The notes under the pieces: model-generated
What the model was told of the DNA's origin: nothing
The model's input: only the letters and a program-made list of their open reading frames with translations
The model's database searches: none
Shown: piece by piece, positions 1-64,000 of the stretch
How positions within the stretch are numbered: position 1 is the stretch's first letter
Layout of the letters: every line of letters starts with the position of its first letter
Position numbers and translations under genes: made by a program
Assembly (NCBI GenBank): GCA_043821285.1
Contig: JBDRCZ010000017.1
Coordinates: 15,947-79,946 of the forward strand
Length of the DNA stretch: 64,000 bases
Direction: 5' to 3'
DNA from: Candidatus Omnitrophota bacterium
GTDB taxonomy: Bacteria; Omnitrophota; Gorgyraeia; B26-G9; JBDRCZ01

Positions 1-1
1 G

Positions 2-982
2 GATACCCTGAGGATACTTTCAAAAATACTTGCTCATTCACCCGTTCCCGTTGGAACCGTACCGATATACCAGTCCGCGGTAGCGATGAAACAAAAGAAA
101 AAAAAGATTATCGATATGACGGCAGAGGATATGATCGCAGCGGTAGAAACCCATGCCAAAATGGGTGTGGATTTTATGACCATTCATTGCGGTGTCATTC
201 AGGAAACAGTAGCGCGGCTTAAGGCGGAAGGCCGGATTTTAGATATTGTTAGCCGCGGCGGGTCATTTCTCCTGGAATGGATGGTCCATAACAAAAAGGA
301 AAATCCTTTCTACCGGTATTTTGATAAAATATTGCAGATTGCCAGCAGATATGACATGGTTTTAAGCTTAGGTGATGGATTAAGACCAGGGGCAATTATT
401 GATTCTACGGATCGGGCACAAATCCAGGAATTAATCATCTTGGGAGAACAGGCAAAAAAGGCGCAGGAACGCGGAATACAGGTAATTATTGAAGGTCCCG
501 GACACCTCCCGCTTTCTGATATTGAAGCGAACGTTTTGTTGGCAAAAAAGATTTGCCATGATGCACCTTTTTATGTTTTAGGACCGTTGGTTACGGATGT
601 TGCTTTAGGATACGATCATATCTGCGGAGCAATTGGGGGAGCAATTGCCGCAATGCACGGGGCAGATTTTTTATGTTACGTAACCCCATCCGAACACCTG
701 CATTTGCCAGATGCCGATGATGTAAAAGAGGGGGTAATTGCTTCACGGATTGCGGCGCATGCAGCAGATATTGCCAAGAATGTCCCTGGCGCCAAAGACT
801 GGGATTTAAAAATATCTTTAGCCCGCAGAAAGCGGGACTGGAAAACGCAGATAAAACTATCCCTTGACAAACAACGTGCAAAGAAATACCATAATAAGTC
901 TTCAGCCAGCCATACGGATGTATGTACGATGTGCGGGGAATATTGTTCGATAAAAATAGCCGAAAAGAATTTGCGGGGATAA
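2..982 (+). CDS. thiC: phosphomethylpyrimidine synthase ThiC, C-terminal part (5' end off window)
   Basis: Frame is open from base 2 (DTLRILSKILAHSPVPVGTVPIYQSAVA...) and joins the listed ORF. ThiC-like blocks VPVGTVPIYQ and IIEGPGH, and a C-terminal Cys cluster CTMCGEYCS. Confidence 0.85.
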   Translation, partial: DTLRILSKILAHSPVPVGTVPIYQSAVAMKQKKKKIIDMTAEDMIAAVETHAKMGVDFMTIHCGVIQETVARLKAEGRILDIVSRGGSFLLEWMVHNKKENPFYRYFDKILQIASRYDMVLSLGDGLRPGAIIDSTDRAQIQELIILGEQAKKAQERGIQVIIEGPGHLPLSDIEANVLLAKKICHDAPFYVLGPLVTDVALGYDHICGAIGGAIAAMHGADFLCYVTPSEHLHLPDADDVKEGVIASRIAAHAADIAKNVPGAKDWDLKISLARRKRDWKTQIKLSLDKQRAKKYHNKSSASHTDVCTMCGEYCSIKIAEKNLRG

Positions 983-1047
983 TTCAGGGGCAGAATGCAA
1001 GCTTCCCAAGCTTGACGTCGCGGGTTCGAATCCCGTTCCCCGCTCCA
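973..1047 (+). tRNA. tRNA-Gly (anticodon CCC)
   Basis: Hand-folded cloverleaf: acceptor GCGGGGA/TCCCCGC, D arm ATTC-AGGGGCA-GAAT, anticodon arm CAAGC-TTCCCAA-GCTTG, variable loop ACGTC, T arm GCGGG-TTCGAAT-CCCGT, discriminator T, encoded CCA. The first 10 nt overlap the thiC stop. Confidence 0.85.
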
Positions 1048-1121
1048 GTAAAGATAGTGTACAATGAACTATTTATAGTTTACAGCAGGAGAACCAGAAA
1101 AAATGGTTTTTAGGGAAAAAG

Positions 1122-1343
1122 ATGCCAATATATGAATTTGAATGTTTTAACTGTCATAAAGAATTTGAGCAGTTTTTTCATTCGGCAAATCAAGAGTTGA
1201 GCATACAGTGTTCTCATTGTAATTCAAGAAAAATTAAACGAATTTTTTCAATTTTTGGATTTAAATCAAAAGATAAAAGCTCTGGTAGTAATAGTTCAGG
1301 ATGCACGTCATGTACCACTGGTAATTGTAGTAGCTGTCAATAA
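1122..1343 (+). CDS. FmdB-family zinc-ribbon protein
   Basis: N-terminus MPIYEFECxNC plus a second CSHC pair (two CxxC knuckles); Ser/Cys-rich tail. Confidence 0.7.
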   Translation: MPIYEFECFNCHKEFEQFFHSANQELSIQCSHCNSRKIKRIFSIFGFKSKDKSSGSNSSGCTSCTTGNCSSCQ

Positions 1344-1408
1344 ATTATTGCCTTCAGCACTAATTTATTGACTACCTTTTCTTTTTCAAAGAAAAGAAAA
1401 AATAAAGT

Positions 1409-1562
1409 AACGGATTAACACTGATTAAACACAGACCTCGCCTATGCAGAGCTTCGGCGGGTATTTTGGGTAGTATTACTGTTAAGCAGGGGTCCATTAA
1501 AAATCCGTGCAACATCTGTGGCTAAAAAATATATGAAATTCACGCATTATTCAGAATAATCT
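1409..1562. repeat. CAC[ATG]GAT word array pair plus shared 30-nt block
   Basis: AACGGATTAACACTGATTAAACACAGAC (1409-1436) faces AAAATCCGTGCAACATCTGTGGC (1499-1523). AAATTCACGCATTATTCAGAATAATCT (1534-1562) matches 16468-16498. Confidence 0.65.
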
Positions 1563-1593
1563 CCTATAAAATTGTGGAAATCTGTGTATAAAT

Positions 1594-3228
1594 ATGTTTA
1601 GCGAGCCAGTTATAAAAGAAAAATTTTTCGGGCGCAAGCTGCTTCTGGACTTATTGAAAAAACGAATTGAGGCTTTTAAAAATGACTATCGCCAGAATGT
1701 TGCGCTGCTTGGACCGGAATTAATTGGTAAAACTTCCCTGGTATTAGAATTACTTAATCAACATAACGACAAGACGATTATTCCGGTTTATGTAGAGGTT
1801 AAATCAGAACCCCTGCAGTTTTTTGTGCAAAAATTCATTGGTGTCTTTTTAAACCGCTTTATCACCACGGTTGAACATCAATCTCCCGAAGATCTAAATT
1901 TGCTGATTAAAAAATGCCGCCAGCATGCCAGCAAAACTTATCTTGGAATTAAAGATGTTTTTTCCCATTTAGAAAATAATAATAATAATGAAGCCTTTGT
2001 TCGGTTACTGCAATTGCCGGTAATATTTTATGCCGAGACAAATAAACGCTGCCTGATTGCAATAGATGAGTTTCAGAATTTGGAAACTTTAAAAATCAAT
2101 AATCCATTTAAGGTCTTAAGTAATGCAATTATGATGCAAAAGACAACGATGTATATCATTACCAGCTCCTGGGAGGCAAAGGCCAGGCAAATATTGTCCG
2201 AAAAGCTTAGTCTGTTATTTGGAAATTTTGAAACCCTGCATATCACTTCATTTGATATGCCGACCAGTAAGTTTTTTTTGGATAAAAAACTTATGGATAT
2301 CGAAATGCAGGACCTGTGCAAGAAATTTTTATATAATTTAACCATGGGGAAACCATTTTATTTAGATTTGATTGTCGAACGTTTAAAACGCCTTTTTGCC
2401 GCAGATAAAACAAAAAAAATGACCAGAGAATTAATTATCGATGCATTAAATGATCTCTTGTTTGACCCGCGTGGCATATTACATCAGTACTTTGAACATC
2501 ATATCGGAACGTTTTTACAGAATCGTACGTACTGCACATTTTCTTTAATTTTAAATGCGCTTGCCGATGGACAAAAAAGGACAGCCGGTATTTCAAAATA
2601 TACCAATCGGCCGGTAAAAGACATCACACAACATCTCTCGCAATTGATCAATATGGAAATTGTTCAACGTAGCGGAAGCTTTAACCGCTTGCATGATCCG
2701 ATGTTGAAATTATGGCTGAAATATGTATATAAAACACGGCAACAGAATTATTCGACTAATCCACAGATGCTTTCTACCGCATTCAATATGGCGATTGATG
2801 ATAATTTTACCGCTTTTTGTGATACGGACCGTAAAAATTTAGGGGAAATTCTCTTGACACTTTTTGAATCTTTTGGCAATGAAATTGTAGAAATTGGCAA
2901 AAAAAGATTCAAATTGTCAAAATTTAAAAAAGTTGAATTAAAAAATCAATCGGGGTTCTGCTATATTATTGCTACTCCAGCCTCATCACAAAAACAATGG
3001 ATCTGCCTCTTGGAAAATAAACTGATTACGGAACAGGATATTATCGATTTTAGTCAATATCTGCGTAATGCTAAACTGCGCCCAATACGCAAGATTATTG
3101 TTACAATTCGCACGTTGGATGTTAATGCAAAACTGAAAGCATTAGAAGATAAGTTTATAATCTGGGAAATTGAAACTTTGAATTCGCTTTTGGATTTATA
3201 CAGCCGATGCGGCGTTGTTAGGTGGTAA
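1594..3228 (+). CDS. AAA-type ATP-binding protein (archaeal-ATPase-like, C-terminal extension)
   Basis: Walker A-like GPELIGKTS and Walker B-like CLIAIDEFQ in a 544-aa ORF. The family call is tentative. Confidence 0.55.
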   Translation: MFSEPVIKEKFFGRKLLLDLLKKRIEAFKNDYRQNVALLGPELIGKTSLVLELLNQHNDKTIIPVYVEVKSEPLQFFVQKFIGVFLNRFITTVEHQSPEDLNLLIKKCRQHASKTYLGIKDVFSHLENNNNNEAFVRLLQLPVIFYAETNKRCLIAIDEFQNLETLKINNPFKVLSNAIMMQKTTMYIITSSWEAKARQILSEKLSLLFGNFETLHITSFDMPTSKFFLDKKLMDIEMQDLCKKFLYNLTMGKPFYLDLIVERLKRLFAADKTKKMTRELIIDALNDLLFDPRGILHQYFEHHIGTFLQNRTYCTFSLILNALADGQKRTAGISKYTNRPVKDITQHLSQLINMEIVQRSGSFNRLHDPMLKLWLKYVYKTRQQNYSTNPQMLSTAFNMAIDDNFTAFCDTDRKNLGEILLTLFESFGNEIVEIGKKRFKLSKFKKVELKNQSGFCYIIATPASSQKQWICLLENKLITEQDIIDFSQYLRNAKLRPIRKIIVTIRTLDVNAKLKALEDKFIIWEIETLNSLLDLYSRCGVVRW

Positions 3229-3229
3229 A

Positions 3230-3718
3230 ATGAAAATTGGTATTTTATCGGATACACACATACATCTGCCAAAAGATAAAATCCCGGCAGCTTTAATTGA
3301 TGGACTAAAAAACGTTGATTTAATTTTGCATGCGGGTGATATATTGGATTTGGCGGTGATTAGAAAATTAGAAAAAATTGCCCAGGTTAAAGCAGTACAG
3401 GGAAATATGGATACCCCAGTGCTTAAAGAGATATTGCCGGAGAGAGAATTAATACGCGCGGAACAGATTAAAATCGGGTTAATCCACGGCTGGGGGCCGC
3501 CGGTCGGCCTATTAGATCGGGTAAAAGAGCTGTTTTATACAATGAAGGTGGATGTAGTTATATTTGGACATTCACATACCCCGATGATAAAAAAAATAGA
3601 TGGAGTTTTGTTTATAAACCCGGGCAGCCCGACAGATAAAATTTTTGCCCCTTACAATTCATATGTTGTTTTAGAGGTCAAAGGGAATAAAGCAGAAGCG
3701 CAGATTGTTAAGATATAA
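3230..3718 (+). CDS. YfcE/MJ0936-family metallophosphoesterase
   Basis: Motifs ILSDTH, HAGD, GNMD, GHSHTP. ATG 3230 is preceded by AGGTGG and starts 1 nt after the upstream stop (the track ORF begins at 3215). Confidence 0.8.
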   Translation: MKIGILSDTHIHLPKDKIPAALIDGLKNVDLILHAGDILDLAVIRKLEKIAQVKAVQGNMDTPVLKEILPERELIRAEQIKIGLIHGWGPPVGLLDRVKELFYTMKVDVVIFGHSHTPMIKKIDGVLFINPGSPTDKIFAPYNSYVVLEVKGNKAEAQIVKI

Positions 3719-3832
3719 CAACAATTAACAGTTTACGGTTTACAGTGAGATCGTGATGCGTAACTGTTGGCCAGGCAGAAATAAGTTATAACTTATAGGT
3801 AGTGTCAAAAATAAAATGAAAAACCGGAAAGC

Positions 3833-3904
3833 AACCACAGATTACGCAGATAGTTATAAAGATTTTAAGAGGGGAGAAAATCTGTGGTGAATGGATCAGT
3901 GGTG
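3833..3904. repeat. CCACAGAT-type word array, inverted pair
   Basis: Forward words AACCACAGATTACGCAGAT (3833-3851) face reverse words AAAATCTGTGGTGAATGGATCAGTGGTG (3877-3904). Confidence 0.6.
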
Positions 3905-4103
3905 AAAGAAAGAGAAAAAGATTTTCCATATTCAAGGAGATAATATACAAGATAATTGGTGCGGCAATGGAAGTCCACAAGTAGTTAGGATGTGGAATTC
4001 TTGAAGCAGTAGATGAAGAAGGAGTAAGTAGAGAATTTAGAAGAAAATGATTATTATTTAACATAGGTAGAGTTTCTTTAGAATATAAGAGAGTAATAAG
4101 GTA
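3904..4103 (+). pseudogene. GxxExxY-family (PD-(D/E)XK-like) gene remnant
   Basis: Translation ...FKEIIYKIIGAAMEVHK*LGCGILEAVDEEGVSREFRRK*LLFNIGRVSLEYKRVIR* follows the N-terminal pattern of GxxExxY proteins (xIIGAAxEVHxxLGxGxLExVY-like). It has two in-frame stops and is truncated. Confidence 0.5.
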
Positions 4104-4117
4104 GAAAATACACTTAT

Positions 4118-4196
4118 AACCACAGATTAAATCACCACAGATTTATACAAATAATTTAAAAGAATAAAATCATTTTAATCTGTGAAATCTGTGGTT
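4118..4196. repeat. CCACAGAT-type word array, inverted pair
   Basis: AACCACAGATTAAATCACCACAGATT (4118-4143) faces AATCTGTGAAATCTGTGGTT (4177-4196). Confidence 0.65.
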
Positions 4197-4257
4197 GCTT
4201 TAAAAGATATACGAAAGATTTTTGACAGAACCAACTTATAAACAAGGGGTAGTCGTA

Positions 4258-5079
4258 ATGAATATAAATGGTAACATCCCGGTATTTTTGGTTCAGGGTG
4301 AGACTCTCCCTGAAGTTTGGGAGCGCGCGGTTATTAAAATCTGGGAAAATGGGGTTGATATTAAAACAGAATATGATAAAAAAGACGATCCGCCAAGTAA
4401 AGATGCAACAATGACAATGGTTGTCAATCAACCTTTTTCCGAGCCAAGAATTCACCGTGCGTTTCCCGCAGGGCTGGAGGACCTTGAAATTTACAAGCAA
4501 GAGGTCGTCTATGGCGTTCATGACCATTGGATAAATCCAGAAGAAGGTAAATGGACATATACCTACCATAAACGTTTATTTGAATATGAAATCGAGCAGG
4601 AAATAATCAGACAAATAGATTATATTATTAAAAAATTATCACAAAACGGCTATTCCCGCCGTGCACAAGCAATAACATGGAATCCAAAACTTGACCCGCA
4701 GACTGATGATCCTCCGTGTCTGCAGAGAATTTGGTGCCGGCTTATGACCAATAGCGATGGAAAAAAGGTATTGAACATGAACACCCATTGGCGAAGCCGA
4801 GATGCGTATAAAGCAGCATTTATGAATATTTTTGCCTTGACGGAACTGCAGAAGCTGATTGCCGATAGAATATCCGAAATATTAAAATTCGAAGTTATTG
4901 TTGGCCGCTATGTAGATATAAGCGATAGTTTTCATATCTATGGTTCTTATTATCAGGAATTTCAGAAATTTTTAAATCTTGTTAAAAACCGAACATTTGC
5001 CGAGCGCACCTGGACGACGGAATTTGCCCAGAGTTTTTTTGACGAAGCTGACAAAAAACTACATGATCGTGCGGTGTAG
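4258..5079 (+). CDS. thyA: thymidylate synthase (ThyA) family protein, divergent/archaeal-like
   Basis: Collinear with ThyA core blocks: SRRAQAITWNP, PPCLQRIW (catalytic Cys context), HWRSRDAYKAAFMNI, DSFHIYGS. ATG 4258 is preceded by AAGGGG; the track start TTG 4222 is possible. Confidence 0.7.
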   Translation: MNINGNIPVFLVQGETLPEVWERAVIKIWENGVDIKTEYDKKDDPPSKDATMTMVVNQPFSEPRIHRAFPAGLEDLEIYKQEVVYGVHDHWINPEEGKWTYTYHKRLFEYEIEQEIIRQIDYIIKKLSQNGYSRRAQAITWNPKLDPQTDDPPCLQRIWCRLMTNSDGKKVLNMNTHWRSRDAYKAAFMNIFALTELQKLIADRISEILKFEVIVGRYVDISDSFHIYGSYYQEFQKFLNLVKNRTFAERTWTTEFAQSFFDEADKKLHDRAV

Positions 5080-5112
5080 AACATCAAAAATAATAAAAAA
5101 GAAAAAGATAAT

Positions 5113-5201
5113 GCCACAGATTTTCACTGATTGAACACGGATAAAAAACAAAAGACAAATATTAAATAAAAATCCGTGTTTCATTCGTGTGAATCCGTGG
5201 C
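5113..5201. repeat. CAC[ATG]GAT word array, imperfect 30-nt palindrome arms
   Basis: GCCACAGATTTTCACTGATTGAACACGGAT (5113-5142) versus ATCCGTGTTTCATTCGTGTGAATCCGTGGC (5172-5201). 22 of 30 positions are complementary by hand count; words are phased 10-11 nt. Confidence 0.7.
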
Positions 5202-5313
5202 TAAAAAAATAGTTAAACTACGCGTAACACAAATTAACACGAACAGCAAAGGCTTTATTCTTAAAAGGGTAGGTAATTTTTGACAGAACTTGCTGTCACA
5301 GCGGAGAAGATAC

Positions 5314-5796
5314 GTGGATAGGCTTTGGGCACCATGGCGGATAGCTTATGTTAACAAAAGGGTAAAGAGAAAATGCATATTTTGTATAGAAGCTAAAAAG
5401 ATAAATCTTAGAAAAAACTATATTGTTGAAACAGGCAGGTACAGTTTTGTGATTTTGAATATTTTTCCCTATAACAATGGACATTTGATGATTGTACCAT
5501 ACCGGCACTTGCCTGACGTCTCTATACTGAGAACTGAAGAGTGGAATGAAATGTTAAAATTTATTAAAATATATAAATCTTATCTCTCAAAAATACTTAA
5601 TCCCGACGGCTATAATCTGGGTATAAACATTGGACGCGCGGCTGGGGCCGGTTTTGCCAACCATGTGCATTTACATATTGTTCCGCGCTGGATCGGGGAT
5701 AGTAATTTTATGCCCGCGATAACAAAGACTAAGATAATCTCTCAGTCACTCGATGAATTGTATAAGCAGTTAAAAAAATGGCAGAAAAAGAAGTAA
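5314..5796 (+). CDS. HIT-family (histidine triad) nucleotide hydrolase/transferase
   Basis: Histidine triad [10 protein letters not shown] and an N-terminal LWAPWR block. GTG 5314 is preceded by GGAGA; a longer ORF from TTG 5290 is possible. Confidence 0.75.
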
Positions 5797-7322
5797 TATT
5801 AATTCTTGATTTTGGCTCTCAATATACCCAGTTAATTGCCAGACGCGTGCGGGAACTGGATGTTTATTCAGAGGTCTTACCGGCAAATGCCGCATTTAAT
5901 CTTATAAAAAAACATAATCCTTGCGGGATAATCCTCTCTGGCGGACCGGCTAGTGTTTATAAAGATTGTGCGCCAGAGTGCCATAAGGAGATCCTGCACT
6001 TAGGAATTCCGATTTTAGGCATCTGTTATGGCATGCAGTTAATCGTAAAATTTTTTGGCGGGCAAGTAATATCAGGACATAAACGGGAATATGGGCCAGC
6101 CAAACTCAAAATTATAGATAAAACGGATTTGTTTTATAAAATTGATACAACAATAAGCTGCTGGATGAGTCATGGTGACCGGGTCAATACTTTACCGGAT
6201 GATTTTAAGGCGCTTGCTTACACGGATAATTCTCGATATGCAGCAATTGCTAATAAAAGGCTTAATATTTACGGCGTACAGTTTCATCCGGAGGTTGTCC
6301 ATACCCCCTGTGGAAAAAAAATTATTCATAATTTTTTATATAAAATCTGCAGCTGTCAAGGTGCATGGTCAGTAACATCTTTTATTAAGGAAAAAATAAA
6401 AGAAATTAAATCAACCGTAAAAAACTCAAAAGTTATCCTGGGATTAAGCGGCGGAGTCGATTCCGCGGTTGCGGCAGTATTAATCCATCAGGCGATTGGC
6501 CGACAGTTAACCTGCATCTTTGTCGATAATGGACTGTTAAGACTTGGCGAGCTGAAAAAGGTTAAGGAAACATTTACCAGAAATTTTAATATAAATTTGC
6601 ATTGTCTGGATGCCCGCAGGCAGTTTTTGAAGAAACTTGCCGGGATTACTGATCCGGAACAAAAACGGAAAATAATTGGTAAGCTGTTTATCCGCGTATT
6701 TGAACAGGAAGCAAGAAAAACCGGCAACATCGAATACCTTGCCCAGGGCACGTTATATCCGGATGTCATCGAGAGCCGTTCCGTGTTTGGCGGACCGACC
6801 GCTAAAATAAAATCCCATCATAATGTCGGCGGGCTTCCGGAAAAGATGCATTTAAAATTGCTGGAACCGTTTAAATTTTTGTTTAAAGACGAAGTACGGC
6901 AAGTCGGTAAAAAAATGGGACTGGCTGCGGAAATTATCTCCCGTCAGCCGTTCCCCGGTCCGGGGCTAGCCGTTAGAATTATTGGTGCGGTAACTGAAAA
7001 TAGACTCGATATTTTGCGAAAGGCAGACCGGTGTGTGCTCGAAGAGATAAAAGCCAGTGGCCTTTATCAGCAGATATGGCAGGCATTTGCCGTGCTCTTA
7101 CCAATAAAAACAGTCGGGGTAATGGGCGATGAACGTACATATGAGAATGTTATTGCATTAAGGGCCGTTACCAGTTTAGATGGGATGACCGCAGACTGGG
7201 CAAGATTACCGTATAATGTCCTGGAAAAGATTTCCAATCGTATTATCAATGAAGTTAAAGGTGTTAACCGGGTAGTATACGACATTAGCACAAAACCACC
7301 GGCAACGATTGAGTGGGAATAA
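5778..7322 (+). CDS. guaA: GMP synthase (glutamine-hydrolysing)
   Basis: GATase block [18 protein letters not shown]...CYGMQ, ATP-PPase SGGVDS, conserved C-terminus ...PPATIEWE. Overlaps the HIT gene by 19 nt. Confidence 0.95.
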
Positions 7323-7331
7323 GTAATAAAA

Positions 7332-7361
7332 AGTATTGCGTATCGAGCATTGCGTATTGCG
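7332..7361. repeat. heptad array TATTGCG/TATCGAG/CATTGCG/TATTGCG
   Basis: Four consecutive 7-mers, the reverse complement of the array at 7479-7522. Confidence 0.7.
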
Positions 7362-7478
7362 TTTCTTTAAGATAAGAATTTTAATTTTTTTGCTTTTACT
7401 GTTAGCTGCTTGCCCCCAGGATAGGGGTAAACTGAACAGCATGCTCTGTACCCTTTGCTTTATGCTTTGCGTTTTATT

Positions 7479-7522
7479 CGCAATACTCAATACTCAATAC
7501 TCAATACTTAATACGCGATACG
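7479..7522. repeat. heptad tandem array CGCAATA-(CTCAATA)x3-CTTAATA-CGCGATA
   Basis: Six consecutive 7-mers read directly from the sequence. The array ends 6 nt before the dnaE ATG. Confidence 0.8.
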
Positions 7523-7528
7523 AAAAAA

Positions 7529-10500
7529 ATGAAGCATTCCGATTTTGTGCACTTACATGTGCATACACAATATAGTCTTTTAGATGGGGCCTGTATGATC
7601 GATAATTTGGTCGATCAGGCTTATCAGCTGAAAATGCCGGCCTTAGCCATGACCGACCATGGTAACATGTTTGGCACAATTGAGTTCTATCAAGCCGCAA
7701 TGAATAAAGGGGTAAAACCAATAATTGGATGTGAGGTATATATTGCACCGGAAAGCCGTTTAAAAAAAACATCCAAGGCCGGGCGGGATACCGCATATCA
7801 TTTATTACTCTTAGCTAAAGATGAACAGGGATACAAGAATTTAATGAAGCTTGTATCAATTGGTTATCTTGAAGGATTTTATTATAAACCGAGAATAGAT
7901 AAAGAAATCCTGGGAAAATATGCCAAAGGTTTGATTGGTCTGAGCAGCTGCCTTAAAGGAGAAATTCCGGTGTTGATTGCCTCCGGATTAATTGAACAGG
8001 CAAAAAAAACAACCGCAGAATTTATTGATATTTTTGGTAAAGACGATTTTTATTTAGAGCTGCAGGATTCCGGCATCACTCAGCAAAGAACGGTTAACCG
8101 GCACTTACTCGAATTTGCCAGACAATTTGAAATTTTACCCGTTGCTACAAACGATGTGCATTATTTACTTAAAGAGCATGCGCAGGCACATGAAATATTG
8201 TTATGTATCCAGACACAAACAACATTAGCTGATCCCGGTCATATGCGTTTTCAAACCGAAGAGTTTTATCTTAAAAATCCTCAAGAAATGCATAGTTTAT
8301 TTTCGGATGTCCCGCAAGCGCTGAGAAATACCTTGGCGATAACAGAAAAATGCAATTTAGAACTGGATTTTAGCAAAGTTTATTTGCCGAAATATAAGGT
8401 TCCCGACGGAAAAAAACCAGAGATTTATTTATCGGAGTTATGCCACCACAATTTAAAAACACGCTATCCGGAGCCTACGGAGATTATCTGTAACCGCCTA
8501 ATGCATGAATTAAAAGTAATCAAAGATTTAGGTTATGCCAGCTATTTTCTTATTGTTTGGGATTTTATAAATTTTGCAAAACAAAAATCTATCCCTGTCG
8601 GGCCGGGCCGGGGGTCGGCCGCCGGAAGTATCGTTAGCTATCTCTTAGGGATCACGGATATTGATCCTTTAAAATATGACCTATTATTTGAGAGATTTTT
8701 AAATCCCGAAAGAATCAGTTTACCAGATATTGATATTGATTTTTGTTACGAAAGACGGGAAGAGGTTATTAAATACGTTACCGAGGTGTATGGAAAGGAA
8801 AATGTTGCGCAGATAATTACTTTTGGCACGATGGCCGCTAAAGGGGTAATCCGTGATGTTGCCCGGGTTATGGGACTACCCTACGTAGATGCCGACCGTA
8901 TTGCTAAACTTGTTCCTTATGATATCAATATTACCTTGCAGGATGCAATTAATAATGTTTCTGAACTAACAAATTTATATAAAACAGACCCAACCATAAG
9001 ACAACTTTTGGATACATCTTTATCACTTGAAGGGCTTACGCGTCATGCCTCAACGCATGCGGCGGGGGTGGTGATTAGCAGTGATCGTTTGACCGAGCAC
9101 GTGCCATTGTTTAAGCCTAATGACGCGGGCCAAATTTCCACAGGATATCCCATGGGGGCACTTGAAAAAATAGGCCTTTTAAAAATGGATTTTTTGGGGC
9201 TTAAAACTTTAACCGTTATTGATCAAACACTCAAAATTTTAAAACGTACCGGTAATCTTGAGTTAATAATAGAACATATCCCCCCGGATGATAAAAAGAC
9301 ATATCAGATGCTCTCTGAGGGGAATTCCACCGGAGTATTTCAGCTTGAGAGTTCCGGGATGAGGGAAATATTACGGAAGTTAAGGCCAGAAATGTTTGAG
9401 GATTTAATTGCCATATTAGCGTTATATCGGCCGGGACCTTTAGGCAGCGGAATGGTTGATGATTTTATAAAACGTAAACATAATAAGACAAAAATAAAAT
9501 ATGATCACAAACTGCTGGAACCTATTTTAAAAGATACATATGGGATTATTATTTATCAGGAACAGGTGATGCGGATCGTAAATATTTTAGCCGGGTTTAC
9601 CCTCTCGCAGGCAGATACCATCCGCCGGGCAATGAGCAAGAAAATACCGGAGGTTATCGATCAGCTTCGTAATTCTTTTATCGAGGGTGCAGTAAAAAGA
9701 AATATTAATAAACGGATTGCAGAAAAGATATTTAATTTGATTGAATATTTTGCCGGTTATGGTTTTAATAAAAGTCATTCTGCCGCTTATGCGCAAATAT
9801 CATATTATACGGCCTATTTAAAGGCAAATTACCCGGTTGAATTTATGGCCGCATTGCTGACCAGTGAAAAAGATAATACCGATAAGATTGCTTTGTATAT
9901 TGATGAATTGAAAAGAATGAATATAAAAATCTTGCCGCCTGATATAAACGAAAGTTTTGGTAAATTTACCGTAGTTGGCGGCGCAATAAGATTTGGACTT
10001 TCCGCGGTAAAAAATGTTGGCATCGTTGCGGTCGATGCAATCGTGCGTTCGCGTATTGAGAAAGGTGCGTTTACATCACTTTATGATTTTTCTGAGCGAG
10101 TTGATTTGAGAACGGTTAACCGAAAAGTTATTGAGAGTCTGATAAAATGCGGCGCTTTTGATAGCTTTAAAAAATCAAGGGCATGTCTAATAACATCTAT
10201 CGATAATGCACTGGAAGTGGCGACTTCCATGCAGAAAGATAAACAAAATGGACAATTGACCTTTATCGATAACTTCGGGTATAGTTTATTTAATAAAAAA
10301 GAGAATGACAATATCGAGGTTAAGGAATGGCCGCAAGGTCAGCTGCTTTCGTTCGAAAAGGAGATGCTCGGATTATATATCACCGGACATCCCTTAGCAC
10401 AATATGCCAAGATCTTAAGCAAATTTAATCATTGTTCTTTAAAAAATATTGCCGAATTCAATAATAATGACGTTATGCTTGGCGGTTTAATTGTAAAAGT

Positions 10501-10969
10501 TAAGTTTACGGTGACAAAAAGAAAACAGGAAAAAATGGCAGTAATTAAACTGGAAAATCTTGACGGAGCTATCGAAGTAGTGATTTTTCCGGAAACGTTT
10601 AAAAAGGTACAAAATAATGTTCGTGCAGACGCAATAGTATTTGTTAAAGGTAACGTAAACGTTCAGGAGGGATTACGTCCGAAAATCATTGCCCGTGATT
10701 TAATTCCGCTGGAAGATGTATCTTCTTCTCTTACTCAGTCAATAAGTTTACAGGTCGACCGGATAAACCATGAGGAATGTTTAATAAAAATAAAAAACAT
10801 TGTTAGAAATCATCCGGGAAAAGTACCCCTTTATTTAAATTTCAACAGTAGTGTACGCACCCCAACACAAATACTTACGGGAATGAAAGTTAAACCGACG
10901 GAAAAGCTGCTCAATGAGTTAGAAGACCTCATCGGAGCAGATAATATAAAATTCGAGCTCTCTCAATAA
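7529..10969 (+). CDS. dnaE: DNA polymerase III alpha subunit
   Basis: PHP domain FVHLHVHTQYSLLDGA, polymerase core GPGRGSAAGS and LPDIDIDF, 1146 aa. Confidence 0.95.
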   Translation: MKHSDFVHLHVHTQYSLLDGACMIDNLVDQAYQLKMPALAMTDHGNMFGTIEFYQAAMNKGVKPIIGCEVYIAPESRLKKTSKAGRDTAYHLLLLAKDEQGYKNLMKLVSIGYLEGFYYKPRIDKEILGKYAKGLIGLSSCLKGEIPVLIASGLIEQAKKTTAEFIDIFGKDDFYLELQDSGITQQRTVNRHLLEFARQFEILPVATNDVHYLLKEHAQAHEILLCIQTQTTLADPGHMRFQTEEFYLKNPQEMHSLFSDVPQALRNTLAITEKCNLELDFSKVYLPKYKVPDGKKPEIYLSELCHHNLKTRYPEPTEIICNRLMHELKVIKDLGYASYFLIVWDFINFAKQKSIPVGPGRGSAAGSIVSYLLGITDIDPLKYDLLFERFLNPERISLPDIDIDFCYERREEVIKYVTEVYGKENVAQIITFGTMAAKGVIRDVARVMGLPYVDADRIAKLVPYDINITLQDAINNVSELTNLYKTDPTIRQLLDTSLSLEGLTRHASTHAAGVVISSDRLTEHVPLFKPNDAGQISTGYPMGALEKIGLLKMDFLGLKTLTVIDQTLKILKRTGNLELIIEHIPPDDKKTYQMLSEGNSTGVFQLESSGMREILRKLRPEMFEDLIAILALYRPGPLGSGMVDDFIKRKHNKTKIKYDHKLLEPILKDTYGIIIYQEQVMRIVNILAGFTLSQADTIRRAMSKKIPEVIDQLRNSFIEGAVKRNINKRIAEKIFNLIEYFAGYGFNKSHSAAYAQISYYTAYLKANYPVEFMAALLTSEKDNTDKIALYIDELKRMNIKILPPDINESFGKFTVVGGAIRFGLSAVKNVGIVAVDAIVRSRIEKGAFTSLYDFSERVDLRTVNRKVIESLIKCGAFDSFKKSRACLITSIDNALEVATSMQKDKQNGQLTFIDNFGYSLFNKKENDNIEVKEWPQGQLLSFEKEMLGLYITGHPLAQYAKILSKFNHCSLKNIAEFNNNDVMLGGLIVKVKFTVTKRKQEKMAVIKLENLDGAIEVVIFPETFKKVQNNVRADAIVFVKGNVNVQEGLRPKIIARDLIPLEDVSSSLTQSISLQVDRINHEECLIKIKNIVRNHPGKVPLYLNFNSSVRTPTQILTGMKVKPTEKLLNELEDLIGADNIKFELSQ

Positions 10970-10996
10970 AAAATTTCTTTTACGAGAAATTTTTTA
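10970..10996 (+). terminator. putative intrinsic terminator after dnaE
   Basis: AAAATTTCT-TTTACG-AGAAATTTT followed by Ts. The stem is entirely A/T, so it is weak. Confidence 0.4.
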
Positions 10997-11082
10997 TGTA
11001 TTTTTTACTAAAACCTGTGTTCAAAAGGGCTTGACCAAGTTAGTAAAATCTGCGATCATCCTGTGTTATTGTGTTATTTAGT

Positions 11083-11111
11083 TTGACAAATTAACAGTAA
11101 TAACTTATTAT
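11083..11111 (+). promoter_or_regulatory. sigma70-like promoter upstream of the pilT leader
   Basis: TTGACA (11083-11088), 17-nt spacer, TATTAT (11106-11111). Confidence 0.5.
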
Positions 11112-11270
11112 AGTTATTGCTGAAAAACCCCAGCAATGACTTGATTACAGTGATATTCGTCCTTTACCTTTGCTGAAAGGTCATTGCTTGAACTAATGCC
11201 AAGTTACATCAAGGGAAAAAGCTGCAGCACTTAGAGAAAGCTTGAAAACCGTAGGTTCTAATATCACAAG

Positions 11271-11319
11271 CTGGACGAGTCAAAAGCAAGCATGATAAAG
11301 AATAATTTGACTCGTCCAG
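11271..11319 (+). promoter_or_regulatory. 14-bp perfect hairpin abutting the pilT start
   Basis: CTGGACGAGTCAAA (11271-11284) pairs with TTTGACTCGTCCAG (11306-11319), with a 21-nt loop. It ends 1 nt before TTG 11321. Confidence 0.6.
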
Positions 11320-11320
11320 T

Positions 11321-12718
11321 TTGAAAAAAACTACGATTATGAGAATTGAAAGTAGAAAATCTACGCGGCTCCGTACGCGCTTACGAATTAAATATCAGAT
11401 TGTTGCCAGTGACGACAGTTTATCAGGTCCAGTATATACAACTAACCGTGATATAAGCGCAAGCGGGATGCTGTTTGAAAGCCCGCGATTAATACCAATT
11501 GATACAGAACTTTACATAACTTTTAATATCCCGGGAATTGATCATCCCTCCCATGTTAAAGGAAGAGTTATCCGCATTGAAGAAAAAGAATTGGGTAAAT
11601 GGTTTTTAATTGGGGTAATTTTTACGGAAATAACGGATGATAATAAAAATGAGATAATCCGCCGCATCGAATTAATGGATATAATGCGGTTATTGCAGGT
11701 TACACATCAACGGCATGCCTCAGATTTACATTTAACTTATAATCGGCCGCCAATCTTGAGAATACATGGAAATTTAAAATTACTGGAGATGGAACCATTA
11801 GATTGTGATGATTTAAAAAACATGATCTATAGTATAATGACAGATGATCATATAGACAGATTTGAAAAACTTAAAGAATTAGATTTTGCATTTTCCCCTA
11901 ATCCGGAACTGCGTTTTCGCGTTAATGTACATCAGCAGCGCGGTAATATTGAAGCAGCTTTTAGAGCGATTATGCCAGAAATACGCTCGATCAGAGAATT
12001 AGGACTGCCATCGGTAGTTGAAAATTTAGCCAGAAAAAAGAAGGGAATTATTGTAATTGCCGGAGCAACCGGAACGGGAAAAACAACAACCTTAGCATCA
12101 ATGGTTGACTTAATTAACAAAGAAAGAGAAACAGTAATAATTTGCCTGGAAGACCCGATTGAATATGTGCATACTAATATTAATAGCATTGTTAAGCAAA
12201 GAGAAATCGGAACCGATACCCTGTCTTTTGCCGGCGCCCTAAAACAAGCGCTACGGCAGGACCCTGATGTGATTATGATTGGAGAGATGTTAGATGCCTC
12301 AACGGTTCGTACCGCAATAACCGCCGCAGAAACCGGGCATTTGGTAATTACTTCTTTGCATGCACCGGATACGGTACAGGCAATTGATCGATTAATTAAT
12401 ATCTTTCCGCCGCAGCAGAAACATCAATTCAGTTTTCAACTCTCTAATTGCCTCGAAGGAATTATTACCCAACTTTTACTCCCGCGTCGGGACAGGGAAG
12501 GCCGGGTGGTAGCAACCGAGGTTATGACGATTACAGATGCTGTGCGCAATCTAATCCGCGATTGTAATACCGTACAAATTCCTTCTGTTATCCAAACCGG
12601 GGCAAAATATATGATGCATACAATGGCCGAATCCATAAAAAGATTGTATGAAAATGGGTTGATTACCAAACGTGTGGCAATTGACCATTGTCCTGAACTT
12701 GAAGAAATTTTATCTTGA
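11321..12718 (+). CDS. pilT: PilZ domain fused to PilT-type type IV pilus retraction ATPase
   Basis: N-terminal PilZ motifs RKSTR and DISASG. PilT core ASDLHLTYNRPPILRIHG, Walker A GATGTGKTTT. ATG 11339 is an alternative start. Confidence 0.85.
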   Translation: MKKTTIMRIESRKSTRLRTRLRIKYQIVASDDSLSGPVYTTNRDISASGMLFESPRLIPIDTELYITFNIPGIDHPSHVKGRVIRIEEKELGKWFLIGVIFTEITDDNKNEIIRRIELMDIMRLLQVTHQRHASDLHLTYNRPPILRIHGNLKLLEMEPLDCDDLKNMIYSIMTDDHIDRFEKLKELDFAFSPNPELRFRVNVHQQRGNIEAAFRAIMPEIRSIRELGLPSVVENLARKKKGIIVIAGATGTGKTTTLASMVDLINKERETVIICLEDPIEYVHTNINSIVKQREIGTDTLSFAGALKQALRQDPDVIMIGEMLDASTVRTAITAAETGHLVITSLHAPDTVQAIDRLINIFPPQQKHQFSFQLSNCLEGIITQLLLPRRDREGRVVATEVMTITDAVRNLIRDCNTVQIPSVIQTGAKYMMHTMAESIKRLYENGLITKRVAIDHCPELEEILS

Positions 12719-12773
12719 CATATATAATTTTATTATGATATATTAATATAACAACTAATAAAATCAAAAGTTT

Positions 12774-13262
12774 ATGATAAGTAAAGCGCTAGAAAATAAA
12801 ATCCAGGCAGTAGAAGAATATTTGGAATTGTGGCTGCGTTTTCACGACTTGTATAAAGAAGTTACACAAACGCAGGTAGTTAACCCCACTAAAGAAAAAG
12901 AATTTATGGATTTAAAAAGCTTGCTAACCCGTAAATATCAGGGACTGTTGGATACTTTAAATATACAATTAACTACGGAAGACCGCACTTTTGATGTTGT
13001 ATCACAACTCCTTTCTTTAAAAGATGTTATAAATATTTCCGAACTGCAAATGCAGAAAATTGAAACAGAATGGCATAATTCATATATTTCCTTAAATAAG
13101 ATGCTCGGGTCATTAGAAAATAGAAAAACAGAACTTGCCAATATAAGCCATGTAAAAGTAATTATTAACAAAATATTTTCTGGCCCATTGGTTTCGTTAT
13201 TATCGGTAATTATTGCCATTATTATCTTTTACTTGATTTATACAAAATTTTTTAATTACTAA
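12774..13262 (+). CDS. hypothetical protein with C-terminal transmembrane helix
   Basis: 162-aa ORF with hydrophobic tail PLVSLLSVIIAIIIFYLIY. No recognisable family. Confidence 0.4.
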   Translation: MISKALENKIQAVEEYLELWLRFHDLYKEVTQTQVVNPTKEKEFMDLKSLLTRKYQGLLDTLNIQLTTEDRTFDVVSQLLSLKDVINISELQMQKIETEWHNSYISLNKMLGSLENRKTELANISHVKVIINKIFSGPLVSLLSVIIAIIIFYLIYTKFFNY

Positions 13263-13382
13263 TGGAGAACCACGAGTATAACCCGTGATTTATCCATATT
13301 CAAAAAATGTTTCGCATTTTTGGGTTAGCTTAACCAATAATTATACAGTAGCAAAAAATACAAGAAAGGAGGCGGGTAATCT

Positions 13383-13655
13383 ATGACAAAAAAAGATATT
13401 GTGATAAAAATCTCGAATGAAACAAAAATAAAACAGCTGGAAGTAAAAAGGGTTGTGCAGAAAATACTTGATGTGATTATTGAAAGTTTAGTAAACGGGC
13501 AAACAGTTGAACTGCGAAATTTTGGCGTTTTTAAGGTAAAGTCCCGCAGAGGACGCACGGGCAGAAATCCGCGTACTGGTGAAGTAGTACCGGTTCCGCC
13601 AAAAAAGATTGCGGTGTTCAAACCCGGGCTGGAAATGAAAAAACAGGTAAAATAA
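13383..13655 (+). CDS. HU/IHF-family DNA-binding protein
   Basis: Blocks VELRNFGVF and GRNPRTGEVVPVPPKKIAVFKPG; RBS AAAGGAGG upstream. Confidence 0.85.
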   Translation: MTKKDIVIKISNETKIKQLEVKRVVQKILDVIIESLVNGQTVELRNFGVFKVKSRRGRTGRNPRTGEVVPVPPKKIAVFKPGLEMKKQVK

Positions 13656-13770
13656 ATACGCGATATCGAATTACTATTTATTTATCAATAGGTTAAGATA
13701 AAAGATATTCGTAAAATATAAGAACCCCAATGCATTAATTGGTATGGCAATGGGGTATTTTTCTAATTAA

Positions 13771-15063
13771 ATGAAGGAAATTAAGCGGTTAAAAGGTATC
13801 AATGATATATTGCCAGGGGAGGCCGTTGCCTGGCAGTTTATAGAAGATAATGCCCGTACTATTTTTGAGCATTATGGATATGAACAAATCCGCCTGCCGC
13901 TCATTGAATATTTGGATTTATTTACCCGCAGTATTGGCGAAACTGCAGATATTGTCCAGAAGGAAATGTATCGCTTTACAGATCGTGCCGGTAGAGTTAT
14001 TGCCCTGCGGCCGGAAGCAACTGCGGGTGTAGTCCGGGCATATATAGAAAATGATCTAAAACGGGAAGGATTAAAAAAATTATACTATAGCGGAGCAATG
14101 TTTCGCGGAGAAAATCCTCAAGCCGGCAGATATCGTCAGTTTCATCAAATCGGGGTAGAGGCAATTGGGTCATCTAGTCCATATCTTGACTGTGAAATTA
14201 TTGTCATGCTGGATAACTTTTTGCAAAAAAATACCCTGACAAATTATGAAATCATTTTGAATAATGTTGGCTGTTTACAAGATCGAGAGAAATTTTCAAA
14301 GCATTTAAAACAGATTCTTAATCCACAAATTGATCTTCTTTGCATAGATTGTAGAGTCCGTCTTACAAAAAATCCCTTGCGAATTTTCGATTGTAAAAAT
14401 GCGCCGTGCAAAAAATTGCTGCAAAACCTGCCGAAAATTTCTGAAAATATCTGCCCTGACTGTGCCGCACATTTTACAACTGTTACAAAACTTTTGACAG
14501 ATTTAAATATTCGATATATTATTGACCATAATCTTGTAAGAGGATTAGATTATTATACAAAAACCGTGTTTGAAATTACCCATAAAGAATTAAGCGCACA
14601 AAATGCAATATGTGCCGGAGGACGTTACGATAATCTCATCGCAGAACTTGGCGGGACAGCAACTGGCGCATGCGGCTTTGCCCTTGGGGTTGAAAGATTG
14701 ATTATCGCACTTAAAAATACCGGTTTTGGTAAGTTAACGTACAATTATCCCAAAGTATATATTGCCACCTTAGGTGATCAGACAGTAAATGAAGGATTTA
14801 ATATCTGGCATGCCTTACATCAGGAAACTATTTCTACGACAATAAATTATGAAGGAAAATCATTAAAAGCTAAATTACGGCTGGCAAATAAACAAAATGC
14901 ATTATTGGTAATTATTCTTGGGGAAAATGAAATGTCCGCGGGAACCGTCATGGTAAAAGATATGCATACTAAATCACAAGATGTTGTTGCACGGGAAAAT
15001 CTTGTTTCTTATATAAAGGATCGTCTGAATATCCCCCCAATTTGCCGCAGTACTGGTGGATAA
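13771..15063 (+). CDS. hisS: histidine--tRNA ligase
   Basis: Class II aaRS blocks MYRFTDRAGRVIALRPEATAGVVRAY, RQFHQIGVE, GGRYDNL. Confidence 0.95.
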   Translation: MKEIKRLKGINDILPGEAVAWQFIEDNARTIFEHYGYEQIRLPLIEYLDLFTRSIGETADIVQKEMYRFTDRAGRVIALRPEATAGVVRAYIENDLKREGLKKLYYSGAMFRGENPQAGRYRQFHQIGVEAIGSSSPYLDCEIIVMLDNFLQKNTLTNYEIILNNVGCLQDREKFSKHLKQILNPQIDLLCIDCRVRLTKNPLRIFDCKNAPCKKLLQNLPKISENICPDCAAHFTTVTKLLTDLNIRYIIDHNLVRGLDYYTKTVFEITHKELSAQNAICAGGRYDNLIAELGGTATGACGFALGVERLIIALKNTGFGKLTYNYPKVYIATLGDQTVNEGFNIWHALHQETISTTINYEGKSLKAKLRLANKQNALLVIILGENEMSAGTVMVKDMHTKSQDVVARENLVSYIKDRLNIPPICRSTGG

Positions 15064-15111
15064 GACCGGGGATAAATTCTCTTCGCCAAAAAGCATAGCC
15101 GGTTATTAAAA

Positions 15112-16263
15112 ATGTTAAGTATCGATAAAATTTATAATATAGAAGAGTTGACGTTAGCGCCCTATGCGATGAAATCGAAAGACAGTCGCGGCCGGGGACA
15201 TAAGGAAAAAGAGCATGCCTACCGGAGTATTTATCAACGGGACCGAGACAGAATTGTCTATTCTACGGCATTTCGACGTTTACAGTATAAAACCCAGGTT
15301 TTTGTTAATTATGAAGGGGATCATTACCGTACACGCTTAACCCATACATTGGAAGTTGCTCAAATTGCAAGATCAATTGCCCGGGCACTACAATTAAACC
15401 AGGATTTAACCGAGGCGATTGCCATGGCACACGATATCGGGCACACGCCGTTTGGTCATGCTGGTGAAGCAGAGCTTCACGAATTAATGAAAGATCATCG
15501 CGGGTTTGAACACAACCGGCAAGGATTAAGAATCGTCGATCTGCTGGAAAAAAAATATCCAAACTTTACGGGACTAAACCTTACATGGGAAGTGCGTGAG
15601 GGGATAATAAAACACCAGACATTATATGACCGGCCGGAAGCAAAAGAATTTGAACCAAACAAGTTTCCTACACTCGAAACGCAAGTGGTCAATTGTGCAG
15701 ACGAAATTGCATATGACAATCATGATTTGGATGATGGGCTGCGCAGTGGTTTGATTTCGATTGCGGAGCTTAAAGATATCAGTCTCTATAAAGACATGTC
15801 AATGCAAATGAAGAATAACGATTTTGATGGTTCTTCGGATATATACCGGCATCAATTGGTACGTAATTTAATAGATTTTCAAATAAATAATCTCCTAATT
15901 TATTCTGAAAAAATATTAAAAGAACTAAAAATAAAATCTGTTTTAGATGTACGAAATGCAAAAAAAACATTAATTACTTTTACTCCGAATATGCTAAGTA
16001 AAAGAAAATATTTACAATCTTTTCTCATGGAAAAACTTTATAAAAATTATAAAGTAATGCGCATGTCTGATAAAGCGCGGCGTTTTATAAATCAGTTGTT
16101 TAAGGTGTATCTTGCAAAACCAAAACAACTCCCGCCAACTGTTCAGCAATGGATTAAGGCAGAATCAAAATACAGAGCAATATGTGACTATATTGCCGGA
16201 ATGACTGACCGTTATGCCCTTGATGAATACAAAAAGCTTTTTACCCCTTACGAGCGTGTCTGA
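15112..16263 (+). CDS. dgt: dGTPase-like HD-domain triphosphohydrolase
   Basis: YQRDRDRIVYSTAFRRLQYKTQVF, RLTHTLEVAQIAR, AHDIGHTPFGH. Confidence 0.85.
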   Translation: MLSIDKIYNIEELTLAPYAMKSKDSRGRGHKEKEHAYRSIYQRDRDRIVYSTAFRRLQYKTQVFVNYEGDHYRTRLTHTLEVAQIARSIARALQLNQDLTEAIAMAHDIGHTPFGHAGEAELHELMKDHRGFEHNRQGLRIVDLLEKKYPNFTGLNLTWEVREGIIKHQTLYDRPEAKEFEPNKFPTLETQVVNCADEIAYDNHDLDDGLRSGLISIAELKDISLYKDMSMQMKNNDFDGSSDIYRHQLVRNLIDFQINNLLIYSEKILKELKIKSVLDVRNAKKTLITFTPNMLSKRKYLQSFLMEKLYKNYKVMRMSDKARRFINQLFKVYLAKPKQLPPTVQQWIKAESKYRAICDYIAGMTDRYALDEYKKLFTPYERV

Positions 16264-16421
16264 TACACAGATGATCAGGAATAATGCGTGAAAACACTAT
16301 TTTTAATAGCCTTTTCAGACGACAACTGTGTAAAAGTTTTTAGCAAAAGTGTAGAATTTATCGAAACTTGATTTTTTGCATGCTCTTAAATGCAAAGGCT
16401 GATGAAACAGGGAAAGATAAA

Positions 16422-16498
16422 GCCACGGATTAACACTGATTGCACTCGGATAAAAAAAGACGAGGCCTAAATATTAAATTCACGTATTATTCAGGATA
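16422..16498. repeat. CAC[GT]GAT word array plus shared 30-nt block
   Basis: GCCACGGATTAACACTGATTGCACTCGGAT (16422-16451). The block AAATTCACGTATTATTCAGGATAATCT recurs at 1534-1562 with 2 mismatches. Confidence 0.65.
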
Positions 16499-16525
16499 AT
16501 CTGTGTTTTAAGTGGTTTAAAGGGC

Positions 16526-16554
16526 TTGACAAAATATATTGCAAGTGTTAATAT
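16526..16554 (+). promoter_or_regulatory. sigma70-like promoter of the PilZ/HD-GYP operon
   Basis: TTGACA (16526-16531), 17-nt spacer, TAATAT (16549-16554). Confidence 0.6.
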
Positions 16555-16738
16555 TAAAATATGAAGTATAAGTTGTAATTAAAGATTTAAAAAGTGTGTT
16601 GTATTCAAAAAAGGGGGATAAATTTCCCGTAAAAGGAACAGGGCGGATCATCAAAGAAGTGCGCGTGATATCCGCCTAACAAACTGGCGGATTAAATTCC
16701 CCGCCAAAAGACATGGCGGGTCATTTAAAGGAGGGGGA

Positions 16739-17125
16739 ATGAAAAAGGGAGGACCAATTGCAGAAAAACGGAAGTTTAACCGTATTATCACCGCGGATGT
16801 TGCTGTAAGCTATAAGCTGTATAATACACAAACACTTCCCATGTATCAAGAAATGATCGAAGAAGATGCAAGAAATATAAGTTTAGGTGGTATTGCATTT
16901 AAAACCCATGCGTTACTGCCTGTTGATACACCAATTGGTTTAACTATTCGTTTTGGAAAAACAGCTCCAATAAAAACTTTTGGCCGTGTTGCATGGATAA
17001 GTCAATCAGAAGGATTATCTCAATATAATGTGGGAATTCGTTTTTCCTGGTGGGTGTCAAATGAAGATCGGAAAATCCTGAACAACTATATTGACAAACA
17101 ATTGCCACCAGGAAGTTCAAACTAA
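16739..17125 (+). CDS. PilZ domain protein
   Basis: RKFNR and NISLGG motifs. The stop overlaps the next start (TAATG). Confidence 0.7.
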   Translation: MKKGGPIAEKRKFNRIITADVAVSYKLYNTQTLPMYQEMIEEDARNISLGGIAFKTHALLPVDTPIGLTIRFGKTAPIKTFGRVAWISQSEGLSQYNVGIRFSWWVSNEDRKILNNYIDKQLPPGSSN

Positions 17126-18621
17126 TGAGAAATAAATATCAGGAAGAATTATTTAATAAAATCTTTGAATTAAGTGAATGGAAAAAGACACAGCAGCTTA
17201 TTACAACCTATCTTGGTAAAGAAGGAAGATGGTGGTTCATTCCCAAGATTAGCAGAAAAACCCTATATTTGCTTAAAAATACGGTCTGTGTTCGCCAGCG
17301 GATTGCGAGTTGTATCACCAGATGGCTGCGATACCTGCAAACTGCAAAACGTAAACATACCCCGGTAATATTCACTTGTAACAATAGATATGTTTACTGT
17401 TTCCCCTTATGCCGCGGAGATAAATTATATGGCTACGTGGGCACTTGTAATGTCCGAGCAAAGATTTCAGACAATCTTCTCGAGTTTTTTGATCTACTTA
17501 TAAAAACAATCATTGAAAATGCACAAAAAGAGTTGGAACTTTCAAAGTTGTACGAAACAATTCGTCCGCGGGCAATTGCCCTTTCAACGATACATACGGT
17601 AAATCGTATTATCAGCGCAAATCTTGACCTGGATAATTTATTACCGCGTATTGCTAGATTAACTCTGCAGGTTATTAAGGCACAACGTTGTTCGATAATG
17701 TTACTGGATTCAGATAAAGATCAATTACGTCCGATGGCCGTTATTGATCTAAAACAAAAAATAGTAGATCTAAACAAAAAAGTTTTTTTAAAGAAGGGAT
17801 TGCCGGCAAAGGTTGTTCGAACGGGTAGGGCGATATTTAAAAATCAATATATATCAATTCCCATGGTCAGTGACGAAAAAATCATTGGGGTGATAACTGT
17901 TTCTAACAACATTAATAAAAAATCATTTAATTTGTTTGACTTTGAAATACTTTCAACCCTCACCGAACAAGCAGTTATTGCGATAAAAAATGCCAAACTT
18001 CATACGAAACAAAAAGAGATAACCTATGGCAGTATTAAAGCGCTGGCATCAGTTTTAGATATTGGCATGAATGATCGTTCAACTTCACCCGCGATTTTTA
18101 TAAATGTTACTATAGCAATCGCCCGGGAGCTAAGAATGCCAGAATCGGAAATGAAAATTTTGTATTTTGCATCTATGCTGCATCATGCCGGAAAAACAAG
18201 TATCCCGGAAAAAATAATCAAAAAAAGATCGCCGCTTACGGGGAAGGAACTGAACATTATAAAAAAACATCCTATTGTTGGCGCACAGATTATCCAGCCG
18301 TTAGACGACTTAGAGCCAGTGATCCCGATTATTTTACACCACCATGAACGCTATGACGGTACCGGATACCCGCAGGGATTAAAACAGAATGAAATCCCAT
18401 TTGGTGCAAGAATAATGTCGATTGCAGATTCTTTTGAAGCAATGATTTCAAAACGTCCATATCGTAAACCCATGACGGTTAAGCAGGCAATGTTGGAAAT
18501 CACCAGACATAGCGGAACACAGTTTGATCCGCAAGTGGTCGATGCATTTTGCCATGTTATTAAAAGAACCAATTACAAAAAAATATTATACAACGAGAAG
18601 TATTTTCAGAATTTTCTATAA
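17125..18621 (+). CDS. GAF domain + HD-GYP domain protein (HD dyad reads HH)
   Basis: C-terminal HHHERYDGTGYPQGL and FDPQVV blocks. The usual LHDIGK position reads LHHAGK (codons CAT CAT). The central region is GAF-like. Confidence 0.8.
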   Translation: MRNKYQEELFNKIFELSEWKKTQQLITTYLGKEGRWWFIPKISRKTLYLLKNTVCVRQRIASCITRWLRYLQTAKRKHTPVIFTCNNRYVYCFPLCRGDKLYGYVGTCNVRAKISDNLLEFFDLLIKTIIENAQKELELSKLYETIRPRAIALSTIHTVNRIISANLDLDNLLPRIARLTLQVIKAQRCSIMLLDSDKDQLRPMAVIDLKQKIVDLNKKVFLKKGLPAKVVRTGRAIFKNQYISIPMVSDEKIIGVITVSNNINKKSFNLFDFEILSTLTEQAVIAIKNAKLHTKQKEITYGSIKALASVLDIGMNDRSTSPAIFINVTIAIARELRMPESEMKILYFASMLHHAGKTSIPEKIIKKRSPLTGKELNIIKKHPIVGAQIIQPLDDLEPVIPIILHHHERYDGTGYPQGLKQNEIPFGARIMSIADSFEAMISKRPYRKPMTVKQAMLEITRHSGTQFDPQVVDAFCHVIKRTNYKKILYNEKYFQNFL

Positions 18622-18910
18622 GGACTTGTACGCCAATTATATCAATCGGCAAAAAAAATTTTTGGTGCTACCAGCTTGACATAATACCCTGCAGTTTTGC
18701 TGAGTGATAGTTAAGCTGAAGGAAATTTTTTATATCTATTTTAATGTTTTATTAAAAGCCTTATTATGATATACTAATAATCCGGGCATAAAAAGGGTAA
18801 TTAAATTGAGTGAGAATTAGAAAAACTTATTCCCAGATGCTTTCTAATGAAAGCAAAACCGTGGAACAAAATTCCCGCGAAAAGGCATTGTGGGAATTTA
18901 GGAGATTAAG

Positions 18911-19534
18911 ATGCATTTTTGGAAAAATGAAATCCAGCCTGATTTGTTTAAAAATGTAGATTCCTCAAAAAAACAGGGACTACGTAATTTTATTTTTAGC
19001 AAAAAAATGGAGTTGACAATACAATATGATTCTATTGTTGTTTTAGTTATCAGTTTTTTAATGATTAATATTGTTGTATATACGTTAGGCGTAGAACGCG
19101 GCAAGAGAATGTCAGGTATTCCTGATTACATTGCTGATTTAAAACATATTGTAGAAAATAAAAAAGATAAAAAAAATATTAATTGCAATCCAACAACGGA
19201 GCAAAAGGAAGATGCTATAAATATAAAAACAACACAACCAGTAGAAAAGAAGAAAATAAAAACAATGCCGGCTGATTCGATTACGGTTAAACAATCCGAT
19301 ACCTGCTACTCAATACAGGTTGCAACATATTTGTCGGATAACTATGCGCGGACAGAAGAATTAAATTGGCGGAAAAACGGGCATAAAACGTTTATTATTA
19401 AAAAGGGGAAATATTACGTGCTTTGTATTGGTGATTTTATAAGTAAAAATGTTGCATCGAACGAGCTTAAAAATTTTAAAAAACGCTTCAAAGATTGTTT
19501 TATCAGAACGATAGCAAAAGAAGATGAAGTTTGA
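18911..19534 (+). CDS. SPOR-domain membrane protein
   Basis: TM helix IVVLVISFLMINIVVYTL and a C-terminal SPOR-like YSIQVATY...YYVLCIGDF segment. Confidence 0.6.
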   Translation: MHFWKNEIQPDLFKNVDSSKKQGLRNFIFSKKMELTIQYDSIVVLVISFLMINIVVYTLGVERGKRMSGIPDYIADLKHIVENKKDKKNINCNPTTEQKEDAINIKTTQPVEKKKIKTMPADSITVKQSDTCYSIQVATYLSDNYARTEELNWRKNGHKTFIIKKGKYYVLCIGDFISKNVASNELKNFKKRFKDCFIRTIAKEDEV

Positions 19535-19778
19535 TTAAAAGCATGCAGCATTGACCCTGCCGAGAGTATGGAAGGCGTATCCTTTTAAGTACAGTTGTGT
19601 CGCAAATAACAGTCTGGAAAATACATTGCATATTATGTGTTTAGCCGTGTTAGGAATTATTTTCATAGGTAATACTAATTAGGGTCTGATCGATAAAATT
19701 TATGTTTGTTGTAAAAGTTTCTGTATGCTCCGTTATTTTTTGGTTTTAGCACGTCTATGTTAGGAGGTGTAAACAGTT

Positions 19779-20033
19779 ATGTCTATTCATACGAGTTTAT
19801 CGGCAAAAAAAGGCAGTAAGCACCGTAGTGTGCTGAAAAGATATGAGCGGATTCAATGTTTAAAAAAGAAAGAAAAATGGACAGAAGAAACTTCGGCATA
19901 TAATCTGCCAAAGATTAAAAATATTAAGGTAAAGATAAAGAAGACAAAGACCGCGGCAGCAAAAACAGAAACACCGGCAGCTACTGCCTCTACGAAAGAA
20001 GGCAGCGGGGCAAAAGCAGCAGGCAAAAAATAG
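19779..20033 (+). CDS. small basic protein (Lys-rich, 84 aa)
   Basis: MSIHTSLSAKKGSKHRSVLKRYERI... resembles the 'small basic protein' family seen in PVC-type bacteria. Recalled from memory, not searched. Confidence 0.5.
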   Translation: MSIHTSLSAKKGSKHRSVLKRYERIQCLKKKEKWTEETSAYNLPKIKNIKVKIKKTKTAAAKTETPAATASTKEGSGAKAAGKK

Positions 20034-20041
20034 CGGTTAAA

Positions 20042-20992
20042 ATGAAAAACAGTAAATCTTTAATTTTGGCATTAATATTTATTTTTCTTGATCCGGCGCA
20101 CCTGGTTGCCGCATCGGATAAATTTGCCGGTATGGTTTGTGCTGACCGGGTTAATGTCCGTGCCGGGCCAAGTACTAATTTTGAGCCGCTGTTTCAATTA
20201 GAGAAATCAGCAATTGTTAAGGTGCTGGGAGAAAATTCCGATTGGTACCGGATTGTCCTTCCAGAAGAGGCATCATGTTTTATTAGCGCTAAATATTTGG
20301 AAAAAATAGATAATAATTATTTTAGAATTACCGGTAAAAATGTGAATGTCCGAGGTGGCCCGAGCACAAACTATAATGTTCTTTGTCAGGTAAATACCGG
20401 TGATACAATTTTTGTTAGAGAAATTAAAGACGATTGGGCAAAAATTTATCCGCCGCAGGACTCAGCGGGATGGATACATAAAGACTATGTAAAGTATTAT
20501 ACTACGCTTGCCAGATATGCAATCGAAGAGCAGAAAGAGCAGGAAACTGTTCAACTGTTTGCTGCCGCTGAAGAAGAATATTGCAAAATGCAGAAAAAGA
20601 CAATGCTTGATGCAGATTTTTCCAGTCTGCTTATCAAATACAAACAGATTTTAGATAAATATAACCCTACGGCAGAACAATCAAGGCTTATCCAACAGAG
20701 AATAGACGAGCTTTGTAATAAAGCAAAAGAGATTGCCTTGCTTAAAAATGATTTATATACCCGTCATACGCCATTGGCGGTCGGGAAAATACAGGATTTA
20801 GGGTGGTATATTAAACGGCCAGGAACGCATAAATTAATTGATCATAATAAAAATACATTATATTATTTAAAAGGCGACCGGAAACTTTTAAATCAATATG
20901 CCAATGAATATGTAAAAATATGGGGCACATTAGAACAAGAAAGACGTTATAAACATTCAATAATTATTGTTGAAAAGATCGAACCAATGTAG
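20042..20992 (+). CDS. secreted protein with two bacterial SH3 domains
   Basis: Signal-like N-terminus. Two SH3b-like repeats (RVNVRAGPSTNFE...DWYRI and NVNVRGGPSTNYN...DWAKI). Confidence 0.6.
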   Translation: MKNSKSLILALIFIFLDPAHLVAASDKFAGMVCADRVNVRAGPSTNFEPLFQLEKSAIVKVLGENSDWYRIVLPEEASCFISAKYLEKIDNNYFRITGKNVNVRGGPSTNYNVLCQVNTGDTIFVREIKDDWAKIYPPQDSAGWIHKDYVKYYTTLARYAIEEQKEQETVQLFAAAEEEYCKMQKKTMLDADFSSLLIKYKQILDKYNPTAEQSRLIQQRIDELCNKAKEIALLKNDLYTRHTPLAVGKIQDLGWYIKRPGTHKLIDHNKNTLYYLKGDRKLLNQYANEYVKIWGTLEQERRYKHSIIIVEKIEPM

Positions 20993-20996
20993 CAAA

Positions 20997-21569
20997 ATGA
21001 ATAGTATTGCCAGATATATTACCACATTACCGGCCTTTTTAACCGCGGTTGTAATACACGAATATGCCCATGGCTGGATTGCTTATAAATTAGGCGATAA
21101 TACGGCAAAAGACAGCGGAAGACTGACCTTAAATCCACTAAGCCATATTGATCCGATCGGGACAGTAGTATTACCACTATTTTTAATACTAACACGTTCA
21201 CCGATTGTGTTTGGCTGGGCAAAACCTGTCCCAGTTAATATTTATAATTTAAGAAACCCAAAACGTGACATGATTTGGGTGGGATTAGCTGGACCGCTGG
21301 CTAATTTTTTAGGCGTATTTATTTTTTACAACTTTTTCCGCTTACAGATATTTCCTGAATTTAGTGCTGCGGCATATTTTTTAGAGACAGCTGTAGTGAT
21401 TAATTTAATTTTGGGGATTTTCAATCTTATCCCTATGCCTCCTTTGGATGGTTCAAAAATAGTAATTGGACTGTTGCCAAGGAGACTGGCTTATAATTAT
21501 AGCCGTATCGAACCATATGGAGTTGTTATCTTAATCCTGCTTTTGTTATTATTACAATCAATATTTTAG
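20997..21569 (+). CDS. M50/site-2-protease-family membrane metalloprotease
   Basis: HExxH as VIHEYAHGW, multiple hydrophobic helices. ATG 20997 chosen (the track ORF starts at 20967). Confidence 0.75.
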   Translation: MNSIARYITTLPAFLTAVVIHEYAHGWIAYKLGDNTAKDSGRLTLNPLSHIDPIGTVVLPLFLILTRSPIVFGWAKPVPVNIYNLRNPKRDMIWVGLAGPLANFLGVFIFYNFFRLQIFPEFSAAAYFLETAVVINLILGIFNLIPMPPLDGSKIVIGLLPRRLAYNYSRIEPYGVVILILLLLLLQSIF

Positions 21570-21672
21570 CTTGTGGAAACGAAATAGCATTTGACATTTT
21601 CGTGCTTTAAAAACCGCGTGAACATACCTTGTTATTTTTGATTATAATCTGTCCAAACATGGAGAGATAGCC

Positions 21673-22758
21673 GTGATTAGGGTTAAATTAAATAGCCGTA
21701 GTTATAATATTGTTGTTGAATCGGATAATTTAAAAAAATTTGCAAAAATTGCAAAAAGATTAAGCCTGGGACCGGATGCAGTCATTATAACTAATAATCA
21801 GATAAGACAGTATTATGGACAAAGACTTACAAAAGTATTAATGTTAGAAAAATTTAATACATTTTTTATAACAGTTTTGGATTCGGAAAAAAGTAAATCT
21901 TTGGACATATACAAAAGTGTTATTTCAAAAATTACCCGTTTAGATAAAAAACGAAAACTTTTTCTTATCGCATTTGGCGGAGGGGTAATTGGGGATCTTA
22001 CCGGGTTCATTGCCGCAACGTATAAACGTGGTATTCCATATTTACAACTTCCGTCAACCTTACTTGCCCAGGTTGACTCGGCAATTGGCGGTAAAACGGG
22101 CATTGATTTACCTGCAGGTAAAAATTTAGTCGGGGCAATTTACCAGCCACGCGTGGTATTTTCTGATATTTCACTGCTTAAGACCCTGCCACGAAGACAA
22201 ATTATCAGCGGGATGGCCGAGGTTATCAAATACGCAGTTATTTTTGACCGGAATTTATTTATTTTTTTGGATAAGAACGCAAAGGAAATCCTGAACCTTA
22301 AGCCAGATAAAATCTTATATATAGTTAAAAGATGCAGCCAGCTAAAGGCAGAAGTTGTATCGAGAGATGAATTTGAGAAAAAGGGCTATCGTACTCTGCT
22401 CAATCTGGGACACACCATCGGCCATGCAATTGAGGCGGCAGGTAGTTATTCCTCATCTTACAGCCATGGTGAGGCAATTGCGGTGGGTCTAATCTGCGCC
22501 GCAGAAATTTCACACGCATTGGGAATTATGGAAAAGGGAGAGCTTAACCGTATTGAGGAGTTAATCTTAAAATATAATCTACCAAATAAAATTAAACATT
22601 GTAGCATAAAAGCAATTATGCGTGCGCAGATGCATGATAAGAAATACATACACCGGAAAAACAGATTAGTACTACCGGCTAAAATCGGCCATACCATCGT
22701 CGTAGAAGACATTTCCGAGAAGCTGATTAAGAAAATTATTCAGCAACACAGAGTTTAA
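21673..22758 (+). CDS. aroB: 3-dehydroquinate synthase
   Basis: GGGVIGDLTGFIAATYKRGI, GGKTGIDL, LNLGHTIGHAIE blocks. Confidence 0.9.
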   Translation: MIRVKLNSRSYNIVVESDNLKKFAKIAKRLSLGPDAVIITNNQIRQYYGQRLTKVLMLEKFNTFFITVLDSEKSKSLDIYKSVISKITRLDKKRKLFLIAFGGGVIGDLTGFIAATYKRGIPYLQLPSTLLAQVDSAIGGKTGIDLPAGKNLVGAIYQPRVVFSDISLLKTLPRRQIISGMAEVIKYAVIFDRNLFIFLDKNAKEILNLKPDKILYIVKRCSQLKAEVVSRDEFEKKGYRTLLNLGHTIGHAIEAAGSYSSSYSHGEAIAVGLICAAEISHALGIMEKGELNRIEELILKYNLPNKIKHCSIKAIMRAQMHDKKYIHRKNRLVLPAKIGHTIVVEDISEKLIKKIIQQHRV

Positions 22759-22759
22759 G

Positions 22760-23155
22760 ATGATTAGTTTTGAAGTTTCAACTCGATCACGTATAGAATT
22801 TATAGATATCACTGCAAAGATCAATCAAATTATCCAAAAAAATAGCATCAGTGAAGGGATATGTGTGATATTTGTACCACATACAACCGCCGCAATAACA
22901 ATTAATGAAAAAGCCGACCCGGCGGTAGTAAAAGATATAATCAAATATTTAAATAAAACCATTCCTAAAGATGGCGATTATCGTCACATAGAGAGCAACT
23001 CTGACGCACATATAAAATCAACACTTATCGGCAACAGTCAATCCATCGCTATTCATAATTCAAATCTCGCCTTAGGTACCTGGCAGGGGATATATTTTTG
23101 CGAATTTGATGGGCCACGTCGAAGAAAGGTTTGGGTCGAGACTGTTTCTGTTTAA
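22760..23155 (+). CDS. yjbQ: YjbQ/UPF0047 family protein
   Basis: VPHTTAAITINE and DAHIKSTLIG blocks. Confidence 0.8.
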   Translation: MISFEVSTRSRIEFIDITAKINQIIQKNSISEGICVIFVPHTTAAITINEKADPAVVKDIIKYLNKTIPKDGDYRHIESNSDAHIKSTLIGNSQSIAIHNSNLALGTWQGIYFCEFDGPRRRKVWVETVSV

Positions 23156-23390
23156 AAAATTGTACCATAATTTCCTGAGGTAATTGATCAGTATTGTAAT
23201 GTGGCAATTAAAGACGGAGCATAGATATCCACCACTAAGATTGACGAATTAAATTCGTATAAATAATTTACGCCGCTTTTTACTCCGTAAATTATACACT
23301 CAATGAAGCTACCCTGCAGCAAGAGACGTGGTATCTTCATACACGGAAAATGCAAGCATTTTTCGGTCATCCGGCCTAGAGGCGATGCAA

Positions 23391-23439
23391 GCGAAATTGT
23401 CTTCGCCCCGCCACGGCGGCGGATCTTCGACAATTTCGC
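23391..23439. repeat. 11-bp perfect inverted repeat enclosing a GC-rich nested hairpin
   Basis: GCGAAATTGTC (23391-23401) pairs with GACAATTTCGC (23429-23439). The interior contains CCCGCC-AC-GGCGG and the word GGCGGATCTTCGA. Confidence 0.6.
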
Positions 23440-23505
23440 AAAAAACAAAAACCTTTTACCCTGTACAAGCTACAGGTAATACTCAAGTTTAAGGAGGTGA
23501 AAAAG

Positions 23506-23976
23506 ATGTCGCTTGCAATTAAGGAATTTGAATCATGTTATGGATTGGCGGTGAGAAAATTAATCCTGAAAATTTTATTATCGGAATTTCCAGAAACAAT
23601 GGTAGCCTATCCAAGTACAGATCTGGAAGATATTACTGGTAATTATGGCGGCAAACGGGAAAGATTTTTTATTGCATTAGATGAGGAAAAAGTAGTCGGA
23701 ACAATTGCCGTCAAAGAAGATGATAAAAAAAATGCACTACTCCGGCGTATTTATGTACATCCTAATTATCGGAACAAAGGCTACGGCAAAATGCTGCTTA
23801 AGACCGCCATAGATTTTGCTAAAAGCCAAGGTTATCGCCGAATCGTTTTTCGTTCCACAGATAAAATGTCACTTGCTAATTTACTTTGTAAAAAAAACGG
23901 TTTTAATGAAGTATCTCAGGTAGGTTTTGGGGGAATAAAAATCGTGGAATTTGCCCATATTTTTAAGAACAAATAA
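23506..23976 (+). CDS. GNAT-family N-acetyltransferase
   Basis: RRIYVHPNYRNKGYGKMLL acetyl-CoA-binding block. AAGGAGG lies 8 nt upstream of ATG 23506. Confidence 0.8.
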   Translation: MSLAIKEFESCYGLAVRKLILKILLSEFPETMVAYPSTDLEDITGNYGGKRERFFIALDEEKVVGTIAVKEDDKKNALLRRIYVHPNYRNKGYGKMLLKTAIDFAKSQGYRRIVFRSTDKMSLANLLCKKNGFNEVSQVGFGGIKIVEFAHIFKNK

Positions 23977-24064
23977 TTACGATATAACTGGCCTGACCAA
24001 AAATCCCCAGTTTTCCCGTACAAACCAACGTAATCAAATTAACAGGTTATGCACAGGAGATATA

Positions 24065-24107
24065 TAACTGCTATAACTTATTTAAAATAAACAAGTTATA
24101 GCAGTTA
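24065..24107. repeat. 15-bp perfect hairpin
   Basis: TAACTGCTATAACTT (24065-24079) pairs with AAGTTATAGCAGTTA (24093-24107). Confidence 0.6.
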
Positions 24108-24200
24108 ATCGCTAATATTGTAGTTAACATAAGATACATTATAGGAAGTTAAGGATGGGCCAAGCAAGGCTGGGTTTGCTTGGGTATTTCGGAGTTTTGA

Positions 24201-25373
24201 ATGAAAAAATATTTAAAAACCTGGTCAAAATCACTGCCAGAACTCCTATTTTCCATAATATTCTTGGCCGGCATCATATTTCGGCTCTTAATGCTGCTAA
24301 AGTATAAAAATGTCCCACTGACATTTGATGCTAAAGGATATTATGACATGGCAGTTAACATGACCAATTTCTATGCAGCAAGCTTTCGGGAGCCTTTTTA
24401 CATTTTAATTGTTAAAATGTTTGTTAAGTTAACCGGATTAGGTGAGTTTGCTGTGCGCATTCAATCTTTTACCTTTTCTGTTTTTAGTATACTAATATTG
24501 TATTTATTAGGGCTAAGATTATTTAACCGTTTTGTCGGTATATGTTCTGCTGTATTCCTGTCCTTAAACCCCTTTTTAATTTACAATTGTACCCGCGGCC
24601 TGCGTACAGAAATTACAATTTTTCTATTACTTATTTTTACCTTTATTGCATTTCCCCTGAACTTTTTGTGCAATAACGCAAAATTAATAATTCTGACATT
24701 TATTGCGGCCGCCTTATCCCTTATAAAAATTTATTATTTACCAATTATGATTTTGCTTATATTTTATATATTTTTTAAAGAAAAATGTCCCGCTTGGTTT
24801 TTAAAAACAATGATTGCATTTATTGTCGTAATTTTATTAGTTATGCCGTTTCTTATCAGCAATAAAAATACATATAATGACATGTTCTGCATTTCTAATA
24901 TGAATGCTGTTTTTTGGCGTAATCAGGAATTTGCTGGTAAACCCGGGTTCCCCACTATTGCAGAAGTCAAAAAAAATCCTTACATTGGGCCAAAAATAAC
25001 TACATTTGATTATTTATTTAAACTGCACAGCATTAGGGAAGTTATTATGCGGTTTATACAAGGGTATTATTTTTGCATCTTTAAATATATTTATCAAACA
25101 ATGTGGATTTTTAGCCCGCTGGTTTATTTTGGTATGATCGGCATAATTGCTATGCTTTTTACCGACAAAAGATTATTTGTTTTATTAATGCTCATTGTAA
25201 TTTTGCCGAATGTATTTATATTACCAATCAATACGATTGGATATATCAGAGTCGACCGTCGTTTTGCAATGGTCATGTACCCATTTTTTTCCATATGTAT
25301 CAGCTATGGGATTTATTTTGTGTTTACAAAAATAAAGAATTTTAGGGATAGCAATGCTAAATTAAAAGCCTAA
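24201..25373 (+). CDS. polytopic membrane glycosyltransferase (GT39/ArnT-like)
   Basis: 390-aa ORF with many hydrophobic helices and layout like PMT/ArnT-type enzymes. The family call is tentative. Confidence 0.5.
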   Translation: MKKYLKTWSKSLPELLFSIIFLAGIIFRLLMLLKYKNVPLTFDAKGYYDMAVNMTNFYAASFREPFYILIVKMFVKLTGLGEFAVRIQSFTFSVFSILILYLLGLRLFNRFVGICSAVFLSLNPFLIYNCTRGLRTEITIFLLLIFTFIAFPLNFLCNNAKLIILTFIAAALSLIKIYYLPIMILLIFYIFFKEKCPAWFLKTMIAFIVVILLVMPFLISNKNTYNDMFCISNMNAVFWRNQEFAGKPGFPTIAEVKKNPYIGPKITTFDYLFKLHSIREVIMRFIQGYYFCIFKYIYQTMWIFSPLVYFGMIGIIAMLFTDKRLFVLLMLIVILPNVFILPINTIGYIRVDRRFAMVMYPFFSICISYGIYFVFTKIKNFRDSNAKLKA

Positions 25374-25575
25374 ATTTTCATCGCTTTGAGGATTAAACTT
25401 GATTATTCCCTGTAGTTTGGCTATATGGTGATCTATTGGATGGAAAGTTTGAAAACCGTAGGTTTTCAAATGGATAAAAAATTTCCGTTGCTGCATTGCC
25501 TCATCAGCTTGGCAAAAGACCCTGTAATCTTGCTACAGGGATGGTCAAGCTAATGGAAATTTTTTATTAACCGAT

Positions 25576-26667
25576 TTATTTAGATTTTGTCATTTGGATT
25601 TTGGAATTAGTTTGTGGATTTTCCTGCGTTTCATTAATTGCCCTTATTGGATATGGTATAATTATGCCTTCTTTGGCATAGCGCGCGTGCAGCGCCTTGA
25701 TAAATTCATGTTTTATCAGGTAATTATCGACAAATTCCTTTGCCCGCAGGATGACGGTAAAATCAATACTATAGGCATTAAACGTGTGATAGCGGATAAA
25801 CGGCTTAAAATCAGCAACTCCGCCGGTAACCGTTTTCATAATTTTCTCCCCGACTTCAATCGTAACCCGCTCCACCTGTGTTAGGTCGGAGTCATAATGC
25901 ACGCCTACCTGTACAAGCACCGCCAAGTCAGTTGACGGATAATAATAATTGAGCACTTTGGAGTTGACCAAGACCTTATTCGGGATAACCACAATATTAT
26001 TTGGCAGCATTTTCACCCAGGTAGACCTCCACCCGATCTTTTCAACATACCCCTCTTCCCCTGAGTCAAGCTTAATAAACTGCCCTTTTTGTATTGGCTT
26101 ATCAATAACAATTTGTACCCCCGAGAAAAAATTTTCCAGTGTTGGCTGAAGCGCCAATGCCACGGCTAAAGAACCAATACCTAAAGAAGCAATCAGCGGT
26201 GTAATCGATATACCAAAACTATCCATTAATATAAGAATACCAATAACAATGACAATTGCGCGGACAACTCCCTGGGTAATACTCCCGGAGGTTTTTAATA
26301 TTTCTACTTTTTCAGAATATAGCTGAATTAAGTTTTTAAGTAATTTATCTAAAAAAATAATTACCGCGACAATGGTTGTTGCCTTAAACGCAACAAAGAT
26401 ATATTTTGTAAGTTCGGCGTCTTTTGCCAGTGGGGAGAACTGTTGCAACACCAGTCCCCCGCTAACATAGATAAATAGTGTCAAGGGAAATTGTAATGCG
26501 GCAATAAAGATATCATCAAGCTGGGTATGCGTTCGTTGGGCAAAGCGTTGAATACGGTTGAATACAATCCGGCGGACAATAAAAAGTCCACTTACCCAGA
26601 CAAAATAGATTACTGGTGCATATATCCATGCCGGCACGGAAATTCCAAATAATACTAAGTTTTTCAT
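25576..26667 (-). CDS. MscS-family mechanosensitive channel
   Basis: FSGVQIVIDKPIQKGQFIKL...GYVEKIGWRSTWVKMLPNNIVVIPN block after N-terminal TM helices. Confidence 0.85.
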   Translation of the reverse strand: MKNLVLFGISVPAWIYAPVIYFVWVSGLFIVRRIVFNRIQRFAQRTHTQLDDIFIAALQFPLTLFIYVSGGLVLQQFSPLAKDAELTKYIFVAFKATTIVAVIIFLDKLLKNLIQLYSEKVEILKTSGSITQGVVRAIVIVIGILILMDSFGISITPLIASLGIGSLAVALALQPTLENFFSGVQIVIDKPIQKGQFIKLDSGEEGYVEKIGWRSTWVKMLPNNIVVIPNKVLVNSKVLNYYYPSTDLAVLVQVGVHYDSDLTQVERVTIEVGEKIMKTVTGGVADFKPFIRYHTFNAYSIDFTVILRAKEFVDNYLIKHEFIKALHARYAKEGIIIPYPIRAINETQENPQTNSKIQMTKSK

Positions 26668-26700
26668 TTTTTTAGAATAATATATTTGCTGACGCGGTTT

Positions 26701-26970
26701 TCATGGACAATGGGTCAGGTCGGGTTCTAGTTTTAACGCTAATTCCTCGATCTTAGGAAGAATTGCATTCAAATATCCTGCTATTTCTGAGTGTTCAGCC
26801 CGGGTTATCATGATCAAGAGATTTTCCCGTGGGATAGGATTAATATTTTTAGTGTCATACGGGGGGATCAGCGGCTGAACATGGTCTATACTAAAAAAAA
26901 CACCCTGCGCCTGGGCTACCAGAGGTATAAAAACAAATACAAACAGTAATACAAGGGATATCTTTTTCAT
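26701..26970 (-). CDS. small secreted hypothetical protein
   Basis: Signal-like MKKISLVLLFVFVFIPLVAQA; RBS AGGAGGGG upstream. Confidence 0.35.
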   Translation of the reverse strand: MKKISLVLLFVFVFIPLVAQAQGVFFSIDHVQPLIPPYDTKNINPIPRENLLIMITRAEHSEIAGYLNAILPKIEELALKLEPDLTHCP

Positions 26971-27147
26971 TTTCCCCTCCTATTATTTTTTGGGGTTCTG
27001 TCAAAACTTACCTAAACTTTTAATAAGCAATGCAGATTACAAACGACTAATTATATTATATACTTATTTTCAATGGAAAGTCAAGAAAATAATGCCCTAC
27101 GTGACTTAGGAATATCAAATGTTTAATGACAAATCTCAAATGAATTT

Positions 27148-27954
27148 TTAAATAACTTCAAAGCTAAGCCCCCAGCATAGCTGGGGGCTTAGCTTTGAAG
27201 TTATTTTTTTCTTTTCCTTATCAGATATGCTATTTTCTTCAGTTATAAGTTTCAAAATTAACTGAGAGGGCTTAACGGATTGTTTTAATTTTCTTAGATC
27301 CGGCAAGTCACGTACCTTTTTATTTGTATCTACATATTTATTTTTTATTTTCATGGCAAACGCTTCATCTCCCAGAATACAGCCTTTTAACGTCAGTTTT
27401 TGCAAAGGGAATTTTTCTTTTAACATTCCTGCTGCAACAAACTGCCGATATGATTTTTTGCTCTCAAAAGAAGCCATTATGGTTTTTGTTTCCATGTAGT
27501 TAGGCAATATTTTTGAACCAACATAGTAATGATAACTGCACCAGGGATATTCATAAGGTGTATTAGATAATCCGGCAGCGACGGCGTTAAGATGTATGTA
27601 GCGTGACAGTTCATTAAGGTATGCATCTTTATCAACAACAATTGCTTTATATCTGCCTTGAAAGAGGTGTCCTACCCTCTTTTGTGCTTTATTATAATAT
27701 GTGGTGTAGCTTGAATTTATATACTGCATGCACCGGCTTAAATTAGCATATGGAGTTTCCATAAGCAAGTGATAATGATTAGGCATTAAACAATAGGCAT
27801 GAATTATAAAGCTAAAACGCAGGTATGCATTTTTAATATAAAATAAAAACTTATCTTTATCATAATCAGTAGTAAATATTTCATTTTTATCATTTCCTCT
27901 GGCACTGATATGATAAAAGGCTCCTGGATATTCAATTCTTAATGGTCTAGCCAT
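27148..27954 (-). CDS. IS200/RAYT-like Y1 (HUH) transposase family protein
   Basis: YHISARGN, HUH motif PNHYHLLMETP, and GHLFQGRYKAIVVD with the catalytic Tyr context. The last ~18 codons are encoded by the hairpin at 27151-27205. Confidence 0.75.
   Translation of the reverse strand: MARPLRIEYPGAFYHISARGNDKNEIFTTDYDKDKFLFYIKNAYLRFSFIIHAYCLMPNHYHLLMETPYANLSRCMQYINSSYTTYYNKAQKRVGHLFQGRYKAIVVDKDAYLNELSRYIHLNAVAAGLSNTPYEYPWCSYHYYVGSKILPNYMETKTIMASFESKKSYRQFVAAGMLKEKFPLQKLTLKGCILGDEAFAMKIKNKYVDTNKKVRDLPDLRKLKQSVKPSQLILKLITEENSISDKEKKKITSKLSPQLCWGLSFEVI
27151..27205. repeat. 26-bp perfect hairpin (3-nt loop)
   Basis: AATAACTTCAAAGCTAAGCCCCCAGC-ATA-GCTGGGGGCTTAGCTTTGAAGTTATT, followed by a T-run on the plus strand. 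Confidence 0.85.
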
Positions 27955-28035
27955 AACCTCTCTTTCTGATGATAATAACCTTCGTATATATTATAGGCGT
28001 TATAGTCAATTTTGGCAAATGGCGAGGTCTGACCC

Positions 28036-28449
28036 CTACTTATTTTTATTTACTACTGATACCAGCTTTTTATTATCATGGGAGTCAATAATTATCATAC
28101 AGGTGTTAGAGTTTGTACATTTACAGGTTGTACCGTATATGTAATTAATATTAATTCCCGCGGCCTTTATTTTTCCGGCCATTTGTGCGGCTTGTCCGGG
28201 TTTATCTTCCAACTGTATTAAGACTACCTCCTGTTCGCTGATCGCATAATCTTTGGCTTTTAATGCGGACGCTGCTTTTCTGTTATCAGAAGTAATTAAG
28301 TAAAAATGTGCTTTATCTTGCATTGCGTAGGCACAGATTGCGGATATATTTGCACCAGCTGCGGATATTGCCAGACTTACCTCTTGCAGTATGCCAACCT
28401 TATTTTCCGTAATTACCGTTAGTTGTTTTATAATTTCTGCCTTAGCCAT
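28036..28449 (-). CDS. ACT-domain protein
   Basis: Two ACT-like halves (LTVITENKVGILQEVSLAISAAGANI; VVLIQLEDKPGQAAQMAGKIKAAGINI). Confidence 0.65.
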   Translation of the reverse strand: MAKAEIIKQLTVITENKVGILQEVSLAISAAGANISAICAYAMQDKAHFYLITSDNRKAASALKAKDYAISEQEVVLIQLEDKPGQAAQMAGKIKAAGININYIYGTTCKCTNSNTCMIIIDSHDNKKLVSVVNKNK

Positions 28450-28633
28450 ATCTCTCCCCCCTTATTTTTTGCTCCGCAAAAAATAGAGCAATTGAAAATA
28501 GATAATGGAACATAGAGAAATTTTCTATTGTGGTCTATTGTTCAATTTTCTATTTTCAAAACCCTTTTCATGACCTGCCACAATATTATCAGATCTTCGA
28601 CTTGTTAATCAGAAAATGCAACGCATTTTCTAT

Positions 28634-28930
28634 CTATTGTTTAGTACTACTATATAAGTCATCATACCTAAGCTTAAAATCCGCGTTAAGATTTCTAAAT
28701 TCTAAGATAATTGCTCTTAGAGGAATTCTTGCTAAATTACTATACGCAGAGAAGCTATCGGATAATTTTCTCAGTATGGTCCGTTCATCGCCTTTATAGC
28801 TAAGCACGTTACCTTGCTCATTCACTTGAAGCCCCTGAATTTTTAAAACAGCATTGAACGTTTTTTCTTCTCCCAGTAAACGCAGTTCTCTTTGTATCAC
28901 CGCCGTAAAAAATGCCTTATAGTCAGTCAT
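28634..28930 (-). CDS. hypothetical protein
   Basis: 98-aa ORF co-oriented and closely spaced with the H-NOX-like gene. No recognisable motif. Confidence 0.3.
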   Translation of the reverse strand: MTDYKAFFTAVIQRELRLLGEEKTFNAVLKIQGLQVNEQGNVLSYKGDERTILRKLSDSFSAYSNLARIPLRAIILEFRNLNADFKLRYDDLYSSTKQ

Positions 28931-28968
28931 TATCCTAACCCTTTTTTTATTTTTCCGGTACTAAATAA

Positions 28969-29508
28969 TTATTTATTAAACTTGATTATGACCTTACAAT
29001 AATCGTCGCCTTTTTTTATACATAAAGGTTCTTCAATCGTTCCTTCTTCCTGATAAGCGTCAAGGGTGAACTGGACAAGGGATTTTAAAAAAACACAAAG
29101 TTTATTTGGCGAGTTATACATATAGGTTAGCTCATTCTCTGTTTCTTTTAAAATTGTAAGTTTTGCGGTTGGTGTGCCGGCTAACGTTGGCAGTTCAATA
29201 TGATGCCCGGGAACACGGCGCAGCGCCTCTTTAGCACTCCCGGCATCTTCAAAATATCCGGGAAAAGTATTGCTGATCACTTGTCCGGCAAATTTGCCAA
29301 ATTTATCTTCAACTACTTCCGGTGCTTCGCTAAAACATGCCGCGGCTTCTCGATAAAGTTTTTGAAACTCTACTTCCGGATATATTCTTTCATCCTGATA
29401 TTTATCAGTTATCCCTATTTTTTTCATCAGGTCGTTTTTTTTATCCGGTCCCTTTTCTTTTTCCACAAAGGCAAGCAATATATTATTGACTATTCCCATC
29501 ATCAGCAA
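28969..29508 (-). CDS. H-NOX (heme NO/O2-binding, HNOB)-like domain protein
   Basis: Collinear with the HNOB pattern: MGIVNNxLLxFV..., FGKFAGQ, a His-containing segment RRVPGHHIEL, YxSxR-like YNSPN (R not conserved), and C-terminal GDDYCKVIIKF. Confidence 0.5.
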   Translation of the reverse strand: MLMMGIVNNILLAFVEKEKGPDKKNDLMKKIGITDKYQDERIYPEVEFQKLYREAAACFSEAPEVVEDKFGKFAGQVISNTFPGYFEDAGSAKEALRRVPGHHIELPTLAGTPTAKLTILKETENELTYMYNSPNKLCVFLKSLVQFTLDAYQEEGTIEEPLCIKKGDDYCKVIIKFNK

Positions 29509-29628
29509 TCCCCCCTTTGTACATGGTTTATTAGATTTTAACAGGATTAGAGGTGATTGTCAAGGATATATCGTGAAAAAGTAAGAAAAATCGTATTGTG
29601 TATTGAGTATTGTGGTTAAGAAATCTAT

Positions 29629-29794
29629 CCACGAATGGTACAAAAAGCAGCGTTAATGACGAATGACGAAATCAGAACATTAAAATAAAAAACTCAAAAA
29701 AAGAAAATTAAATTTTAGCCACGAAATACACGAATCGCACGAAAAAAGAAAAGAGAATAAAAAGAAAAATATTTAACCACGAAGATCACGAAGT
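29629..29794. repeat. CCACGAA/CACGAA word arrays
   Basis: CCACGAA (29629), GACGAATGACGAA (29658-29670), GCCACGAAATACACGAATCGCACGAA (29718-29743), AACCACGAAGATCACGAAG (29776-29794). Phasing is 9 nt. Confidence 0.65.
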
Positions 29795-29832
29795 TTTTTT
29801 GTGAGAATAATTTTTTGTCATAAGACAAAAAA

Positions 29833-32820
29833 TTATATTGCTTGCTCTATAAATGTCAGGTTTTGGAATTGCGGTTTTGGAATTGCTGTTGTACTAGGGG
29901 GAAAATTAGGAAGTGGTGGATATCCAAAAAATTCTCTGGCAGTTGGATTTTGAATAGATTCAAAAGTAATCATACTTGGTGTCCCTCTATAAGTAGCTAT
30001 TTCTCCATTTAATTTTATTGTATTTTCATTATAATCATATGTAACAATTACCTGCAGTCTCTTACCTCTCTCTCCGCTTCTTGTGAGAACTAAGACGACA
30101 TTTAGTTCTGTAATTCTGCTTTGCATGGTATAAACTTGTATGCTTCCAATACTTTCAGGTATTTTAAGCTCTTTACTCCCAATTTTTTTACTCTCACTTA
30201 TAACTTCTTCTTCAATAATCTCTAAGCCTTCTGGCGCGTGAATTTCTCGTATCGCTTTCATCACTTCTTGCTTTAAATCTGGTGACAAATTTTGTACTAC
30301 TTCACTATTTTCTATAAATCTTATTTCCCTTGGATCAGTCCTCCGGCGTTCTTTGCCTTTTTTATCATCAAGTTCAAGAAATAGATATCCCCCGGTCGCG
30401 GAATTCCACGAAATCCTTGTTTGACCTTTATCATTGGCAGAAAAATTAATAGTAACATAGTTATTCGGACTGATTGTTAATATTGTTCCTTCACCAAATG
30501 ACGCGTGTTTCACCGTATCCCCTGCCCGCAATAGTGTTCCGTCAGGCAAAATAAGAGTAGGTCGAGCTAAGTTATTAATTACACTTCGTAACGCTATTTG
30601 TAGGTTTCCCTGGGAATTATTTTCAATATCAGGATAATTTTCAAAAAAGTCGTTTTGTGCCTTTTGTATTGCATTATAATGGCCTAATACTGAACAAATA
30701 GCTCCGTGATAGATGTATTCCTGGCGAATTAATGGATTATCCTGTTCACAAATTTGCCTTGATAACACTAAAGCCGGTTCAGGAAATAATTCGTTAAATT
30801 TCGCCTCACCTAAAATATTAATAATCTCTTGTTTTGTTTCTTCTGCATGTGAATAGAATTCAAGCACATAATCATCTTCTTGATTAAACACAACAGCATC
30901 AGTTACAATAATGCGTAATGGTATCTCACTTCCTGCAGTAGTATGCAAATACTTCCTTATTCTTTGTTCTATTTGTTCTATATCTTGCTTAAGATCATCA
31001 GTTTCATCGCGATACTGCCTATGGGAAAGATTATAGAGCATTTGTTTAAACGCACGGTCACCTTTGCGGATAAAGCCGCCTTCATTGTCTGTCGGATTAT
31101 TTTCTTTTGATCCTTCTCCTAATTCAGGAAGAAGGTGATATTGTTCAATTATTGCGGCTATTTCTTCAGGGTCATTTAGATTTCTGTTCCTAATTTTTTC
31201 ATAAACATCCGAATGCCAATTATCAATAGCATCACCTATAGCCTCATTTGACAACTCGCTACCTTGCGTTCGGGTAACTAAAAACATATACGATAATAAT
31301 GATAGTTTCATAGAATTTGGCAGAGTAGGTTCTTTGAGCATTTCTAATGGGGGTAACATACGGTTTTCTAAAACAGTTTTTACTTGTTCTGGAAAATCCT
31401 TCATAATAATAGGCCACAGCTTTAAAAAATTAACCAATGCTTCTTGATTTATTCTTTCAGGTGGAAACGCCTGGGAGTTTTTTTCAACTATTCTTTCTAT
31501 AAAATACAAAACTGCTCTGAGAGAGAAAATTTCTATGTTTGCATTTTGCGGAATTTCAACAGAAGAATTAACCCGTTCTCCATTAACAAGAATTATTGAT
31601 TTTTCAAAAGATAAGTCGTTTGCCTGGTATGTGGCTGAAATATAAGTAAGTAGTTCTGCTACAGTACTGCCTTTAGCAGGAATTCTAATTAATTCGTCAT
31701 TCCTACTGCCAATAAGTGAAGCAGAGATTCCTATTGTGTAAGGTAAAAGACAAACACTTATCCTTTCTTGATAAATTTGGCGTGTCTGTTTAGTTATAAT
31801 TATAGGTTTGCCAGCATTATCCCTTACTTCTACCCTACCCTCGTGTACGGCATGAAGAAGATTAAGAAAATCATCTGTGCTTTTAATTAAATTTTTATCT
31901 TTAGAAGCTAAATCATTCATAAGGCTAAGGGCATTAAGAAGATTTGCCCTATCATAAAGAGGAATCAAGCCTTCATTAATGCAGCGCTCGAGGTCTTCTG
32001 GTGTTTGAATAAATCTTGTATTAACATGAATCTCAAGTATCTTTTTAAGCGGGGCCCCGAGCGGTTCGTATTTACCAAAGATAAAGTTAAGCCCGCTTAT
32101 ATTATACATAGGAATATTCTTTGATATTCTAACTAAAGCATTACCGTATCCAATAAGACAGATTTTGGTCTCTTCAAAATCTTCTCTAGCGATTAAATCC
32201 TGAACCTGTATTAACCCCCTAAGCACCGCCTCTCTCCGAATATCTTGAATGTGTACTATTTCCTCGCGGATTTGCCGCATCGATCCTATCTTGCGCAAAA
32301 TTTGAGTTAATATTTTGGTATAAATTATAAAATGTAATAATTGGTCATCAGCTTCAACAATACCTTGTTTTTCCATTAAATACTGGATTAAAAATGCCCC
32401 ATGTTCAAACACATACTTGTCTTCATCAGAAACGCTATAAAATCTAACCAACCATTTATTAAGCGAACGCTTAAAAGACGATAAGGTATCAAAGCGTTGT
32501 ATAACATTTTTTGTTGCTAACAGGGCACTAAAGATAAGATTATGGATAATGTGACTAATGCCAGTTCTCTTGTTTTCTTGTAAAAGTTTATCAGCATCGA
32601 CTATTATTTTAGCTTCAGCAGATTCTTTTGCTAAAGTATCCGTTGCTTCGCCAGGATCACTAATATCTTTTGCAAAAATATCGCTATTTATGCTTAAGGG
32701 AGGGGCAAGATGGGTGTGTAGGCCTTTTAAATTGTTGCCGGCGGCCCAGGAGAGGTCGAGGCAGAAAAAAGCGTTAATTAGCATAATAACTGTTAGTTTA
32801 AACCAAATACTGCGTTTCAT
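29833..32820 (-). CDS. giant-family protein G1 (995 aa), function unknown
   Basis: N-terminus MKRSIWFKLTVIMLINAFFCLDLSWAAGNNLKGLHTHLAPPL; C-terminus ...NLTFIEQAI. Internal beta-grasp-like ILVNGERVNSSVEIPQNANIEIF and Tudor/UvrD-C-like AGDTVKHASFGEGTILTI. Confidence 0.8.
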   Translation of the reverse strand: MKRSIWFKLTVIMLINAFFCLDLSWAAGNNLKGLHTHLAPPLSINSDIFAKDISDPGEATDTLAKESAEAKIIVDADKLLQENKRTGISHIIHNLIFSALLATKNVIQRFDTLSSFKRSLNKWLVRFYSVSDEDKYVFEHGAFLIQYLMEKQGIVEADDQLLHFIIYTKILTQILRKIGSMRQIREEIVHIQDIRREAVLRGLIQVQDLIAREDFEETKICLIGYGNALVRISKNIPMYNISGLNFIFGKYEPLGAPLKKILEIHVNTRFIQTPEDLERCINEGLIPLYDRANLLNALSLMNDLASKDKNLIKSTDDFLNLLHAVHEGRVEVRDNAGKPIIITKQTRQIYQERISVCLLPYTIGISASLIGSRNDELIRIPAKGSTVAELLTYISATYQANDLSFEKSIILVNGERVNSSVEIPQNANIEIFSLRAVLYFIERIVEKNSQAFPPERINQEALVNFLKLWPIIMKDFPEQVKTVLENRMLPPLEMLKEPTLPNSMKLSLLSYMFLVTRTQGSELSNEAIGDAIDNWHSDVYEKIRNRNLNDPEEIAAIIEQYHLLPELGEGSKENNPTDNEGGFIRKGDRAFKQMLYNLSHRQYRDETDDLKQDIEQIEQRIRKYLHTTAGSEIPLRIIVTDAVVFNQEDDYVLEFYSHAEETKQEIINILGEAKFNELFPEPALVLSRQICEQDNPLIRQEYIYHGAICSVLGHYNAIQKAQNDFFENYPDIENNSQGNLQIALRSVINNLARPTLILPDGTLLRAGDTVKHASFGEGTILTISPNNYVTINFSANDKGQTRISWNSATGGYLFLELDDKKGKERRRTDPREIRFIENSEVVQNLSPDLKQEVMKAIREIHAPEGLEIIEEEVISESKKIGSKELKIPESIGSIQVYTMQSRITELNVVLVLTRSGERGKRLQVIVTYDYNENTIKLNGEIATYRGTPSMITFESIQNPTAREFFGYPPLPNFPPSTTAIPKPQFQNLTFIEQAI

Positions 32821-33140
32821 ATTACATATATGCTTTCATTCTCGTATTGAGTATCGCGTATTAATGTTTTAAATTCGAAATCCGAATATCTAAATGTTTA
32901 GAATTTGCCATTCGTCATTATAAGTGTTTTATTTTATCTATCTAGTTGATCCTGTCTAATTCGTTCTCGTATTGCGTTTTTTTATTGTCGTCTACTTGTT
33001 TTTATACTCAATACTCGATACACAATACACAATGCGTTGTTTAATCATTTCTCTCCGTGTTCTCTGCGGCTCTGTGTGATAAATTTTAGCTTTTATTTTC
33101 TGTCTTCTGAATTCTGATTTCTGTTTTCTGCTGTTAACTG

Positions 33141-36100
33141 TTAGATTGCTTGCTCTGCTATAAATATATTAGGTACTGTTATTTCTCCGGCACTTGGTAT
33201 ATCTTCAAGTAATGTGTCCGGTGCAAATACATTTTCATTAGCAGGATTGGCTCTTGTGGCTATATCTTTAGCGTTTATAACACGTTGTGAGCGTCTGTCC
33301 TTATGAGCACTAGTGTCATTCGTTTCCTTTTGTAATTTTGCAAGAAGAACCGGATTATCTTTTATTTCACGGTGATTTTTGACGTTGGGAAAAAAACCTG
33401 TTGTCAGTTTTCTTGCGGCGGTTAAATCATCAACAGTTTGAATAATCATTCCTAATTCACCATTTAAATCTTCGCTATGAACAACACCAGCTTCTAATCT
33501 TACCTGCATGCCTAATTCTGAAATCACTTCATTAACTTTGATTTCGATCGCTTTCAAAGTAGCGGCAATTTTTTCCGAAGTAATTATCCCATCATCTTCT
33601 CTATAAGCTCCTGCAAATTGATTATAAACATTGTTATTAATTGATAGAATTACATCATTTCCAACATTGTGGCCAAATACATCATTAATAACCTTAAATC
33701 CAAAATGCAATTGTGCAAATTGTGCATCTCCATTTAAGTCTGTTTCTCTGTAAAACTCTCTGTTGCCGCTTGCTCTTATGAAATCATTTATATTTATGGA
33801 TGTAGAACTAACTATATAATGTGCTGATAGTTTTATCAGTTGTACACGGTTATTTTCTCTTTTTATAACGAGGTAGAACTTATCAGGCCGTTCATGTACA
33901 ATACTGATTGAAACAGCAGATTTGCCGTCTAAAATGTTTTGAATGGTTTTGCCCAACTTATCTCTTTCTATTACCGGGTAAAACTTGTCTAAATCTTCTT
34001 TCGAAATACCCGCATCTATCATTTCCTGACGTATTCTTTCTCCTTCAACTCCTAATTGAAATTTTTTATCGTCAGCTATTTTAATCGGTGATTTTCTCTC
34101 TTCGCGCTCAGGATCTGGGCGTTCGGATAATCCTATTCCTACTAACTTGTTGGCATATTTAGTCCTGCGCTGGGTGTATTCCGCCTCATCTCTAGCAATT
34201 CTTAGTTGTTCCAATAGACTCATTTGGGAAATATTAGGTATATCACTTATTTTTACTGCTCCTACCGGGGCAAAGGGAACATAAACAGGAAAATAAATCT
34301 TACCATTAATATCAATGTCAAGACATTTAAGATTAGCGAGTATCTCGGATAGAACAGTGTTTTCATCCTCTTCTACATCTTTAGTGAACAGTATAAATGT
34401 TTCCTTAGAAGCCTTTTCTTCTTCTGGCGTTAAAAATACTGATTTTGTGACCGTAGTAATGTTTCTTTTTTTATTTTCTCTTAATTTTTCTATCAACGCA
34501 TCTCTGTTACTATCATTTATATTTTTTAGGATTGCAAAAACGTATTTTCCTTCAATCCGTTCTATGACCTTGCGTTGAATTTGTACGAGAAAGTGCTCAA
34601 TAACTTCTTTTGGCAACATAGGTGGTAACAAACCAACAACCTCATCACCACTAACATGATAAACTGTTCTACCTCTTTCTTCAATTTCTTTACGAGCTGC
34701 CTCAATTAATGTGTTAATTGCAAGTATATTCACATTTTCCCAGCCATATACATCATTTCTACCCCTTAGTTCGCTGATGTCAAAGAATATCACCCAAGCA
34801 TTGTCGTCGTGTCTACCTAAAAATACCACTGCTTCTTTTTCCCATTTTTGTGCATTTTCTGGATAGGCTTCATTAAGAAAGTTTCTTACGCGTGTTGTAT
34901 TATCAAATAAAGTGGTTAAATACATTATAAACTCTTGCAGTTCGTTATAGGGTTCGTCAGTATCTTTTCTACTTAAAAGAACATCTATCACCTTAGTAGC
35001 CGCGTCCCTAAATTGCTGATCATTAATATTTTGGTTAATAATTTTTCTCCACTTCTCACCTAAACGCTTTATTTCAGCCTTCAGAAACATTTCTATTGCT
35101 TCCTCATCTTCGCCTTGTTCTTTACACCTATCTACTTCTAATATTACTTTTTCTACATCTGCGCCCAACTCAAAAGCAAAAAATTCCCCATCTCGTTCCT
35201 GACTGGAATTTTCTCTTGGCAAAATGCTTGCCATACCTAAGCTAAATGCTGCGATTAAACCTGCGGTTCCTCCTCCCATCCCTGATTGAAGCATTGATGC
35301 TGCGGAAAATTCTGGTTGAGATGGGAAATAACCAAGTGCTCGCATTAATGTTCCAATAGATGCTGCTAAAAGCACGATGGATATTTTAGGTTTATTTCCA
35401 AACCATGCAACTAACCTCCTAATTAGCGTACCTAACCTGTTCTCATGGGAAGGACTTTTGTTTAATGCCCTCCAACCAGTTGGATGCATAAATGCTACAT
35501 TAGTTGCTTTGCGTCTACGATGAAGAAGTCCGCTTATATTTGCAGGAAATATTATTTTTCTGCTTATCCACTTTTTTACCTCATAAGCAATATATATTAA
35601 TGTTAAAATTATGCCCAAACCAGGTATTACCATACAATCGCTAATAAAATTATTCCACTGTTTAACACGAGCATAACCTTCTCTTACAGTAAAACTATCA
35701 ATAAAAAACTCTTCTCCCATCGGTGGCATGATACCAAACTTAGCAATAAAATCTGCCTGGTTTTTAAATGCTTCTGTTGTTTCTGGATTGATATCAAAAA
35801 AAGGAATAACTAATCGAGCAATGTTAAAAATCAACGTTACTGGGTTATGTTTTATAAGAAATTCCATTGGGTTTTTAGGCAAATTATCGACATGATGACT
35901 TAAACGCACTAATGTAACAGCGTATTCAAAAATTCCTCGCTTAGTAAAGAAATTTAATCCAATATTAGGATTACCCCATGTTCCATTCCATCTTGAACCA
36001 TAGACAATATCAAAATTGCTTTCACGGATAGGTGGATTATTTGTCATAAGAATTTGGTAAGTTTCGGGAGAAACTAATTTTATCAAAAATAGCGCTGGTC

Positions 36101-39100
36101 CAATATGTTCTGCTCCTTCAGTTCCATCTCTTCGCTCAATAAAATCGTCCAACATGCCCGCAGCTTTATATTCATTGTAAAGTTTAATTACGGCTGTATC
36201 GATTTCCTGAGCTCTTTTTCGTGCTGTTGATTCTATAAATGATCCCGTGTTTTCATCAATTTTTGATGCAAGTGGAGAGTTTTGAAATGTTTCAATTAGA
36301 TTATGGAATTCATTTAAAGCTATTTGTAATTCTCCATTATTTTCTTGTAATGATACAGGTTGTGGTAATTCATTAAGTTTTAAACTGTCAGCTGGTGTTG
36401 GCTGTACTAATCCACTTTTTCCAACTGGTTCTAAAGATACAATGTTTAATGGTGCAGCAATTCCGATTGGTGCTAATATGGTCTGTGATCCGATAGCGAG
36501 GATAGTGAGTAAAGGCAATACTACCTTACGTGCAAAAGAGAAGTTAACACTGTGTTTAAAACCCCAGCCAAAAATAGCTAATCCTATCAGTCCTATTGCC
36601 GCAATTACAGCACCTGGCAAACCAAAAAATAACCCTGCAAACCCAATTGCCATAATTAACCCATCGATTGAAAGTGCTGTGGTTCCATTAGGTAACCTAC
36701 GGCTGGAATTATTATCCGGCGCAGTAATCTCTACATTATCTCCATGATTAAACGTCTGTTCTAAGTCTTCTACGCTTCTGGGCAAGCCGTTAACTTTTAA
36801 CACCAACTCCCCAGACTGGAGCATTTTTTGTGTGGTTAGGATGGCTTTGCGATTACGATCATTATAATAAGAAATCTGTGAAGTAATAGTCTTAATAAAT
36901 AAATATGCCAGCAGATCATAGATATTTGTTGCGGGAATCTGTTCTGCTGATATCAGTTCTCTAATACCATCTTGTTGACTATTACTGGCTTCTTTAGTTA
37001 TTGTTAATTGGATTAATGCTTTTTGTTCTTCTTCTTGCAATTTTTGAGTTTGCTGAGTTATTTCATCCTCTAAAAGAGCTAATCCAGCCCTATGCTGCTC
37101 TAAGATATCTTTTTCAGGATCAAATTCCCCTTCAGCACAAATTATTAACCCATTTGGCATAATATAGTAGACTATATTGAGATAGCCATGTGTGCTTTTG
37201 CCGATCATCAGTGAGTTTTTATTATTTAGCCAACCTTCGTACCTTTCCTTATGAAGCATAATTTGTTGGCTATGTGTATAATATCTTAACGTTGCATTAA
37301 TAAAACCTTGCGCATCGGCTTCCTCTTCTTTACGATAAGTAAGTGTTGTTCCATGCCCAATGAAACCATTTTTATAATGTTCAGGTAAGTTCTTCCATTC
37401 TTTGTTCAAACCACTTTCAATCCTTTGATGCAGTGATTTGTTTCCAGGAGCCGGTATGACACGTTCTGGCTCTGATGCTAATATCTCAAAGCTCGTGAAG
37501 GCATAAAAAATATTTTCTCTATCTGTCGCAATACCCATGCGTGTTTGACCCAAATTATCAGTTACTACCTGCCAGGTTGTTAATCCTATTTCTCGAGTAT
37601 ATGCAATTAGCGCCAGTTCGTATATTTCTTCTGTTAATAGTCCATCATTTACCATCCGCACAAAAAGCTTAAGAAATTCGTTGCTGTGATATATAAACCC
37701 GACCAATATTACTAAAGAAATTTTTCTTAATCTTTCTGTTGCGTTCTCTTCCTTTTTGAGTTTACAATAGATTGCTTCTATTGCAGTAACACAATCACTT
37801 TTGTATTCTGAGCCTATTGGATCGTCTTCTAACAAGATATTCCCTAATATCTGAACCGCGTATTCTGTTCCAATATCACCTAAAAGGTTTTTAACAGCCC
37901 TTAGGCGTAAGTAAAGCGGGTTAGTTTTATCATTCAACGCATTTGTCACAAGTTTTTCTGCAGGTTCACCAATTCCTCTTATAATCTCCTCACCAAGCAA
38001 AAGTAAGTTGGTTAAGTTCATATTAATTATATATCTATTTGGTTGTTGAATTAATGTTCTCATTCGCTTAATACAAGATTCAATCACATGTGCTCCCAAT
38101 ATCTCTTTCCTGCCAATTTCAACTAAATAGTCCTTTAAAAGTTCTTTTCTTATGTTAGCAAGCTCATAAGCTGAATGAAAAAATAAAATTATTAAACTAT
38201 CAGTTATTTTATCAACCATTTGTTTAATAATATTGTTTTGGTTTTCTGCTCTGGGATTTATTTTTAATGCATTGGCAATTTCAGTTATAAACTGTCTATC
38301 TCTATCTGATAATTCATCCTGTTGAATTCTATTGTATAAGACGAATAAATATCTTATAAAATAATTGAGTACCTCAATAACAGTTCTAAGAAAATCTAGT
38401 TCAGTTTCGTTAAATACTTCTTTTTTTTCAAATTTTTCCTGTGTCATTTGCTCAAATATTTCTTTTATCAATATAACCACTCGTATTTCATTACGTTCTT
38501 TAAGTATGTTAATAAGTAAACGTCTTATCCTCAGGTCAGAAGATTGAAGCACGTATTCTCTTATGTGGGGAAATGCCCGCTCGACAATATTACCTAACAC
38601 CGAAGAGGCAATTGTAACACGTGTTCCGCGATATATTAATCCCTGTTCACTTAATTCTGTAACAGCAGATTGAAGATTATCTTCTGATTTTTTTGCAATC
38701 TCCGTCAAAATATCAATAATCACATCTTGTTTTTTTTCTCCATGATCAAGCAGGTGCCGGATAGCTTTTACGCCAAACCCTTTAACCAAAATATCTTTAA
38801 TATCAGATGTTATTTCACGATCTTCACTATGAGCTGATAAGGCATCTGTTAAAAGGTCCATTGCCGTTGCAATTGTATCTTCATCTCTATTAGCAAATTC
38901 ACCAAGTTCAGCCATATTATCAGTACGTGAAGCGCGATCTCTATACGTAGCTAACTTATTAATCACATCCTGTATGTAAGCTCTCGTTGTACTATTATAA
39001 CTATTTCTATTGCTAAAATGCTTTGTTGTATCTTCTCCCGGATTGCCCCAATCTTGTAAACTAGAAAAAGGTAACTTTAATCCACCTATTCCGGCAAATG

Positions 39101-39581
39101 TCAGTTTAGGGTTTATGCATTGCCAAAATAAATAAACTACCCCTGTTATCATTAACAATACATAAGGATTATTAAAATAACCATGAGGTATATTAGAAGA
39201 TAAGGAAATAATTATTTGCTTAAGTGGGTATAAGATTGTGCTTAGCGGTATTATATTGCTTATTACCAACACAGAAAATATTGCTAAAGCAGTTATACCG
39301 GCAATATAAGCTAATGTTCTGAATCTGTTTAAAAAGATTGGTGATTCTGTTGTAGGTTGTTTTGTTGTGATGGTAGCTGGGGCATGAGGTGTCATTTTTT
39401 CTCCTGAAATTATGAAAGCATGTTCCGTTACGGAATTAGCTATTTGCAATTCAGGGGCAAGGTGGGTGTGTAGACCTTTTAGATTGCCGCCGGCGGCCCA
39501 GGAAATGTCCAGGCATAAAAAGGCATTGATTAATATTATGGAAATTAGTCTAAAATAAATTTTACGTGTTAAATTATTCAT
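33141..39581 (-). CDS. giant-family protein G2 (2146 aa), multi-pass membrane, two GGDEF-like segments
   Basis: N-terminus MNNLTRKIYFRLISIILINAFLCLDISWAAGGNLKGLHTHLAPEL; C-terminus ...NIFIAEQAI. Several long hydrophobic stretches. Confidence 0.8.
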   Translation of the reverse strand: MNNLTRKIYFRLISIILINAFLCLDISWAAGGNLKGLHTHLAPELQIANSVTEHAFIISGEKMTPHAPATITTKQPTTESPIFLNRFRTLAYIAGITALAIFSVLVISNIIPLSTILYPLKQIIISLSSNIPHGYFNNPYVLLMITGVVYLFWQCINPKLTFAGIGGLKLPFSSLQDWGNPGEDTTKHFSNRNSYNSTTRAYIQDVINKLATYRDRASRTDNMAELGEFANRDEDTIATAMDLLTDALSAHSEDREITSDIKDILVKGFGVKAIRHLLDHGEKKQDVIIDILTEIAKKSEDNLQSAVTELSEQGLIYRGTRVTIASSVLGNIVERAFPHIREYVLQSSDLRIRRLLINILKERNEIRVVILIKEIFEQMTQEKFEKKEVFNETELDFLRTVIEVLNYFIRYLFVLYNRIQQDELSDRDRQFITEIANALKINPRAENQNNIIKQMVDKITDSLIILFFHSAYELANIRKELLKDYLVEIGRKEILGAHVIESCIKRMRTLIQQPNRYIINMNLTNLLLLGEEIIRGIGEPAEKLVTNALNDKTNPLYLRLRAVKNLLGDIGTEYAVQILGNILLEDDPIGSEYKSDCVTAIEAIYCKLKKEENATERLRKISLVILVGFIYHSNEFLKLFVRMVNDGLLTEEIYELALIAYTREIGLTTWQVVTDNLGQTRMGIATDRENIFYAFTSFEILASEPERVIPAPGNKSLHQRIESGLNKEWKNLPEHYKNGFIGHGTTLTYRKEEEADAQGFINATLRYYTHSQQIMLHKERYEGWLNNKNSLMIGKSTHGYLNIVYYIMPNGLIICAEGEFDPEKDILEQHRAGLALLEDEITQQTQKLQEEEQKALIQLTITKEASNSQQDGIRELISAEQIPATNIYDLLAYLFIKTITSQISYYNDRNRKAILTTQKMLQSGELVLKVNGLPRSVEDLEQTFNHGDNVEITAPDNNSSRRLPNGTTALSIDGLIMAIGFAGLFFGLPGAVIAAIGLIGLAIFGWGFKHSVNFSFARKVVLPLLTILAIGSQTILAPIGIAAPLNIVSLEPVGKSGLVQPTPADSLKLNELPQPVSLQENNGELQIALNEFHNLIETFQNSPLASKIDENTGSFIESTARKRAQEIDTAVIKLYNEYKAAGMLDDFIERRDGTEGAEHIGPALFLIKLVSPETYQILMTNNPPIRESNFDIVYGSRWNGTWGNPNIGLNFFTKRGIFEYAVTLVRLSHHVDNLPKNPMEFLIKHNPVTLIFNIARLVIPFFDINPETTEAFKNQADFIAKFGIMPPMGEEFFIDSFTVREGYARVKQWNNFISDCMVIPGLGIILTLIYIAYEVKKWISRKIIFPANISGLLHRRRKATNVAFMHPTGWRALNKSPSHENRLGTLIRRLVAWFGNKPKISIVLLAASIGTLMRALGYFPSQPEFSAASMLQSGMGGGTAGLIAAFSLGMASILPRENSSQERDGEFFAFELGADVEKVILEVDRCKEQGEDEEAIEMFLKAEIKRLGEKWRKIINQNINDQQFRDAATKVIDVLLSRKDTDEPYNELQEFIMYLTTLFDNTTRVRNFLNEAYPENAQKWEKEAVVFLGRHDDNAWVIFFDISELRGRNDVYGWENVNILAINTLIEAARKEIEERGRTVYHVSGDEVVGLLPPMLPKEVIEHFLVQIQRKVIERIEGKYVFAILKNINDSNRDALIEKLRENKKRNITTVTKSVFLTPEEEKASKETFILFTKDVEEDENTVLSEILANLKCLDIDINGKIYFPVYVPFAPVGAVKISDIPNISQMSLLEQLRIARDEAEYTQRRTKYANKLVGIGLSERPDPEREERKSPIKIADDKKFQLGVEGERIRQEMIDAGISKEDLDKFYPVIERDKLGKTIQNILDGKSAVSISIVHERPDKFYLVIKRENNRVQLIKLSAHYIVSSTSININDFIRASGNREFYRETDLNGDAQFAQLHFGFKVINDVFGHNVGNDVILSINNNVYNQFAGAYREDDGIITSEKIAATLKAIEIKVNEVISELGMQVRLEAGVVHSEDLNGELGMIIQTVDDLTAARKLTTGFFPNVKNHREIKDNPVLLAKLQKETNDTSAHKDRRSQRVINAKDIATRANPANENVFAPDTLLEDIPSAGEITVPNIFIAEQAI
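33400..33790 (-). other. GGDEF-like segment 2 of G2 (degenerate)
   Basis: LHFGFKVINDVFGHNVGNDVIL...AYREDDGIITS. The FKxINDxFGHxxGDxxL block is kept, but the signature is degenerate (EDDGI). Confidence 0.5.
34350..34830 (-). other. GGDEF-like (nucleotidyl-cyclase fold) segment 1 of G2
   Basis: VIFFDISELRGRNDVYGW...TVYHVSGDEVVGLLPP parallels DxDxFKxxNDxxGH...RxGGDEFxxxLP. The signature reads SGDEV. Confidence 0.55.
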
Positions 39582-40054
39582 AAGTTAATAGCCTATCAGT
39601 TAATTCCAAATGTTCCGCCTATCAAACCGGCGGACAGGCAAATAATAAAATCCAAATGACAAATGAATCATTTAATATCTCAATCTAAAAATCAAAATGA
39701 TATATTAAAATTCAAATATTTTTCTCTTTGACAGGATTTACAGGATTAACATGATTTTTTATCCAGTTAATCCTGTCTATTTTCTTATTTTCTCTGTGAA
39801 CTTTGTGTTCTCTGTGGTTATAAATTTTTTTATTTTTTTTAATCGTAATACTCAATACATGCTACTCAATACGCATTACTTTTTATAGTGTGCTCTCTGT
39901 GGTTAAAATATTTTTTGTTTTTTTATCTACATAATCATCCGTATTCTACGCTCTCTTTTATATGCACTATTTTCATTACAATCATACATATTGTAACCGC
40001 TAATAATTACAATCTGTTAAATATATTTATAACAATTTTAATATATACAAGTAA

Positions 40055-40082
40055 AGTATACCATATTTTTCTGATTTTTCAA
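40055..40082 (-). promoter_or_regulatory. sigma70-like promoter for G2(-G1)
   Basis: Minus strand reads TTGAAA, 16-nt spacer, TGG-TATACT (extended -10). Near-identical to 59561-59589. About 470 nt upstream of the G2 ATG. Confidence 0.6.
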
Positions 40083-40421
40083 GGATTTTGCTAAAAAAAT
40101 ATAGAAAATAACAGATTAAAAGATTCAGGTGATCACGGTTTTAAAACAGTATCAAGGCATTATTTATAACTTATTTATTTATAATATATTATAAAATAAT
40201 TATCGAATATGCCTACATGTTAATTATTCGTGAAATTCGTGTAATTTGTTGTTTAAAAATAAGCAGTTAAAGTTTTTCTTTGTGTGATAAATTTTATTTT
40301 TTACCGCAGAGAAAATCTAAAAGAAATCTCGTTCACAGATGTATGTAAGTTACATCCACTTTCTATTCTTAGTGCGTTACGTAAACGGTAAACTGCCTGC
40401 CTCCCGTTAGGGAGGTAAACT

Positions 40422-40446
40422 AAAAAATTGCCATAGGCAATTTTTT
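40422..40446 (-). terminator. terminator hairpin after G3
   Basis: Minus strand reads AAAAAATTGCC-TAT-GGCAATTTTTT then AGTTTACC. Overlaps the stop codon by 2 nt. Confidence 0.55.
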
Positions 40447-43400
40447 AAATTGCCCGTTCAATTTCAAACAAATCTGCTATCTCTCTCTTCTCCAGTTTTG
40501 TATCTGATCCATTTATGCCTACCCTATAGCCAGTGTGTCTTTCTTGGGGAGCAACTATTAGAGAATAAAGAGCGTGTAGTAACAGCATATCAGAATCAGA
40601 AATATGAGGGTCTATATTTTTTGCTTCTAATATTGATTCATCATCGCTTATTATTTCTTGTATAATTGTTTTTACTATATCTCTATCTTCAGCTCTGCAT
40701 TTTTCATGAATTGCATTCAGACATTGTTCAAAAAATGGTCTGAGCATCATAAGCTGAACATTATCTTCTTGTGTATATGCATTGGCAACTGCTTTTGTAA
40801 CTGTTTCTAAAACAGTTTGCCGGTAATCTGGTCTTACCGTATAGATATTATCAAAAAAGATAAAAGTCCCGGCTGCGGCTTGTGGCATTATTGTCTTGTT
40901 TAGTATCTCATTAATAACATTTCGAGGAAAATATACTAAAATACTTAATAATTTATCTATTGTAGTATTACTTGGGGTTAAACCTTGCTGCTGGATCAAC
41001 TCTTGATATTTTCTTCCTATGATTCTATGCATAGATTCAAGACTTCTTCTATTTGCATTTATCATTAAATTATTTCCTTTAACTGCTGTAACTAAGTCCG
41101 TTAATTCGCTTCGTATCATTTCTCGTTCTTTCTCAAATACATCCGTATCTTCGTTCCTCTGAGATATAAATAACCCTAAAAATTCAAGTTCTAATGCTTT
41201 TTTAAAGGCATCTTCCGAAGTAAATGCGTTTAATCTAACAGTAATATTTTCTAACAACATTAGCTCAAAGCTGGTACCTTGACGAAAAATATGTTTTAGA
41301 AATTTTTCTGCATTAGTAAATTCGGGTGAAAAGATGATTTCTCCACTGACACCATCTACTGTTTTCTCCATCACTTCATTTATCAAATTACCTACTGAAT
41401 CTAAGTTGTGAAACTCGTTTAATCTATTTTCATCTTGTATAACAGCTCTTAAATAAACCTCCATTCTTAAAAGGTAATCAGCCAAAAAAACACCATCAAT
41501 TGCAAAACGTATATTTTCATTCGTATCTTGAGTTCTTGCAGTCAAGGCTTGATAAAGAAAATCATCTATATCGGTCAACATTCTATAAAAGATTTCCATT
41601 GCTGTTTCCTTATCCTGTTTTAGAGCAAGTTCGAGGACATTATTAACATTTGAAAAATCTCGTGAAATATACTCCTTAATTACATCACATAACGCATTGA
41701 ACAGTGGTTTTTTATCACGACGGTAAATAGCAAAACTTAGCCTAATAAATGCTGCTAATATCTCATGGGAATTAAATCCTGAATTTATTAAATAACTTTG
41801 CTCCTTTTCTATATAGATTGGTATAATTTTAGAAACGTCATATCCCGCAATAACTGTGTAAGCAACTGCAGCAAAAATAAGATTATGTGTTTCTGCATCA
41901 TGTTTAGGAATGTTTATTCGTTGTAAGATTTCTCCTAATACTTCTCCTGCCTCAGTAGTTCTCTCCTCTTTTCCTTCAATCTGCGCTTTTATTTTATTAG
42001 TAAAAAATTCAAAAACAAAATCAGGTTCTGCCTTAAGATACGCTTCTATTGTTTCCCAATCTGCTGCTAATAAATTACGCAGTTTTTGGATTTTATCTTG
42101 AACCACGATTAAGTTATTTCGTAGATTGCTTATTTTTTTCTGATTTTTTCTCGTTTGTTTTTGCTCTTTGTTTATGGTTTGCTGAATAGTTCTTTCATTG
42201 CTTTGGCGACGATTAAGTGCCTGCGTCCTTGTAATAACTCCTTCTAAGAGGATTGTTACTTCAGAGAGTTTTTCTCTACGCGCTTTTACTGCCGGGGGCA
42301 TATCTAAAAGTAGAGGTTCCCTTGTTGTCACTGGAGCCTGCCATGCTGGAAGTTCTTCAGATGCTACTTGCATAGCAGCAGCGCCTTGAAGGACCTGAGG
42401 ATATAATGAATGTTTTTGCATTGGGTCTTCAACTAACATAAGCTCACAACTTTGAGGCGGTTTGAGAGCATTAATTCTATTTTGGATAACTACTCCCAAT
42501 CCCCAAGCCCATTCTGCTTGACTTTTATATAAATCAACTAAGGCTTCAATATCCTCACTTTCGTTTATAATTGCGGTTATTCTCTCTACCAGAGGAGCCC
42601 GGCTGTTTCTGTTAGGATAGGTATTAAGCATTTGATATAATTCAGGTATATTACTTAAATCATTATAACCGAGTAATCTTTTTCTCAGTACCTCTGCTAT
42701 TACCCCCCTTATTTGCTTACATCCGTAGGTATATTTATTTATAGAATTATCTGTAAGTAAACGAAGCAGGTTTTCGATATCTAAGGAAAACACTTGCCTG
42801 ATAATACCGAAAATAATATATATTTCTACTTCAGAGTGAATTTTTTTACTAAGTAAATTAGCTAATGCAGCAAGTGCCTCGCCCCCCCATTTACTAACCA
42901 TCTCCTGAGCAATAGCTTGAGCTTGTGTTTTGTCATTATTTTCTGCTTGCTGACGTTTAAATCTATCGGAAATTGCGGTTAATCGTTCAATGCCATCTTC
43001 AATCGAAGAAACAGTTAGGTGTATTTCTGATATTTTTCCTTGAGAAGCAATACTATTACTTAATTGTGCGGCTGCTGCTTGCTTTGTTTTCTGGGGTAAC
43101 CTTGGATTTCGTGACCACTCTGAAAGCAAGCGATCATTTACTTCTGCTAATCTTTTTGCAGTGCTTAACGCCTTAATTCTATACCAAAGATAATTATTCC
43201 AGTATTCATCGTCCCATTCTTGGCTTAGATACACATCAACTAAGGCAACAATATCTTGATTATTTTTTATTATATGTTTCATCCTTCTTCTTGCCAGATC
43301 TTTAATGTCTTCGTTCGGACATAATGTTTCATTATTAATAACATAATATAATGCAGAAATACTTGTTACGTTTCGAGGAATGCTAACAGTTTTTATGATA

Positions 43401-46400
43401 ATTATGCTTTTAATCATACCTCTGGTAACTTCAGCTCCTTTAGTTTCTTGCTGATTCATCGCAGTATATAAATAAAATATTTCTGTAACAGACATTGAGT
43501 TAAGACAATTACCAAGTGCCGACATAGTTATTTCTATTGCTTCTTCATTAAGAAGATTCGTATCAATTTGCTCAGCAAATTGTTTAATAATTTCTAAAAA
43601 CTCATCTTTATCCTTTGTGTTATACATTTCTGTTATAATATTTTTAACTTCTTGAGGAGCGGATGCAATAAAGGCTTGTATTTCTTCGGGTGTCTGATAA
43701 TAATCAGCCAACTCTTTCTCCAGCTTTTCTATTTGTGACGCAATTGTCGTATCTAGTTCTGGTTTATTAATTCGCAGCCACTCTATTATTCTTTTTCTTA
43801 CTGTCCGATCTTGGATGCCAATCAATAATCCTAGTACATGCACTACCTCGTTTTCTAAACACATGTATTGTGACAAGATGTCGTTAAGTTCCGTATTCGC
43901 TGCATTGCTAAAGAATAGGTATATAGTACCAGCAATATGTTTTTGTATGCCCGTAAGTCTAAGGATTTTTTCACTCAAAATATTTCTTATGCTCGAACCC
44001 CAGCTTCTTTCTAAATATAATTCTACTGCTGTCTTTAAATTATCACATTCATTAACCAGTTCTCTTATTCTCATCCTTAGCAGTGCCCGGGTTCCTTCAT
44101 GGTACTCTCTATCATTGAGCAAATCTTGCAGTGGTTCGATACTAGCAATGCCTTGATATTCAGCAAGGCGCTGTTTGATCGCTTCTATTAATTGACTACT
44201 ATTGTCCCCATGATTTAACCTACGCAATAGTTCCTCTAAGGTGAGAGTTTTTATGGGGTCAAAATCTGCTAGTAGTTCTGCAAAAGTTACTTGATTATCA
44301 GAAGGCGCTGCAACTTCTCTTGTCGGGGGGGCATCCCTGTTGGTGTCGGCTCTTTGATTAGCGTTTCGCCATGCTGCTCTTAAGGCACGTGTATCTGACT
44401 GTGATGGTGGCTCTGGAAAATGTACCACCTGAGCTGCATTCGACGGAGCTGTTGTTCGTACAAACCTATCTGGAGGGGATAGTGATAGATCGAAAGCAGC
44501 TGCTAGTTTTTCTAATGAGTTTAGAGTCAAAGGGTTATTGTTTCCTGATGGAGGAACTGTATCTTTTGGTAAAGCAACTTCTGCTGTGTCAGTCCCTTCC
44601 TTTTCTGGTTGTCGCAAGTCACCTGATTGTAATGGTACGGTGTATGCTTGAGGGTTATTTTCTTTTTCCCTTTCCCTTTTCCTTTTCTTTCTTGCAATAG
44701 GAGGACTATCTGCTCTATATTGTTTACGTGCTTTCCTTTTCATTAATACAACTTTATCTTCTTCTTCATCATCATCATATTGGTCACTATCATCTATTGC
44801 ATTTATTAACTCCTCTATTATGAGCATTAAAGCAATCCGTATATTTTCTTCTGATAATTCACCCGAACCCTCTTGCATCAATTGCTCAATTTCTTCCTCT
44901 GACAAAGTTAAATCGTTTATAACACCAATGAGCTGTTCAATGATTTGACCATTCTCGTGTGCGCTTTCAATTATATTATCTATAGCATCTTTTAACGCTT
45001 CATGATATGTATCTTCATCAAGTAGTAAATAAGTTTTTACTAAAAAACTAAGATCTATTTCTAAAGCACTATTTCTCGTTGATCTTACGCCGGTACTACC
45101 AAGCAAGCATAGTAAACTAAATCCCCAAGCCAACCCCTTCCAAATAAAAAATGCCAGTGCATCTGGTCTTGCGGCAACAAAGTGTACTACTGGATATAAT
45201 AATCCTTCATGTCGTGCAAGAGAATTTATGATTGTAAATTCGATGTAGTCGATAATAATGAGCATAGCTGATTTAGCACCAGTAACCGCCTTTTTAACTA
45301 ATTCCCAAACATTTGGTATAAATTGTATCTGCGGTTGTATATATAAAGGAAAGGTCATTATTAAGGAAAGACCTAATATAGCGTGTATTGGTAAATGCCC
45401 TAAGTTTACACTAACCGGGATGCCCGTGATATTACTGATTACCTCTAATATAAAAGGTGCAATCAATAATAAAAAGAGGCCATTTATTAATGGATGGGAA
45501 TTCAGGGTAACACTCTTACCAGCATTACTTTCTTGATAAAATTCTCTTACCGCTCTATTTGTTTTTATTAAAGCACGTAAATCAATAATGATATTTCCAT
45601 TTCTATCTTTACGAAGGTCATGTTTATTTTCCTTGTCAGATAAAAATATCTTATCATCTTCTTTCACAATTTTATATTCCACGTTACCAATCCAAATAAT
45701 ATCATTTTCCCTGAAAGTTACTTCTTTCCTTAAAATATCAATGATTAATTCCTTGCTGTTTGCTTCGTTACGCAGAAGAATAGTATTACCAGCTATTGCA
45801 TATTTTGTATTATCTATCATTCTGTCTTGATGCCACCATGCTATTCTGAGTTTGTAACCATCACCCTTTCCCTCAGTTTTTATTTTTTTTAGACCATCTG
45901 TTGGGAAAAATTCTAACCGTTCTCGTAAACGCTGGATTTTAGTATTGTATTGTCTTATATCTAAAATTCGCTTGTTATGAATGTTCTGAATTACAGCTAA
46001 TAACTCGTTGTCCTTAATACTTGCTAATAATGCGCCATAAAAGGCCAGACCTAAGCTATCTACTCTTAAAACTATTCTTTCTATTTCTGTGTGTTTGTTT
46101 TTGTTAAATAGAGTTGTTAAATAATTAGCCAATATCAGTACAAATTCCCCGCCCCACCACTTTATAACCTCAACCAATTGACCAAGAGACTGCGGTGTAA
46201 TATTTTGATGTTCATTCAGGAGATTTTCAATAATTTGTAATACTGCAGAAACTGAATATACACCAAATTGTTCGGCCAAAGCTTTGATTATTGCCAATCT
46301 TTGCGTTTCATCAAAATTATTAAGATTAGCTTCTTTTTCTTTCATCATCTTAATATAATTTTCGGCTGAATCCCAATCTTGAGTAGACTTATTAGTATCC

Positions 46401-47536
46401 CAATACTGTACTGGTTTGCGATACACTGCTTTTGCTGCTACTAATATATTTTTTTCTTTCTCTGTAAGTGCGGTGTCATCATTTGTCCATATCCTAATCA
46501 TTCCGTGTCTTGGTGCTGTTATATAAAATGAAATTTTTGACGCAAGAAACTCTTCCCATTCTTCTGGAGAAGGCACAGTTGATAAATCAGCACGTAAACG
46601 TATAAAACGGTTATAGTTTTTATTTTCGTTATTAATTATGTCTGCCGGAAGCAGCCGCCGGCCAACATGAATTTCTATATTAGAGTTTTCTGGTATTGGT
46701 TGGGTATAACGGCTTCGATCAGGGGTTGAAACATTCCAGTAGTTTTGTGTTGATATACCAAATCTCAAAGATTCGTTATCTATTTTTATGCTCTCGGGAG
46801 CAAAAAACATCATCATAATTGCATGCGCAGGTAAACGTATTGCATCAATCCAGTAGTGAATTCCTTTACGATAACTATACTCAAGGATAATTTTAATACC
46901 ACGTTCAAACAGAACTTTTAATCCGGGTAAAAAGGCAATATTATTAAATACGCTGTTGGTATTTAATCTAAAGACTTCCATATCCCTGGGGACAGTAAGC
47001 ACTATTCGCGGAGACGCACCTTTAATATCTATTTTTCCATAAGTAGTAATTTCACTTTGCAAATCACGCGCCAACCCAAGCAAACTTAGAAAGTCAATTT
47101 CTTTTAGAACCGGGGGTATTCTTTCAACCGTCTCATCATCTGGACAAGGTATTTCTGGAATTTCCCTAATATTTAATTGATTGTTTTTTTTAGAAATTAC
47201 ATAAGAACGTTGTTTACCAGCTGCGCCTGTTGTTACAAACAATACTATCGAACCATCATTCGCAAATCTTTTCTCGCATGCATCAAACTCAAACTTATCT
47301 TTAATATAACTTACGCCAACATGTCCTTCTGCCCAAGTATATGCATCACTTATTTTTTTGTAAAGCATAATATTTTCTGCAAATAGAGGGTCATTTACTT
47401 CCAAAGGCGGGGCAAGATGGGTATGTAGACCTTTTAGATTGCCGCCGGCGGCCCATGAGATGTCTAAGCATAGAAAGGCATTGATTAATATTATGGAAAT
47501 TAGTCTAAAACAAATTGTACGTGTTAAATTATTCAT
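40445..47536 (-). CDS. giant-family protein G3 (2363 aa), function unknown
   Basis: N-terminus MNNLTRTICFRLISIILINAFLCLDISWAAGGNLKGLHTHLAPPL; C-terminus ...DLFEIERAI. Contains a TM cluster and an acidic then basic/Pro-rich low-complexity segment. The C-terminal ~500 aa are paralogous to G6. Confidence 0.8.
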   Translation of the reverse strand: MNNLTRTICFRLISIILINAFLCLDISWAAGGNLKGLHTHLAPPLEVNDPLFAENIMLYKKISDAYTWAEGHVGVSYIKDKFEFDACEKRFANDGSIVLFVTTGAAGKQRSYVISKKNNQLNIREIPEIPCPDDETVERIPPVLKEIDFLSLLGLARDLQSEITTYGKIDIKGASPRIVLTVPRDMEVFRLNTNSVFNNIAFLPGLKVLFERGIKIILEYSYRKGIHYWIDAIRLPAHAIMMMFFAPESIKIDNESLRFGISTQNYWNVSTPDRSRYTQPIPENSNIEIHVGRRLLPADIINNENKNYNRFIRLRADLSTVPSPEEWEEFLASKISFYITAPRHGMIRIWTNDDTALTEKEKNILVAAKAVYRKPVQYWDTNKSTQDWDSAENYIKMMKEKEANLNNFDETQRLAIIKALAEQFGVYSVSAVLQIIENLLNEHQNITPQSLGQLVEVIKWWGGEFVLILANYLTTLFNKNKHTEIERIVLRVDSLGLAFYGALLASIKDNELLAVIQNIHNKRILDIRQYNTKIQRLRERLEFFPTDGLKKIKTEGKGDGYKLRIAWWHQDRMIDNTKYAIAGNTILLRNEANSKELIIDILRKEVTFRENDIIWIGNVEYKIVKEDDKIFLSDKENKHDLRKDRNGNIIIDLRALIKTNRAVREFYQESNAGKSVTLNSHPLINGLFLLLIAPFILEVISNITGIPVSVNLGHLPIHAILGLSLIMTFPLYIQPQIQFIPNVWELVKKAVTGAKSAMLIIIDYIEFTIINSLARHEGLLYPVVHFVAARPDALAFFIWKGLAWGFSLLCLLGSTGVRSTRNSALEIDLSFLVKTYLLLDEDTYHEALKDAIDNIIESAHENGQIIEQLIGVINDLTLSEEEIEQLMQEGSGELSEENIRIALMLIIEELINAIDDSDQYDDDEEEDKVVLMKRKARKQYRADSPPIARKKRKREREKENNPQAYTVPLQSGDLRQPEKEGTDTAEVALPKDTVPPSGNNNPLTLNSLEKLAAAFDLSLSPPDRFVRTTAPSNAAQVVHFPEPPSQSDTRALRAAWRNANQRADTNRDAPPTREVAAPSDNQVTFAELLADFDPIKTLTLEELLRRLNHGDNSSQLIEAIKQRLAEYQGIASIEPLQDLLNDREYHEGTRALLRMRIRELVNECDNLKTAVELYLERSWGSSIRNILSEKILRLTGIQKHIAGTIYLFFSNAANTELNDILSQYMCLENEVVHVLGLLIGIQDRTVRKRIIEWLRINKPELDTTIASQIEKLEKELADYYQTPEEIQAFIASAPQEVKNIITEMYNTKDKDEFLEIIKQFAEQIDTNLLNEEAIEITMSALGNCLNSMSVTEIFYLYTAMNQQETKGAEVTRGMIKSIIIIKTVSIPRNVTSISALYYVINNETLCPNEDIKDLARRRMKHIIKNNQDIVALVDVYLSQEWDDEYWNNYLWYRIKALSTAKRLAEVNDRLLSEWSRNPRLPQKTKQAAAAQLSNSIASQGKISEIHLTVSSIEDGIERLTAISDRFKRQQAENNDKTQAQAIAQEMVSKWGGEALAALANLLSKKIHSEVEIYIIFGIIRQVFSLDIENLLRLLTDNSINKYTYGCKQIRGVIAEVLRKRLLGYNDLSNIPELYQMLNTYPNRNSRAPLVERITAIINESEDIEALVDLYKSQAEWAWGLGVVIQNRINALKPPQSCELMLVEDPMQKHSLYPQVLQGAAAMQVASEELPAWQAPVTTREPLLLDMPPAVKARREKLSEVTILLEGVITRTQALNRRQSNERTIQQTINKEQKQTRKNQKKISNLRNNLIVVQDKIQKLRNLLAADWETIEAYLKAEPDFVFEFFTNKIKAQIEGKEERTTEAGEVLGEILQRINIPKHDAETHNLIFAAVAYTVIAGYDVSKIIPIYIEKEQSYLINSGFNSHEILAAFIRLSFAIYRRDKKPLFNALCDVIKEYISRDFSNVNNVLELALKQDKETAMEIFYRMLTDIDDFLYQALTARTQDTNENIRFAIDGVFLADYLLRMEVYLRAVIQDENRLNEFHNLDSVGNLINEVMEKTVDGVSGEIIFSPEFTNAEKFLKHIFRQGTSFELMLLENITVRLNAFTSEDAFKKALELEFLGLFISQRNEDTDVFEKEREMIRSELTDLVTAVKGNNLMINANRRSLESMHRIIGRKYQELIQQQGLTPSNTTIDKLLSILVYFPRNVINEILNKTIMPQAAAGTFIFFDNIYTVRPDYRQTVLETVTKAVANAYTQEDNVQLMMLRPFFEQCLNAIHEKCRAEDRDIVKTIIQEIISDDESILEAKNIDPHISDSDMLLLHALYSLIVAPQERHTGYRVGINGSDTKLEKREIADLFEIERAI

Positions 47537-47854
47537 ATGTTAATACCCTGTTAGTTAATTCCAAATGTTCTAATTCAAGATTTAAAAATTCCAAGATTCC
47601 AGATTCTAAAATTATAAAATTCCCCGCTACAAGGTCGAAGATCCGCCATCGTATTAGTGAAGAACGCTGGCGAACAGGCAAATTCTCTAACCTTCGGCAA
47701 GTAAAACGTTTTGAATCGTTAAATCTTAAAATATTCAAATTTTGGAATTGTTTGTTTTATTCTTCTGTCTTCTATTCTCTACCTTCTGTTTTCTGCTTTC
47801 AATCAGCTGTATCAGTAAACGGTAAACTGCCTGCCTTCCATTAGGGAGGTAAAC

Positions 47855-47879
47855 TAAAAAATTGCCGCAGCAATTTTTT
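47855..47879 (-). terminator. terminator hairpin after G4
   Basis: Minus strand reads AAAAAATTGC-TGCG-GCAATTTTTT then AGTTTACC. Confidence 0.55.
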
Positions 47880-50800
47880 AGATTGCTTGTTCTACTGCCA
47901 ACATTTCATTCCACTCTAACTCTGTAAGTGCAGGGGGTTGTTTAGGCATTGTTGTCAATTGTCCTGGGTTATTATCATGAGGATCCAGTCTTTGCTGCTC
48001 TACAATCTTTATTGCTGCTTCAATAATCGCTGCAGTGTCCATCTTATGTGCACGGTATAATATCTCGTGACTTCTTGCGGATTGTCCCCAACCTTGGATT
48101 CCTAACGAAGTTACAGTTGAACCAGTTGTAAGCAGAGATGAAGTTACTACCTTACTTACTGCTCCGCTTAATATTTTTGGAGAAGCGTCTTGAACAGTAA
48201 TTATTGGCACTCCCCGTTCAAGAAGAGGTGGTAAAGCTTCATCGATTAAATCCAATCTGGTCAAATTTATTACTTTTGCGGTAATATCTTGACTTTCCAA
48301 TTGTTCGCTCGCGGCAATTGCAAATTCCACCATTGCTCCGGCAGCAATAATAATAATATCGCTATTTTGTCCGTTTTCTCTTGGATCTTTAATTACATAA
48401 GCACCTTGTTCTGGACTGGGATTTTCTCCTCTATTTAAAACTGGAACATTTTGACGGGTAAGCTGAAGATAAGAAGGTCCTTTACCATCTAATGCCCTGT
48501 GCATAGCAAAATCTACTGCTTCTTCAGCCTCACGGGCATCTGCAGGTATAAAACCAGTCATTTTTTGCAAAAAAGAAATATAGCGAATAACGCCAGCAAC
48601 GATTACTGACTGATGAGTAGAACCGTCTGGCCCAACGCCTAAGCCGGCATGACTTAACGCAACAATTACCGGTAGTTTTGCCCGGGCAATCACAATTATT
48701 TGACTAATCATTCGGTTAGCAAAACAATCAAAGGTTGCGATAACTGGTATCTTACCATATAATGCTAATCCAGCAGCAATTCCTGCCATTGCTTGTTCTC
48801 TTACTCCGGATGGAACGTATCTTCCATTGGTGTTATGACGAGAAAAAATGCCAAAGTCCCTAGCAAACCAATTCAGTCTTGTAGAACTGGCAATGTCCGC
48901 GCAGAAAGCAATAATCTTTTCGACGCGTTTTCCCCAGTCAAGCATCCTGTTACCAAAACCATCACGTGTAGCAAAATTCCTATTTGCTTGGTATCTAATT
49001 TCTGCCGGTGTTTGTAGCATTGTCATTTGAACCGGCTCTGGCTCTTGTGTTTGTTTAATGTTGCTATAAATAAGCAGATTGAATTCCCCAATCTTATAAG
49101 GAACCATTCCATTCAATGCTTCCATAATTGTTGTGGCCATGATGTGTTCATCAAAACCCCGGGTAATAATTAAAACAGGTTTTCCTGTATTATCCTTGTT
49201 TAGCTGTTCAAAGGTTTGACCTAAGATTTCAGCCTGTTCTTGATTATTATTAGCATTGAGCTCAATCACTCTCCAACCATAAGCTTGCCAAATATTAACT
49301 AATTCCGTGTTTGTCTCTGAAGCTTGAAGGACTAAGCAGAGATTATCTATGCCATTGTGTGCGGCGAATCTAGCTGTTTCTGCAAACTGACCTTCTCTTT
49401 CTTCTTTTTCCGTGGCTAAAGCAATAACTCTGCCAGATGCTGTATCCATTTTAGCTCCAAAAGCTATACCTGCGGCCAGAGAAAGACGCATACCCGCAGG
49501 GAATATTTCTTGAGGACTAAAATCTATTTTCATAAGCCCGTCCGTGGGTTTTTCTTTTCCATCAACTAATTCTTTTGCTACTTCTATTATATTTTCAATA
49601 TCCTTGTCACTCATGGACCAAACAACGGAACCTGCGGTTTTAGAAGATGAAGTTACAGTCCTGCTTACCGCATCACCTAAACATACTGGCAATCCATCAT
49701 AAATTGTAAGAATACGGCTTCCTGGCTCAATATACTCTAAGAGCTCACTTCCTGCACCTAATGAGTCTAATTGCGTAACATTTATGATCTTAGTCATCGT
49801 ACCTTGTGATTCTAACTCATTACTGACTTTTATGGTTTGATGAAGACTTTTACCTGAAGAAATAAGAATAACCCTCTTTTTTGCCGTGTCCCACCCTTCA
49901 GATTGACTTATAACATAGGCACCTTGCTCTGGCTGGGGATTTTCTCCTCTATCTATAACCGGAAGATCTGCAGAACTTAAACGAATATAAGAAGCAGTGT
50001 ACTCATCTGGGATATTAAGTGATGTAGGGGCTTTATTTGTTATTTTAGCCAATAATAATGCATTTTTTATTGCCATATCAGTCAACTCATTAGTTTCATT
50101 AGGATCCCCTGGTTCTAACGCAATTACATTATGCATCAGGTCCATAACTCCTGGGGTAAAACTTAACTCTTCAGATTCAGCCGCTAAAATAAACGGTACC
50201 CTTGCCTGAGCATTTATCCTTAATTGGTCTAACATTTTCATCGCATCATTTTCCGGCAGAAAGACAATCGGCAGCATACCCGAATAACCAAACCCAGCAG
50301 CAAAACTGGCTAAGTGCTGTTCTCTATCCTCAACTAAGAAACATCGCTCGATGAGTTTATTTCTTATATCTTCATCAGTAATCTGTGCAATAAATTCATC
50401 AATAAATCTTTGTTTAGAATCGGAATTATTAAAAATAAATACTATCCGTTCATCTTTTTCTGCCCACTGGAGTAGTCTATTTTTAAATGCAACAGATGGA
50501 GAGACTTCCTCATCCTGTGCATAGTTGGTTCTATCTGGTATTGTTGTCGTGTCTGTTTTTTGTAGAGTACTCTCTTTTGATAAATTGTTTTCTTCTTGTT
50601 CTGTCATTTGGTTATCTGAAATAAATCTATCTACATCTGTTGAAAATCCATAAAAATTCATTTGTTGACTAATATTTTCAATTGTGTTTTCTATTTGGGG
50701 GATAGCTTCAGATAGTTCTTTATCATTTAATGCTCTACCGTGAAACGCGGTTGGATCATCTTCCATAAAATCTACGCCTTTACCTTTTTTTGTCTTGGCA

Positions 50801-53553
50801 ATAATTGCTGTTGGCTTGTTTTTAATGTTTCTTGCTTCTTCACAAGCCGCGATAATTTCTAATGGTTCATGGCCATTAATTTCAATAACATGCCAGCCAC
50901 AACCTCTCCACGAACCTGCGACATCCGCACTATCTACTTCTTTAGTCAAGCTATCAATTTGTGCGCCATTAGCATTTACAAATAAGGTAAGATTATCTAA
51001 CCCTAATTCCGCAATATGCCTGGCAGCCTCTGCATATTGTCCTTCCTGTTCTTCCCCATCACCGGCAATAGCAAAGACGTTGGAGTCACGTCCATGCATT
51101 TTAGCTAGAAGCGCCATACCCGCGGCATTGGAGAGTCCCATACCTAAGGAACCGGTCAAGGCTTCTATACCACGAGTACAAATCCAGTCAGTATGTCCAG
51201 GAAGTCCACTGTTTAACTCTCTTAAATGGGATAATTGCTCTTTTGAAATATAGCCAAGTTTAGCTAAAATAGAATAAACTGCTGGCGCTATATGCCCTTC
51301 AGAAATAACTAACCGGTCACGGTCTGGCCAGCGCGGGTCATTTGGTGTATGATTCATAATCCGCGTTCCATCGGAATATCGTCCAAGATATAAAGTGACC
51401 AGTATCTCAGCCGCAGAGAGCGAACCTCCTGGATGTCCTGAACCAGCTATATTAATCATCTCCAGAATATCATTACGGCACATTTCTGCGATTTTCTTTA
51501 ACATCAAGCTTTGGCGCTGCTGTTCTATATAGTCTTTTCGCCAAAAAGCACCAATTATCAAAACACCAACAAGAAATATAGTATATGCGATCAATAAATG
51601 TATTGGAGATTGAAACAGTGTCATTATTGGTATTGAAATGGTTTCAAAACGATGGCTAAATGTTTTTAGTAGTTCGACAAAAGCTAATAAAATCGCACCA
51701 ATTGTGCCCAATAAGGCATAGGGGTTGAATTGTCGAAGGGTTAAATCTTGAGGAAATATATCTGAATTGTGGGGTGAAACATTAGAATCATCCCCTTTCC
51801 TTTTTAAATATTCTATTGCTCCATTAACCACCAAAAGAGCCCTAAAATATGCCTCTAAATAATCTTCTGCTGTTGTAAGAATAATTTTTTGATCATCTAA
51901 TCCAGAACGTGCTATCGGGTGACCTAAAATGTTTTCGTTTTCAGCCATTCTTTGTGAAGCAATCTTCCGCATATGTGTCCAGTTATGAAGTTGATTTACG
52001 CCTTTCAGCGGTAATAAGAGAGGGTTTCTTATACCCTGTGAGGTATAAAATTTTTCAACATCCTCGTCTTTGAGACCTGTCTGCTCTGGCACAAAATGAG
52101 GAGTATCACTAGGATATGCAGCCTCTGCCAAAAAAACATTTGCTGTTATTCTCCCCGAAGAATAATGTTCTGTTACACATTTTAGGTAAAAAACCAATGT
52201 TCCATTTAAAGCAGAGTCAATAAAGCATACTTGCGATGTATTATTATCAATAATTCCTTCATCAATTAACTGCTCATAAGTTTGTTTTGCTTGTTCAGCA
52301 AAAACCGTGTTTGTTTTTAATGTTTCTTCAAAGGATTGTCTTAATTGTGGATAGAAATTTTCCGGATCTCCTTGTTCTGTAGTATTGCGGCGAACTTTTC
52401 GCAATGTGTCTTCAATAATCTTAAAATTGTCGCGTTTTCTTTTTTCCGGAGTAGGATGATCATCTCCTATATAACCTAACATTTTTCGATCAAGATAAAA
52501 TACAAAAGAATTATCAGGGGGAGCCCCTTTTGTCAAAAGACTCAAATAATACTCGGACTCATAGTAAATTGCTCCATCACGTGCTAAATAAACTCTTCGT
52601 CCTTCAGCAGGTAATTGTTCTAATAAATAAGGGATGATTTTAGCTGTGCCTATTAACCACATAAAAGAATCTTTTTTTTGTCTTGAAGTCAAAAAATGGC
52701 AAAGGCTTCTTAGCTTTATATTCAAACTTCCAGTAAATAAGCCTTGATTTCTTACACCTTGTTCTGTCATTACCAATAACTCTTGCTCTCTTCTTCGTAA
52801 TTCTTCTGCTATTTCTACGTTACTTCTCCATCTCAATTGGTCTGGTTTAAGAACTTGATAATGCGTGCGTACCTCATGCCCTTCGATCGGGCTTAAAAAA
52901 TGTATCGGAAATGTTGGACTTATTTCTGGTACATTAATAGAGGTTAACATCATTTCTAAATCCATGGCTATACCTTCTTCGCCGAGTGGATGTCTTAATA
53001 CTGATAATGCGCGCTCTTTAACTTTATCATTGGGGTCTTCCAATATTATTTTTTTCAAAAATTCAACAACCTTTGTTTTAGCTGTCTCACTTTTGTTCCC
53101 AACAATTCCCAAGAGCCGTATTAAATTACTGCGTGGATTGTCTAACACAACACCACCACGATAAAGAAGATCATCAGGGTCAATAATGGTTGGATCATCC
53201 CAAGCAGCGATTAAGGCATTTATCAGTATAATAGCATCGAGACTTAATAATTTTGGAGCTTCATTTCGTCTCCAAATATTAAACTGCGAAAAAGTTAATC
53301 TTAAAACTTGCGTTAGTTCTTCCCTTTTTATCTCTATAGGGTACTTATTTACTGATTGTGTAGATATACCAAGTGTATTTTGTTCAAAAGGCTCTGTAAG
53401 TGAAGACTTACTTATCTCTAAAGGAGGCGAGAGGTGGGTGGACAAATTTTTCAAATTACTATTTGCCGCCCATGAAATGTCAAGACATAAAAAAGAGTTG
53501 ATTAATATAAAGGCTGTTAGTTTGAATAAAATGTCCCGTTTTATTTTTTTCAT
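47878..53553 (-). CDS. giant-family protein G4 (1891 aa) with two tandem split-type transketolase units
   Basis: N-terminus MKKIKRDILFKLTAFILINSFLCLDISWAANSNLKNLSTHLSPPL; C-terminus ...EMLAVEQAI. TM cluster at aa 612-671, transketolase-like sequence from aa ~685 to ~1850. Confidence 0.85.
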   Translation of the reverse strand: MKKIKRDILFKLTAFILINSFLCLDISWAANSNLKNLSTHLSPPLEISKSSLTEPFEQNTLGISTQSVNKYPIEIKREELTQVLRLTFSQFNIWRRNEAPKLLSLDAIILINALIAAWDDPTIIDPDDLLYRGGVVLDNPRSNLIRLLGIVGNKSETAKTKVVEFLKKIILEDPNDKVKERALSVLRHPLGEEGIAMDLEMMLTSINVPEISPTFPIHFLSPIEGHEVRTHYQVLKPDQLRWRSNVEIAEELRRREQELLVMTEQGVRNQGLFTGSLNIKLRSLCHFLTSRQKKDSFMWLIGTAKIIPYLLEQLPAEGRRVYLARDGAIYYESEYYLSLLTKGAPPDNSFVFYLDRKMLGYIGDDHPTPEKRKRDNFKIIEDTLRKVRRNTTEQGDPENFYPQLRQSFEETLKTNTVFAEQAKQTYEQLIDEGIIDNNTSQVCFIDSALNGTLVFYLKCVTEHYSSGRITANVFLAEAAYPSDTPHFVPEQTGLKDEDVEKFYTSQGIRNPLLLPLKGVNQLHNWTHMRKIASQRMAENENILGHPIARSGLDDQKIILTTAEDYLEAYFRALLVVNGAIEYLKRKGDDSNVSPHNSDIFPQDLTLRQFNPYALLGTIGAILLAFVELLKTFSHRFETISIPIMTLFQSPIHLLIAYTIFLVGVLIIGAFWRKDYIEQQRQSLMLKKIAEMCRNDILEMINIAGSGHPGGSLSAAEILVTLYLGRYSDGTRIMNHTPNDPRWPDRDRLVISEGHIAPAVYSILAKLGYISKEQLSHLRELNSGLPGHTDWICTRGIEALTGSLGMGLSNAAGMALLAKMHGRDSNVFAIAGDGEEQEGQYAEAARHIAELGLDNLTLFVNANGAQIDSLTKEVDSADVAGSWRGCGWHVIEINGHEPLEIIAACEEARNIKNKPTAIIAKTKKGKGVDFMEDDPTAFHGRALNDKELSEAIPQIENTIENISQQMNFYGFSTDVDRFISDNQMTEQEENNLSKESTLQKTDTTTIPDRTNYAQDEEVSPSVAFKNRLLQWAEKDERIVFIFNNSDSKQRFIDEFIAQITDEDIRNKLIERCFLVEDREQHLASFAAGFGYSGMLPIVFLPENDAMKMLDQLRINAQARVPFILAAESEELSFTPGVMDLMHNVIALEPGDPNETNELTDMAIKNALLLAKITNKAPTSLNIPDEYTASYIRLSSADLPVIDRGENPQPEQGAYVISQSEGWDTAKKRVILISSGKSLHQTIKVSNELESQGTMTKIINVTQLDSLGAGSELLEYIEPGSRILTIYDGLPVCLGDAVSRTVTSSSKTAGSVVWSMSDKDIENIIEVAKELVDGKEKPTDGLMKIDFSPQEIFPAGMRLSLAAGIAFGAKMDTASGRVIALATEKEEREGQFAETARFAAHNGIDNLCLVLQASETNTELVNIWQAYGWRVIELNANNNQEQAEILGQTFEQLNKDNTGKPVLIITRGFDEHIMATTIMEALNGMVPYKIGEFNLLIYSNIKQTQEPEPVQMTMLQTPAEIRYQANRNFATRDGFGNRMLDWGKRVEKIIAFCADIASSTRLNWFARDFGIFSRHNTNGRYVPSGVREQAMAGIAAGLALYGKIPVIATFDCFANRMISQIIVIARAKLPVIVALSHAGLGVGPDGSTHQSVIVAGVIRYISFLQKMTGFIPADAREAEEAVDFAMHRALDGKGPSYLQLTRQNVPVLNRGENPSPEQGAYVIKDPRENGQNSDIIIIAAGAMVEFAIAASEQLESQDITAKVINLTRLDLIDEALPPLLERGVPIITVQDASPKILSGAVSKVVTSSLLTTGSTVTSLGIQGWGQSARSHEILYRAHKMDTAAIIEAAIKIVEQQRLDPHDNNPGQLTTMPKQPPALTELEWNEMLAVEQAI
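48004..49521 (-). other. G4 transketolase unit 2: truncated/degenerate PP part, intact Pyr + C-terminal domains
   Basis: The PP remnant has TEKEEREGQ where GDGExxEGQ is expected. The Pyr domain has ATRDGFG, VREQAMAGIAAGLA, GPDGSTHQ. The C-terminal domain has IIIIAAGAMV...AKVINLTRLD. Confidence 0.75.
49564..50511 (-). other. G4 transketolase unit 1, Pyr + C-terminal domains, degenerate
   Basis: Collinear with the unit 2 Pyr domain (shared DRGENPQPEQGAYVI / NRGENPSPEQGAYVI), but the GxDGxTHQ position reads ESEELSFTPGV. Confidence 0.6.
50719..51501 (-). other. G4 transketolase unit 1, TPP (PP) domain, motifs intact
   Basis: SGHPGGSLSAAEILVTLY, DRDRLVISEGH, GSLGMGLSNAAGMA, GDGEEQEGQYAEAARHIAELGLDNLTLFVNANG. 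Confidence 0.8.
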
Positions 53554-53751
53554 GATTTGTAGATATGTTTATCCATTCCAGATTTTAAAATTCCCCGCCA
53601 TAATGCGTTGACAGGCAGATTCAAAATTTAAATATTTTCTTTGAAACAAGTGTCACATGATTAATCTGATTTTTTATCCTTCTTTATCCTATTAATCCTG
53701 TCTATTTTTTCTGCTTTTTTGTCTTCCAAATTCTGACTTCTGTTTTCTATC

Positions 53752-55232
53752 ACAGTACTTTGTTAAAAATCAGGTCTTTTCAAAAAAATCATTTACGTAA
53801 GTCGTGAAAACTCATAACTTATGTAATTTCAATACTTTACGTTAATTTTTTCCTTGACAATATCCACAACTCCTGCTATGGTATATAGTTGTAATCAAAC
53901 CACCGTAACACACAACAGGAGGTGGATATGGGTATTTTTAATCTCACTATTTCGGTAATCAATAATTTCTTATTTCGTTTTAAACCTGCCTTCTCAAAAA
54001 AACAATTTATCGTTTTCTCCTTCCTGATCTATGCTTTGTTTAAAGACTACAAGAGAAATTCCCTTTATGCCCTCGCCTCTAAAACTCCAATCAACTATCA
54101 GGCTTGTCAGTACTTCTTATCTGAAGGAAAATGGAGTATCGATGATCTTAATAATATAAGGTTAAAAATTATTGAACATCAAAGAACTACTTCTGCTACT
54201 TCCTCCGGCGTCTTAGTTATTGATGATACTTCTCCTAAGCCTTTTGCTAAAGCTACCGCCGGTGCTAAACGTCAACACTGTGGTGTCTTAAATCGTGAAG
54301 AAATCTGTAATGTTGCTGTATTCTCTGCCTTCGCCTCCAAAACTAAACGCTTCCCGATAAACCTTAAATCTTATCTCCCCGCTGAAAAATTCTTATTTGG
54401 CAAAGAGGATGTAGATTTTAAAAGTAAGCTCGATCTTGCCCAAATATTAGTCGATGATGCCTTAGAAAGAAAAATTAAATTCTCTTCCCTCGTCATAGAT
54501 GCATGGTATGCTCAGTCTTCACAATTCCTTGAGTTTGTTCACTGCCAGAGAAAACTGCCCTTCATTGGTGAATTAAAGTCCAATCGTAACATCTTCTTTT
54601 ACCATCCGCTAAAGCGGAAACACTGCTGGATCCAGCAGGATGAGCTGGTGAAACTCATCAAAAAACATTATCCGCATAAGTGTAGGTTTTTTACCTCCAC
54701 GAGCAAAGATGGTAAGAAGAAGTCTTGGGTCTTCTACACCTTCAAGGGACTGCTGAAAGATTGTTCTGTTCCCTTAAGCATAGTGGTGATCTTTGGTAAG
54801 TGGGATAATCAGGATGATAAGAATGTTCATATCCTTATCTCCAATCAGACCCGCCTGGCTACTAAGACCATCATTTCCACCTACCTGCTTCGTTGGGGAA
54901 TAGAGCTTATCTTCAGGGAGCTCAAGGATGTCTTCTCCTTTGACCAATACCAGGTTAGACATACCAAACAGATCGAACGTTACTAGACACTATGCCTTAT
55001 TGCATGGAGCCTGTTATATTGGGTCAAACAAAATGCCTATCTTACCAAAATCCTTGAGCATAAACCTGCTACCTTCTATGACTACAAACAGGCCATTGAC
55101 TCCTTACTCCTTTATGATGCTCATCAGTCTCTTTCAAAGAACAGTCATCTTGCTCAGAAATATTTTAAAATTAAATCGGATAATTTTAAACAGCAAATCG
55201 CTCGCGTTGCCTGATTTTTAACAAAGTCCTGT
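53752..55232 (+). mobile_element. IS4/IS701-like insertion sequence (1481 bp)
   Basis: 23-bp terminal inverted repeats ACAGTACTTTGTTAAAAATCAGG (53752-53774) and reverse-complement ACAGGACTTTGTTAAAAATCAGG (55210-55232), 1 mismatch. Direct 6-bp flanks TCTATC (53746-53751 and 55233-55238). Confidence 0.8.
53922..55214 (+). pseudogene. DDE transposase (IS4/IS701-like) interrupted by an in-frame TAG
   Basis: VLVIDDTS, LVIDAWY, YLLRWGIELIFRELK blocks. TAG at 54984-54986, after which the same frame continues 75 codons (TLCLIAWSLLYWVKQN...QQIARVA) to TGA 55212-55214. Confidence 0.65.
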
Positions 55233-55287
55233 TCTATCATTTAAAACATATAGTAGACAGCAAACTGTACACTGTAAACGGTAAACT

Positions 55288-55312
55288 AAAAATTGCCGAT
55301 GGCAATTTTTTT
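55288..55312 (-). terminator. terminator hairpin after G5
   Basis: Minus strand reads AAAAAAATTGCC-ATC-GGCAATTTTT then AGTTTACCGTTTAC. Confidence 0.55.
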
Positions 55313-58300
55313 AGATTGCCTGTTCCACGGCCAAAACCGTATTCAATCCTACTCCTTCAAGTAGCGGAAGTAAAGACATCAATTTCTGCATAGGCTTTTC
55401 ACCCTGCTGTCTGCAACCATCTGGAGTGTCTTTTCTTTCTCCATCTTCCATGAAACTCTGAGAAGCTAAATATCTCATTAGTTCTCCTGTTTGATTAGGA
55501 TTGGTTACTCTTACTATCGTAATATTTTCAACTTTAAGAACTAATCGATCATTACCTCCACTCCAAAATTCATCACCAATATATATGTCAGCTGCTGCAT
55601 CTATTACAGCCGCGGCTTTATCTTCTAAGTTTTCAGTATGTTCTTCTACAAAATCTCCCATTTTTTCATCATAGATGAATTTATGATACCCCGGTTCAGA
55701 GGATATGGTATAAAGAACAAGATTTTTTAATAAACCCTGCTTATCTTTCGGGATAGCAAATAATACCTGGCCTTTTACATTAAATATGTTTCCGCCAGTA
55801 ATTATTCTTAGCTTATATCCAACCTCAAGTAAGTTAAGGAATGCATCCAGATTATCTTCTCCGATTATTCCCCAGTAAGGAACAAGTGTGCCATCCATAT
55901 CTATTCCTATAACCTGAATTTCTTCTAACGGTACATGGCCATTTATAATATCATGGACATTTAATGGAGTATTTTGGGTTGTATCTACTGGGGATAGCGT
56001 GCCAAGTGTTTGTTTTGGGACAAAACTGTTTTCTTGCTCACGCTTTGCTATAAATTTACGGTGTGCAAGGACAATAAAGGTAGAAAGTGCAAGACCTTTA
56101 CCCTGCAATTCTTCTACTGTTTCACGGTTATCTTTAAGCTGCGGATCTAAATATGCCGCCAATAATTGCATAAGCAAAGGTTCATTAAGTAATAAATCTA
56201 CTCCCACGTTAACTTCTTGATAAAGTTTTTTTGCCTTTACATAGTCTGAAAAAAGTTCTCCTAATAACGAGGATTCATTGGTTAATTCCGCATACAAATT
56301 ATCGAATATTTCTTCTACAGATATTAATATATCATTGTACATTTCATCAGAAAGATGGCTTCTTAAAAATTCTTCTTGTTCTTGTACTTTCCACGGAGGT
56401 AGATATTTACTTCTCAAACCGTATTGATTTAAACATTGCTCTAACTTATAAAAGATTATTTGTTCAAGAACACTCTCATTATCAACTTTACTGATCAAAT
56501 TTTCTGGCAAGCGGTTTTTAATAAGATTTTTAAGCAGTGTACCAGTCGCCGATGTACTCAATCCGGTTCCATCAGCAAGTGAGTTTGGTGTCCATTCAAA
56601 AGGCAGCCATTCTGACACAACTATTCCGTGAAGATACTCTCTTCCAAAAGATATTCTTCCTCTTGTTCCTAAACCAAAAGTGTGAAGTTGAATGCCAAAT
56701 TGTTCGTTAAGCTTAGCATTTGTAACAGTGGAAGAGTCAGAATTTTTAAGAAGAGCAGCGAAATGTGCTTCAACCTCTGCTAATGAATCAAGCAAACACC
56801 TTGCTTTATGAAGAGTTACACCAGTTTCAACAATATCATCAATTATAAGAACGTTGCGGTGTTCTCTGAGATACTCGACGACCTTTGTATCATTTAGAAA
56901 TAACCGCAGGTCTTCAGGAGAATCTAAAGAGTATACATCTCTTTCAAAACCCAAACGCACCCTTTCAGCTTCTGTCAATAATGACCAAATTATTGTTGTT
57001 AAATTTAACTTTTGAGTAATAATCCAACTTTGGAATTCAGGTATTTCCTTATTAAATAAGTTATTCGCTTTTAACTGAGTAAGCAAAATTTCCAATGCTT
57101 TGGCAATTGGATCAGCTCCTTTTGAGGGAAAGATAACTAAATTTATATCGTGTTGGATTAAATATTTAACAATAGGAAGAAGTATAGGAGCAAATTGCAA
57201 AACTTGTATGTCTGTTCCTAAAGAATCTATGTCTCCAATTTCTTCACCTAATGCAGCTTCGACCGCCTGCCGAAGCTTTCCAGTATATCTGGAGCGATAA
57301 GGACTACGCAGATATCCTTCAATCGTTGGCAAGTTTTTTGCGATCTCCTTTTCAAGCTCTTCTTCAGCCCTCAAAAACATCTGATGCCCTGTTTCTGTCC
57401 TGAATAAAGTTTCACCCAGAAAATTGCCGTCATCTTTGCCTGATTTTTCATAAAGTCTATACTCTTCTTCAAGGCGCTCTTTATTAGTTTTAAATCTGGC
57501 TCGGATCTGTTCAGGTGTTATTTCTATTCCCGCAGCTTCTAAATCAGCAATAATCCCTTGATAAGTACACATAAATAATCTGTCTGCCTCACGCCATACT
57601 GTTATTAATCTATAAAAAGAAGAAGCATTAGCAAAAGGCCCTTCAAAATTAAACAAAAACTGTCCTTTTTCATATAAAGAAGTATCAACACCCATATTTC
57701 TAAGCTCTACTAAGGCCTGTTCAATAGAAGGATTATCATGAGCTTTTACCACACCACAGATTAAATTTACATTTACATCAGTTGCACTTAAAATACCGGT
57801 TGAAATTAATTGTTGGATTAATTCCCTAATCATTTCGGGGGCTTTTTTCATATGCGCAAGCCTAAACGCGATTGTGTTCTGCGCTAATTCTTTTGCCTTT
57901 AACGAATTTCTCTGTTCAATTTTCTTGCGTATTTGAATAATTCTTGCCCGTGAGCCTTCTAACTTGGCGTACCCAATATCATGTAATAAGGCTAATATTG
58001 CTGCGTTTTTAAATTCTTCATAGGTAAAATCTTCTCCTAATCCAATCTGCACCGCGTTCTCTAAGACTTGAGTATGATGATTTACAGGGTTGCCATTTGC
58101 TCCAGCTTTAAAATGAGGTAAGGCGCTCCAAAAAAGTGTGAAGAGAATATTTTGAATTTCTTGTTTTTGCTGGTCTGTAAATGTGCGGTCTTTTTCAATG
58201 CGGCTTAGTGCATTTTCCAAATTCTGAACTGCTAAACTTTTCTTACACTGAACAAGATAGTAGCCATTCTTTTCTTCAATTACTGCTTCTAATCCATTGT

Positions 58301-59036
58301 CTGTAAGAAATTGTTCAAATTCTGCTTTATTAGAAAAACTAAATCGACCACGTCCAGCGTTTATTGGTTCGGCAATCAATATTTCACCTTCTGAACTAAC
58401 TGCCCGAATATACTCCTTTAATAACTGATCACGTTCTTCACGATTACTAAACATGGTAAAGAACCGAATGCTGACCACTTTAGAAAAACTTCCGTCTTTA
58501 AACCGCATGTCCAAGGCACTGGCTTTTACCAAATCAACATTTTTGCTATCTTGCTTTCTATTTTGAGCAATGTTAAGTAAAATTTCATTGGTATCTAACC
58601 CTGTTATATGTTTGCAAAATTGAGAAATATAAAAAGTGAAATGTCCGGAACCACAACCTATTTCTAAAACTTCATCATCATTATCAATATTAGCTTCAAG
58701 CCAGTCTTTAGGGAAGTCTACAAGATAAGATGCAAGCGTACGATCATAAAAATAGGAAAAATATATCTTTTTGAGCCAATCAACGAGTCTTTCAGTCCAA
58801 GACCTGTGAGGAGAAATATCTCGTGTATCGTTAGGCAGCTTTAGCTGAGTTATATTTATTGTTTCTGCAACGTGTTCTTTAAGAATAGAATTATTTATTT
58901 GCAAAGGCGGAGCAAGGTGGGTGGACAAATTTTTTAAATTACCATTAGCAGCCCAGGAAATATCTAAGCATAAAAAGGCGTTAATTAATATAATCGCTGT
59001 TAGTTTGAATAATATATTTTTTTTAATGTTCAACAT
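55311..59036 (-). CDS. giant-family protein G5 (1241 aa): methyltransferase-HD-PRTase-HAD fusion
   Basis: N-terminus MLNIKKNILFKLTAIILINAFLCLDISWAANGNLKNLSTHLAPPL; C-terminus ...NTVLAVEQAI. GGAGA lies 8 nt upstream of the ATG. Confidence 0.85.
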   Translation of the reverse strand: MLNIKKNILFKLTAIILINAFLCLDISWAANGNLKNLSTHLAPPLQINNSILKEHVAETINITQLKLPNDTRDISPHRSWTERLVDWLKKIYFSYFYDRTLASYLVDFPKDWLEANIDNDDEVLEIGCGSGHFTFYISQFCKHITGLDTNEILLNIAQNRKQDSKNVDLVKASALDMRFKDGSFSKVVSIRFFTMFSNREERDQLLKEYIRAVSSEGEILIAEPINAGRGRFSFSNKAEFEQFLTDNGLEAVIEEKNGYYLVQCKKSLAVQNLENALSRIEKDRTFTDQQKQEIQNILFTLFWSALPHFKAGANGNPVNHHTQVLENAVQIGLGEDFTYEEFKNAAILALLHDIGYAKLEGSRARIIQIRKKIEQRNSLKAKELAQNTIAFRLAHMKKAPEMIRELIQQLISTGILSATDVNVNLICGVVKAHDNPSIEQALVELRNMGVDTSLYEKGQFLFNFEGPFANASSFYRLITVWREADRLFMCTYQGIIADLEAAGIEITPEQIRARFKTNKERLEEEYRLYEKSGKDDGNFLGETLFRTETGHQMFLRAEEELEKEIAKNLPTIEGYLRSPYRSRYTGKLRQAVEAALGEEIGDIDSLGTDIQVLQFAPILLPIVKYLIQHDINLVIFPSKGADPIAKALEILLTQLKANNLFNKEIPEFQSWIITQKLNLTTIIWSLLTEAERVRLGFERDVYSLDSPEDLRLFLNDTKVVEYLREHRNVLIIDDIVETGVTLHKARCLLDSLAEVEAHFAALLKNSDSSTVTNAKLNEQFGIQLHTFGLGTRGRISFGREYLHGIVVSEWLPFEWTPNSLADGTGLSTSATGTLLKNLIKNRLPENLISKVDNESVLEQIIFYKLEQCLNQYGLRSKYLPPWKVQEQEEFLRSHLSDEMYNDILISVEEIFDNLYAELTNESSLLGELFSDYVKAKKLYQEVNVGVDLLLNEPLLMQLLAAYLDPQLKDNRETVEELQGKGLALSTFIVLAHRKFIAKREQENSFVPKQTLGTLSPVDTTQNTPLNVHDIINGHVPLEEIQVIGIDMDGTLVPYWGIIGEDNLDAFLNLLEVGYKLRIITGGNIFNVKGQVLFAIPKDKQGLLKNLVLYTISSEPGYHKFIYDEKMGDFVEEHTENLEDKAAAVIDAAADIYIGDEFWSGGNDRLVLKVENITIVRVTNPNQTGELMRYLASQSFMEDGERKDTPDGCRQQGEKPMQKLMSLLPLLEGVGLNTVLAVEQAI
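55482..55919 (-). other. G5 HAD-superfamily phosphatase-like segment
   Basis: Motif I VIGIDMDGTL and motif IV-like IYIGDEFWSGGND. Confidence 0.6.
56637..57239 (-). other. G5 phosphoribosyltransferase-like segment
   Basis: PRPP-binding-type motif NVLIIDDIVETGVTL preceded by LVIFPSKGADPIA. Confidence 0.65.
57717..58094 (-). other. G5 HD-domain segment
   Basis: HHTQVLENAVQIG...AAILALLHDIGY. Confidence 0.6.
58242..58754 (-). other. G5 class I SAM-dependent methyltransferase segment
   Basis: VLEIGCGSGHFTFYIS (motif I), ITGLDTN, ALDMRFKDGSFSKVVS. Confidence 0.75.
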
Positions 59037-59560
59037 AATAAATATCTCCAGTTATTTAATTTTAAATGTCCCGCCTATCAAACCGGCGACAGGCAAATGA
59101 ATCATTAAATAATTCAATCTTTAAAATTTATTTATGTAATTTGTGTGATTTGTTGTTAATAAAATAAGTACTTGAAATCTTTCTTTGTGTGCTCCGTGTC
59201 TCTGTGTGACAAATCTAATATTTTTGTTTCGCTTGTCCGCCGTGCTCTGTTTGGCGGGTCATTCTGGTTTCGTTATTCGTTATTAAATTATCCTGTCTAT
59301 CATCCACAATGATTGGCGGATCTTCAATTTTTTATATTTTCTCTGTGAACTTTGCGAGCTCTGTGGTGATAAATTTTTTATTTTTTTTTACCGCGATACT
59401 CAATACTCATTGCTTTTTATAGTGTGCGCTCTGTGATGATAATTTTTGTTTTGTTTTTTTAGCCACAATGCTCAATACACAATACCCGATACTTAATCAT
59501 ATTACTTTTCATAATGCCTTGTTATAAATAAATTTATAACATCTTTTAAATAGTTTTATA

Positions 59561-59589
59561 AGTATACCATATAATTACGCAATTTTCAA
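59561..59589 (-). promoter_or_regulatory. sigma70-like promoter for G5(-G4-G3)
   Basis: Minus strand reads TTGAAA, 17-nt spacer, TGG-TATACT. About 520 nt upstream of the G5 ATG. The flanks match the G2 promoter region. Confidence 0.6.
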
Positions 59590-59935
59590 GGGTTTGGGGA
59601 AATTTTTTTTGATTTTGTGATTTCTATGCTTATTGTTTTAACTATTTGGTATTAAAAAAGATATGGCATAGAAAATTAACAACAGCATTATTTAGGCAAG
59701 AATTGATTATATTTTTATTAAAGAAATAAATTGTAAGAGAAAATAATTATTACGATTAGATTTTATTGATTCTAAAATTTTAAATAAATTTTAACTTTAT
59801 TTTTCACCACAGAAAACACTGAGCCCACAAAGAAAAACTTGATACAAATCATACAAATATTTACATGCATAGCCTTCTTCCGTATAATCTGATTCTGCCT
59901 GCCTCCGGTAGGACGGTAAACAGTAAACGGTTAAC

Positions 59936-59960
59936 AAAAAGTTGCCATAGGCAACTTTTT
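59936..59960 (-). terminator. terminator hairpin after G6
   Basis: Minus strand reads AAAAAGTTGCC-TAT-GGCAACTTTTT then GTTAACCGTTTACTGTTTACC. Confidence 0.55.
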
Positions 59961-62900
59961 AAATTGCCTGTTCTATAGCATACACCATATCTAATTCAAA
60001 CAAGTTAATCTCTGGCGCATCATCCGGTTGAGATACAATCATTAGAGCAGTGCTTGGTTTTATAGGAGGATTATTTTGATCTAACTCATCTGGGTCATTG
60101 CGGAAAGACCCATATTCATCTTCGCTCCAGGGATAACAATATATTGAAGTTCCCCCATCCTTTTTTTTCTCAAGAAGACCGTATTCTGATAATCGATTAA
60201 GAACTGTCCTTACCCTGTCTGTGCCCATATATCTATAATTGCGGAATTCATCTCTCAATACCTCAGCAACCTCTGATGCTTTAAACTCCCTACCGTTAGC
60301 AAAATTCGCCCAGACTGTACGAAGTATAACTTTTTCATTACCGGGCTGATTGTTCTCCTGTAGTGTAATATTGTCCCAGTAAGATAAATATGATTGGTCA
60401 AATTCCTCTTTTGACAAATCCCGCAATTCCCGTTTATGTTCTTGGTCAATTGCTGCCATCTCACGATATACAATGCATTTGTTTAAGTGTGCGAGTGACA
60501 GCAATAACGGCACATTTTTTATCTGCCCCTTGTTTATTCTTTGCGTTTCTGATATTCTTAAAATCTGTTTATAATATTCTATTGTTTTGTCATAACACGA
60601 TAGTGCTTTTATATATTCTTCTTTATCATTTTGCTCAAAACCATTTTCCGCATATTCAGCGCCTTCTTCAGCATACCATGCAGCTGCTTCTGTAAAAATA
60701 TCTACTGCACCAGCAAAATATTTTTCCTTAATATATTTACTAGCTAACGCTTTATAAACATTAGCGGACATTGGCATACTGCTATCTGGATAAAATTGTT
60801 TTCCTGTTGACTGGTTACTAGTTCTCGTGTGTGATGGTATTATCATTCTTGCAGGTGTGCTACTTTGGGGAGAAACTCCATTATATGTTGTATCAAAACC
60901 CCTAGTATATGCGAATTGCCATTTTTGTGGTATGATATTTCGTAATACCTCCGCGATAAAGGCAGGTGGGGTTAAAATCCAATTTGCTACCTTGATTAAG
61001 GCTTCAGAATATCTTTTACCTTCTAATTTATCCTCCATCCATTTTAGTACTGTAGCGCGCTGCCAGAAGCCAAGATATTCTCCAAAGAAATAGAAAAATA
61101 CTACTGCTGCCCATCCTCCCACACCCGCCAGGTCAAAAGGTATAATTAAACGGCCCGCACCTCTATTTCTGAGTCTATCTTGTATAACAAAATGCGGCAG
61201 TGGGACATTAAACCTTAATATCTGCCTTTCTCTACTTAATATTAAATCAGCATTGCCTAAATTTGCTTTACCGATAACTTCATCTATAATACTCCTCACA
61301 ATCACTTTTTCTCGATTATTACACCCGCGGTAAATCGCTCTAAAATATTCTCTTAGTAGAGAACGGATCATTATAAGCTGAACATTGTCTTGTCTTATGT
61401 ATACTTCAGCAGCTGAACGTACTGCTATTTCAAGTGCTTCTTGTTTGTGCGCTGGCAATATTCTGTATGTCTGATTAGCCACTGTGCCCCTATCTTGTGT
61501 GACATAAGGGGCTATCACTTTAAAAAGTACATGCCGTGCATCTGCTTGAGAAAGATATACTAATCCTTTTAATGTGTCATCCATGACCGCTTTAGTTAAC
61601 GGGTGTTGTCCTGGATTTTGAATAGAACTGTAAATTCTAGCGATAATTTCTATATTAATTCTCTCTATAGGTGTAGAATCTATTTTAAATTCATAGCTTC
61701 CTACATCGTCTTTTCTAACGGTCTGCACAATTTCATTTACTTTTTGAATAATCTCTTGTCTTTCATCTTTTAAAAGGCCTATATCTTCTCTTGATAAAAA
61801 GCTTGCTAAAAACTCCAGTTCTAATGCTTGCTGAAGAGCATTTTCTGGAGAAAAATTATTAATCCCTTGTTTAAGAGCATCCATCATGGAAACTTCTAAG
61901 TTTATACCAGGGCGATAAGTGTGTAAAAAAAACCTTTTGATATTGATAAATTCTGGCAAAAGAATAACCTCTTTAGTGTCTAAATTTATAGTCTCATTTA
62001 TAGTTTCTTCTAATATAGAGCTAAACGGGCGAAGAAGTACTAATCTTTCATAAAGAGTCTCATCTGAATGAAAAAATGTTAAATAGATCACAAGTCTTAA
62101 ATAATAATCCGCCAGAAAAACACCATCTACAGTAAACTCTATGTTACCATCTTTATCTCTACGGCTTACAGTTAAACATTTGTACAAAAAATTATCTATC
62201 TCTGTAAGCATCCGATATAAGATTTCCATCGCGGTTTCTGTATTCTGTTCTAAGGCAAGCTCAAGAACATTAGTGACATTTGAGAAATCTTGCAAAACAA
62301 CATATTCTTTAAGAACACCCCATAGACTATCAAACAACTCATGGTCTTCACGATGATAAGCAAATGCAGCCAGGCCAACAAATGACGCTAAGTTTGCTTT
62401 TAAATTTAAACCGGTATTTATCAAATAGCTTATTTCCTTTTCTATATAAATGAGTATAATTTTAGAAACATCACCTCCGGCAATAAAGGTATAAACAATC
62501 ACTGCAAAAAGGGCGTCGTGTAATTCCTCATCTTCCGGAGATATATTTAATCGTTGAAGTATTTCAGCCAACACTGCTATTACCATATCAATTTCTTCGA
62601 TATTATCTTGTATATGCACGCGCATTTTATTAATAAAAAATACCAAAACATGGCGAAGTTCATTTTTTAGATGACTGTCCAATTTTTCCCAGTCTCCTTC
62701 TTCCGTTTCTGTTAAACTTTGTATTTCAGCTTGGACACGGTCTAATTCTTCATTCAACGAGTTTATTCTTTCTGTATTTGAAGGGGCCGGACTTCTCTGT
62801 CTCTGTCTTTGTCTCTGCCGCCTTGAGCTTCTTGGTTCTGACCTACGCTGTAAGTTTTGTATTTCCCGGGTAATCTCTTGCTCTCGCCCTTTCAGCGCCG

Positions 62901-64000
62901 TTAGTTCTTTTCTGCTGGCAATAATATGCTCTAATAAATTGCTTATATCTGTTTGTAATCGGTCATCTGCTGGTCTAACGACCGATGGTTGCTTATCTTC
63001 AGCAGTTGGTTGTTCTGTAGGAATTAATGCTATTGATACTTTTATCGGGTCATCAAACGGCCAATCAATACTTTGGCTTAGCATTCTCTGAAACTCCACA
63101 AATAATTCTTTACTGTTTTTTTGCCCATTAACCTGCTCTGCAAAAATTTCAAACATATCTTCTCTGGTAAGACTACCTTCAATTAACGGTCTAATATCGG
63201 CTGTAGATTCTACAAGAATCATACTAACCGAGCGCAGTGAATTTTCGATTGTATCAGCCTTAATAACCCTATCTTCTTTATCTTGCAAATATTCTCTGAT
63301 TAAATATTGCAGTGCTTCTCGGTTAACACTAAGGGTTGAGCTGGCAAAATACATTACTATCTCTAAATAGTACATCCGCATCTCTTGCTTTCTTGCCCCG
63401 GCAATTTTTTTGATAATTTCTTCAAAATAATCTTTATCCTCCTCAAGTTTATCTTGCCAGAGATTTGCTAACTGGTAAAGAGCCGTCCTTCTTGTATTTT
63501 CATCTCTACTTTCTCTTAGTTTTCTGATAAGCTGTGCTTCGCGCTGTGTAGCAAGATTTTGATAGATTTCATCTATTTCAAACAATATCTCCAATTTTTC
63601 TCTTAATTTTATTCTTTCATTACCCAAACGGCCATCATCCGTGCCTTGGAGAACTAAATTCCCTAATATCTCAATGGCACATCTCTTGCGCATCTTATTA
63701 AGCGGTGTGAAGTTATTAAAGGATGCTTCTATTAATACTAAACCCATTCTTTCTAAAGAAGCGCCTTGAGCAAAAAGGGTTCTAAAATATAGACCGATAT
63801 TATAGTGGTCCGGCGGCAGTTCTGTAAACATCTCTATTTCAGAACGGTCAACAATCTCTTGAAACAATATTTCGATTAAGATAGTTAGCAATCTGTAACG
63901 TCTATTTTCAACCCCAGTAAGATAGAGTACTAAACTATTAGTAAACTCCGCTAGACCAATTATTACTTCTTCTGGTAATTCGGCTGTTTTCAGTTCGGGT
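59959..64000 (-). CDS. giant-family protein G6 (>=1346 aa, N-terminus off window)
   Basis: The reading frame stays open from 63891 to the window edge (...PELKTAELPEEVIIGLAEFTNSLVLYLTGVENRRYR-LLTILIE...). C-terminus ...DMVYAIEQAI. The middle is paralogous to G3. A TM stretch and a winged-helix-like segment lie near the C-terminus. Confidence 0.8.
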   Translation of the reverse strand, partial: PELKTAELPEEVIIGLAEFTNSLVLYLTGVENRRYRLLTILIEILFQEIVDRSEIEMFTELPPDHYNIGLYFRTLFAQGASLERMGLVLIEASFNNFTPLNKMRKRCAIEILGNLVLQGTDDGRLGNERIKLREKLEILFEIDEIYQNLATQREAQLIRKLRESRDENTRRTALYQLANLWQDKLEEDKDYFEEIIKKIAGARKQEMRMYYLEIVMYFASSTLSVNREALQYLIREYLQDKEDRVIKADTIENSLRSVSMILVESTADIRPLIEGSLTREDMFEIFAEQVNGQKNSKELFVEFQRMLSQSIDWPFDDPIKVSIALIPTEQPTAEDKQPSVVRPADDRLQTDISNLLEHIIASRKELTALKGREQEITREIQNLQRRSEPRSSRRQRQRQRQRSPAPSNTERINSLNEELDRVQAEIQSLTETEEGDWEKLDSHLKNELRHVLVFFINKMRVHIQDNIEEIDMVIAVLAEILQRLNISPEDEELHDALFAVIVYTFIAGGDVSKIILIYIEKEISYLINTGLNLKANLASFVGLAAFAYHREDHELFDSLWGVLKEYVVLQDFSNVTNVLELALEQNTETAMEILYRMLTEIDNFLYKCLTVSRRDKDGNIEFTVDGVFLADYYLRLVIYLTFFHSDETLYERLVLLRPFSSILEETINETINLDTKEVILLPEFINIKRFFLHTYRPGINLEVSMMDALKQGINNFSPENALQQALELEFLASFLSREDIGLLKDERQEIIQKVNEIVQTVRKDDVGSYEFKIDSTPIERINIEIIARIYSSIQNPGQHPLTKAVMDDTLKGLVYLSQADARHVLFKVIAPYVTQDRGTVANQTYRILPAHKQEALEIAVRSAAEVYIRQDNVQLIMIRSLLREYFRAIYRGCNNREKVIVRSIIDEVIGKANLGNADLILSRERQILRFNVPLPHFVIQDRLRNRGAGRLIIPFDLAGVGGWAAVVFFYFFGEYLGFWQRATVLKWMEDKLEGKRYSEALIKVANWILTPPAFIAEVLRNIIPQKWQFAYTRGFDTTYNGVSPQSSTPARMIIPSHTRTSNQSTGKQFYPDSSMPMSANVYKALASKYIKEKYFAGAVDIFTEAAAWYAEEGAEYAENGFEQNDKEEYIKALSCYDKTIEYYKQILRISETQRINKGQIKNVPLLLSLAHLNKCIVYREMAAIDQEHKRELRDLSKEEFDQSYLSYWDNITLQENNQPGNEKVILRTVWANFANGREFKASEVAEVLRDEFRNYRYMGTDRVRTVLNRLSEYGLLEKKKDGGTSIYCYPWSEDEYGSFRNDPDELDQNNPPIKPSTALMIVSQPDDAPEINLFELDMVYAIEQAI

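Follow-up and report, generated by a model that had tools for sequence, protein, structure and literature searches.

A fixed N-terminal signal and a short C-terminal tail pair as candidate sorting signals on a family of Omnitrophota proteins with variable bodies

Results

Six large genes in tandem

Six neighbouring large ORFs, G1 to G6, form a co-oriented tandem array on the minus strand of the window, the whole 64-kb stretch of DNA analysed here. Each carries an N-terminal module (N-module) and a C-terminal tail:

G1, 29833..32820, (-), 995 aa; N-module, soluble body, tail ...LTFIEQAI
G2, 33141..39581, (-), 2146 aa; N-module, several internal hydrophobic clusters, tail ...IFIAEQAI
G3, 40445..47536, (-), 2363 aa; N-module, TM cluster at about residues 681-812, tail ...LFEIERAI
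G4, 47878..53553, (-), 1891 aa; N-module, two TM segments (611-673), tail ...MLAVEQAI
G5, 55311..59036, (-), 1241 aa; N-module, internal TM absent, tail ...VLAVEQAI
G6, 59959..64000 (runs off the window), (-), C-terminal 1346 aa of a 3205-aa protein; tail ...VYAIEQAI

The full-length database record of G6 (P0071; 3205 aa, ABH952_01605) begins MNNLTRTIWFRLIAIILVNAFFCMDISWAAGGNLKGLTTHLAPP. The N-module is therefore present in 6/6 genes, and all six ORFs have both ends, as had been proposed from the window sequence.

Curated Pfam-A and NCBIfam thresholds were passed in the window only by transketolase (TPP) and SAM-methyltransferase domains. G4 contains one complete transketolase and a second, partial transketolase-like unit, and G5 the SAM methyltransferase (residues 108-236). 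PRTase and HAD matches in G5, a GGDEF-like stretch in G2 and a ThiS-like beta-grasp match in G1 were sub-threshold. G1 otherwise matched no family, and its predicted structure had a mean pLDDT of 34. TPR/SNAP-like and winged-helix matches were obtained in the in-window part of G6. Thus, of the TPP, SAM, PRPP and GTP cofactor folds originally predicted, the first two stand, while the PRPP and GTP assignments correspond to matches below threshold. The bodies had also been described as unrelated or only partly related. They are variable and enzyme-rich; G3 and G6, however, are paralogues over several regions, among them one of ~590 aa.

The N-terminal module

The five N-modules encoded within the window are:

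G1, 32695..32820, (-), codons 1-42: basic n-region, 13-aa h-region, c-region DLSWA, then AGNNLKGLHTHLAPPL
G2, 39447..39581, (-), codons 1-45
G3, 47402..47536, (-), codons 1-45
G4, 53419..53553, (-), codons 1-45
G5, 58902..59036, (-), codons 1-45

These N-termini do align, with 23 invariant columns among the first 42 residues. In a six-frame translation of the whole window, L[DN][IL]SWA occurred exclusively at the five N-termini.

Sec/signal peptidase I signals consist of a basic n-region, a hydrophobic h-region of 7-15 residues and a polar c-region, with small residues at -3 and -1. Rule-based inspection of 67 members gave the N-module this form: net charge of the n-region averaged +2.7 (minimum +1), the median h-region was 13 aa, position -3 was A, S, C or T in 64/67 members and position -1 was A in 62/67. 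The c-region consensus is D-I-[AS]-W-A and the predicted mature N-terminus begins A/G-G. A conserved L-[AS]-P-x-hydrophobic-x-I box lies 10-20 residues past the predicted cut, and polar N/Q and D residues are conserved inside the hydrophobic core or on its border. Profile search located the module at residue 1 only, with 0 internal copies. By its sequence, the N-module is a canonical Sec/signal peptidase I signal with predicted cleavage and unusually little variation. The two termini had been presented as uncatalogued; for the N-module this holds in part, since its kind is catalogued and its fixed sequence and L-[AS]-P box are what is unusual.

Other N-terminal signals were considered and rejected. 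A lipobox is [LVI][ASTVI][GAS]C with an invariant Cys; here L or F precedes Cys, and many members have L, I, M or another residue in place of the Cys. Tat signals carry a twin-arginine motif, S/T-R-R-x-F-L-K, and these N-termini have no RR motif. In prepilin (class III) signals a short basic leader ends with G at -1, and the hydrophobic stretch lies past the cut with E at +5; in the N-module it sits before the small-x-small site, and E at +5 is absent. Double-glycine (C39 peptidase) leaders combine conserved hydrophobic positions with a GG whose register is fixed at -2/-1. Many members lack GG (WAANG, WADGE, WAKGG), and where present its register relative to L-D-I-x-W moves between WAAGG and WAGG. 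Finally, isolated N-termini gave 0 matches to ESPR (PF13018) or YSIRK (PF04650), even at E<=10.

The C-terminal tail

Each gene ends in a tail of eight codons followed by TAA:

G1, 29833..29859, (-), last 8 codons + TAA
G2, 33141..33167, (-), last 8 codons + TAA; no hairpin after
G3, 40445..40471, (-), last 8 codons + TAA
G4, 47878..47904, (-), last 8 codons + TAA
G5, 55311..55337, (-), last 8 codons + TAA
G6, 59959..59985, (-), last 8 codons + TAA

Six-frame translation of the 64-kb window confirmed that this end is shared by all six genes: there are exactly 6 instances of E[QR]AI directly before a stop, at the ends of G1-G6, and only 2 of E[QR]AI elsewhere. Among 49 members, the last residue was I in 48, position -2 was A or S in all 49 and position -5 was I or V in 43; E at -4 (26/49) and Q or R at -3 (35/49) were less constant. 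The motif, L-x-[LFA]-[IV]-E-[QR]-[AS]-I, stands at a free C-terminus and conservation is confined to the last ~8 residues. The stretch before it is non-conserved, and proline-rich in G1, G4 and G6.

Described C-terminal signals did not account for the tail. In LPXTG- and PEP-CTERM-type signals, a TM helix and a basic cluster come after the C-terminal motif. The ...E-Q-A-I ends have neither helix nor basic tail, and gave 0 NCBIfam matches to LPXTG, PEP-CTERM, GlyGly-CTERM or other sortase, exosortase or rhombosortase signals. The T9SS C-terminal domain is a beta-sandwich of ~80 aa (TIGR04183), against ~8 conserved residues and 0 NCBIfam matches here, and an OMP beta-signal ends in F, Y or W after alternating hydrophobics, against a terminal, non-aromatic I in 48/49 members. 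RTX substrates of T1SS lack a Sec signal and have GGxGxD repeats and a C-terminal signal; the tagged proteins have a Sec-type signal, and RTX repeat families were absent among 41 members. Motif inspection and NCBIfam thus agree with the original prediction that the ends are not a lipobox, Tat, LPXTG, PEP-CTERM or T9SS CTD signal. PDZ-binding motifs have a hydrophobic last residue and a free carboxylate. The tail resembles such ligands in its terminal Ile (48/49), always at the true C-terminus; no PDZ partner was found.

The two ends are coupled across a large family

A profile search with the N-module over 1.84 billion proteins returned 67 cluster representatives. An [AS]-I end was present on 39 of the 48 N-module proteins of at least 450 aa, against a background of ~1%, and on 3/221 other ORFs of the same loci. 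These counts bear out the proposal that the ends are a genuine pair of tags, coupled to each other, on bodies that vary and are rich in enzymes. Neither end was meaningfully matched in Pfam-A or NCBIfam r20, even when the isolated termini were searched at E<=10, so that the idea survives comparison with known signal and domain families.

The source MAG encodes at least 29 members on ~15 contigs, with a summed length of ~36,650 aa. Member lengths range from 152 to 6278 aa. The ORFs were first described as giant, but size does not define the family: some members measure 152-290 aa. Scanning 185,579 species genomes with a DNA pattern gave 15 matches, all of them family members; 13 were labelled Omnitrophota and 2 'Planctomycetia', and all are Omnitrophota-type MAGs. 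Most members are at present annotated 'hypothetical protein'.

Bodies of 41 members comprised HEAT/TPR repeats, glycolytic and nucleotide-metabolism enzymes, PPDK, methyltransferases and TM clusters. Cytosolic-type enzymes among them include transketolase, SAM methyltransferase, PGK, NDK and PPDK. In 13/44 tail-bearing members (~30%; G1 and G5 included), the signal is the sole hydrophobic segment. Heuristic TM counts were even in 29 members and odd in 15, a weak bias that does not fix the compartment of the tail.

Gene neighbourhood

In related genomes the tagged genes often stand in tandem arrays. PilZ genes lie downstream of arrays in four related loci (L002, L006, L009 and L010), and an MFS_2 transporter with a GH2-like gene lies downstream in others (L001, L003/L026, L016, L018 and L019). 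None of these adjoins the G1-G6 array in the 64-kb window. No ABC/MFP/TolC genes were found beside arrays in the window or the 28 loci, and no S41, HtrA or Clp genes were linked to arrays in the window and related loci. As had been noted, cognate machinery is absent from the window: the array surroundings within these 64 kb contain no identified receptor, protease, transporter or secretion component for the tag pair. Giant Omnitrophota genes have PilZ and carbohydrate-uptake genes downstream and a T2SS/T4P-like locus upstream (bioRxiv 10.1101/2023.11.21.568195).

Discussion

A candidate sorting-signal pair

The reading we favour, with slightly less than even confidence, is that two sorting signals together define a lineage-specific family of exported Omnitrophota proteins, to which G1-G6 belong. 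From the tagged ends we infer a dedicated route of export, anchoring or docking. Cleavage by signal peptidase I would fall after W-A and leave A/G-G... at the new N-terminus, with the L-[AS]-P box 10-20 residues on. The tail would act as a short linear motif recognised, through its last residue and free carboxylate, by a cognate receptor, for which a PDZ-like domain, a TPR-like domain or a component of the T2SS/type IV-pilus-like loci near giant genes are candidates. Such a receptor may route, retain or process the full-length protein during or after export. Because the signal occupies the extreme end, the tail could double as a completeness check on very long products. The bodies between the tags are interchangeable, and match the giant 'Archaeovorins' in repertoire.

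It is difficult to see why cofactor-dependent, cytosolic-type bodies would be exported across the cytoplasmic membrane, unless their site of action is an energised surface or the interior of prey or host cells. A bolder proposal, which we regard as possible yet rather doubtful, is a new sorting or secretion pathway in which a fixed Sec signal and a free-carboxylate [IV]-E-[QR]-[AS]-I deliver ATP-, TPP-, SAM- and PEP-dependent enzymes out of the cytoplasm, either onto the cell surface or into a prey or host cell. 'Giant protein' function would then be spread over ~30 tagged modules, which might re-assemble head-to-tail via the tags.

Alternative readings of the ends

The tail could instead be a C-terminal degron or processing tag for Prc/CtpA (S41), HtrA PDZ or cytoplasmic ClpXP, and set turnover or maturation, not destination. 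The MuA degron ends ...KKAI. The free C-terminus that the motif requires, the small residue before the terminal Ile, the non-conserved and in several members proline-rich stretch ahead of the tail, and the restriction of the tail to complete translation products are all consistent with this. A constitutive degron on ~30 very large paralogues would however be wasteful, strict coupling to one signal peptide better fits a shared route than generic proteolysis, and the protease genes named are not linked to arrays in the window and related loci. We consider this reading improbable.

One-step export of T1SS type is a less likely explanation still. The tail would be a C-terminal T1SS-type signal, and the N-module an envelope retention anchor as in LapA-like giant adhesins, not a Sec signal. 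Cytosolic-type domains would then need no Sec passage, and the tail does place an acidic residue plus three residues, the last hydrophobic, at the extreme C-terminus. C39-peptidase-like domains are typical of T1SS ABC exporters, and the PilZ genes adjoining some arrays offer a c-di-GMP link. Giant Omnitrophota proteins have such C39-like domains near their N-termini (bioRxiv 10.1101/2023.11.21.568195). Yet the N-module follows all Sec/signal peptidase I rules, -3/-1 included, in a fixed register; the 41 members have 0 RTX or calcium-binding repeats; the internal TM clusters of many members would be hard to thread through a T1SS; and the arrays in the window and the 28 loci lack adjoining ABC/MFP/TolC genes.

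We give a similarly low probability to head-to-tail docking, whereby the exposed L-[AS]-P-x-hydrophobic-x-I box binds, or is ligated to, the C-tail of another member. Modules encoded by separate genes would in this way build a giant surface complex, the counterpart of the one-piece giant polypeptides in sister lineages. In favour, each end is a short conserved peptide beside non-conserved sequence, the members lie in tandem, co-oriented arrays, the predicted mature N-terminus starts A/G-G, and the summed member length in the MAG falls within the size range of giant Omnitrophota proteins. Against this, no fused tail-plus-box junction was detected inside larger members, no co-variation links a gene's tail to the following gene's box in the window, no ligase or sortase-like gene was seen, and the genes, G2 excepted, are terminated separately by their own hairpins.

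Nor is the N-module likely to be an uncleaved membrane anchor, which would make the proteins inner-membrane enzyme scaffolds and the tail a docking peptide in whatever compartment it occupies. The conserved polar residues in or at the edge of the core are unusual for a disposable signal, many members have additional TM clusters, and long Omnitrophota proteins surveyed by DeepTMHMM have mostly membrane-anchored architectures (bioRxiv 10.64898/2026.06.07.730766). But a 13-residue core is too short to anchor stably, and a textbook A/S-W-A cleavage site comes after it. Moreover, if the N-terminus stayed inside, G1 and G5 would still have their enzyme bodies outside the cytoplasm.

In the N-module, pS was 0.5-0.8 against a pN of 0.05-0.23 for most pairs, with synonymous sites near saturation, and tail codons differ among genes (GAG/GAA, CAA/CAG/CGG, ATA/ATC/ATT), using all three Ile, both Glu and both Gln codons. 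What is under purifying selection is therefore the protein rather than some DNA or RNA element, and recent duplication does not explain the ends. The view that they are non-functional remnants of duplication or gene conversion, or by-products of a nucleotide element such as a stop-overlapping terminator hairpin, is already refuted and has virtually no chance of being right: G2 and G3 5' ends are 89% identical over 175 nt (35 nt upstream included) and G3-G6 share a hairpin beginning at the stop codon, whose 3' arm resembles the GCAAT of the Ala-Ile codons, but this hairpin differs at G1 and is absent at G2, and both ends persist in distant genomes. Absence of the motifs from related genomes, originally named as a refuting finding, is likewise contradicted by their conservation in other Omnitrophota genomes and metagenomes.

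Significance

Omnitrophota are widespread, uncultured and probably predatory or parasitic, and their large and giant proteins are among their least understood features, not least in topology, in destination and in the glycolytic and nucleotide-metabolism enzymes that apparently exported ones contain. The tag pair looks like an undescribed address label for the large and giant proteins of the phylum. It defines the family by sequence, independently of the variable bodies, and can be used for annotation because most members now lack a name. The pair also provides a handle on the cognate machinery via phylogenetic profiling, and consists of two short, directly testable peptides. Should the tail prove to direct export or surface sorting, diderm bacteria would gain a new, minimal type of C-terminal signal.

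Comparison with known systems

In Gram-positive surface proteins, a conserved YSIRK-G/S signal peptide is coupled to a C-terminal LPXTG sorting motif around variable bodies. The tagged family shares the fixed signal, the C-terminal motif, the highly variable, often very large bodies and the expansion into paralogues within a genome. Unlike these, it gives 0 Pfam matches, and its tail stands at the extreme C-terminus with no TM segment or basic stop-transfer. We know of no sortase for an ...EQAI-type tail. ESPR (PF13018) is an N-terminal extension ahead of a normal signal in very large autotransporters and TPS proteins, and likewise ties a conserved signal-peptide sequence specifically to very large exported proteins. 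In the N-module, by contrast, the n, h and c regions themselves are conserved, with 0 Pfam matches, and no C-terminal beta-barrel is present.

T9SS cargo and PEP-CTERM-type proteins follow the same two-ended logic, in which Sec serves the inner membrane and a signal at the C-terminus the second step; the tail differs in being ~8 residues long with a free Ile end, and NCBIfam sorting-signal models gave 0 matches. Envelope PDZ ligands include the OMP YxF-COOH recognised by DegS, Prc/Tsp substrates and those of the PDZ domain of T2SS GspC. They too are short motifs in which a hydrophobic last residue and a free carboxylate must occupy the chain end; the tail ends in Ile, not an aromatic residue, and the likeness is one of sequence, no PDZ protein having been found. 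Metalloprotease/HasA-class T1SS signals and LapA-like adhesins resemble the family in the acidic-plus-three-residue end at the extreme C-terminus and in giant substrates with constant ends. T1SS substrates have no Sec signals or TM clusters and usually carry RTX repeats, whereas the tagged proteins have Sec-type signals and TM clusters, and 0 RTX repeats.

The closest known counterparts within the phylum are the Omnitrophota giants of 10,000-147,000 aa, the 'Archaeovorins' of West-Roberts et al. (bioRxiv 10.1101/2023.11.21.568195). Shared with them are HEAT/TPR repeats, PGI and other glycolytic enzymes, PPDK, GGDEF-like stretches, methyltransferases, TM clusters and signal peptides, as well as, in related tagged loci, small PilZ or sugar-transport/glycosidase genes downstream. 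The tagged proteins fall below the Archaeovorin length criterion of >~10,000 aa (ORFs >20-30 kb), and are encoded in tandem arrays of separately terminated genes. The N-module and C-tail are unmentioned in the Omnitrophota giant-protein preprints (bioRxiv 10.1101/2023.11.21.568195; 10.64898/2026.06.07.730766). Given the body repertoire in common, and the downstream neighbours in common at related loci, we would best place the family at the small-to-large end of the Archaeovorin class, with the tag pair as its probable unifying feature.

Six tandem ORFs share both ends

The right half of the window is occupied by six large, co-oriented ORFs, G1 to G6.

29833-32820, minus strand: G1, 995 aa
33141-39581, minus strand: G2, 2146 aa
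40445-47536, minus strand: G3, 2363 aa
47878-53553, minus strand: G4, 1891 aa
55311-59036, minus strand: G5, 1241 aa
59959 to beyond 64000, minus strand: G6, 3205 aa in the full database record; reading frame uninterrupted up to the window edge

In an alignment of the N-termini of G1-G5, 23 columns are invariant over the first 42 residues. The same signal-peptide-like start (hereafter N-module) opens the full-length G6 record, P0071. When the entire 64 kb was translated in six frames, E[QR]AI followed by a stop codon occurred six times, each time as the end of one of G1-G6, and the word LD[IL]SWA was found solely at the five visible N-termini. The original prediction of a common N-module and of a common C-terminal end (C-tail) on all six ORFs was thus borne out.

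The left half of the window carries ordinary chromosomal genes (ThiC, GuaA, DnaE, HisS, AroB, M50 peptidase, MscS, HNOB protein and a PilZ-T2SS-E ATPase fusion). The last of these, a T2SS-E/PilB-type ATPase with an N-terminal PilZ domain (11321-12718, plus strand), is located 17 kb away from the array; the window contains no other secretion-type gene. The source contig is 86 kb long, from a MAG labelled 'Candidatus Omnitrophota bacterium' (locus tags ABH952_). A DDE_5 transposase ORF (53922-54986, plus strand) interrupts the array between G4 and G5. Other mobile elements, IS200/Y1 transposase genes, are present near the array end (27148-27954, minus strand) and adjoin family members at loci L004 (3605-4294) and L010 (3229-3867) in two other genomes. 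Rfam gave no match within the array, and a PDB sequence search with G1 and G2 returned zero matches. An AlphaFold2 model of G1, built with no alignment, had a mean pLDDT of 34 and was not usable as a structure.

Anatomy of the two ends

The N-module comprises a basic n-region (mean net charge +2.7), an h-region with a median of 13 residues and a c-region reading D-I-[AS]-W-A. At the predicted cleavage site, 64/67 family members have a small residue at position -3 and 62/67 have Ala at -1, which matches a textbook signal peptidase I site in fixed register. Two features are unusual for a signal peptide: L-I-[NQ]-[AS]-F and L-D, both near-invariant, lie inside the core or at its edge, and the predicted cut is followed, 10-20 residues on, by a conserved L-[AS]-P-x-hydrophobic-x-I box.

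The C-tail consensus, derived from 49 members, is L(-8)-x-[LFA](-6)-[IV](-5)-E(-4)-[QR](-3)-[AS](-2)-I(-1)-COOH. The stretch ahead of it is non-conserved, and is proline-rich in G1, G4 and G6. In G1, G5 and some 30% of the members with a C-tail, the signal is the sole hydrophobic segment; should it function as its sequence suggests, the whole enzyme bodies and tails of these proteins would be exported from the cytoplasm. Internal TM segments, counted by heuristic hydropathy, are biased towards even numbers, too weakly to assign the C-tail to a compartment.

The family extends beyond the window

Searching 1.84 billion cluster representatives with an N-module profile identified 67 proteins of 67 to 6278 aa at E<=1e-3, 23 of these at E<=1e-10. 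Since the match starts within the first 11 residues in 66/67, the N-module sits at the N-terminus; the exception, P0024, is N-terminally truncated, with its ORF start inside the module. The N-module was never found at internal positions. At least 29 members belong to the window's own MAG, on about 15 contigs, totalling ~36,650 aa (our sum of the listed member lengths). The two ends are coupled: 39/48 members of at least 450 aa end in [AS]-I, the exceptions being mostly short, partial or split ORFs, compared with 3/221 other six-frame ORFs of the same loci.

Across 185,579 species genomes, a hand-made degenerate DNA pattern encoding F-L-x-L-D-x-[AS]-W-A-[AG]-G retrieved 15 loci, each of them a true member, from MAGs labelled Omnitrophota (13) or 'Planctomycetia' (2). 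The pattern found 12 further loci in metagenomes; an ORF matched the N-module profile in nine, of which eight are apparently true members and the ninth, L022, has another tail (see below), and L020, L024 and L028 were discarded as chance matches. Tandem arrays are recurrent, with five members at locus L019 for example, and upstream partial ORFs in array loci likewise end in QAI, QSI or NAI. Some members are as small as 152-290 aa and consist of little beyond both ends plus a hydrophobic segment or two.

Several variants were observed. Locus L022 (168-10339 of the GC-rich metagenome contig ORMF010354784.1) encodes a tandem pair of large ORFs (1474 and 1913 aa) with a similar signal peptide, the 1913-aa one matching the N-module profile. 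They end in LAVGA and LAAGA, not QAI, possibly a separate version of the tail that belongs to another lineage. At L016, a 49-aa ORF of N-module alone (1005-1154) precedes a 236-aa ORF with the C-tail (1290-2000); the pair resembles a single member that has been split or frameshifted. Pseudogenes or assembly errors of this kind may also account for several short members without a tail in the window's MAG (e.g., P0007, P0009, P0014, P0015 and P0020). Finally, the C-tail accompanies a more divergent signal peptide at L008 (2939-7825, ending LVGQSI; MKFHIISILLIQALLSGSSVYAEVC) and L013 (2508-3536, ending FIDQAI; MKNFKKITGLLLMQAFFLIGLLSCQ), so that the C-tail may be somewhat wider spread than the canonical N-module.

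Constraint acts on the protein

For most pairs of N-modules, pS was 0.5-0.8, near saturation, and pN 0.05-0.23; the G2/G3 pair was closer (pS 0.27). C-tail codons vary as well: Glu is encoded by GAG and GAA, Gln by CAA and CAG, Arg by CGG (G3) and Ile by all three codons. Synonymous near-saturation with low pN, together with varied tail codons, indicates selection on the protein and not on the nucleic acid. The pS and pN values and the conservation of both ends across genomes rule out duplication or gene-conversion remnants, one of the outcomes that would have undone the original prediction.

In G3-G6 the stop codon opens a conserved 12-bp A/U-rich hairpin (40422-40447, 47855-47880, 55288-55313 and 59936-59961), UAAAAAAUUGCC-loop-GGCAAUUUUUUA, the first bases of which are the TAA stop. 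The G6 copy carries a compensatory change (AGUUGCC/GGCAACU). G1 has a hairpin of the same design and different sequence (29809-29835), and G2 has none. These hairpins are probably terminators overlapping the stop codon, which suggests that each large gene is apparently its own transcription unit. One hairpin arm resembles Ala-Ile codons, raising an RNA or DNA element as the origin of the C-tail. The synonymous codon variation, the different G1 hairpin, the lack of any hairpin at G2 and minimum-energy folds in which the terminator stem forms with no pairing to C-tail codons refute this explanation.

The array spacers are made of short repeated words, namely GTTTACC(G)TTTAC, CAGAAA(A/T)CAGAA heptamers and ATACTCAATAC, located at 33004-33137, 39780-39935, 47746-47802, 53700-53756 and 59329-59511 and also directly after the hairpins. 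G2 and G5 are each preceded by a long leader (39582-40444 and 59037-59958, respectively), and the two leaders are homologous. These words and leaders may be regulatory sites.

Bodies, and neighbours at related loci, resemble those of giant Omnitrophota genes

The bodies had been described as unrelated or only partly related, carrying cofactor-dependent enzyme folds. They are indeed diverse, with G3 and G6 paralogous over several regions. Solely the transketolase units of G4 (TPP) and the SAM methyltransferase of G5 scored above curated thresholds in the array; the PRTase, HAD, GGDEF-like and ThiS-like matches fell below. Across 41 full-length members, body domains included PPDK, PGK, PGI, NDK, guanylate kinase, NUDIX, GDPD, ACT, HD_4, M50 peptidase, AAA_11/12 helicase, DUF218, HEAT repeats and several methyltransferases. 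The giant Omnitrophota 'Archaeovorin' proteins are described as having this same repertoire (bioRxiv 10.1101/2023.11.21.568195).

Giant Omnitrophota genes are reported to have pilZ or sugar-transporter/glycosidase-type genes downstream (bioRxiv 10.1101/2023.11.21.568195). Related loci of the present family have the same downstream neighbours: some carry small PilZ genes, others a sugar transporter (MFS_2) with a GH2-like secreted protein. The PilZ-domain genes (~120 aa) lie immediately 3' of members at L002 (275-640), L006 (4770-5135), L009 (3325-3684) and L010 (2749-3108). The second arrangement runs MFS_2 transporter, secreted GH2_C/GH72-like protein and a 205-aa ORF of no known family (L001 3432-7486, L003/L026, L016 4641-8732, L018 63-3542 and L019 12257-14139). 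In the window, no PilZ gene lies directly downstream of the array; an HNOB (haem-NO-binding) gene (28969-29508) comes after G1.

A candidate pair of sorting signals

The best-supported reading, which we favour tentatively, is that the ends form a lineage-specific pair of sorting signals. Sec and signal peptidase I would act on the N-module. The short C-tail, needing a free C-terminus, would then be read by a receptor for routing, retention or processing, and could double as a completeness check on very long products. The sequence data establish the tag pair, its coupling, selection, distribution and signal-peptide anatomy, and a genomic context in common with giant genes; the dedicated route originally suggested is an inference, as are cleavage of the signal, the compartment and reader of the C-tail and the destination of the proteins.

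Other roles for the same ends appear less probable. The C-tail could be a degron or processing tag, which we regard as unlikely. We give slightly less credence to each of three others: that the hydrophobic core of the N-module, with its predicted cleavage site, serves as an uncleaved anchor; that the tail drives one-step, T1SS-like export; and that modules of the tandem arrays dock head to tail through their ends.

Comparison with known signals

Whole proteins and isolated termini were compared with Pfam-A and NCBIfam r20 (E<=10), and neither end gave a meaningful match. The few matches listed were unrelated, far under curated cut-offs and different from terminus to terminus, so that these databases place neither end in a described family, as originally proposed. 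The N-module and C-tail receive no mention in two preprints on Omnitrophota giant proteins (bioRxiv 10.1101/2023.11.21.568195; 10.64898/2026.06.07.730766) or in the Nature Microbiology survey, and no paper connecting a sorting signal to Omnitrophota emerged from a literature search.

Lipobox, Tat, prepilin and double-glycine leader readings of the N-module were ruled out on sequence, register or conservation, and a LapG di-alanine site on register or conservation. The C-tail lacks the defining features of LPXTG/PEP-CTERM-type signals, of the T9SS C-terminal domain and of the OMP beta-signal, and RTX-type T1SS substrates do not fit either, with no RTX repeat family among 41 members.

Analogues can be found at the level of logic. 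YSIRK with LPXTG, and a Sec signal with the T9SS C-terminal domain, parallel the tag pair; ESPR-type conserved signal peptides of very large exported proteins parallel the N-module; PDZ-ligand C-termini and the extreme C-terminal motifs of some T1SS substrates parallel the C-tail. As analogies, these five systems are the closest in logic to the tag pair described here.

Follow-up and report, generated by a model that had tools for sequence, protein, structure and literature searches.

Why should six giant genes that lie together on one strand end in nearly the same few codons? The ending could be kept for the sake of the peptide, or it could follow from the terminator DNA into which the coding sequence runs. 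The question arises at an array (G1-G6) on the minus strand of an Omnitrophota contig. All six ORFs end (I/A/V)-E-(Q/R)-A-I-stop, as does no other substantial ORF of the window, by which we mean the whole stretch of 64,000 nucleotides that was analysed. Searching with GARCRRGCAATHTAA brought up six sites and no more, every one of them on the minus strand (29833, 33141, 40445, 47878, 55311 and 59959), where chance would give none. Among 895 stop-to-stop ORFs of at least 30 aa, the E[QR]AI end is confined to the six long ones, and an AI end occurs otherwise in two tiny ORFs only (40 and 31 aa).

Coordinates of genes, leaders, tails and hairpins below refer to the minus strand. G1 (29833..32820; 995 aa) comprises a leader, a body with a weak ThiS-like match and the tail FIEQAI, encoded with its stop codon at 29833..29853 (TTT ATA GAG CAA GCA ATA TAA). 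Between its leader and the tail IAEQAI (33141..33161; ATA GCA GAG CAA GCA ATC TAA), G2 (33141..39581; 2146 aa) has several hydrophobic segments as well as a weak GGDEF-like stretch. G3 (MFH1776244.1, ABH952_01585; 40445..47536; 2363 aa) has a leader, a body without a Pfam match and the tail EIERAI (40445..40465; GAA ATT GAA CGG GCA ATT TAA). Between leader and tail, G4 (47878..53553; 1891 aa) carries transketolase modules, and G5 (55311..59036; 1241 aa) a class I methyltransferase and weak PRTase/HAD matches. Both end AVEQAI, encoded at 47878..47898 (GCA GTA GAA CAA GCA ATC TAA) and 55311..55331 (GCC GTG GAA CAG GCA ATC TAA), respectively. The G6 ORF (59959..63999) is open to the window edge, its N-terminus and leader lying outside; its C-terminal 1346 codons have SNAP/TPR-like and winged-helix matches and end AIEQAI (59959..59979; GCT ATA GAA CAG GCA ATT TAA). 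The bodies are mostly unrelated to one another, one stretch being common to G3 and G6, and no Pfam/NCBIfam model covers the leader or tail. A crude Kyte-Doolittle count gives 0-13 membrane helices between leader and tail, odd as well as even, with no consistent parity, and is too crude to place the compartment of the tail.

On re-reading, the terminal codons agree exactly with those first listed. The predicted EQAI end is found in G1, G2 and G4-G6; G3 departs from it with ERAI. The tail alanine is encoded by GCA in six of six genes, whereas their overall GCA usage is 41%. Within the window it is therefore the codons for Glu, Gln and Ile that carry the evidence from synonymous variation, and part of the local DNA similarity stems from common ancestry or gene conversion. 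The within-genome codon test covers the six window genes. The uniform GCA favours a cause at the level of RNA or DNA, in which GCAAT(T/C)TAA would be constrained by pairing with the 5' arm of the terminator, as part of a three-segment switch, or homogenised by gene conversion.

The sequences downstream bear directly on such a cause. Directly 3' of G3-G6 are stems of 10-13 bp followed by T-runs. The G3 terminator hairpin (40421..40447) is TAAAAAATTGCC-TAT-GGCAATTTTTTA, with the stop codon within the stem and core arms AAAATTGCC-TAT-GGCAATTTT. That of G4 (47855..47880), TAAAAAATTGC-TGCG-GCAATTTTTTA, has core arms one base shorter (AAAATTGC-TGCG-GCAATTTT), and that of G5 (55288..55310) is AAAAATTGCC-ATC-GGCAATTTTT. 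In the G6 hairpin (59935..59961; TAAAAAGTTGCC-TAT-GGCAACTTTTTG) a compensatory change has turned an A:T into a G:C pair of the stem, so that its core arms, AAAGTTGCC-TAT-GGCAACTTT, are not literally AATTGCC/GGCAATT. The AATTGCC/GGCAATT hairpin ascribed to all four genes is thus present as a hairpin, with arms shortened in G4 and altered in G6. G1 is followed instead by an A/T-rich palindrome (29808..29835; TAATTTTTTGTC-TTAT-GACAAAAAATTA), atypical and unrelated to the G3-G6 hairpin, with the core TTTTTTGTC-TTAT-GACAAAAAA; the 50 nt after the G2 stop have no predicted structure (0.0 kcal/mol). Predicted stems of G1, G3, G4 and G6 (12-13 bp) reach back into the stop codon. Sequence and folding hence uphold the view that G1 has a different hairpin and G2 none and that both keep the tail, which argues against a DNA-level cause.

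It had also been proposed that in G3-G6 the coding end and the two terminator arms form three mutually complementary segments, coupling translation termination to terminator folding. In all four genes, the minimum-energy fold is the terminator hairpin, the segment as a whole folding at -19 to -26 kcal/mol. When truncated transcripts are folded, pairing of the coding end with the 5' arm gives -6 to -12 kcal/mol; this alternative hairpin attains -9 to -10 kcal/mol without the 3' arm, a point in favour of the switch, and forms only when that arm is withheld. Codon choice is divided: in a test of synonymous codons for 5'-arm pairing, those of G3 and G6 are near-optimal (P = 0.04 and 0.055), whereas G4 and G5 show no pairing preference (P = 0.55 and 0.15). 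When a ribosome footprint at the stop is imposed on the folds of G3-G6, segments 1 and 2 are masked together. A ribosome there would also cover the 5' arm, and the two segments are therefore not separable as a classical attenuator requires. The 3' flanks of G3-G6 are homologous, as are the 5' UTRs of the paralogs, which is in keeping with homogenisation; the sequence immediately upstream of the tail, however, is unalignable between paralogs, which speaks against homogenisation of a simple kind. Because of the homologous 3' flanks, the three-segment arrangement counts as one inherited event, and neither G1 and G2 nor any of 17 family genes at four loci of other Omnitrophota samples (L001-L004) shows it. 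Confined to that one event, dominated by the terminator and weakly favoured by codon choice, the coupling is without support as a general or selected feature; within G3-G6 themselves it is unproven, not refuted. The GGCAATT/AATTGCC terminator would be a local feature of the 3' flank, inherited with gene duplication. It is not the cause of tail conservation.

The family beyond the window allows the two levels to be told apart. With a profile of the 45-residue leader common to the N-termini as query, an index-free HMMER search retrieved 62 protein clusters among 1.84 billion representatives, and every cluster with a named source is from Omnitrophota. (Word-indexed protein searches with leader alignments gave a single 67-aa match and were uninformative, and leader-alignment scans of genome and metagenome contig collections that do not include the window's genome yielded no confirmed locus.) At least 28 members are encoded in the window's own MAG (ABH952), six of them in the present array; tails there include ERAI, EQAI, MEAI, EASI, QEAI, GEAI, ESAI, EMAI, DQAI and QAAI. 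Among clusters of at least 800 residues, 27 of 30 end [AS]-[IV], and two of the three others (P0006, P0036) are annotated as partial. All information content lies in the final hexapeptide, [LFAI]-[IV]-[EDGN]-[QRSE]-[AS]-I, of which the last two residues are near-invariant; E and Q are merely the commonest at their positions. The conserved unit is accordingly not EQAI, as had been thought, but the hexapeptide [LFAI]-[IV]-x-x-[AS]-I-COOH, the terminal conservation itself having stood. Inside proteins the motif occurs 5 times in 88,528 residues, where about 3 are expected by chance (an estimate from residue frequencies); it is not enriched internally and is thus tied to the terminus. The idea that the giants are fused modules was rejected, tail-like motifs not being enriched within them; an internal leader-like segment was seen in a single marginal case (P0029).

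DNA was compared for 23 family genes, namely those of the window and the 17 of L001-L004, and the widest set (23-31 genes, from the window and nine loci of other Omnitrophota samples or MAGs) adds eight more tail-keeping genes from loci in GTDB Omnitrophota MAGs. In the 23, the penultimate codon is GCA, GCG, GCT, GCC, TCC, TCG or TCA, the last codon ATT, ATA or ATC; each of the three stop codons is used, and what lies downstream is unrelated. Over the window and the nine loci together the evidence thus includes every Ala codon, three Ser codons, all Ile codons, all stops and unrelated 3' flanks, and the 17 genes of L001-L004 keep the tail throughout these differences. That relatives do so with other codons, stops and downstream DNA indicates a tag at the protein level and not a side-effect of the terminator. 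The central claim of the original prediction, conservation of the peptide, is therefore borne out across the 62 clusters and the 23-31 genes with DNA: in a larger family whose downstream DNA differs, the tail is still kept. Comparative sequence evidence strongly supports selection on the tail peptide. With 25 outside genes against it, a cause at the RNA or DNA level seems to us highly improbable, and as an account of tail conservation it is refuted.

The other end of these proteins is also conserved. In G1 the leader (47 aa; 32680..32820) has a K/R n-region, the h-region LTVIMLINAFF and the c-region CLDLSWA|A, and the conserved motif NLKGLHTHLAPPLxI of the mature N-terminus follows this Sec-type signal peptide. 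The leaders of G2 (39432..39581), G3 (47387..47536), G4 (53404..53553) and G5 (58887..59036) are 50 aa each. Across the family the n-region of the leader carries K/R, the h-region (...ILI(N/Q/H)(A/S)FL.L) is about 13 residues long and the c-region reads D-I-(S/A)-W-A|(A/G)-G; about 10-25 residues into the mature chain lies a second conserved motif, L-(A/S)-P-x-φ-x-I. By inspection, the c-region ends small-W-A|A/G in G1-G5 and 60 relatives, and this cleavage-type site, with the n/h/c layout, points to a Sec-type signal peptide. Leader DNA differs at many third-codon positions among G1-G5, and a DNA pattern for LDIAWAGG occurs in genuine leader contexts in Omnitrophota MAGs only. A lipoprotein reading of the leader Cys was rejected, as A-F-L-C is not a lipobox and most relatives have Leu there. 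A double-glycine (C39) leader was not preferred to a signal-peptidase I site: GG often follows W-A without being constant, N-G, N-S, A-D and the like taking its place in G4, G5, P0019, P0050 and P0052.

What, then, might the tail be for? Most likely it is a recognition or sorting signal. This role is suggested by the combination of variable cargo, linker and invariant end, and by analogy with known C-terminal signals. On balance we lean to the view that the tag, under purifying selection, and the Sec-type leader together mark a set of lineage-specific proteins, whose free C-terminus would be read by a putative partner. The marked family appears from its sequences to be confined to Omnitrophota, and its bodies are made up of enzyme domains of cytoplasmic type: transketolase, phosphoglycerate kinase, phosphoglucose isomerase, PPDK, ROK kinase, HAD phosphatase, SAM methyltransferases and GGDEF-like domains, often with internal membrane helices. 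Members range from 150 to more than 8000 residues. Like kinds of domains recur in giant relatives of 6278 aa and in fragments of 8365-aa and 6877-aa proteins; the 8365-aa fragment (L001) ends LINNAI, and that of the 6877-aa relative with SecA domains (L002) ends in the variant tail LVESAA. The best reading is that leader and tag mark exported or membrane-associated multi-enzyme proteins, multi-thousand-residue giants included.

The following sequence of events may be envisaged. The tail, carried on a proline-rich, poorly conserved linker, would probably be a short helix or strand of amphipathic character, with Ala-Ile-COO- at its end. Once translation is complete, a dedicated partner would read the free C-terminus and sort, export, anchor or dock the protein in the cell envelope; a tag at the extreme C-terminus would also vouch for the completeness of a very long polypeptide. 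The requirement of the cargo domains for cytoplasmic cofactors (ATP, TPP, SAM, GTP) fits poorly with simple periplasmic export. Nor does the neighbourhood speak for sorting: a small PilZ protein, cytoplasmic in nature, is the only recurrent neighbour in the related loci and was counted against it. A small pilZ gene lies 3' of family genes in L001-L004, and GH2 genes are found near related loci; in the window there is only one PilZ homologue (16622-17125), 13 kb away. The window shows no evident candidate for a receptor and no evident sortase-like gene, and the sole Rfam match there at gathering thresholds is a tRNA-Gly. A bolder version of the address-label reading, to our minds unlikely though worth stating, is that the leader, the mature motif and ...[IV]-E-Q-A-I-COOH together address dozens of metabolic and signalling enzymes of cytoplasmic type, and giant polyproteins too, to a new Omnitrophota-specific pathway for export or docking. 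Destinations would be the coat of the cell, prey or host cells, or megacomplexes docked end to end, and a check on the free C-terminus would ensure that only fully translated chains are used.

A terminal Ala-Ile could also be bait for a protease. Prc/Tsp and ClpXP read the last two to five residues of their substrates, the ssrA tag (...LAA) and MuA (...RRKKAI) being examples, and ...A-I-COOH might likewise be read by a tail-specific/PDZ protease or a cytoplasmic AAA+ protease, the tail then controlling turnover or maturation, not sorting. The precedents, the small and hydrophobic final residues, near-invariant and strictly terminal, and the plausibility of giant proteins as targets of quality control all agree with this. 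However, positions -5 to -2 are conserved too, with an acidic residue at -3, unlike the apolar ssrA-like and basic MuA-like tails; there is no evident reason to mark some 30 unrelated enzymes of one genome for degradation; and neither the window nor the related loci link a protease to the family. We regard a degron or processing site as decidedly unlikely.

Short conserved motifs at both ends of otherwise unrelated bodies also bring docking to mind. The mature N-terminal motif and the tail could bind each other or a common scaffold, joining separate enzyme modules into chains or onto giants as a non-covalent counterpart of the giant polyproteins. End-to-end assembly has precedents in the docking domains of PKS/NRPS and in the donor-strand exchange of pili, and the giant relatives share the tail and the kinds of domains. 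Yet the long proteins contain no internal relics of tail-leader junctions, and structure prediction gave no support (AlphaFold2 of the 152-aa member P0024 reached a pLDDT of 43.6, too low to use). Docking thus appears to us quite improbable, and the recognition or sorting signal is retained as the preferred reading.

Omnitrophota are described, in a 2023 study and a 2026 complete-genome preprint, as ultra-small, uncultured and probably predatory or parasitic bacteria whose proteins include the longest known from prokaryotes (West-Roberts et al., 2023, 10.1101/2023.11.21.568195; 10.64898/2026.06.07.730766). A rule of leader plus six-residue tag would define the present family objectively, linking 150-aa proteins to giants of 6-8 kaa, and would let the full client list of the putative pathway be read from any genome (at least 28 in the window's genome, including transketolase, PGK-, PGI- and PPDK-type enzymes). 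A synthetic tail peptide would be a concrete bait for the putative receptor, and the tag offers a cheap check of the 3' completeness of giant ORFs in MAGs.

Among known systems, the Archaeovorin-type giants come from Omnitrophota themselves and appear in the same two texts (10.1101/2023.11.21.568195; 10.64898/2026.06.07.730766). Phylum and repertoire (methyltransferase, HAD, GGDEF, PPDK, ROK, HEAT/TPR) are shared, as are a signal peptide with internal membrane helices and, in related loci, pilZ downstream and GH2 nearby. They differ in exceeding 30 kaa and having SecA_DEAD-like domains, whereas G1-G6 (995-2363 aa) have no SecA_DEAD or SecA match; term searches of these texts retrieved nothing about a leader or C-terminal motif held in common. 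At the RNA level, G3-G6 resemble terminators and attenuators in a stem-loop and U-tract that start at the stop codon, where a ribosome would block folding; the alternative pairing is, however, much weaker than the terminator, directly adjacent to it and unconserved in the family.

LPXTG/sortase, PEP-CTERM/exosortase, GlyGly-CTERM/rhombosortase and PGF-CTERM/archaeosortase systems also mark many unrelated paralogous proteins within restricted lineages, by a signal peptide and a short C-terminal signature recognisable by comparative sequence analysis alone. Their signals are tripartite (motif, transmembrane helix, basic cluster), whereas the Omnitrophota tag is the last six residues with nothing after. 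They are also paired with a sortase-like enzyme; no sortase, exosortase or rhombosortase was found among the other ORFs of the window or in L001-L004.

Some type I secretion substrates have an extreme C-terminal motif, acidic then hydrophobic, such as the DVIV of PrtG. The likeness lies in a motif of 4-6 residues, acidic then apolar and active at the free end only, and in the export of completed, often very large proteins. Type I substrates, however, have no Sec leader and a signal spread over the C-terminal ~50 residues, in contrast to a leader and six-residue conservation here, and the hallmarks of the system are missing: there are no RTX repeats (GGxGxD) in G1-G6 and no ABC or MFP genes in the window.

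C-terminal ligands are read elsewhere too: the Y-x-F of outer membrane proteins by DegS, ssrA by Tsp/Prc and the C-termini of pilus subunits by PapD. As in other ligands of PDZ domains and carboxylate clamps, last residues with a hydrophobic end and a free carboxylate are recognised in the envelope. The sequences are different, the Omnitrophota tail being invariant at -1 (Ala/Ser) and 0 (Ile); what it shares with such ligands is the prerequisite in sequence, a motif that is strictly terminal and has an apolar last residue. Finally, KDEL/HDEL and PTS1 (SKL) belong to another domain of life, with other sequences and machinery, and serve as an analogy only; the logic is shared, in that a receptor reads the last three or four residues of diverse cargo, and in the case of KDEL an N-terminal signal peptide is present as well.

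Six very long ORFs, all on the minus strand, are arrayed over the right half of the window (29.8-64 kb): G1 (29833-32820), G2 (33141-39581), G3 (40445-47536), G4 (47878-53553), G5 (55311-59036) and G6, which spans 59959 to beyond the window end. G3 is identical to NCBI MFH1776244.1 (ABH952_01585), from an 86-kb contig of the MAG Candidatus Omnitrophota bacterium. The left half carries bacterial housekeeping genes (ThiC, GuaA, DnaE, HisRS, AroB) and a PilZ-T2SS-type ATPase, and the G+C content of the window is about 36%. An inserted DDE_5 transposase gene (53922-54986, plus strand) separates G5 from G4, and one for an IS200-like Y1 transposase (27148-27954, minus strand) lies just downstream of the array.

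The proteins of the array are defined by their ends. G1 to G5 have in common a leader of 45-50 residues, M-x-x-(K/R)…F(K/R)L…ILINAFLCLDISWAAGGNLKGLHTHLAPPLxI, in which 23 positions are invariant. By inspection, it runs from a basic n-region through a hydrophobic h-region of about 13 residues to a more polar c-region with S/A-W-A|A/G at its end, and from this layout we infer a Sec signal peptide. Some 10-25 residues beyond the A/G site comes another conserved motif, L-(A/S)-P-x-φ-x-I. Many third-codon positions differ among the leader DNAs of the paralogs, so the leader, like the tail discussed below, is conserved as protein. The bodies in between are mostly unrelated: transketolase modules in G4, a class I methyltransferase with weak PRTase and HAD matches in G5, a weak GGDEF-like stretch in G2, SNAP/TPR-like and winged-helix matches in G6, and almost no domain matches in G1 and G3. 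Neither the leader nor the tail is matched by any Pfam or NCBIfam model. The C-terminal third of G3 (40445-47536) can be aligned by eye, in translation, with the middle of G6 (59959-63999), both on the minus strand; the common stretch reads …DWE.I..L…FF.NK… and then …NVQLMMLRPFFEQC… in one and …NVQLIMIRSLLREY… in the other. Body segments, and not the ends alone, have thus been exchanged or duplicated in the array.

The original prediction held that the C-terminal EQAI is conserved as a peptide and not through the DNA of the terminator. Five of the six proteins end in EQAI; G3 ends in ERAI. Re-read from the DNA, the synonymously differing terminal codons are exactly those first listed. The pattern GARCRRGCAATHTAA has six matches in the window, one at each of the six gene ends, where chance would give none. 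Apart from G1-G6, no substantial ORF of the window, whatever its frame, ends in E[QR]AI. Within the window the Ala codon is invariant (GCA in 6/6 genes vs. 41% GCA usage in these genes), and three of the six terminal Ile codons are the rare ATC (13% usage). The argument from synonymous variation in these six genes is suggestive; it is not compelling, because the genes are paralogs whose ends could share ancestry.

We therefore turn to the larger family. A leader profile was run index-free against 1.84 billion representative proteins and the C-termini of the matches were read. Of the 62 clusters found, 40 end in [AS][IV], as do 27 of the 30 proteins of at least 800 aa. Two of the three long exceptions (P0006 and P0036), together with the 751-aa P0017, are marked 'partial' by NCBI and so probably end at a contig edge; most of the short ones look like fragments or remnants with the leader alone. 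The window's own MAG, ABH952, accounts for at least 28 clusters, which in effect gives the genome-wide alignment of the family. Its tails (EQAI, ERAI, MEAI, EASI, QEAI, GEAI, ESAI, EMAI, DQAI and QAAI) keep Ala/Ser-Ile constant while positions -3 and -2 vary, position 0 being the final residue. Some short ABH952 ORFs have the leader without the tail (P0001, 67 aa; P0007, 118 aa; P0020, 310 aa; P0014, 402 aa). They share contigs with full-length paralogs, the accession of P0007 directly preceding that of the 3366-aa P0019, and may have been left behind when the conserved 5' end underwent recombination or pseudogenisation.

When 53 distinct tails are anchored at the C-terminus, information content is limited to the last six residues: L/F/A/I at position -5 (1.3 bits), I/V at -4 (2.1 bits), E > D,G,N at -3 (1.7 bits), Q > R,S,E at -2 (2.2 bits), A > S at -1 (3.3 bits) and I at 0 (3.2 bits). 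Upstream there is nothing more than a weak hydrophobic periodicity and an unalignable Pro-rich linker. Internally, the hexapeptide pattern occurs five times in 88,528 family residues vs. about three expected by chance, as estimated from residue frequencies; the hexapeptide is hence a property of the terminus.

DNA of relatives came from four loci of other Omnitrophota samples: L001 (Logan SRR33089659), L002 (GCA_004196255.1), L003 (JGI 3300033148) and L004 (Logan SRR22388163). These add 17 family genes, including one for a 6278-aa protein and the ends of two giants (8365 aa and 6877 aa), making 23 genes with the six of the window. Their codons at position -1 are GCA 10, GCG 7, GCT 2, GCC 1, TCC 1, TCG 1 and TCA 1; at position 0 they are ATT 10, ATA 6 and ATC 5, the remaining two genes having variant tails that end in Ala. 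The stops are TAA 18, TAG 4 and TGA 1. The 50 nt 3' of the stop are unrelated between genomes, with other hairpins in some and none in others. A DNA-pattern scan for LDIAWAGG in 185,579 species genomes returned 52 stretches, seven of them in genuine leader context and all seven in Candidatus Omnitrophota MAGs; these loci give eight further genes, ending in …QAI, …SAI, …HSI or …NAI. The tail thus clearly does not vary freely where the hairpin differs, since relatives keep it despite unrelated 3' sequence. The varied Ala/Ser, Ile and stop codons and the unrelated flanks strongly support selection on the tail as a peptide. The conserved unit can be defined more sharply as a family-wide hexapeptide ending in [AS]-I and specific to Omnitrophota.

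The 6877-aa protein (L002, 1-429) has SecA_DEAD, SecA_PP_bind and glucan-synthase matches and the variant tail LVESAA; the gene after it (481-834) matches 23S_rRNA_IVP/bAvd, the fold of diversity-generating retroelement accessory proteins.

It had also been proposed that in G3-G6 the coding end (GGCAATT), the terminator 5' arm (AATTGCC) and its 3' arm (GGCAATT) couple translation termination to terminator folding. The hairpins are present, with arms AATTGC/GCAATT in G4 and AGTTGCC/GGCAACT in G6, departing in these two from those described; the G6 change is a compensatory pair. The predicted stems reach back into the stop codon. G1 has, as reported, a different hairpin, an unrelated A/T-rich palindrome, and G2 is without structure. 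When the last 30 nt were folded together with 45 nt of 3' UTR, the minimum-energy structure of G3-G6 is the terminator, a stem of 10-13 bp at or next to the stop followed by a T-run, with a total energy of -19 to -26 kcal/mol. For the coding end to pair with the 5' arm, the 3' arm must be withheld, and these truncated folds total -6 to -12 kcal/mol. With a ribosome footprint (15 nt from the first base of the stop), both hairpins are blocked. In classical attenuators, the ribosome masks one segment and exposes another. Here nothing but the stop and a few A's lies between the first two segments, so the ribosome cannot do so.

Homology among the 3' flanks of G3-G6 extends well past the hairpin, with a common TTTAGTTTACC, a second hairpin CCTCCCTAACGGGAGG-CAGGCAG and TTTACCG repeats; the arrangement is therefore one inherited event rather than four independent ones. 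Among all synonymous ways of writing the last five codons, which were enumerated, the observed coding was near-optimal for pairing in G3 (usage-weighted P = 0.04) and G6 (0.055) and not in G5 (0.15) or G4 (0.55), a weak hint given the non-independence of these genes. None of the 17 family genes of L001-L004 has a similar arrangement. Coupling thus finds no support beyond four paralogs sharing one 3' flank; in these four genes a local regulatory role may still exist, though nothing here requires one. In our reading, an ordinary stop-abutting terminator happens to use the conserved GCAAT of the Ala-Ile codons, or arose by its inverted duplication.

Other non-coding features of the array deserve mention. 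The spacers from G3 to G2 (39582-40444) and from G6 to G5 (59037-59958), both minus strand and about 0.9 kb, are homologous (74% over the alignment). Each has a promoter-like TTGAAA-17-(TG)GTATACT about 480 nt upstream of the ATG and is full of short word repeats (CACAGAG, GTATTGAG, CAGAA), which implies either 5' UTRs that are long and rich in repeats or small RNAs that lack annotation. A hairpin element, TTTGCCTGT-CGCCGGTTTGATAGGCGG-(G/A)ACATTT, is conserved about 35 nt upstream of the start codons of G2 (~39600-39640) and G5 (~59055-59095), with variants before G3 (~47640-47700) and G4 (~53570-53610), all on the minus strand. The second 3' hairpin is its inverted-looking counterpart in the flanks of G3, G4 and G6. 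They could be REP-like elements or hairpins that act in regulation. A further Y1 transposase lies amid family genes of the unrelated locus L001 (13283-13951), and Y1 (REP-associated?) transposases and the repeat-rich spacers may be linked.

What might the tail do? It is strictly terminal, on unrelated cargo of 150 to >8000 residues, is preceded by a variable linker, and always occurs together with the conserved Sec-type leader; its range is a single phylum, with heavy expansion inside genomes. Such a pattern points to a tag that is recognised at the free C-terminus. A role in sorting, export or anchoring seems to us somewhat better than an even bet. Of the main rivals, a tag for degradation or processing, which would be read at the same free end, appears unlikely; an element for end-to-end or scaffold docking is slightly more doubtful still. 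The cargo is dominated by enzymes with cytoplasmic cofactors: transketolase (G4), PGK (P0022), PGI (P0054), PPDK (P0050), ROK and PHP (P0046) and methyltransferases. Such cargo is consistent either with delivery to the cytoplasm of another cell or with a topology not suggested by the leader; a crude helix count found no consistent membrane-helix parity.

The sole recurrent neighbour of family genes in L001-L004 encodes a small PilZ protein, a neighbour of giant genes already noted in an earlier report (West-Roberts et al., bioRxiv 10.1101/2023.11.21.568195). The window's homologue of those found 3' of family or giant genes in other Omnitrophota (16622-17125, plus strand) is 13 kb distant from the array. 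It is coupled to a gene for a GAF/HD-GYP-type (HD_5) phosphodiesterase (17125-18621, plus strand), and a PilZ-fused T2SS/T4P-type ATPase is encoded nearby (11321-12718, plus strand). These c-di-GMP signalling components might regulate the same pathway.

A literature search combining Omnitrophota with C-terminal sorting signals gave no matches, and term searches of papers on Omnitrophota and their giant proteins yielded no passage on a shared leader or C-terminal motif. The tail would be a candidate C-terminal recognition signal defined by comparative genomics, with putative machinery. Its function is inferred only; it offers a clean, testable handle on how Omnitrophota manage unusual large proteins. 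By analogy, its tag logic would be that of sortase- and exosortase-type signals, of some T1SS substrates with acidic-plus-apolar last four residues, of the PDZ and carboxylate-clamp ligands of the envelope, and of eukaryotic KDEL and PTS1. The tail differs from a sortase-type tripartite signal at its defining point, as neither a helix nor a basic cluster follows the motif, and its members are not T1SS substrates, having a Sec leader and no RTX repeats. With Archaeovorin-type proteins they share phylum, domain repertoire, a putative signal peptide plus membrane helices and, in related loci, pilZ and GH2 neighbours. Unlike these, the window proteins measure 1-2.4 kaa and are without SecA-like domains. 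The proteins nevertheless clearly belong among the Omnitrophota giant/Archaeovorin-type proteins.

Follow-up and report, generated by a model that had tools for sequence, protein, structure and literature searches.

Organisation of the array

We analysed a 64-kb window, meaning the whole stretch of DNA considered here, from a metagenome-assembled genome (MAG) of an Omnitrophota bacterium, in which tandem, independently terminated genes with unrelated bodies share constant sequences at both ends. The array sits on an 86-kb contig, where it adjoins housekeeping genes such as dnaE, guaA and hisS-like genes, and mobile elements are present both inside the array and beside it. Five complete array genes (G1-G5) all carry the same type of leader, with every leader cassette in the same orientation, on the minus strand. 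G1 (29833-32820) encodes 995 aa. G2 (33141..39581, minus strand; NCBI ABH952_01580) encodes 2146 aa with about seven further hydrophobic segments, a weak GGDEF-like stretch and the end ..IAEQAI, and G3 (40445..47536, minus strand; NCBI ABH952_01585) encodes 2363 aa ending in ..EIERAI, with no Pfam domain. The body of G4 (47878-53553, 1891 aa) contains transketolase domains, found with Pfam and NCBIfam, and that of G5 (55311-59036, 1241 aa) contains methyltransferase, PRTase-like and HAD-like regions found with Pfam. At 995-2363 aa, the genes of the window lie below the size of at least 10,000 aa that defines a giant protein in Omnitrophota, while leader-bearing relatives outside the window reach 4848 and 6278 aa. 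A scan for sigma-70 promoters found 45 sites in the window compared with 36.7 +/- 6.0 in shuffled sequences, which is not above expectation, and no promoter could be assigned.

The 3′ ends of the array genes are also conserved, as a tail of the form ..[VI]E[QR]AI followed by a terminator, a feature absent from the first-pass annotation of this DNA. The G3 3′ cassette (40381..40470, minus strand) consists of the last ~25 coding nt (..FEIERAI and the stop codon) and two hairpins, a terminator A6UUGCC-UAU-GGCAAU6 and a second stem CCUCCC-loop-GGGAGG; it was recovered as repeat families D3 and D10 and has a folding z-score of -4.6. Its partner, identified by repeat search, alignment and folding, is the G4 3′ cassette (47815..47903, minus strand), which comprises ..AVEQAI, the stop codon and terminator hairpins and is 87% identical to that of G3 over 90 nt.

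A 5′ cassette shared by G2 and G3

The strongest similarity between array genes lies at the 5′ ends of G2 and G3, where 152 of 169 bases (89.9%) are identical between minus-strand positions 39447-39615 and 47402-47570. Locally, the two sequences align best without any gap over -34 to +128, counted from the ATG, where 149 of 162 positions are identical (92%); this places the cassette at 39454..39615 in G2 and at 47409..47570 in G3, both on the minus strand. Within it, the non-coding 34 nt of the 5′ UTR match at 30 positions and the first 128 coding bases differ at nine; overall, 13 positions differ between the copies and the longest exact run is 37 nt. The cassette contains the ribosome-binding region and a 43-codon, signal-peptide-like leader (MNNLTRKIYFRLISIILINAFLCLDISWAAGGNLKGLHTHLAP in G2). 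A repeat search recovered the same pair at 89% identity over 175 nt, with the other three copies of the family (D1) at 63-66%.

The borders of this similarity are abrupt. The identity profile is box-shaped, with 25-30 matches per 30-nt window between -30 and +119 and 3-13 per 30 outside, such that identity falls from 92% over 162 nt to a random level of 10-43% within ~30 nt on either side. The similarity ends at codon 43 (THLAP), and by BLASTP the two proteins show none past residues 1-47, their bodies being unrelated. These measurements are in accordance with the first-pass annotation, which had described by hand a 5′ cassette of ~90% identity while the rest of the genes diverge, with about 30 of 34 upstream matches, 9-10 coding differences and an abrupt stop after the THLAPxL codons.

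A profile built from the cassette (nhmmer) detects exactly five copies in the 64 kb, each at a gene start and with E-values from 1e-46 to 1e-55, and finds no orphan or silent cassettes in the window. Besides those of G2 and G3, these are the copies of G1 (32683..32863, E=1.6e-48, also aligned directly), G4 (53405..53591, E=2.3e-46) and G5 (58888..59076, E=7.2e-47), all on the minus strand. We also considered an antigenic- or phase-variation cassette system and rejected it, as each of the only five copies stands at the start of a complete gene, all in one orientation, and no inverted repeats flank a promoter or gene segment; the inverted repeats of the window are terminators, one IS and one small operator-like palindrome.

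Silent sites and flanks indicate exchange between paralogues

At degenerate positions where both genes encode the identical residue, G2 and G3 use the same codon 32 times out of 39, compared with 15.3 expected from the codon usage of the window, and none of 200,000 simulations reached 32; the same-codon counts of other leader pairs are near expectation. In line with this, the G2-G3 pair has a dS of 0.32 and a dN of 0.02, compared with a dS from 0.77 up to saturation in the other pairs. Leader differences between G2 and G3 are eight silent to two replacement, the signature of selection on the peptide.

These data bear on the possibility that an old whole-gene duplication was followed by purifying selection on the shared peptide, while the bodies diverged past recognition. 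The leader peptide is indeed strongly conserved across the family, but such a history would have saturated the silent sites of the leader and the UTR too, and both are unsaturated, so that the silent-site test refutes it. In a variant of this explanation the identity would be an assembly artefact of the metagenome bin, from which the window does come, but a collapsed or chimeric assembly would not create 13 differing positions with a longest exact run of only 37 nt. We give next to no weight to either version.

The distribution of informative sites points to a patch within a 5′ end of different ancestry. Inside the tract, G2 matches G3 at 37 of 43 informative sites. On its 3′ side, in the segment +129..+150 of G2 (39432..39453, minus strand; codons E-L-Q-I-A-N-S), G2 matches G5 at five of five informative sites and G3 at none (inside versus outside, Fisher P=2.7e-4), and past +128 G3 still resembles G1. 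On the 5′ side, local alignments show that the G2 block from -35 to -111 (39616..39692, minus strand), which includes ATTTGCCTGTCCGCCGGTTTGATAGGCGG, is homologous to the region upstream of G5 (59072-59127) and not to that of G3. The alignable region is short, spanning ~210 nt, and the sites that inform on the flanks are few, namely these five at the 3′ side and the one 77-nt block at the 5′ side. More generally, the upstream regions of the array genes are mosaics of shared blocks and not one common box.

A GENECONV-style permutation test, the type of recombination test that the first-pass annotation had proposed, gave P=0.0019 for G2-G3. That annotation had read the pattern as gene conversion or cassette exchange of 5′ modules among paralogues, and had named gradual decay of identity with saturated synonymous sites inside the cassette as the outcome that would speak against it. 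Neither is seen: the borders are abrupt, dS is 0.32, the 34 non-coding nt are conserved and the flanks of G2 are G5-like, all of which favour the exchange reading. The unsaturated silent sites, the matching non-coding 34 nt and the G5-like flanks of G2 together mean that the identity of G2 and G3 goes beyond what selection on the peptide could produce by itself.

The GC palindrome follows from the codons used

Both copies of the cassette contain the 12-nt palindrome GCCGCCGGCGGC (39486..39497 in G2 and 47441..47452 in G3), as the first-pass annotation had pointed out, and these are its only exact occurrences in the window. It is made of the codons GCC GCC GGC GGC, encoding A-A-G-G at the predicted signal-peptidase site. 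The corresponding codons are GCC GCC GGC AAC in G1, GCG GCA AAT AGT in G4 and GCT GCT AAT GGT in G5, so the divergent codon choice that had been noted for G4 and G5 is also borne out. As GGC is the reverse complement of GCC, any (GCC)2(GGC)2 is automatically palindromic, and the palindrome needs no function of its own. The hexamer CGCCGG occurs 23 times in the window, where 7.7 are expected, and this excess is spread over the whole window and is not specific to the cassettes.

Nevertheless, selection might be holding the very bases of the cassette and its palindrome, if these served a regulatory purpose in DNA or RNA, for example as an operator, a recombinase site or a structure controlling translation. 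In its favour, the palindrome is built from minority codons (GCC is 18% of Ala and GGC 19% of Gly codons), with a codon-usage probability, given AAGG, of 1.25e-3; the string GCC-TGG-GCC recurs around the conserved Trp in the leaders of other arrays; and a second shared tract in G1, described below, begins right at the TGG that precedes the palindrome. On the other hand, in G4 and G5 other codons specify this part of the peptide and the palindrome is missing, which led us to reject it as a functional site. A structured RNA was likewise rejected, with the mRNA region of the cassette folding no better than shuffles (z=+1.1 and +2.2), and the only match in an Rfam scan of the window was a tRNA, with none for the cassette. 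The excess of silent over replacement differences between G2 and G3 also runs against selection on the bases themselves, as does an independent array (L005) in which six genes carry the same peptide leader with no nucleotide similarity among the leaders. The latter array additionally shows that peptide selection by itself does not yield nucleotide identity. We regard a nucleotide-level constraint as largely refuted and very improbable.

Probable exchange recurs within and beyond the window

A second, shorter tract lies in the 3′ half of the G1 leader (+73..+120, 32701..32748, minus strand; codons WAAGNNLKGLHTHLAP), which is 90% identical to G2 and 88% to G3, compared with 65-67% in the 5′ half. 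Measured directly between G1 and G2, identity is 90% in +82..+129 and 67% in +10..+81, and the permutation P-values for this tract are 0.0004 (G1-G2) and 0.009 (G1-G3). Two neighbouring genes with unrelated bodies, in an independent array from a metagenome (L004), are identical at 167 of 178 positions from -17 to +161, with a dS of 0.10. This tract crosses a gene boundary: it takes in the six final codons of the gene upstream (LVEQAI), an ATGA in which stop and start overlap, and 53 codons of the gene that follows.

The L004 tract suggests that tail and leader behave as one module, which raises the possibility that G2 acquired its cassette by duplication of a gene junction, or in a gene birth or fission event. 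The unit from tail and terminator through to UTR and leader would have been copied once from the G4-G3 junction to a site 7-8 kb downstream, where it split or capped a body; G2 would have received the leader of G3 on becoming a separate gene, and later indels and IS or repeat activity would have scrambled the middle. Such an event would account for the match of both ends of the G4-G3 junction to those of the G3-G2 junction, at 92% over 162 nt and 87% over 90 nt, and the mobile elements of the array are consistent with it. However, the middle of the G3-G2 junction is not as expected from a copied junction, since G2 is G5-like and not G3- or G4-like at -111..-35 and +129..+150; these flanks are better explained if a 5′ end of the G5 type was already in place and part of it was overwritten than if a copy was freshly inserted. 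The separate partial tract in G1 has a different breakpoint, and fused junctions inside longer genes are rare, with an internal leader stretch in only one (P0028) of 70 representatives of the family. For these reasons we consider a junction duplication unlikely, although it could leave much the same pattern as classical conversion.

The best reading of the G2-G3 identity is short-tract gene conversion, or exchange of a junction module, in a family of genes that share one address label. We put the probability of the explanation as a whole, a translation-start and leader cassette with gene conversion between G2 and G3, at roughly 0.7. Purifying selection would keep the leader peptide constant in all members, and the extra nucleotide identity of G2 and G3 would come from non-reciprocal homologous recombination, a gene conversion of ~160 nt between copies ~8 kb apart, presumably by a RecA-type mechanism. 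The transfer probably went from G3 to G2, a direction that the data only suggest, and the true donor could instead be a paralogue outside the window. At a divergence of ~8-10% the event is not recent, and the two copies would have diverged since then mainly at silent sites. Such exchanges appear to recur, as suggested by the second tract in G1 and the similarly paired 3′ cassettes of G3 and G4, and recurrence may keep the leaders of one genome alike. The cassette could in this way serve as portable homology for joining new cargo bodies to the same address label.

The leader resembles a Sec-type signal peptide

Read directly from the sequence, the leader has a basic n-region (MNNLTRK, two basic residues), a 15-residue hydrophobic core (FRLISIILINAFLCL) with a Kyte-Doolittle peak of 2.05-2.23, and then D-I-S-W-A|A, with small residues at -3 and -1 of the putative cleavage site (S-W-A|A). 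It therefore has the features of a Sec-type signal peptide, namely a basic n-region, an h-region of 10-15 residues, a polar c-region and small -3/-1 residues, and we infer that it acts as a Sec-type signal peptide or signal anchor, with export and cleavage both predicted. The consensus is ..F[KR]L..IILI[NQ]AFL.LD[IV][SA]WA.. followed by ..L[AS]P.[ILV].I, and a conserved motif GGNLKGLHTHLAPPL lies after the leader, near the predicted mature N-terminus. The D-x-[SA]-W-A core is retained across 70 representatives.

Two other leader types were considered and rejected using these 70 leaders. A lipobox ([LVI][ASTVI][GAS]C at the end of the h-region) does not fit, as the sole Cys lies in A-F-L-C and so has Leu at -1, and distant members have L, I or V in its place. 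A double-glycine leader of C39 peptidase substrates does not fit either, as G4 has WAANS and G5 WAANG, so that GG is not invariant, and the distance from the Asp to GG varies by subfamily (DISWAAGG versus DIAWAGG). Searches with the leader gave no match among NCBIfam and PDB sequences, and nothing in Pfam even at E<=10 except a meaningless weak match to Mre11_2nd.

Several bodies of the array genes resemble cytoplasmic enzymes, which is awkward for simple secretion.

A common address label on unrelated cargo

An exhaustive search of cluster representatives found the leader in 70, always at residues 1-50, with the profile matching only N-termini apart from the internal stretch of P0028, and 45 of the 70 end in [AS][IV]. 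The same MAG encodes at least 25 large and otherwise unrelated proteins that bear the leader, most of which also end in L-x-[LF]-[VI]-E-[QR]-A-I. A single-query homologue search with the leader returned one protein only, and pattern scans of genome and metagenome contigs with the five leaders of the window matched nothing, while a broader alignment of 20 leaders recovered four further loci (L001-L004). No neighbouring gene is common to the window and the arrays L003, L004, L005 and L006, apart from PilZ genes in L006, where they flank a leader-bearing gene of 1243 aa together with a leader-bearing gene of 4848 aa.

The first-pass annotation had likened the array to variable surface-protein families that keep constant leader regions. 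The logic of a constant leader on variable proteins holds more broadly than it had stated, given the number of leader-bearing proteins in this genome, but the likeness fails for the bodies, which are not diverged paralogues; they are unrelated multi-domain proteins (with transketolase, methyltransferase and GGDEF-like domains, among others). What the array genes share is an address label, placed on different cargo; they are not antigenic variants of one surface protein. The tail may have a sorting role.

We tentatively raise a wider possibility, which we consider rather unlikely: in some Omnitrophota, the conserved leader and the conserved C-terminus may act together as a two-ended signal for sorting or handling, of a kind not described before. 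Dozens of large proteins with enzyme domains would then make up a dedicated ‘addressed proteome’, which might be sent to the surface of the cell, to a host or to prey. The tail-stop-start-leader junction would be recombinogenic, a module by which cargo genes are recruited, split or joined, and would have a part in how the giant genes of the phylum evolve. Omnitrophota are uncultivated, host-dependent nanobacteria with huge multi-enzyme proteins. Leader and tail together provide a search key for co-addressed proteins, of which at least 25 occur in this genome and 70 clusters in public data, and they lead to the predictions that the leader is cleaved after S-W-A and that the tail is recognised by some partner. 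The evidence for gene conversion further suggests a route by which unrelated cargo could be joined to one export label, with the leaders kept matched to the genome's own machinery.

Comparison with known systems

Long and giant multi-enzyme membrane proteins have been described in Omnitrophota (West-Roberts et al. 2023, bioRxiv 10.1101/2023.11.21.568195; bioRxiv 10.64898/2026.06.07.730766). They resemble the array genes in belonging to the same phylum, in joining many unrelated enzyme domains to transmembrane helices, a signal peptide or both, and in their adjoining PilZ genes, seen here at L006; in contrast, these studies concern proteins of at least 10 kaa, and the genes of the window encode 1-2.4 kaa. 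A search of the text of both preprints turned up no shared leader of conserved sequence, no fixed tail at the C-terminus and no tandem arrays whose leaders are homogenised. The signature of leader and C-terminal tail appears to be undescribed.

In mycobacterial PE/PPE proteins and Mycoplasma variable lipoproteins, a conserved 5′ or N-terminal module is joined to a variable remainder, and recombination between paralogues with gene conversion is documented. The variable parts of these families are related repeats or variants of one protein type, used for antigenic variation, whereas the bodies of the Omnitrophota array are unrelated and neither silent nor orphan cassettes occur in the window. 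Polymorphic toxin loci (Rhs, CdiA) similarly combine a constant trafficking part with swappable cargo and recombine at the border between the two. Those proteins have a long, constant N-terminal part and carry a small toxin at the C-terminus as cargo, with an immunity gene alongside; in the Omnitrophota array, no immunity-like partners or orphan tips are seen and both termini are constant.

Among known systems, the erp (OspEF-related) ‘upstream homology box’ (UHB) family of Borrelia burgdorferi comes nearest. In both systems a constant 5′ flank and leader precede unrelated bodies, and the members are mosaic. The erp genes encode small surface proteins with lipoprotein (lipobox) leaders and are carried on cp32 prophage plasmids, while the Omnitrophota genes lack a lipobox, encode proteins of 1-2.4 kaa (up to 6.3 kaa elsewhere) with enzyme-type domains and a conserved C-terminal hexapeptide, and lie in chromosomal tandem arrays. 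The parallel to the erp type is seen here outside pathogens, and at a much larger protein scale.

A sharply bounded 5′ tract shared by G2 and G3

The window carries a tandem array of large genes, all on the minus strand: G1 (29833-32820, 995 aa), G2 (33141-39581, 2146 aa, ABH952_01580), G3 (40445-47536, 2363 aa, ABH952_01585), G4 (47878-53553, 1891 aa), G5 (55311-59036, 1241 aa) and a sixth gene running from 59959 to beyond 64000, with its 5′ end outside the window. The first-pass annotation had described a start-region cassette about 90% identical between G2 and G3 that ends abruptly, and had judged the pattern to fit gene conversion or cassette exchange. Over those coordinates we count 152 of 169 identical bases, and the best local alignment is ungapped, extends from -34 to +128 relative to the ATG and holds 149 of 162 identical bases (92%), with 30 of 34 identical upstream and nine differences in the first 128 coding bases. 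Across 30-nt windows, 25-30 positions match between -30 and +119 and 3-13 elsewhere; the profile is a box with no slope. BLASTP of the two proteins found no similarity past residue 47 (best remaining match E=0.15), and both the high identity and its sudden loss are thus borne out. An nhmmer cassette profile finds exactly five copies in the window, each heading one complete array gene.

The GC palindrome reported in this cassette is likewise present: GCCGCCGGCGGC occurs exactly at 39486-39497 and 47441-47452 and is absent elsewhere in the window, which averages ∼36% G+C. It encodes A-A-G-G as GCC GCC GGC GGC (codon-usage probability 1.25e-3); GGC and GCC are reverse complements of each other, so this choice of codons inevitably gives a 12-nt palindrome. 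That G2 and G3 both have it, and G1 9 of its 12 bases, is explained by common descent of the tract; it is missing from G4 and G5, and the earlier codon statements on G1, G4 and G5 are correct. In the window GCC makes up only 18% of Ala codons, yet the Ala before and/or after the conserved Trp is GCC (GCC-TGG-GCC-GG) in leaders of the window and of three loci from other genomes or metagenomes (L002, L003 and L004). This recurrence of GCC-TGG-GCC in other arrays may stem from common ancestry or from a preference for this codon context. Throughout the window, inside the array and beyond it, the hexamer CGCCGG occurs three times as often as in shuffles (23 versus 7.7 +/- 2.7).

A leader and tail family with unrelated bodies

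The cassette comprises 34 nt before the ATG, among them an AGG/GGAG-type ribosome-binding site, and 43 codons (MNNLTRKIYFRLISIILINAFLCLDISWAAGGNLKGLHTHLAP). The leader that these codons encode is, on inspection, built like a Sec signal peptide: its n-region is basic, its hydrophobic core spans ∼15 residues (Kyte-Doolittle peak 2.05-2.23), and its c-region, D-I-S-W-A, carries small residues at -3 and -1; a conserved stretch follows. The leader would accordingly be exported and cleaved. We rejected a lipoprotein leader, there being no lipobox, and a double-glycine leader, since GG is absent from G4 and G5 and its distance is not fixed in relatives. The leader has no model in Pfam, NCBIfam or PDB sequences. 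Separately, a gene at 11321-12718, ∼17 kb from the array, encodes a fusion of a PilZ domain with a T2SS/T4P-type ATPase (PilB/GspE-like).

A 50-position leader profile, searched exhaustively against 1.84 billion cluster representatives, matched 70 proteins at E<=1e-3 and 23 at E<=1e-10, always at residues 1-50 of proteins that range from 67 to 6278 aa and have unrelated bodies. At the other end, 45 of the 70 finish in [AS][IV], with the consensus L-x-[LF]-[VI]-E-[QR]-A-I-COOH; most proteins without this ending are short, and these are probably fragments. All six array genes have such a tail (IEQAI, AEQAI, IERAI, VEQAI, VEQAI and IEQAI; minus strand, 29833-29850, 33141-33158, 40445-40462, 47878-47895, 55311-55328 and 59959-59976), which could serve as a sorting tag, a PDZ ligand or an unfoldase tag. 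Among 30 representatives looked up, 23 come from the same MAG as the window, across many contigs, and this one genome has at least 25 members, G1 and G4 included; the others come from Logan, ENA and JGI assemblies, NCBI metagenome contig SDBU01000162.1 and another Omnitrophota MAG (L001).

Between leader and tail, G4 contains a full transketolase (N, Pyr and C domains; NCBIfam 479 bits, slightly below the equivalog cutoff of 488) within a protein that also has several hydrophobic segments, G5 a SAM methyltransferase with PRTase-like and HAD-like parts, and G2 a weak GGDEF-like stretch (Pfam, NCBIfam), while other relatives carry many further enzyme-type domains. The only body similarity within the array is a 589-aa module (36% identity, E=7e-99) common to G3 (aa 1734-2296; 40649-42337) and the sixth gene (61273-63030), which points to domain shuffling among array members. 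Nucleotide repeats within G4 (48392-48449/49910-49967 and 49444-49494/51094-51144) suggest a partial internal duplication. G4 also has a weak internal leader-like segment, LSLDAIILINALIAAW (53201-53248, aa ∼100-117; nhmmer E=1.1); a second, internal leader-like stretch occurs in one (P0028) of the 70 relatives.

Peptide selection alone does not explain the identity

Plain selection on a conserved leader peptide would leave silent sites free to diverge, and four observations show that it is not sufficient for G2 and G3. First, silent sites in the cassette are not saturated: where identical residues have degenerate codons, the same codon is used at 32 of 39 positions, against 15.3 predicted from window codon usage, a count that none of 200,000 simulations reached. 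Seven other gene pairs are at expectation (P 0.08-0.56), and G1-G2 (P 0.006), G1-G3 (P 0.044) and G4-G5 (P 0.019) are mildly elevated. Second, Nei-Gojobori estimates for G2-G3 give dS 0.32 and dN 0.02, with dS from 0.77 to saturated in every other pair. Third, the untranslated 34 nt are as well conserved as the coding part. Fourth, the related array L005 is a natural negative control: there, a leader peptide of this type heads six genes that have no detectable nucleotide similarity to one another. Peptide selection by itself, or an artefact, is therefore largely excluded and is the least probable of the explanations considered. A function of the cassette at the nucleotide level is also largely excluded, being only slightly less improbable: for the -69 to +135 mRNA segments, folding does not surpass that of dinucleotide shuffles (z=+1.1 and +2.2) and an Rfam search of the window returned tRNA only, which excludes a structured RNA.

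Mosaic flanks support gene conversion

The tract sits in sequence of different affinity. Upstream, positions -111 to -35 of G2 align with the region preceding G5, including ATTTGCCTGTCCGCCGGTTTGATAGGCGG, and G3 is unrelated over that stretch; downstream, all 5 informative sites in +129 to +150 of G2 match G5, while within the tract 37 of 43 match G3 (inside versus downstream, Fisher P=2.7e-4). Past +128, G3 still resembles G1 (PPL.xN..FA..I). From these flank affinities we infer the direction of transfer: they suggest that the leader is native in G3 and that a G5-type 5′ end was overwritten in G2. A GENECONV-style column-permutation test gave P=0.0019 for G2-G3 and P=0.0004 for G1-G2. G1 carries a second, shorter tract with its own breakpoint, being 90% identical to G2 in +82 to +129, starting at the TGG directly before the palindrome, and only 67% in +10 to +81, a stretch that is marginally more like G4 and G5 (71-72%). 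With mosaic flanks, the G2-G3 permutation result and unsaturated silent sites, the first-pass observation is confirmed and its interpretation supported.

An independent replicate of this pattern is found in L004 (metagenome contig SDBU01001426.1), where two adjacent genes with unrelated bodies are identical at 167 of 178 positions from -17 to +161 (dS 0.10), and three further genes have 78-86% identity over ∼120-235 nt around their starts. L003, L004 and L005 each have 5-7 co-oriented tandem genes, all with the leader and a ..QAI tail. In L004 the stop of one gene overlaps the next start (ATGA), and a 94% identical tract (4318-4500 and 6627-6810) covers the tail codons LVEQAI and the next leader; the tail/leader junction therefore behaves as one unit.

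The 3′ ends of G3 (40381-40470) and G4 (47815-47903), both on the minus strand, behave like the 5′ cassettes: each comprises the last ∼25 coding bases and two downstream hairpins, and over 90 nt their identity is 87%. The G4-G3 and G3-G2 junctions pair up at both ends, as would be expected had the whole junction module been duplicated. This is the main rival, though an unlikely one, as the middle and flanks of the G3-G2 junction, being G5-like, favour a patch over a fresh insertion, albeit from few informative sites. The best-supported model (probability roughly 0.7) has nearby direct repeats undergoing short-tract gene conversion; the repeats owe their existence to strong purifying selection on the leader peptide and tail across a large family. 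Such an event would have produced the G2-G3 identity, after which the copies would have diverged mostly silently (8 silent and 2 replacement changes).

Terminators, mobile elements and a candidate operator

The hairpins of the 3′ cassettes are terminator-like (z down to -4.6). A hairpin of the form A6-TTGCC-loop-GGCAA-T6 lies directly past the stop codon of four genes (40422-40470, 47855-47903, 55288-55336 and 59936-59984); the last codons (G-GCA-ATT-T) recur in its 3′ arm, GGCAATTT, which gives the 5′ arm two possible pairing partners. G2 lacks this hairpin and G1 has a different one. Given these hairpins and the cassettes at both ends, the array genes look like separate transcription units. 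The intergenic spacers are mosaics of short blocks that they share in varying combinations. An insertion sequence between G5 and G4 (53752-55232; 23-nt terminal inverted repeats, 96% complementary) encloses a DDE_5 transposase gene (53922-54986) encoded on the other strand, and an IS200-like Y1 (tyrosine) transposase gene (27148-27954), ∼2 kb past G1, the last gene of the array, could be related to the hairpin-rich spacer repeats. An operator-like inverted repeat, GACAGGATTTACAGGATTAA/TTTATCCAGTTAATCCTGTC (39730-39777), lies 150-195 nt upstream of G2, and its conserved core TTAATCCTGTC recurs upstream of G4 (53680-53708) and G1 (32934-32962), which hints at a common regulator of the three.

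Comparison with known systems

We consider the leader/tail signature a more interesting by-product than the conversion mechanism. Searching the text of Omnitrophota papers turned up neither a shared leader nor a fixed tail, nor any homogenisation of leaders; this two-ended signature marks a large, apparently undescribed protein set in the phylum. In L006, small PilZ genes lie on both sides of a 1243-aa leader- and tail-bearing gene, near a 4848-aa leader-bearing gene (553-5125, 8751-14686), an arrangement reminiscent of the giant genes of Omnitrophota, downstream of which PilZ genes have been reported (bioRxiv 10.1101/2023.11.21.568195), and one that links the family to such loci. The window proteins fit the long Omnitrophota class described as ‘multi-enzyme, signal peptide plus TM’, but are shorter (bioRxiv 10.64898/2026.06.07.730766). 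The array follows the same logic as the Borrelia erp family, in which, however, leaders are of the lipoprotein type, the replicons are prophage plasmids, protein size differs and there is no conserved C-terminus.
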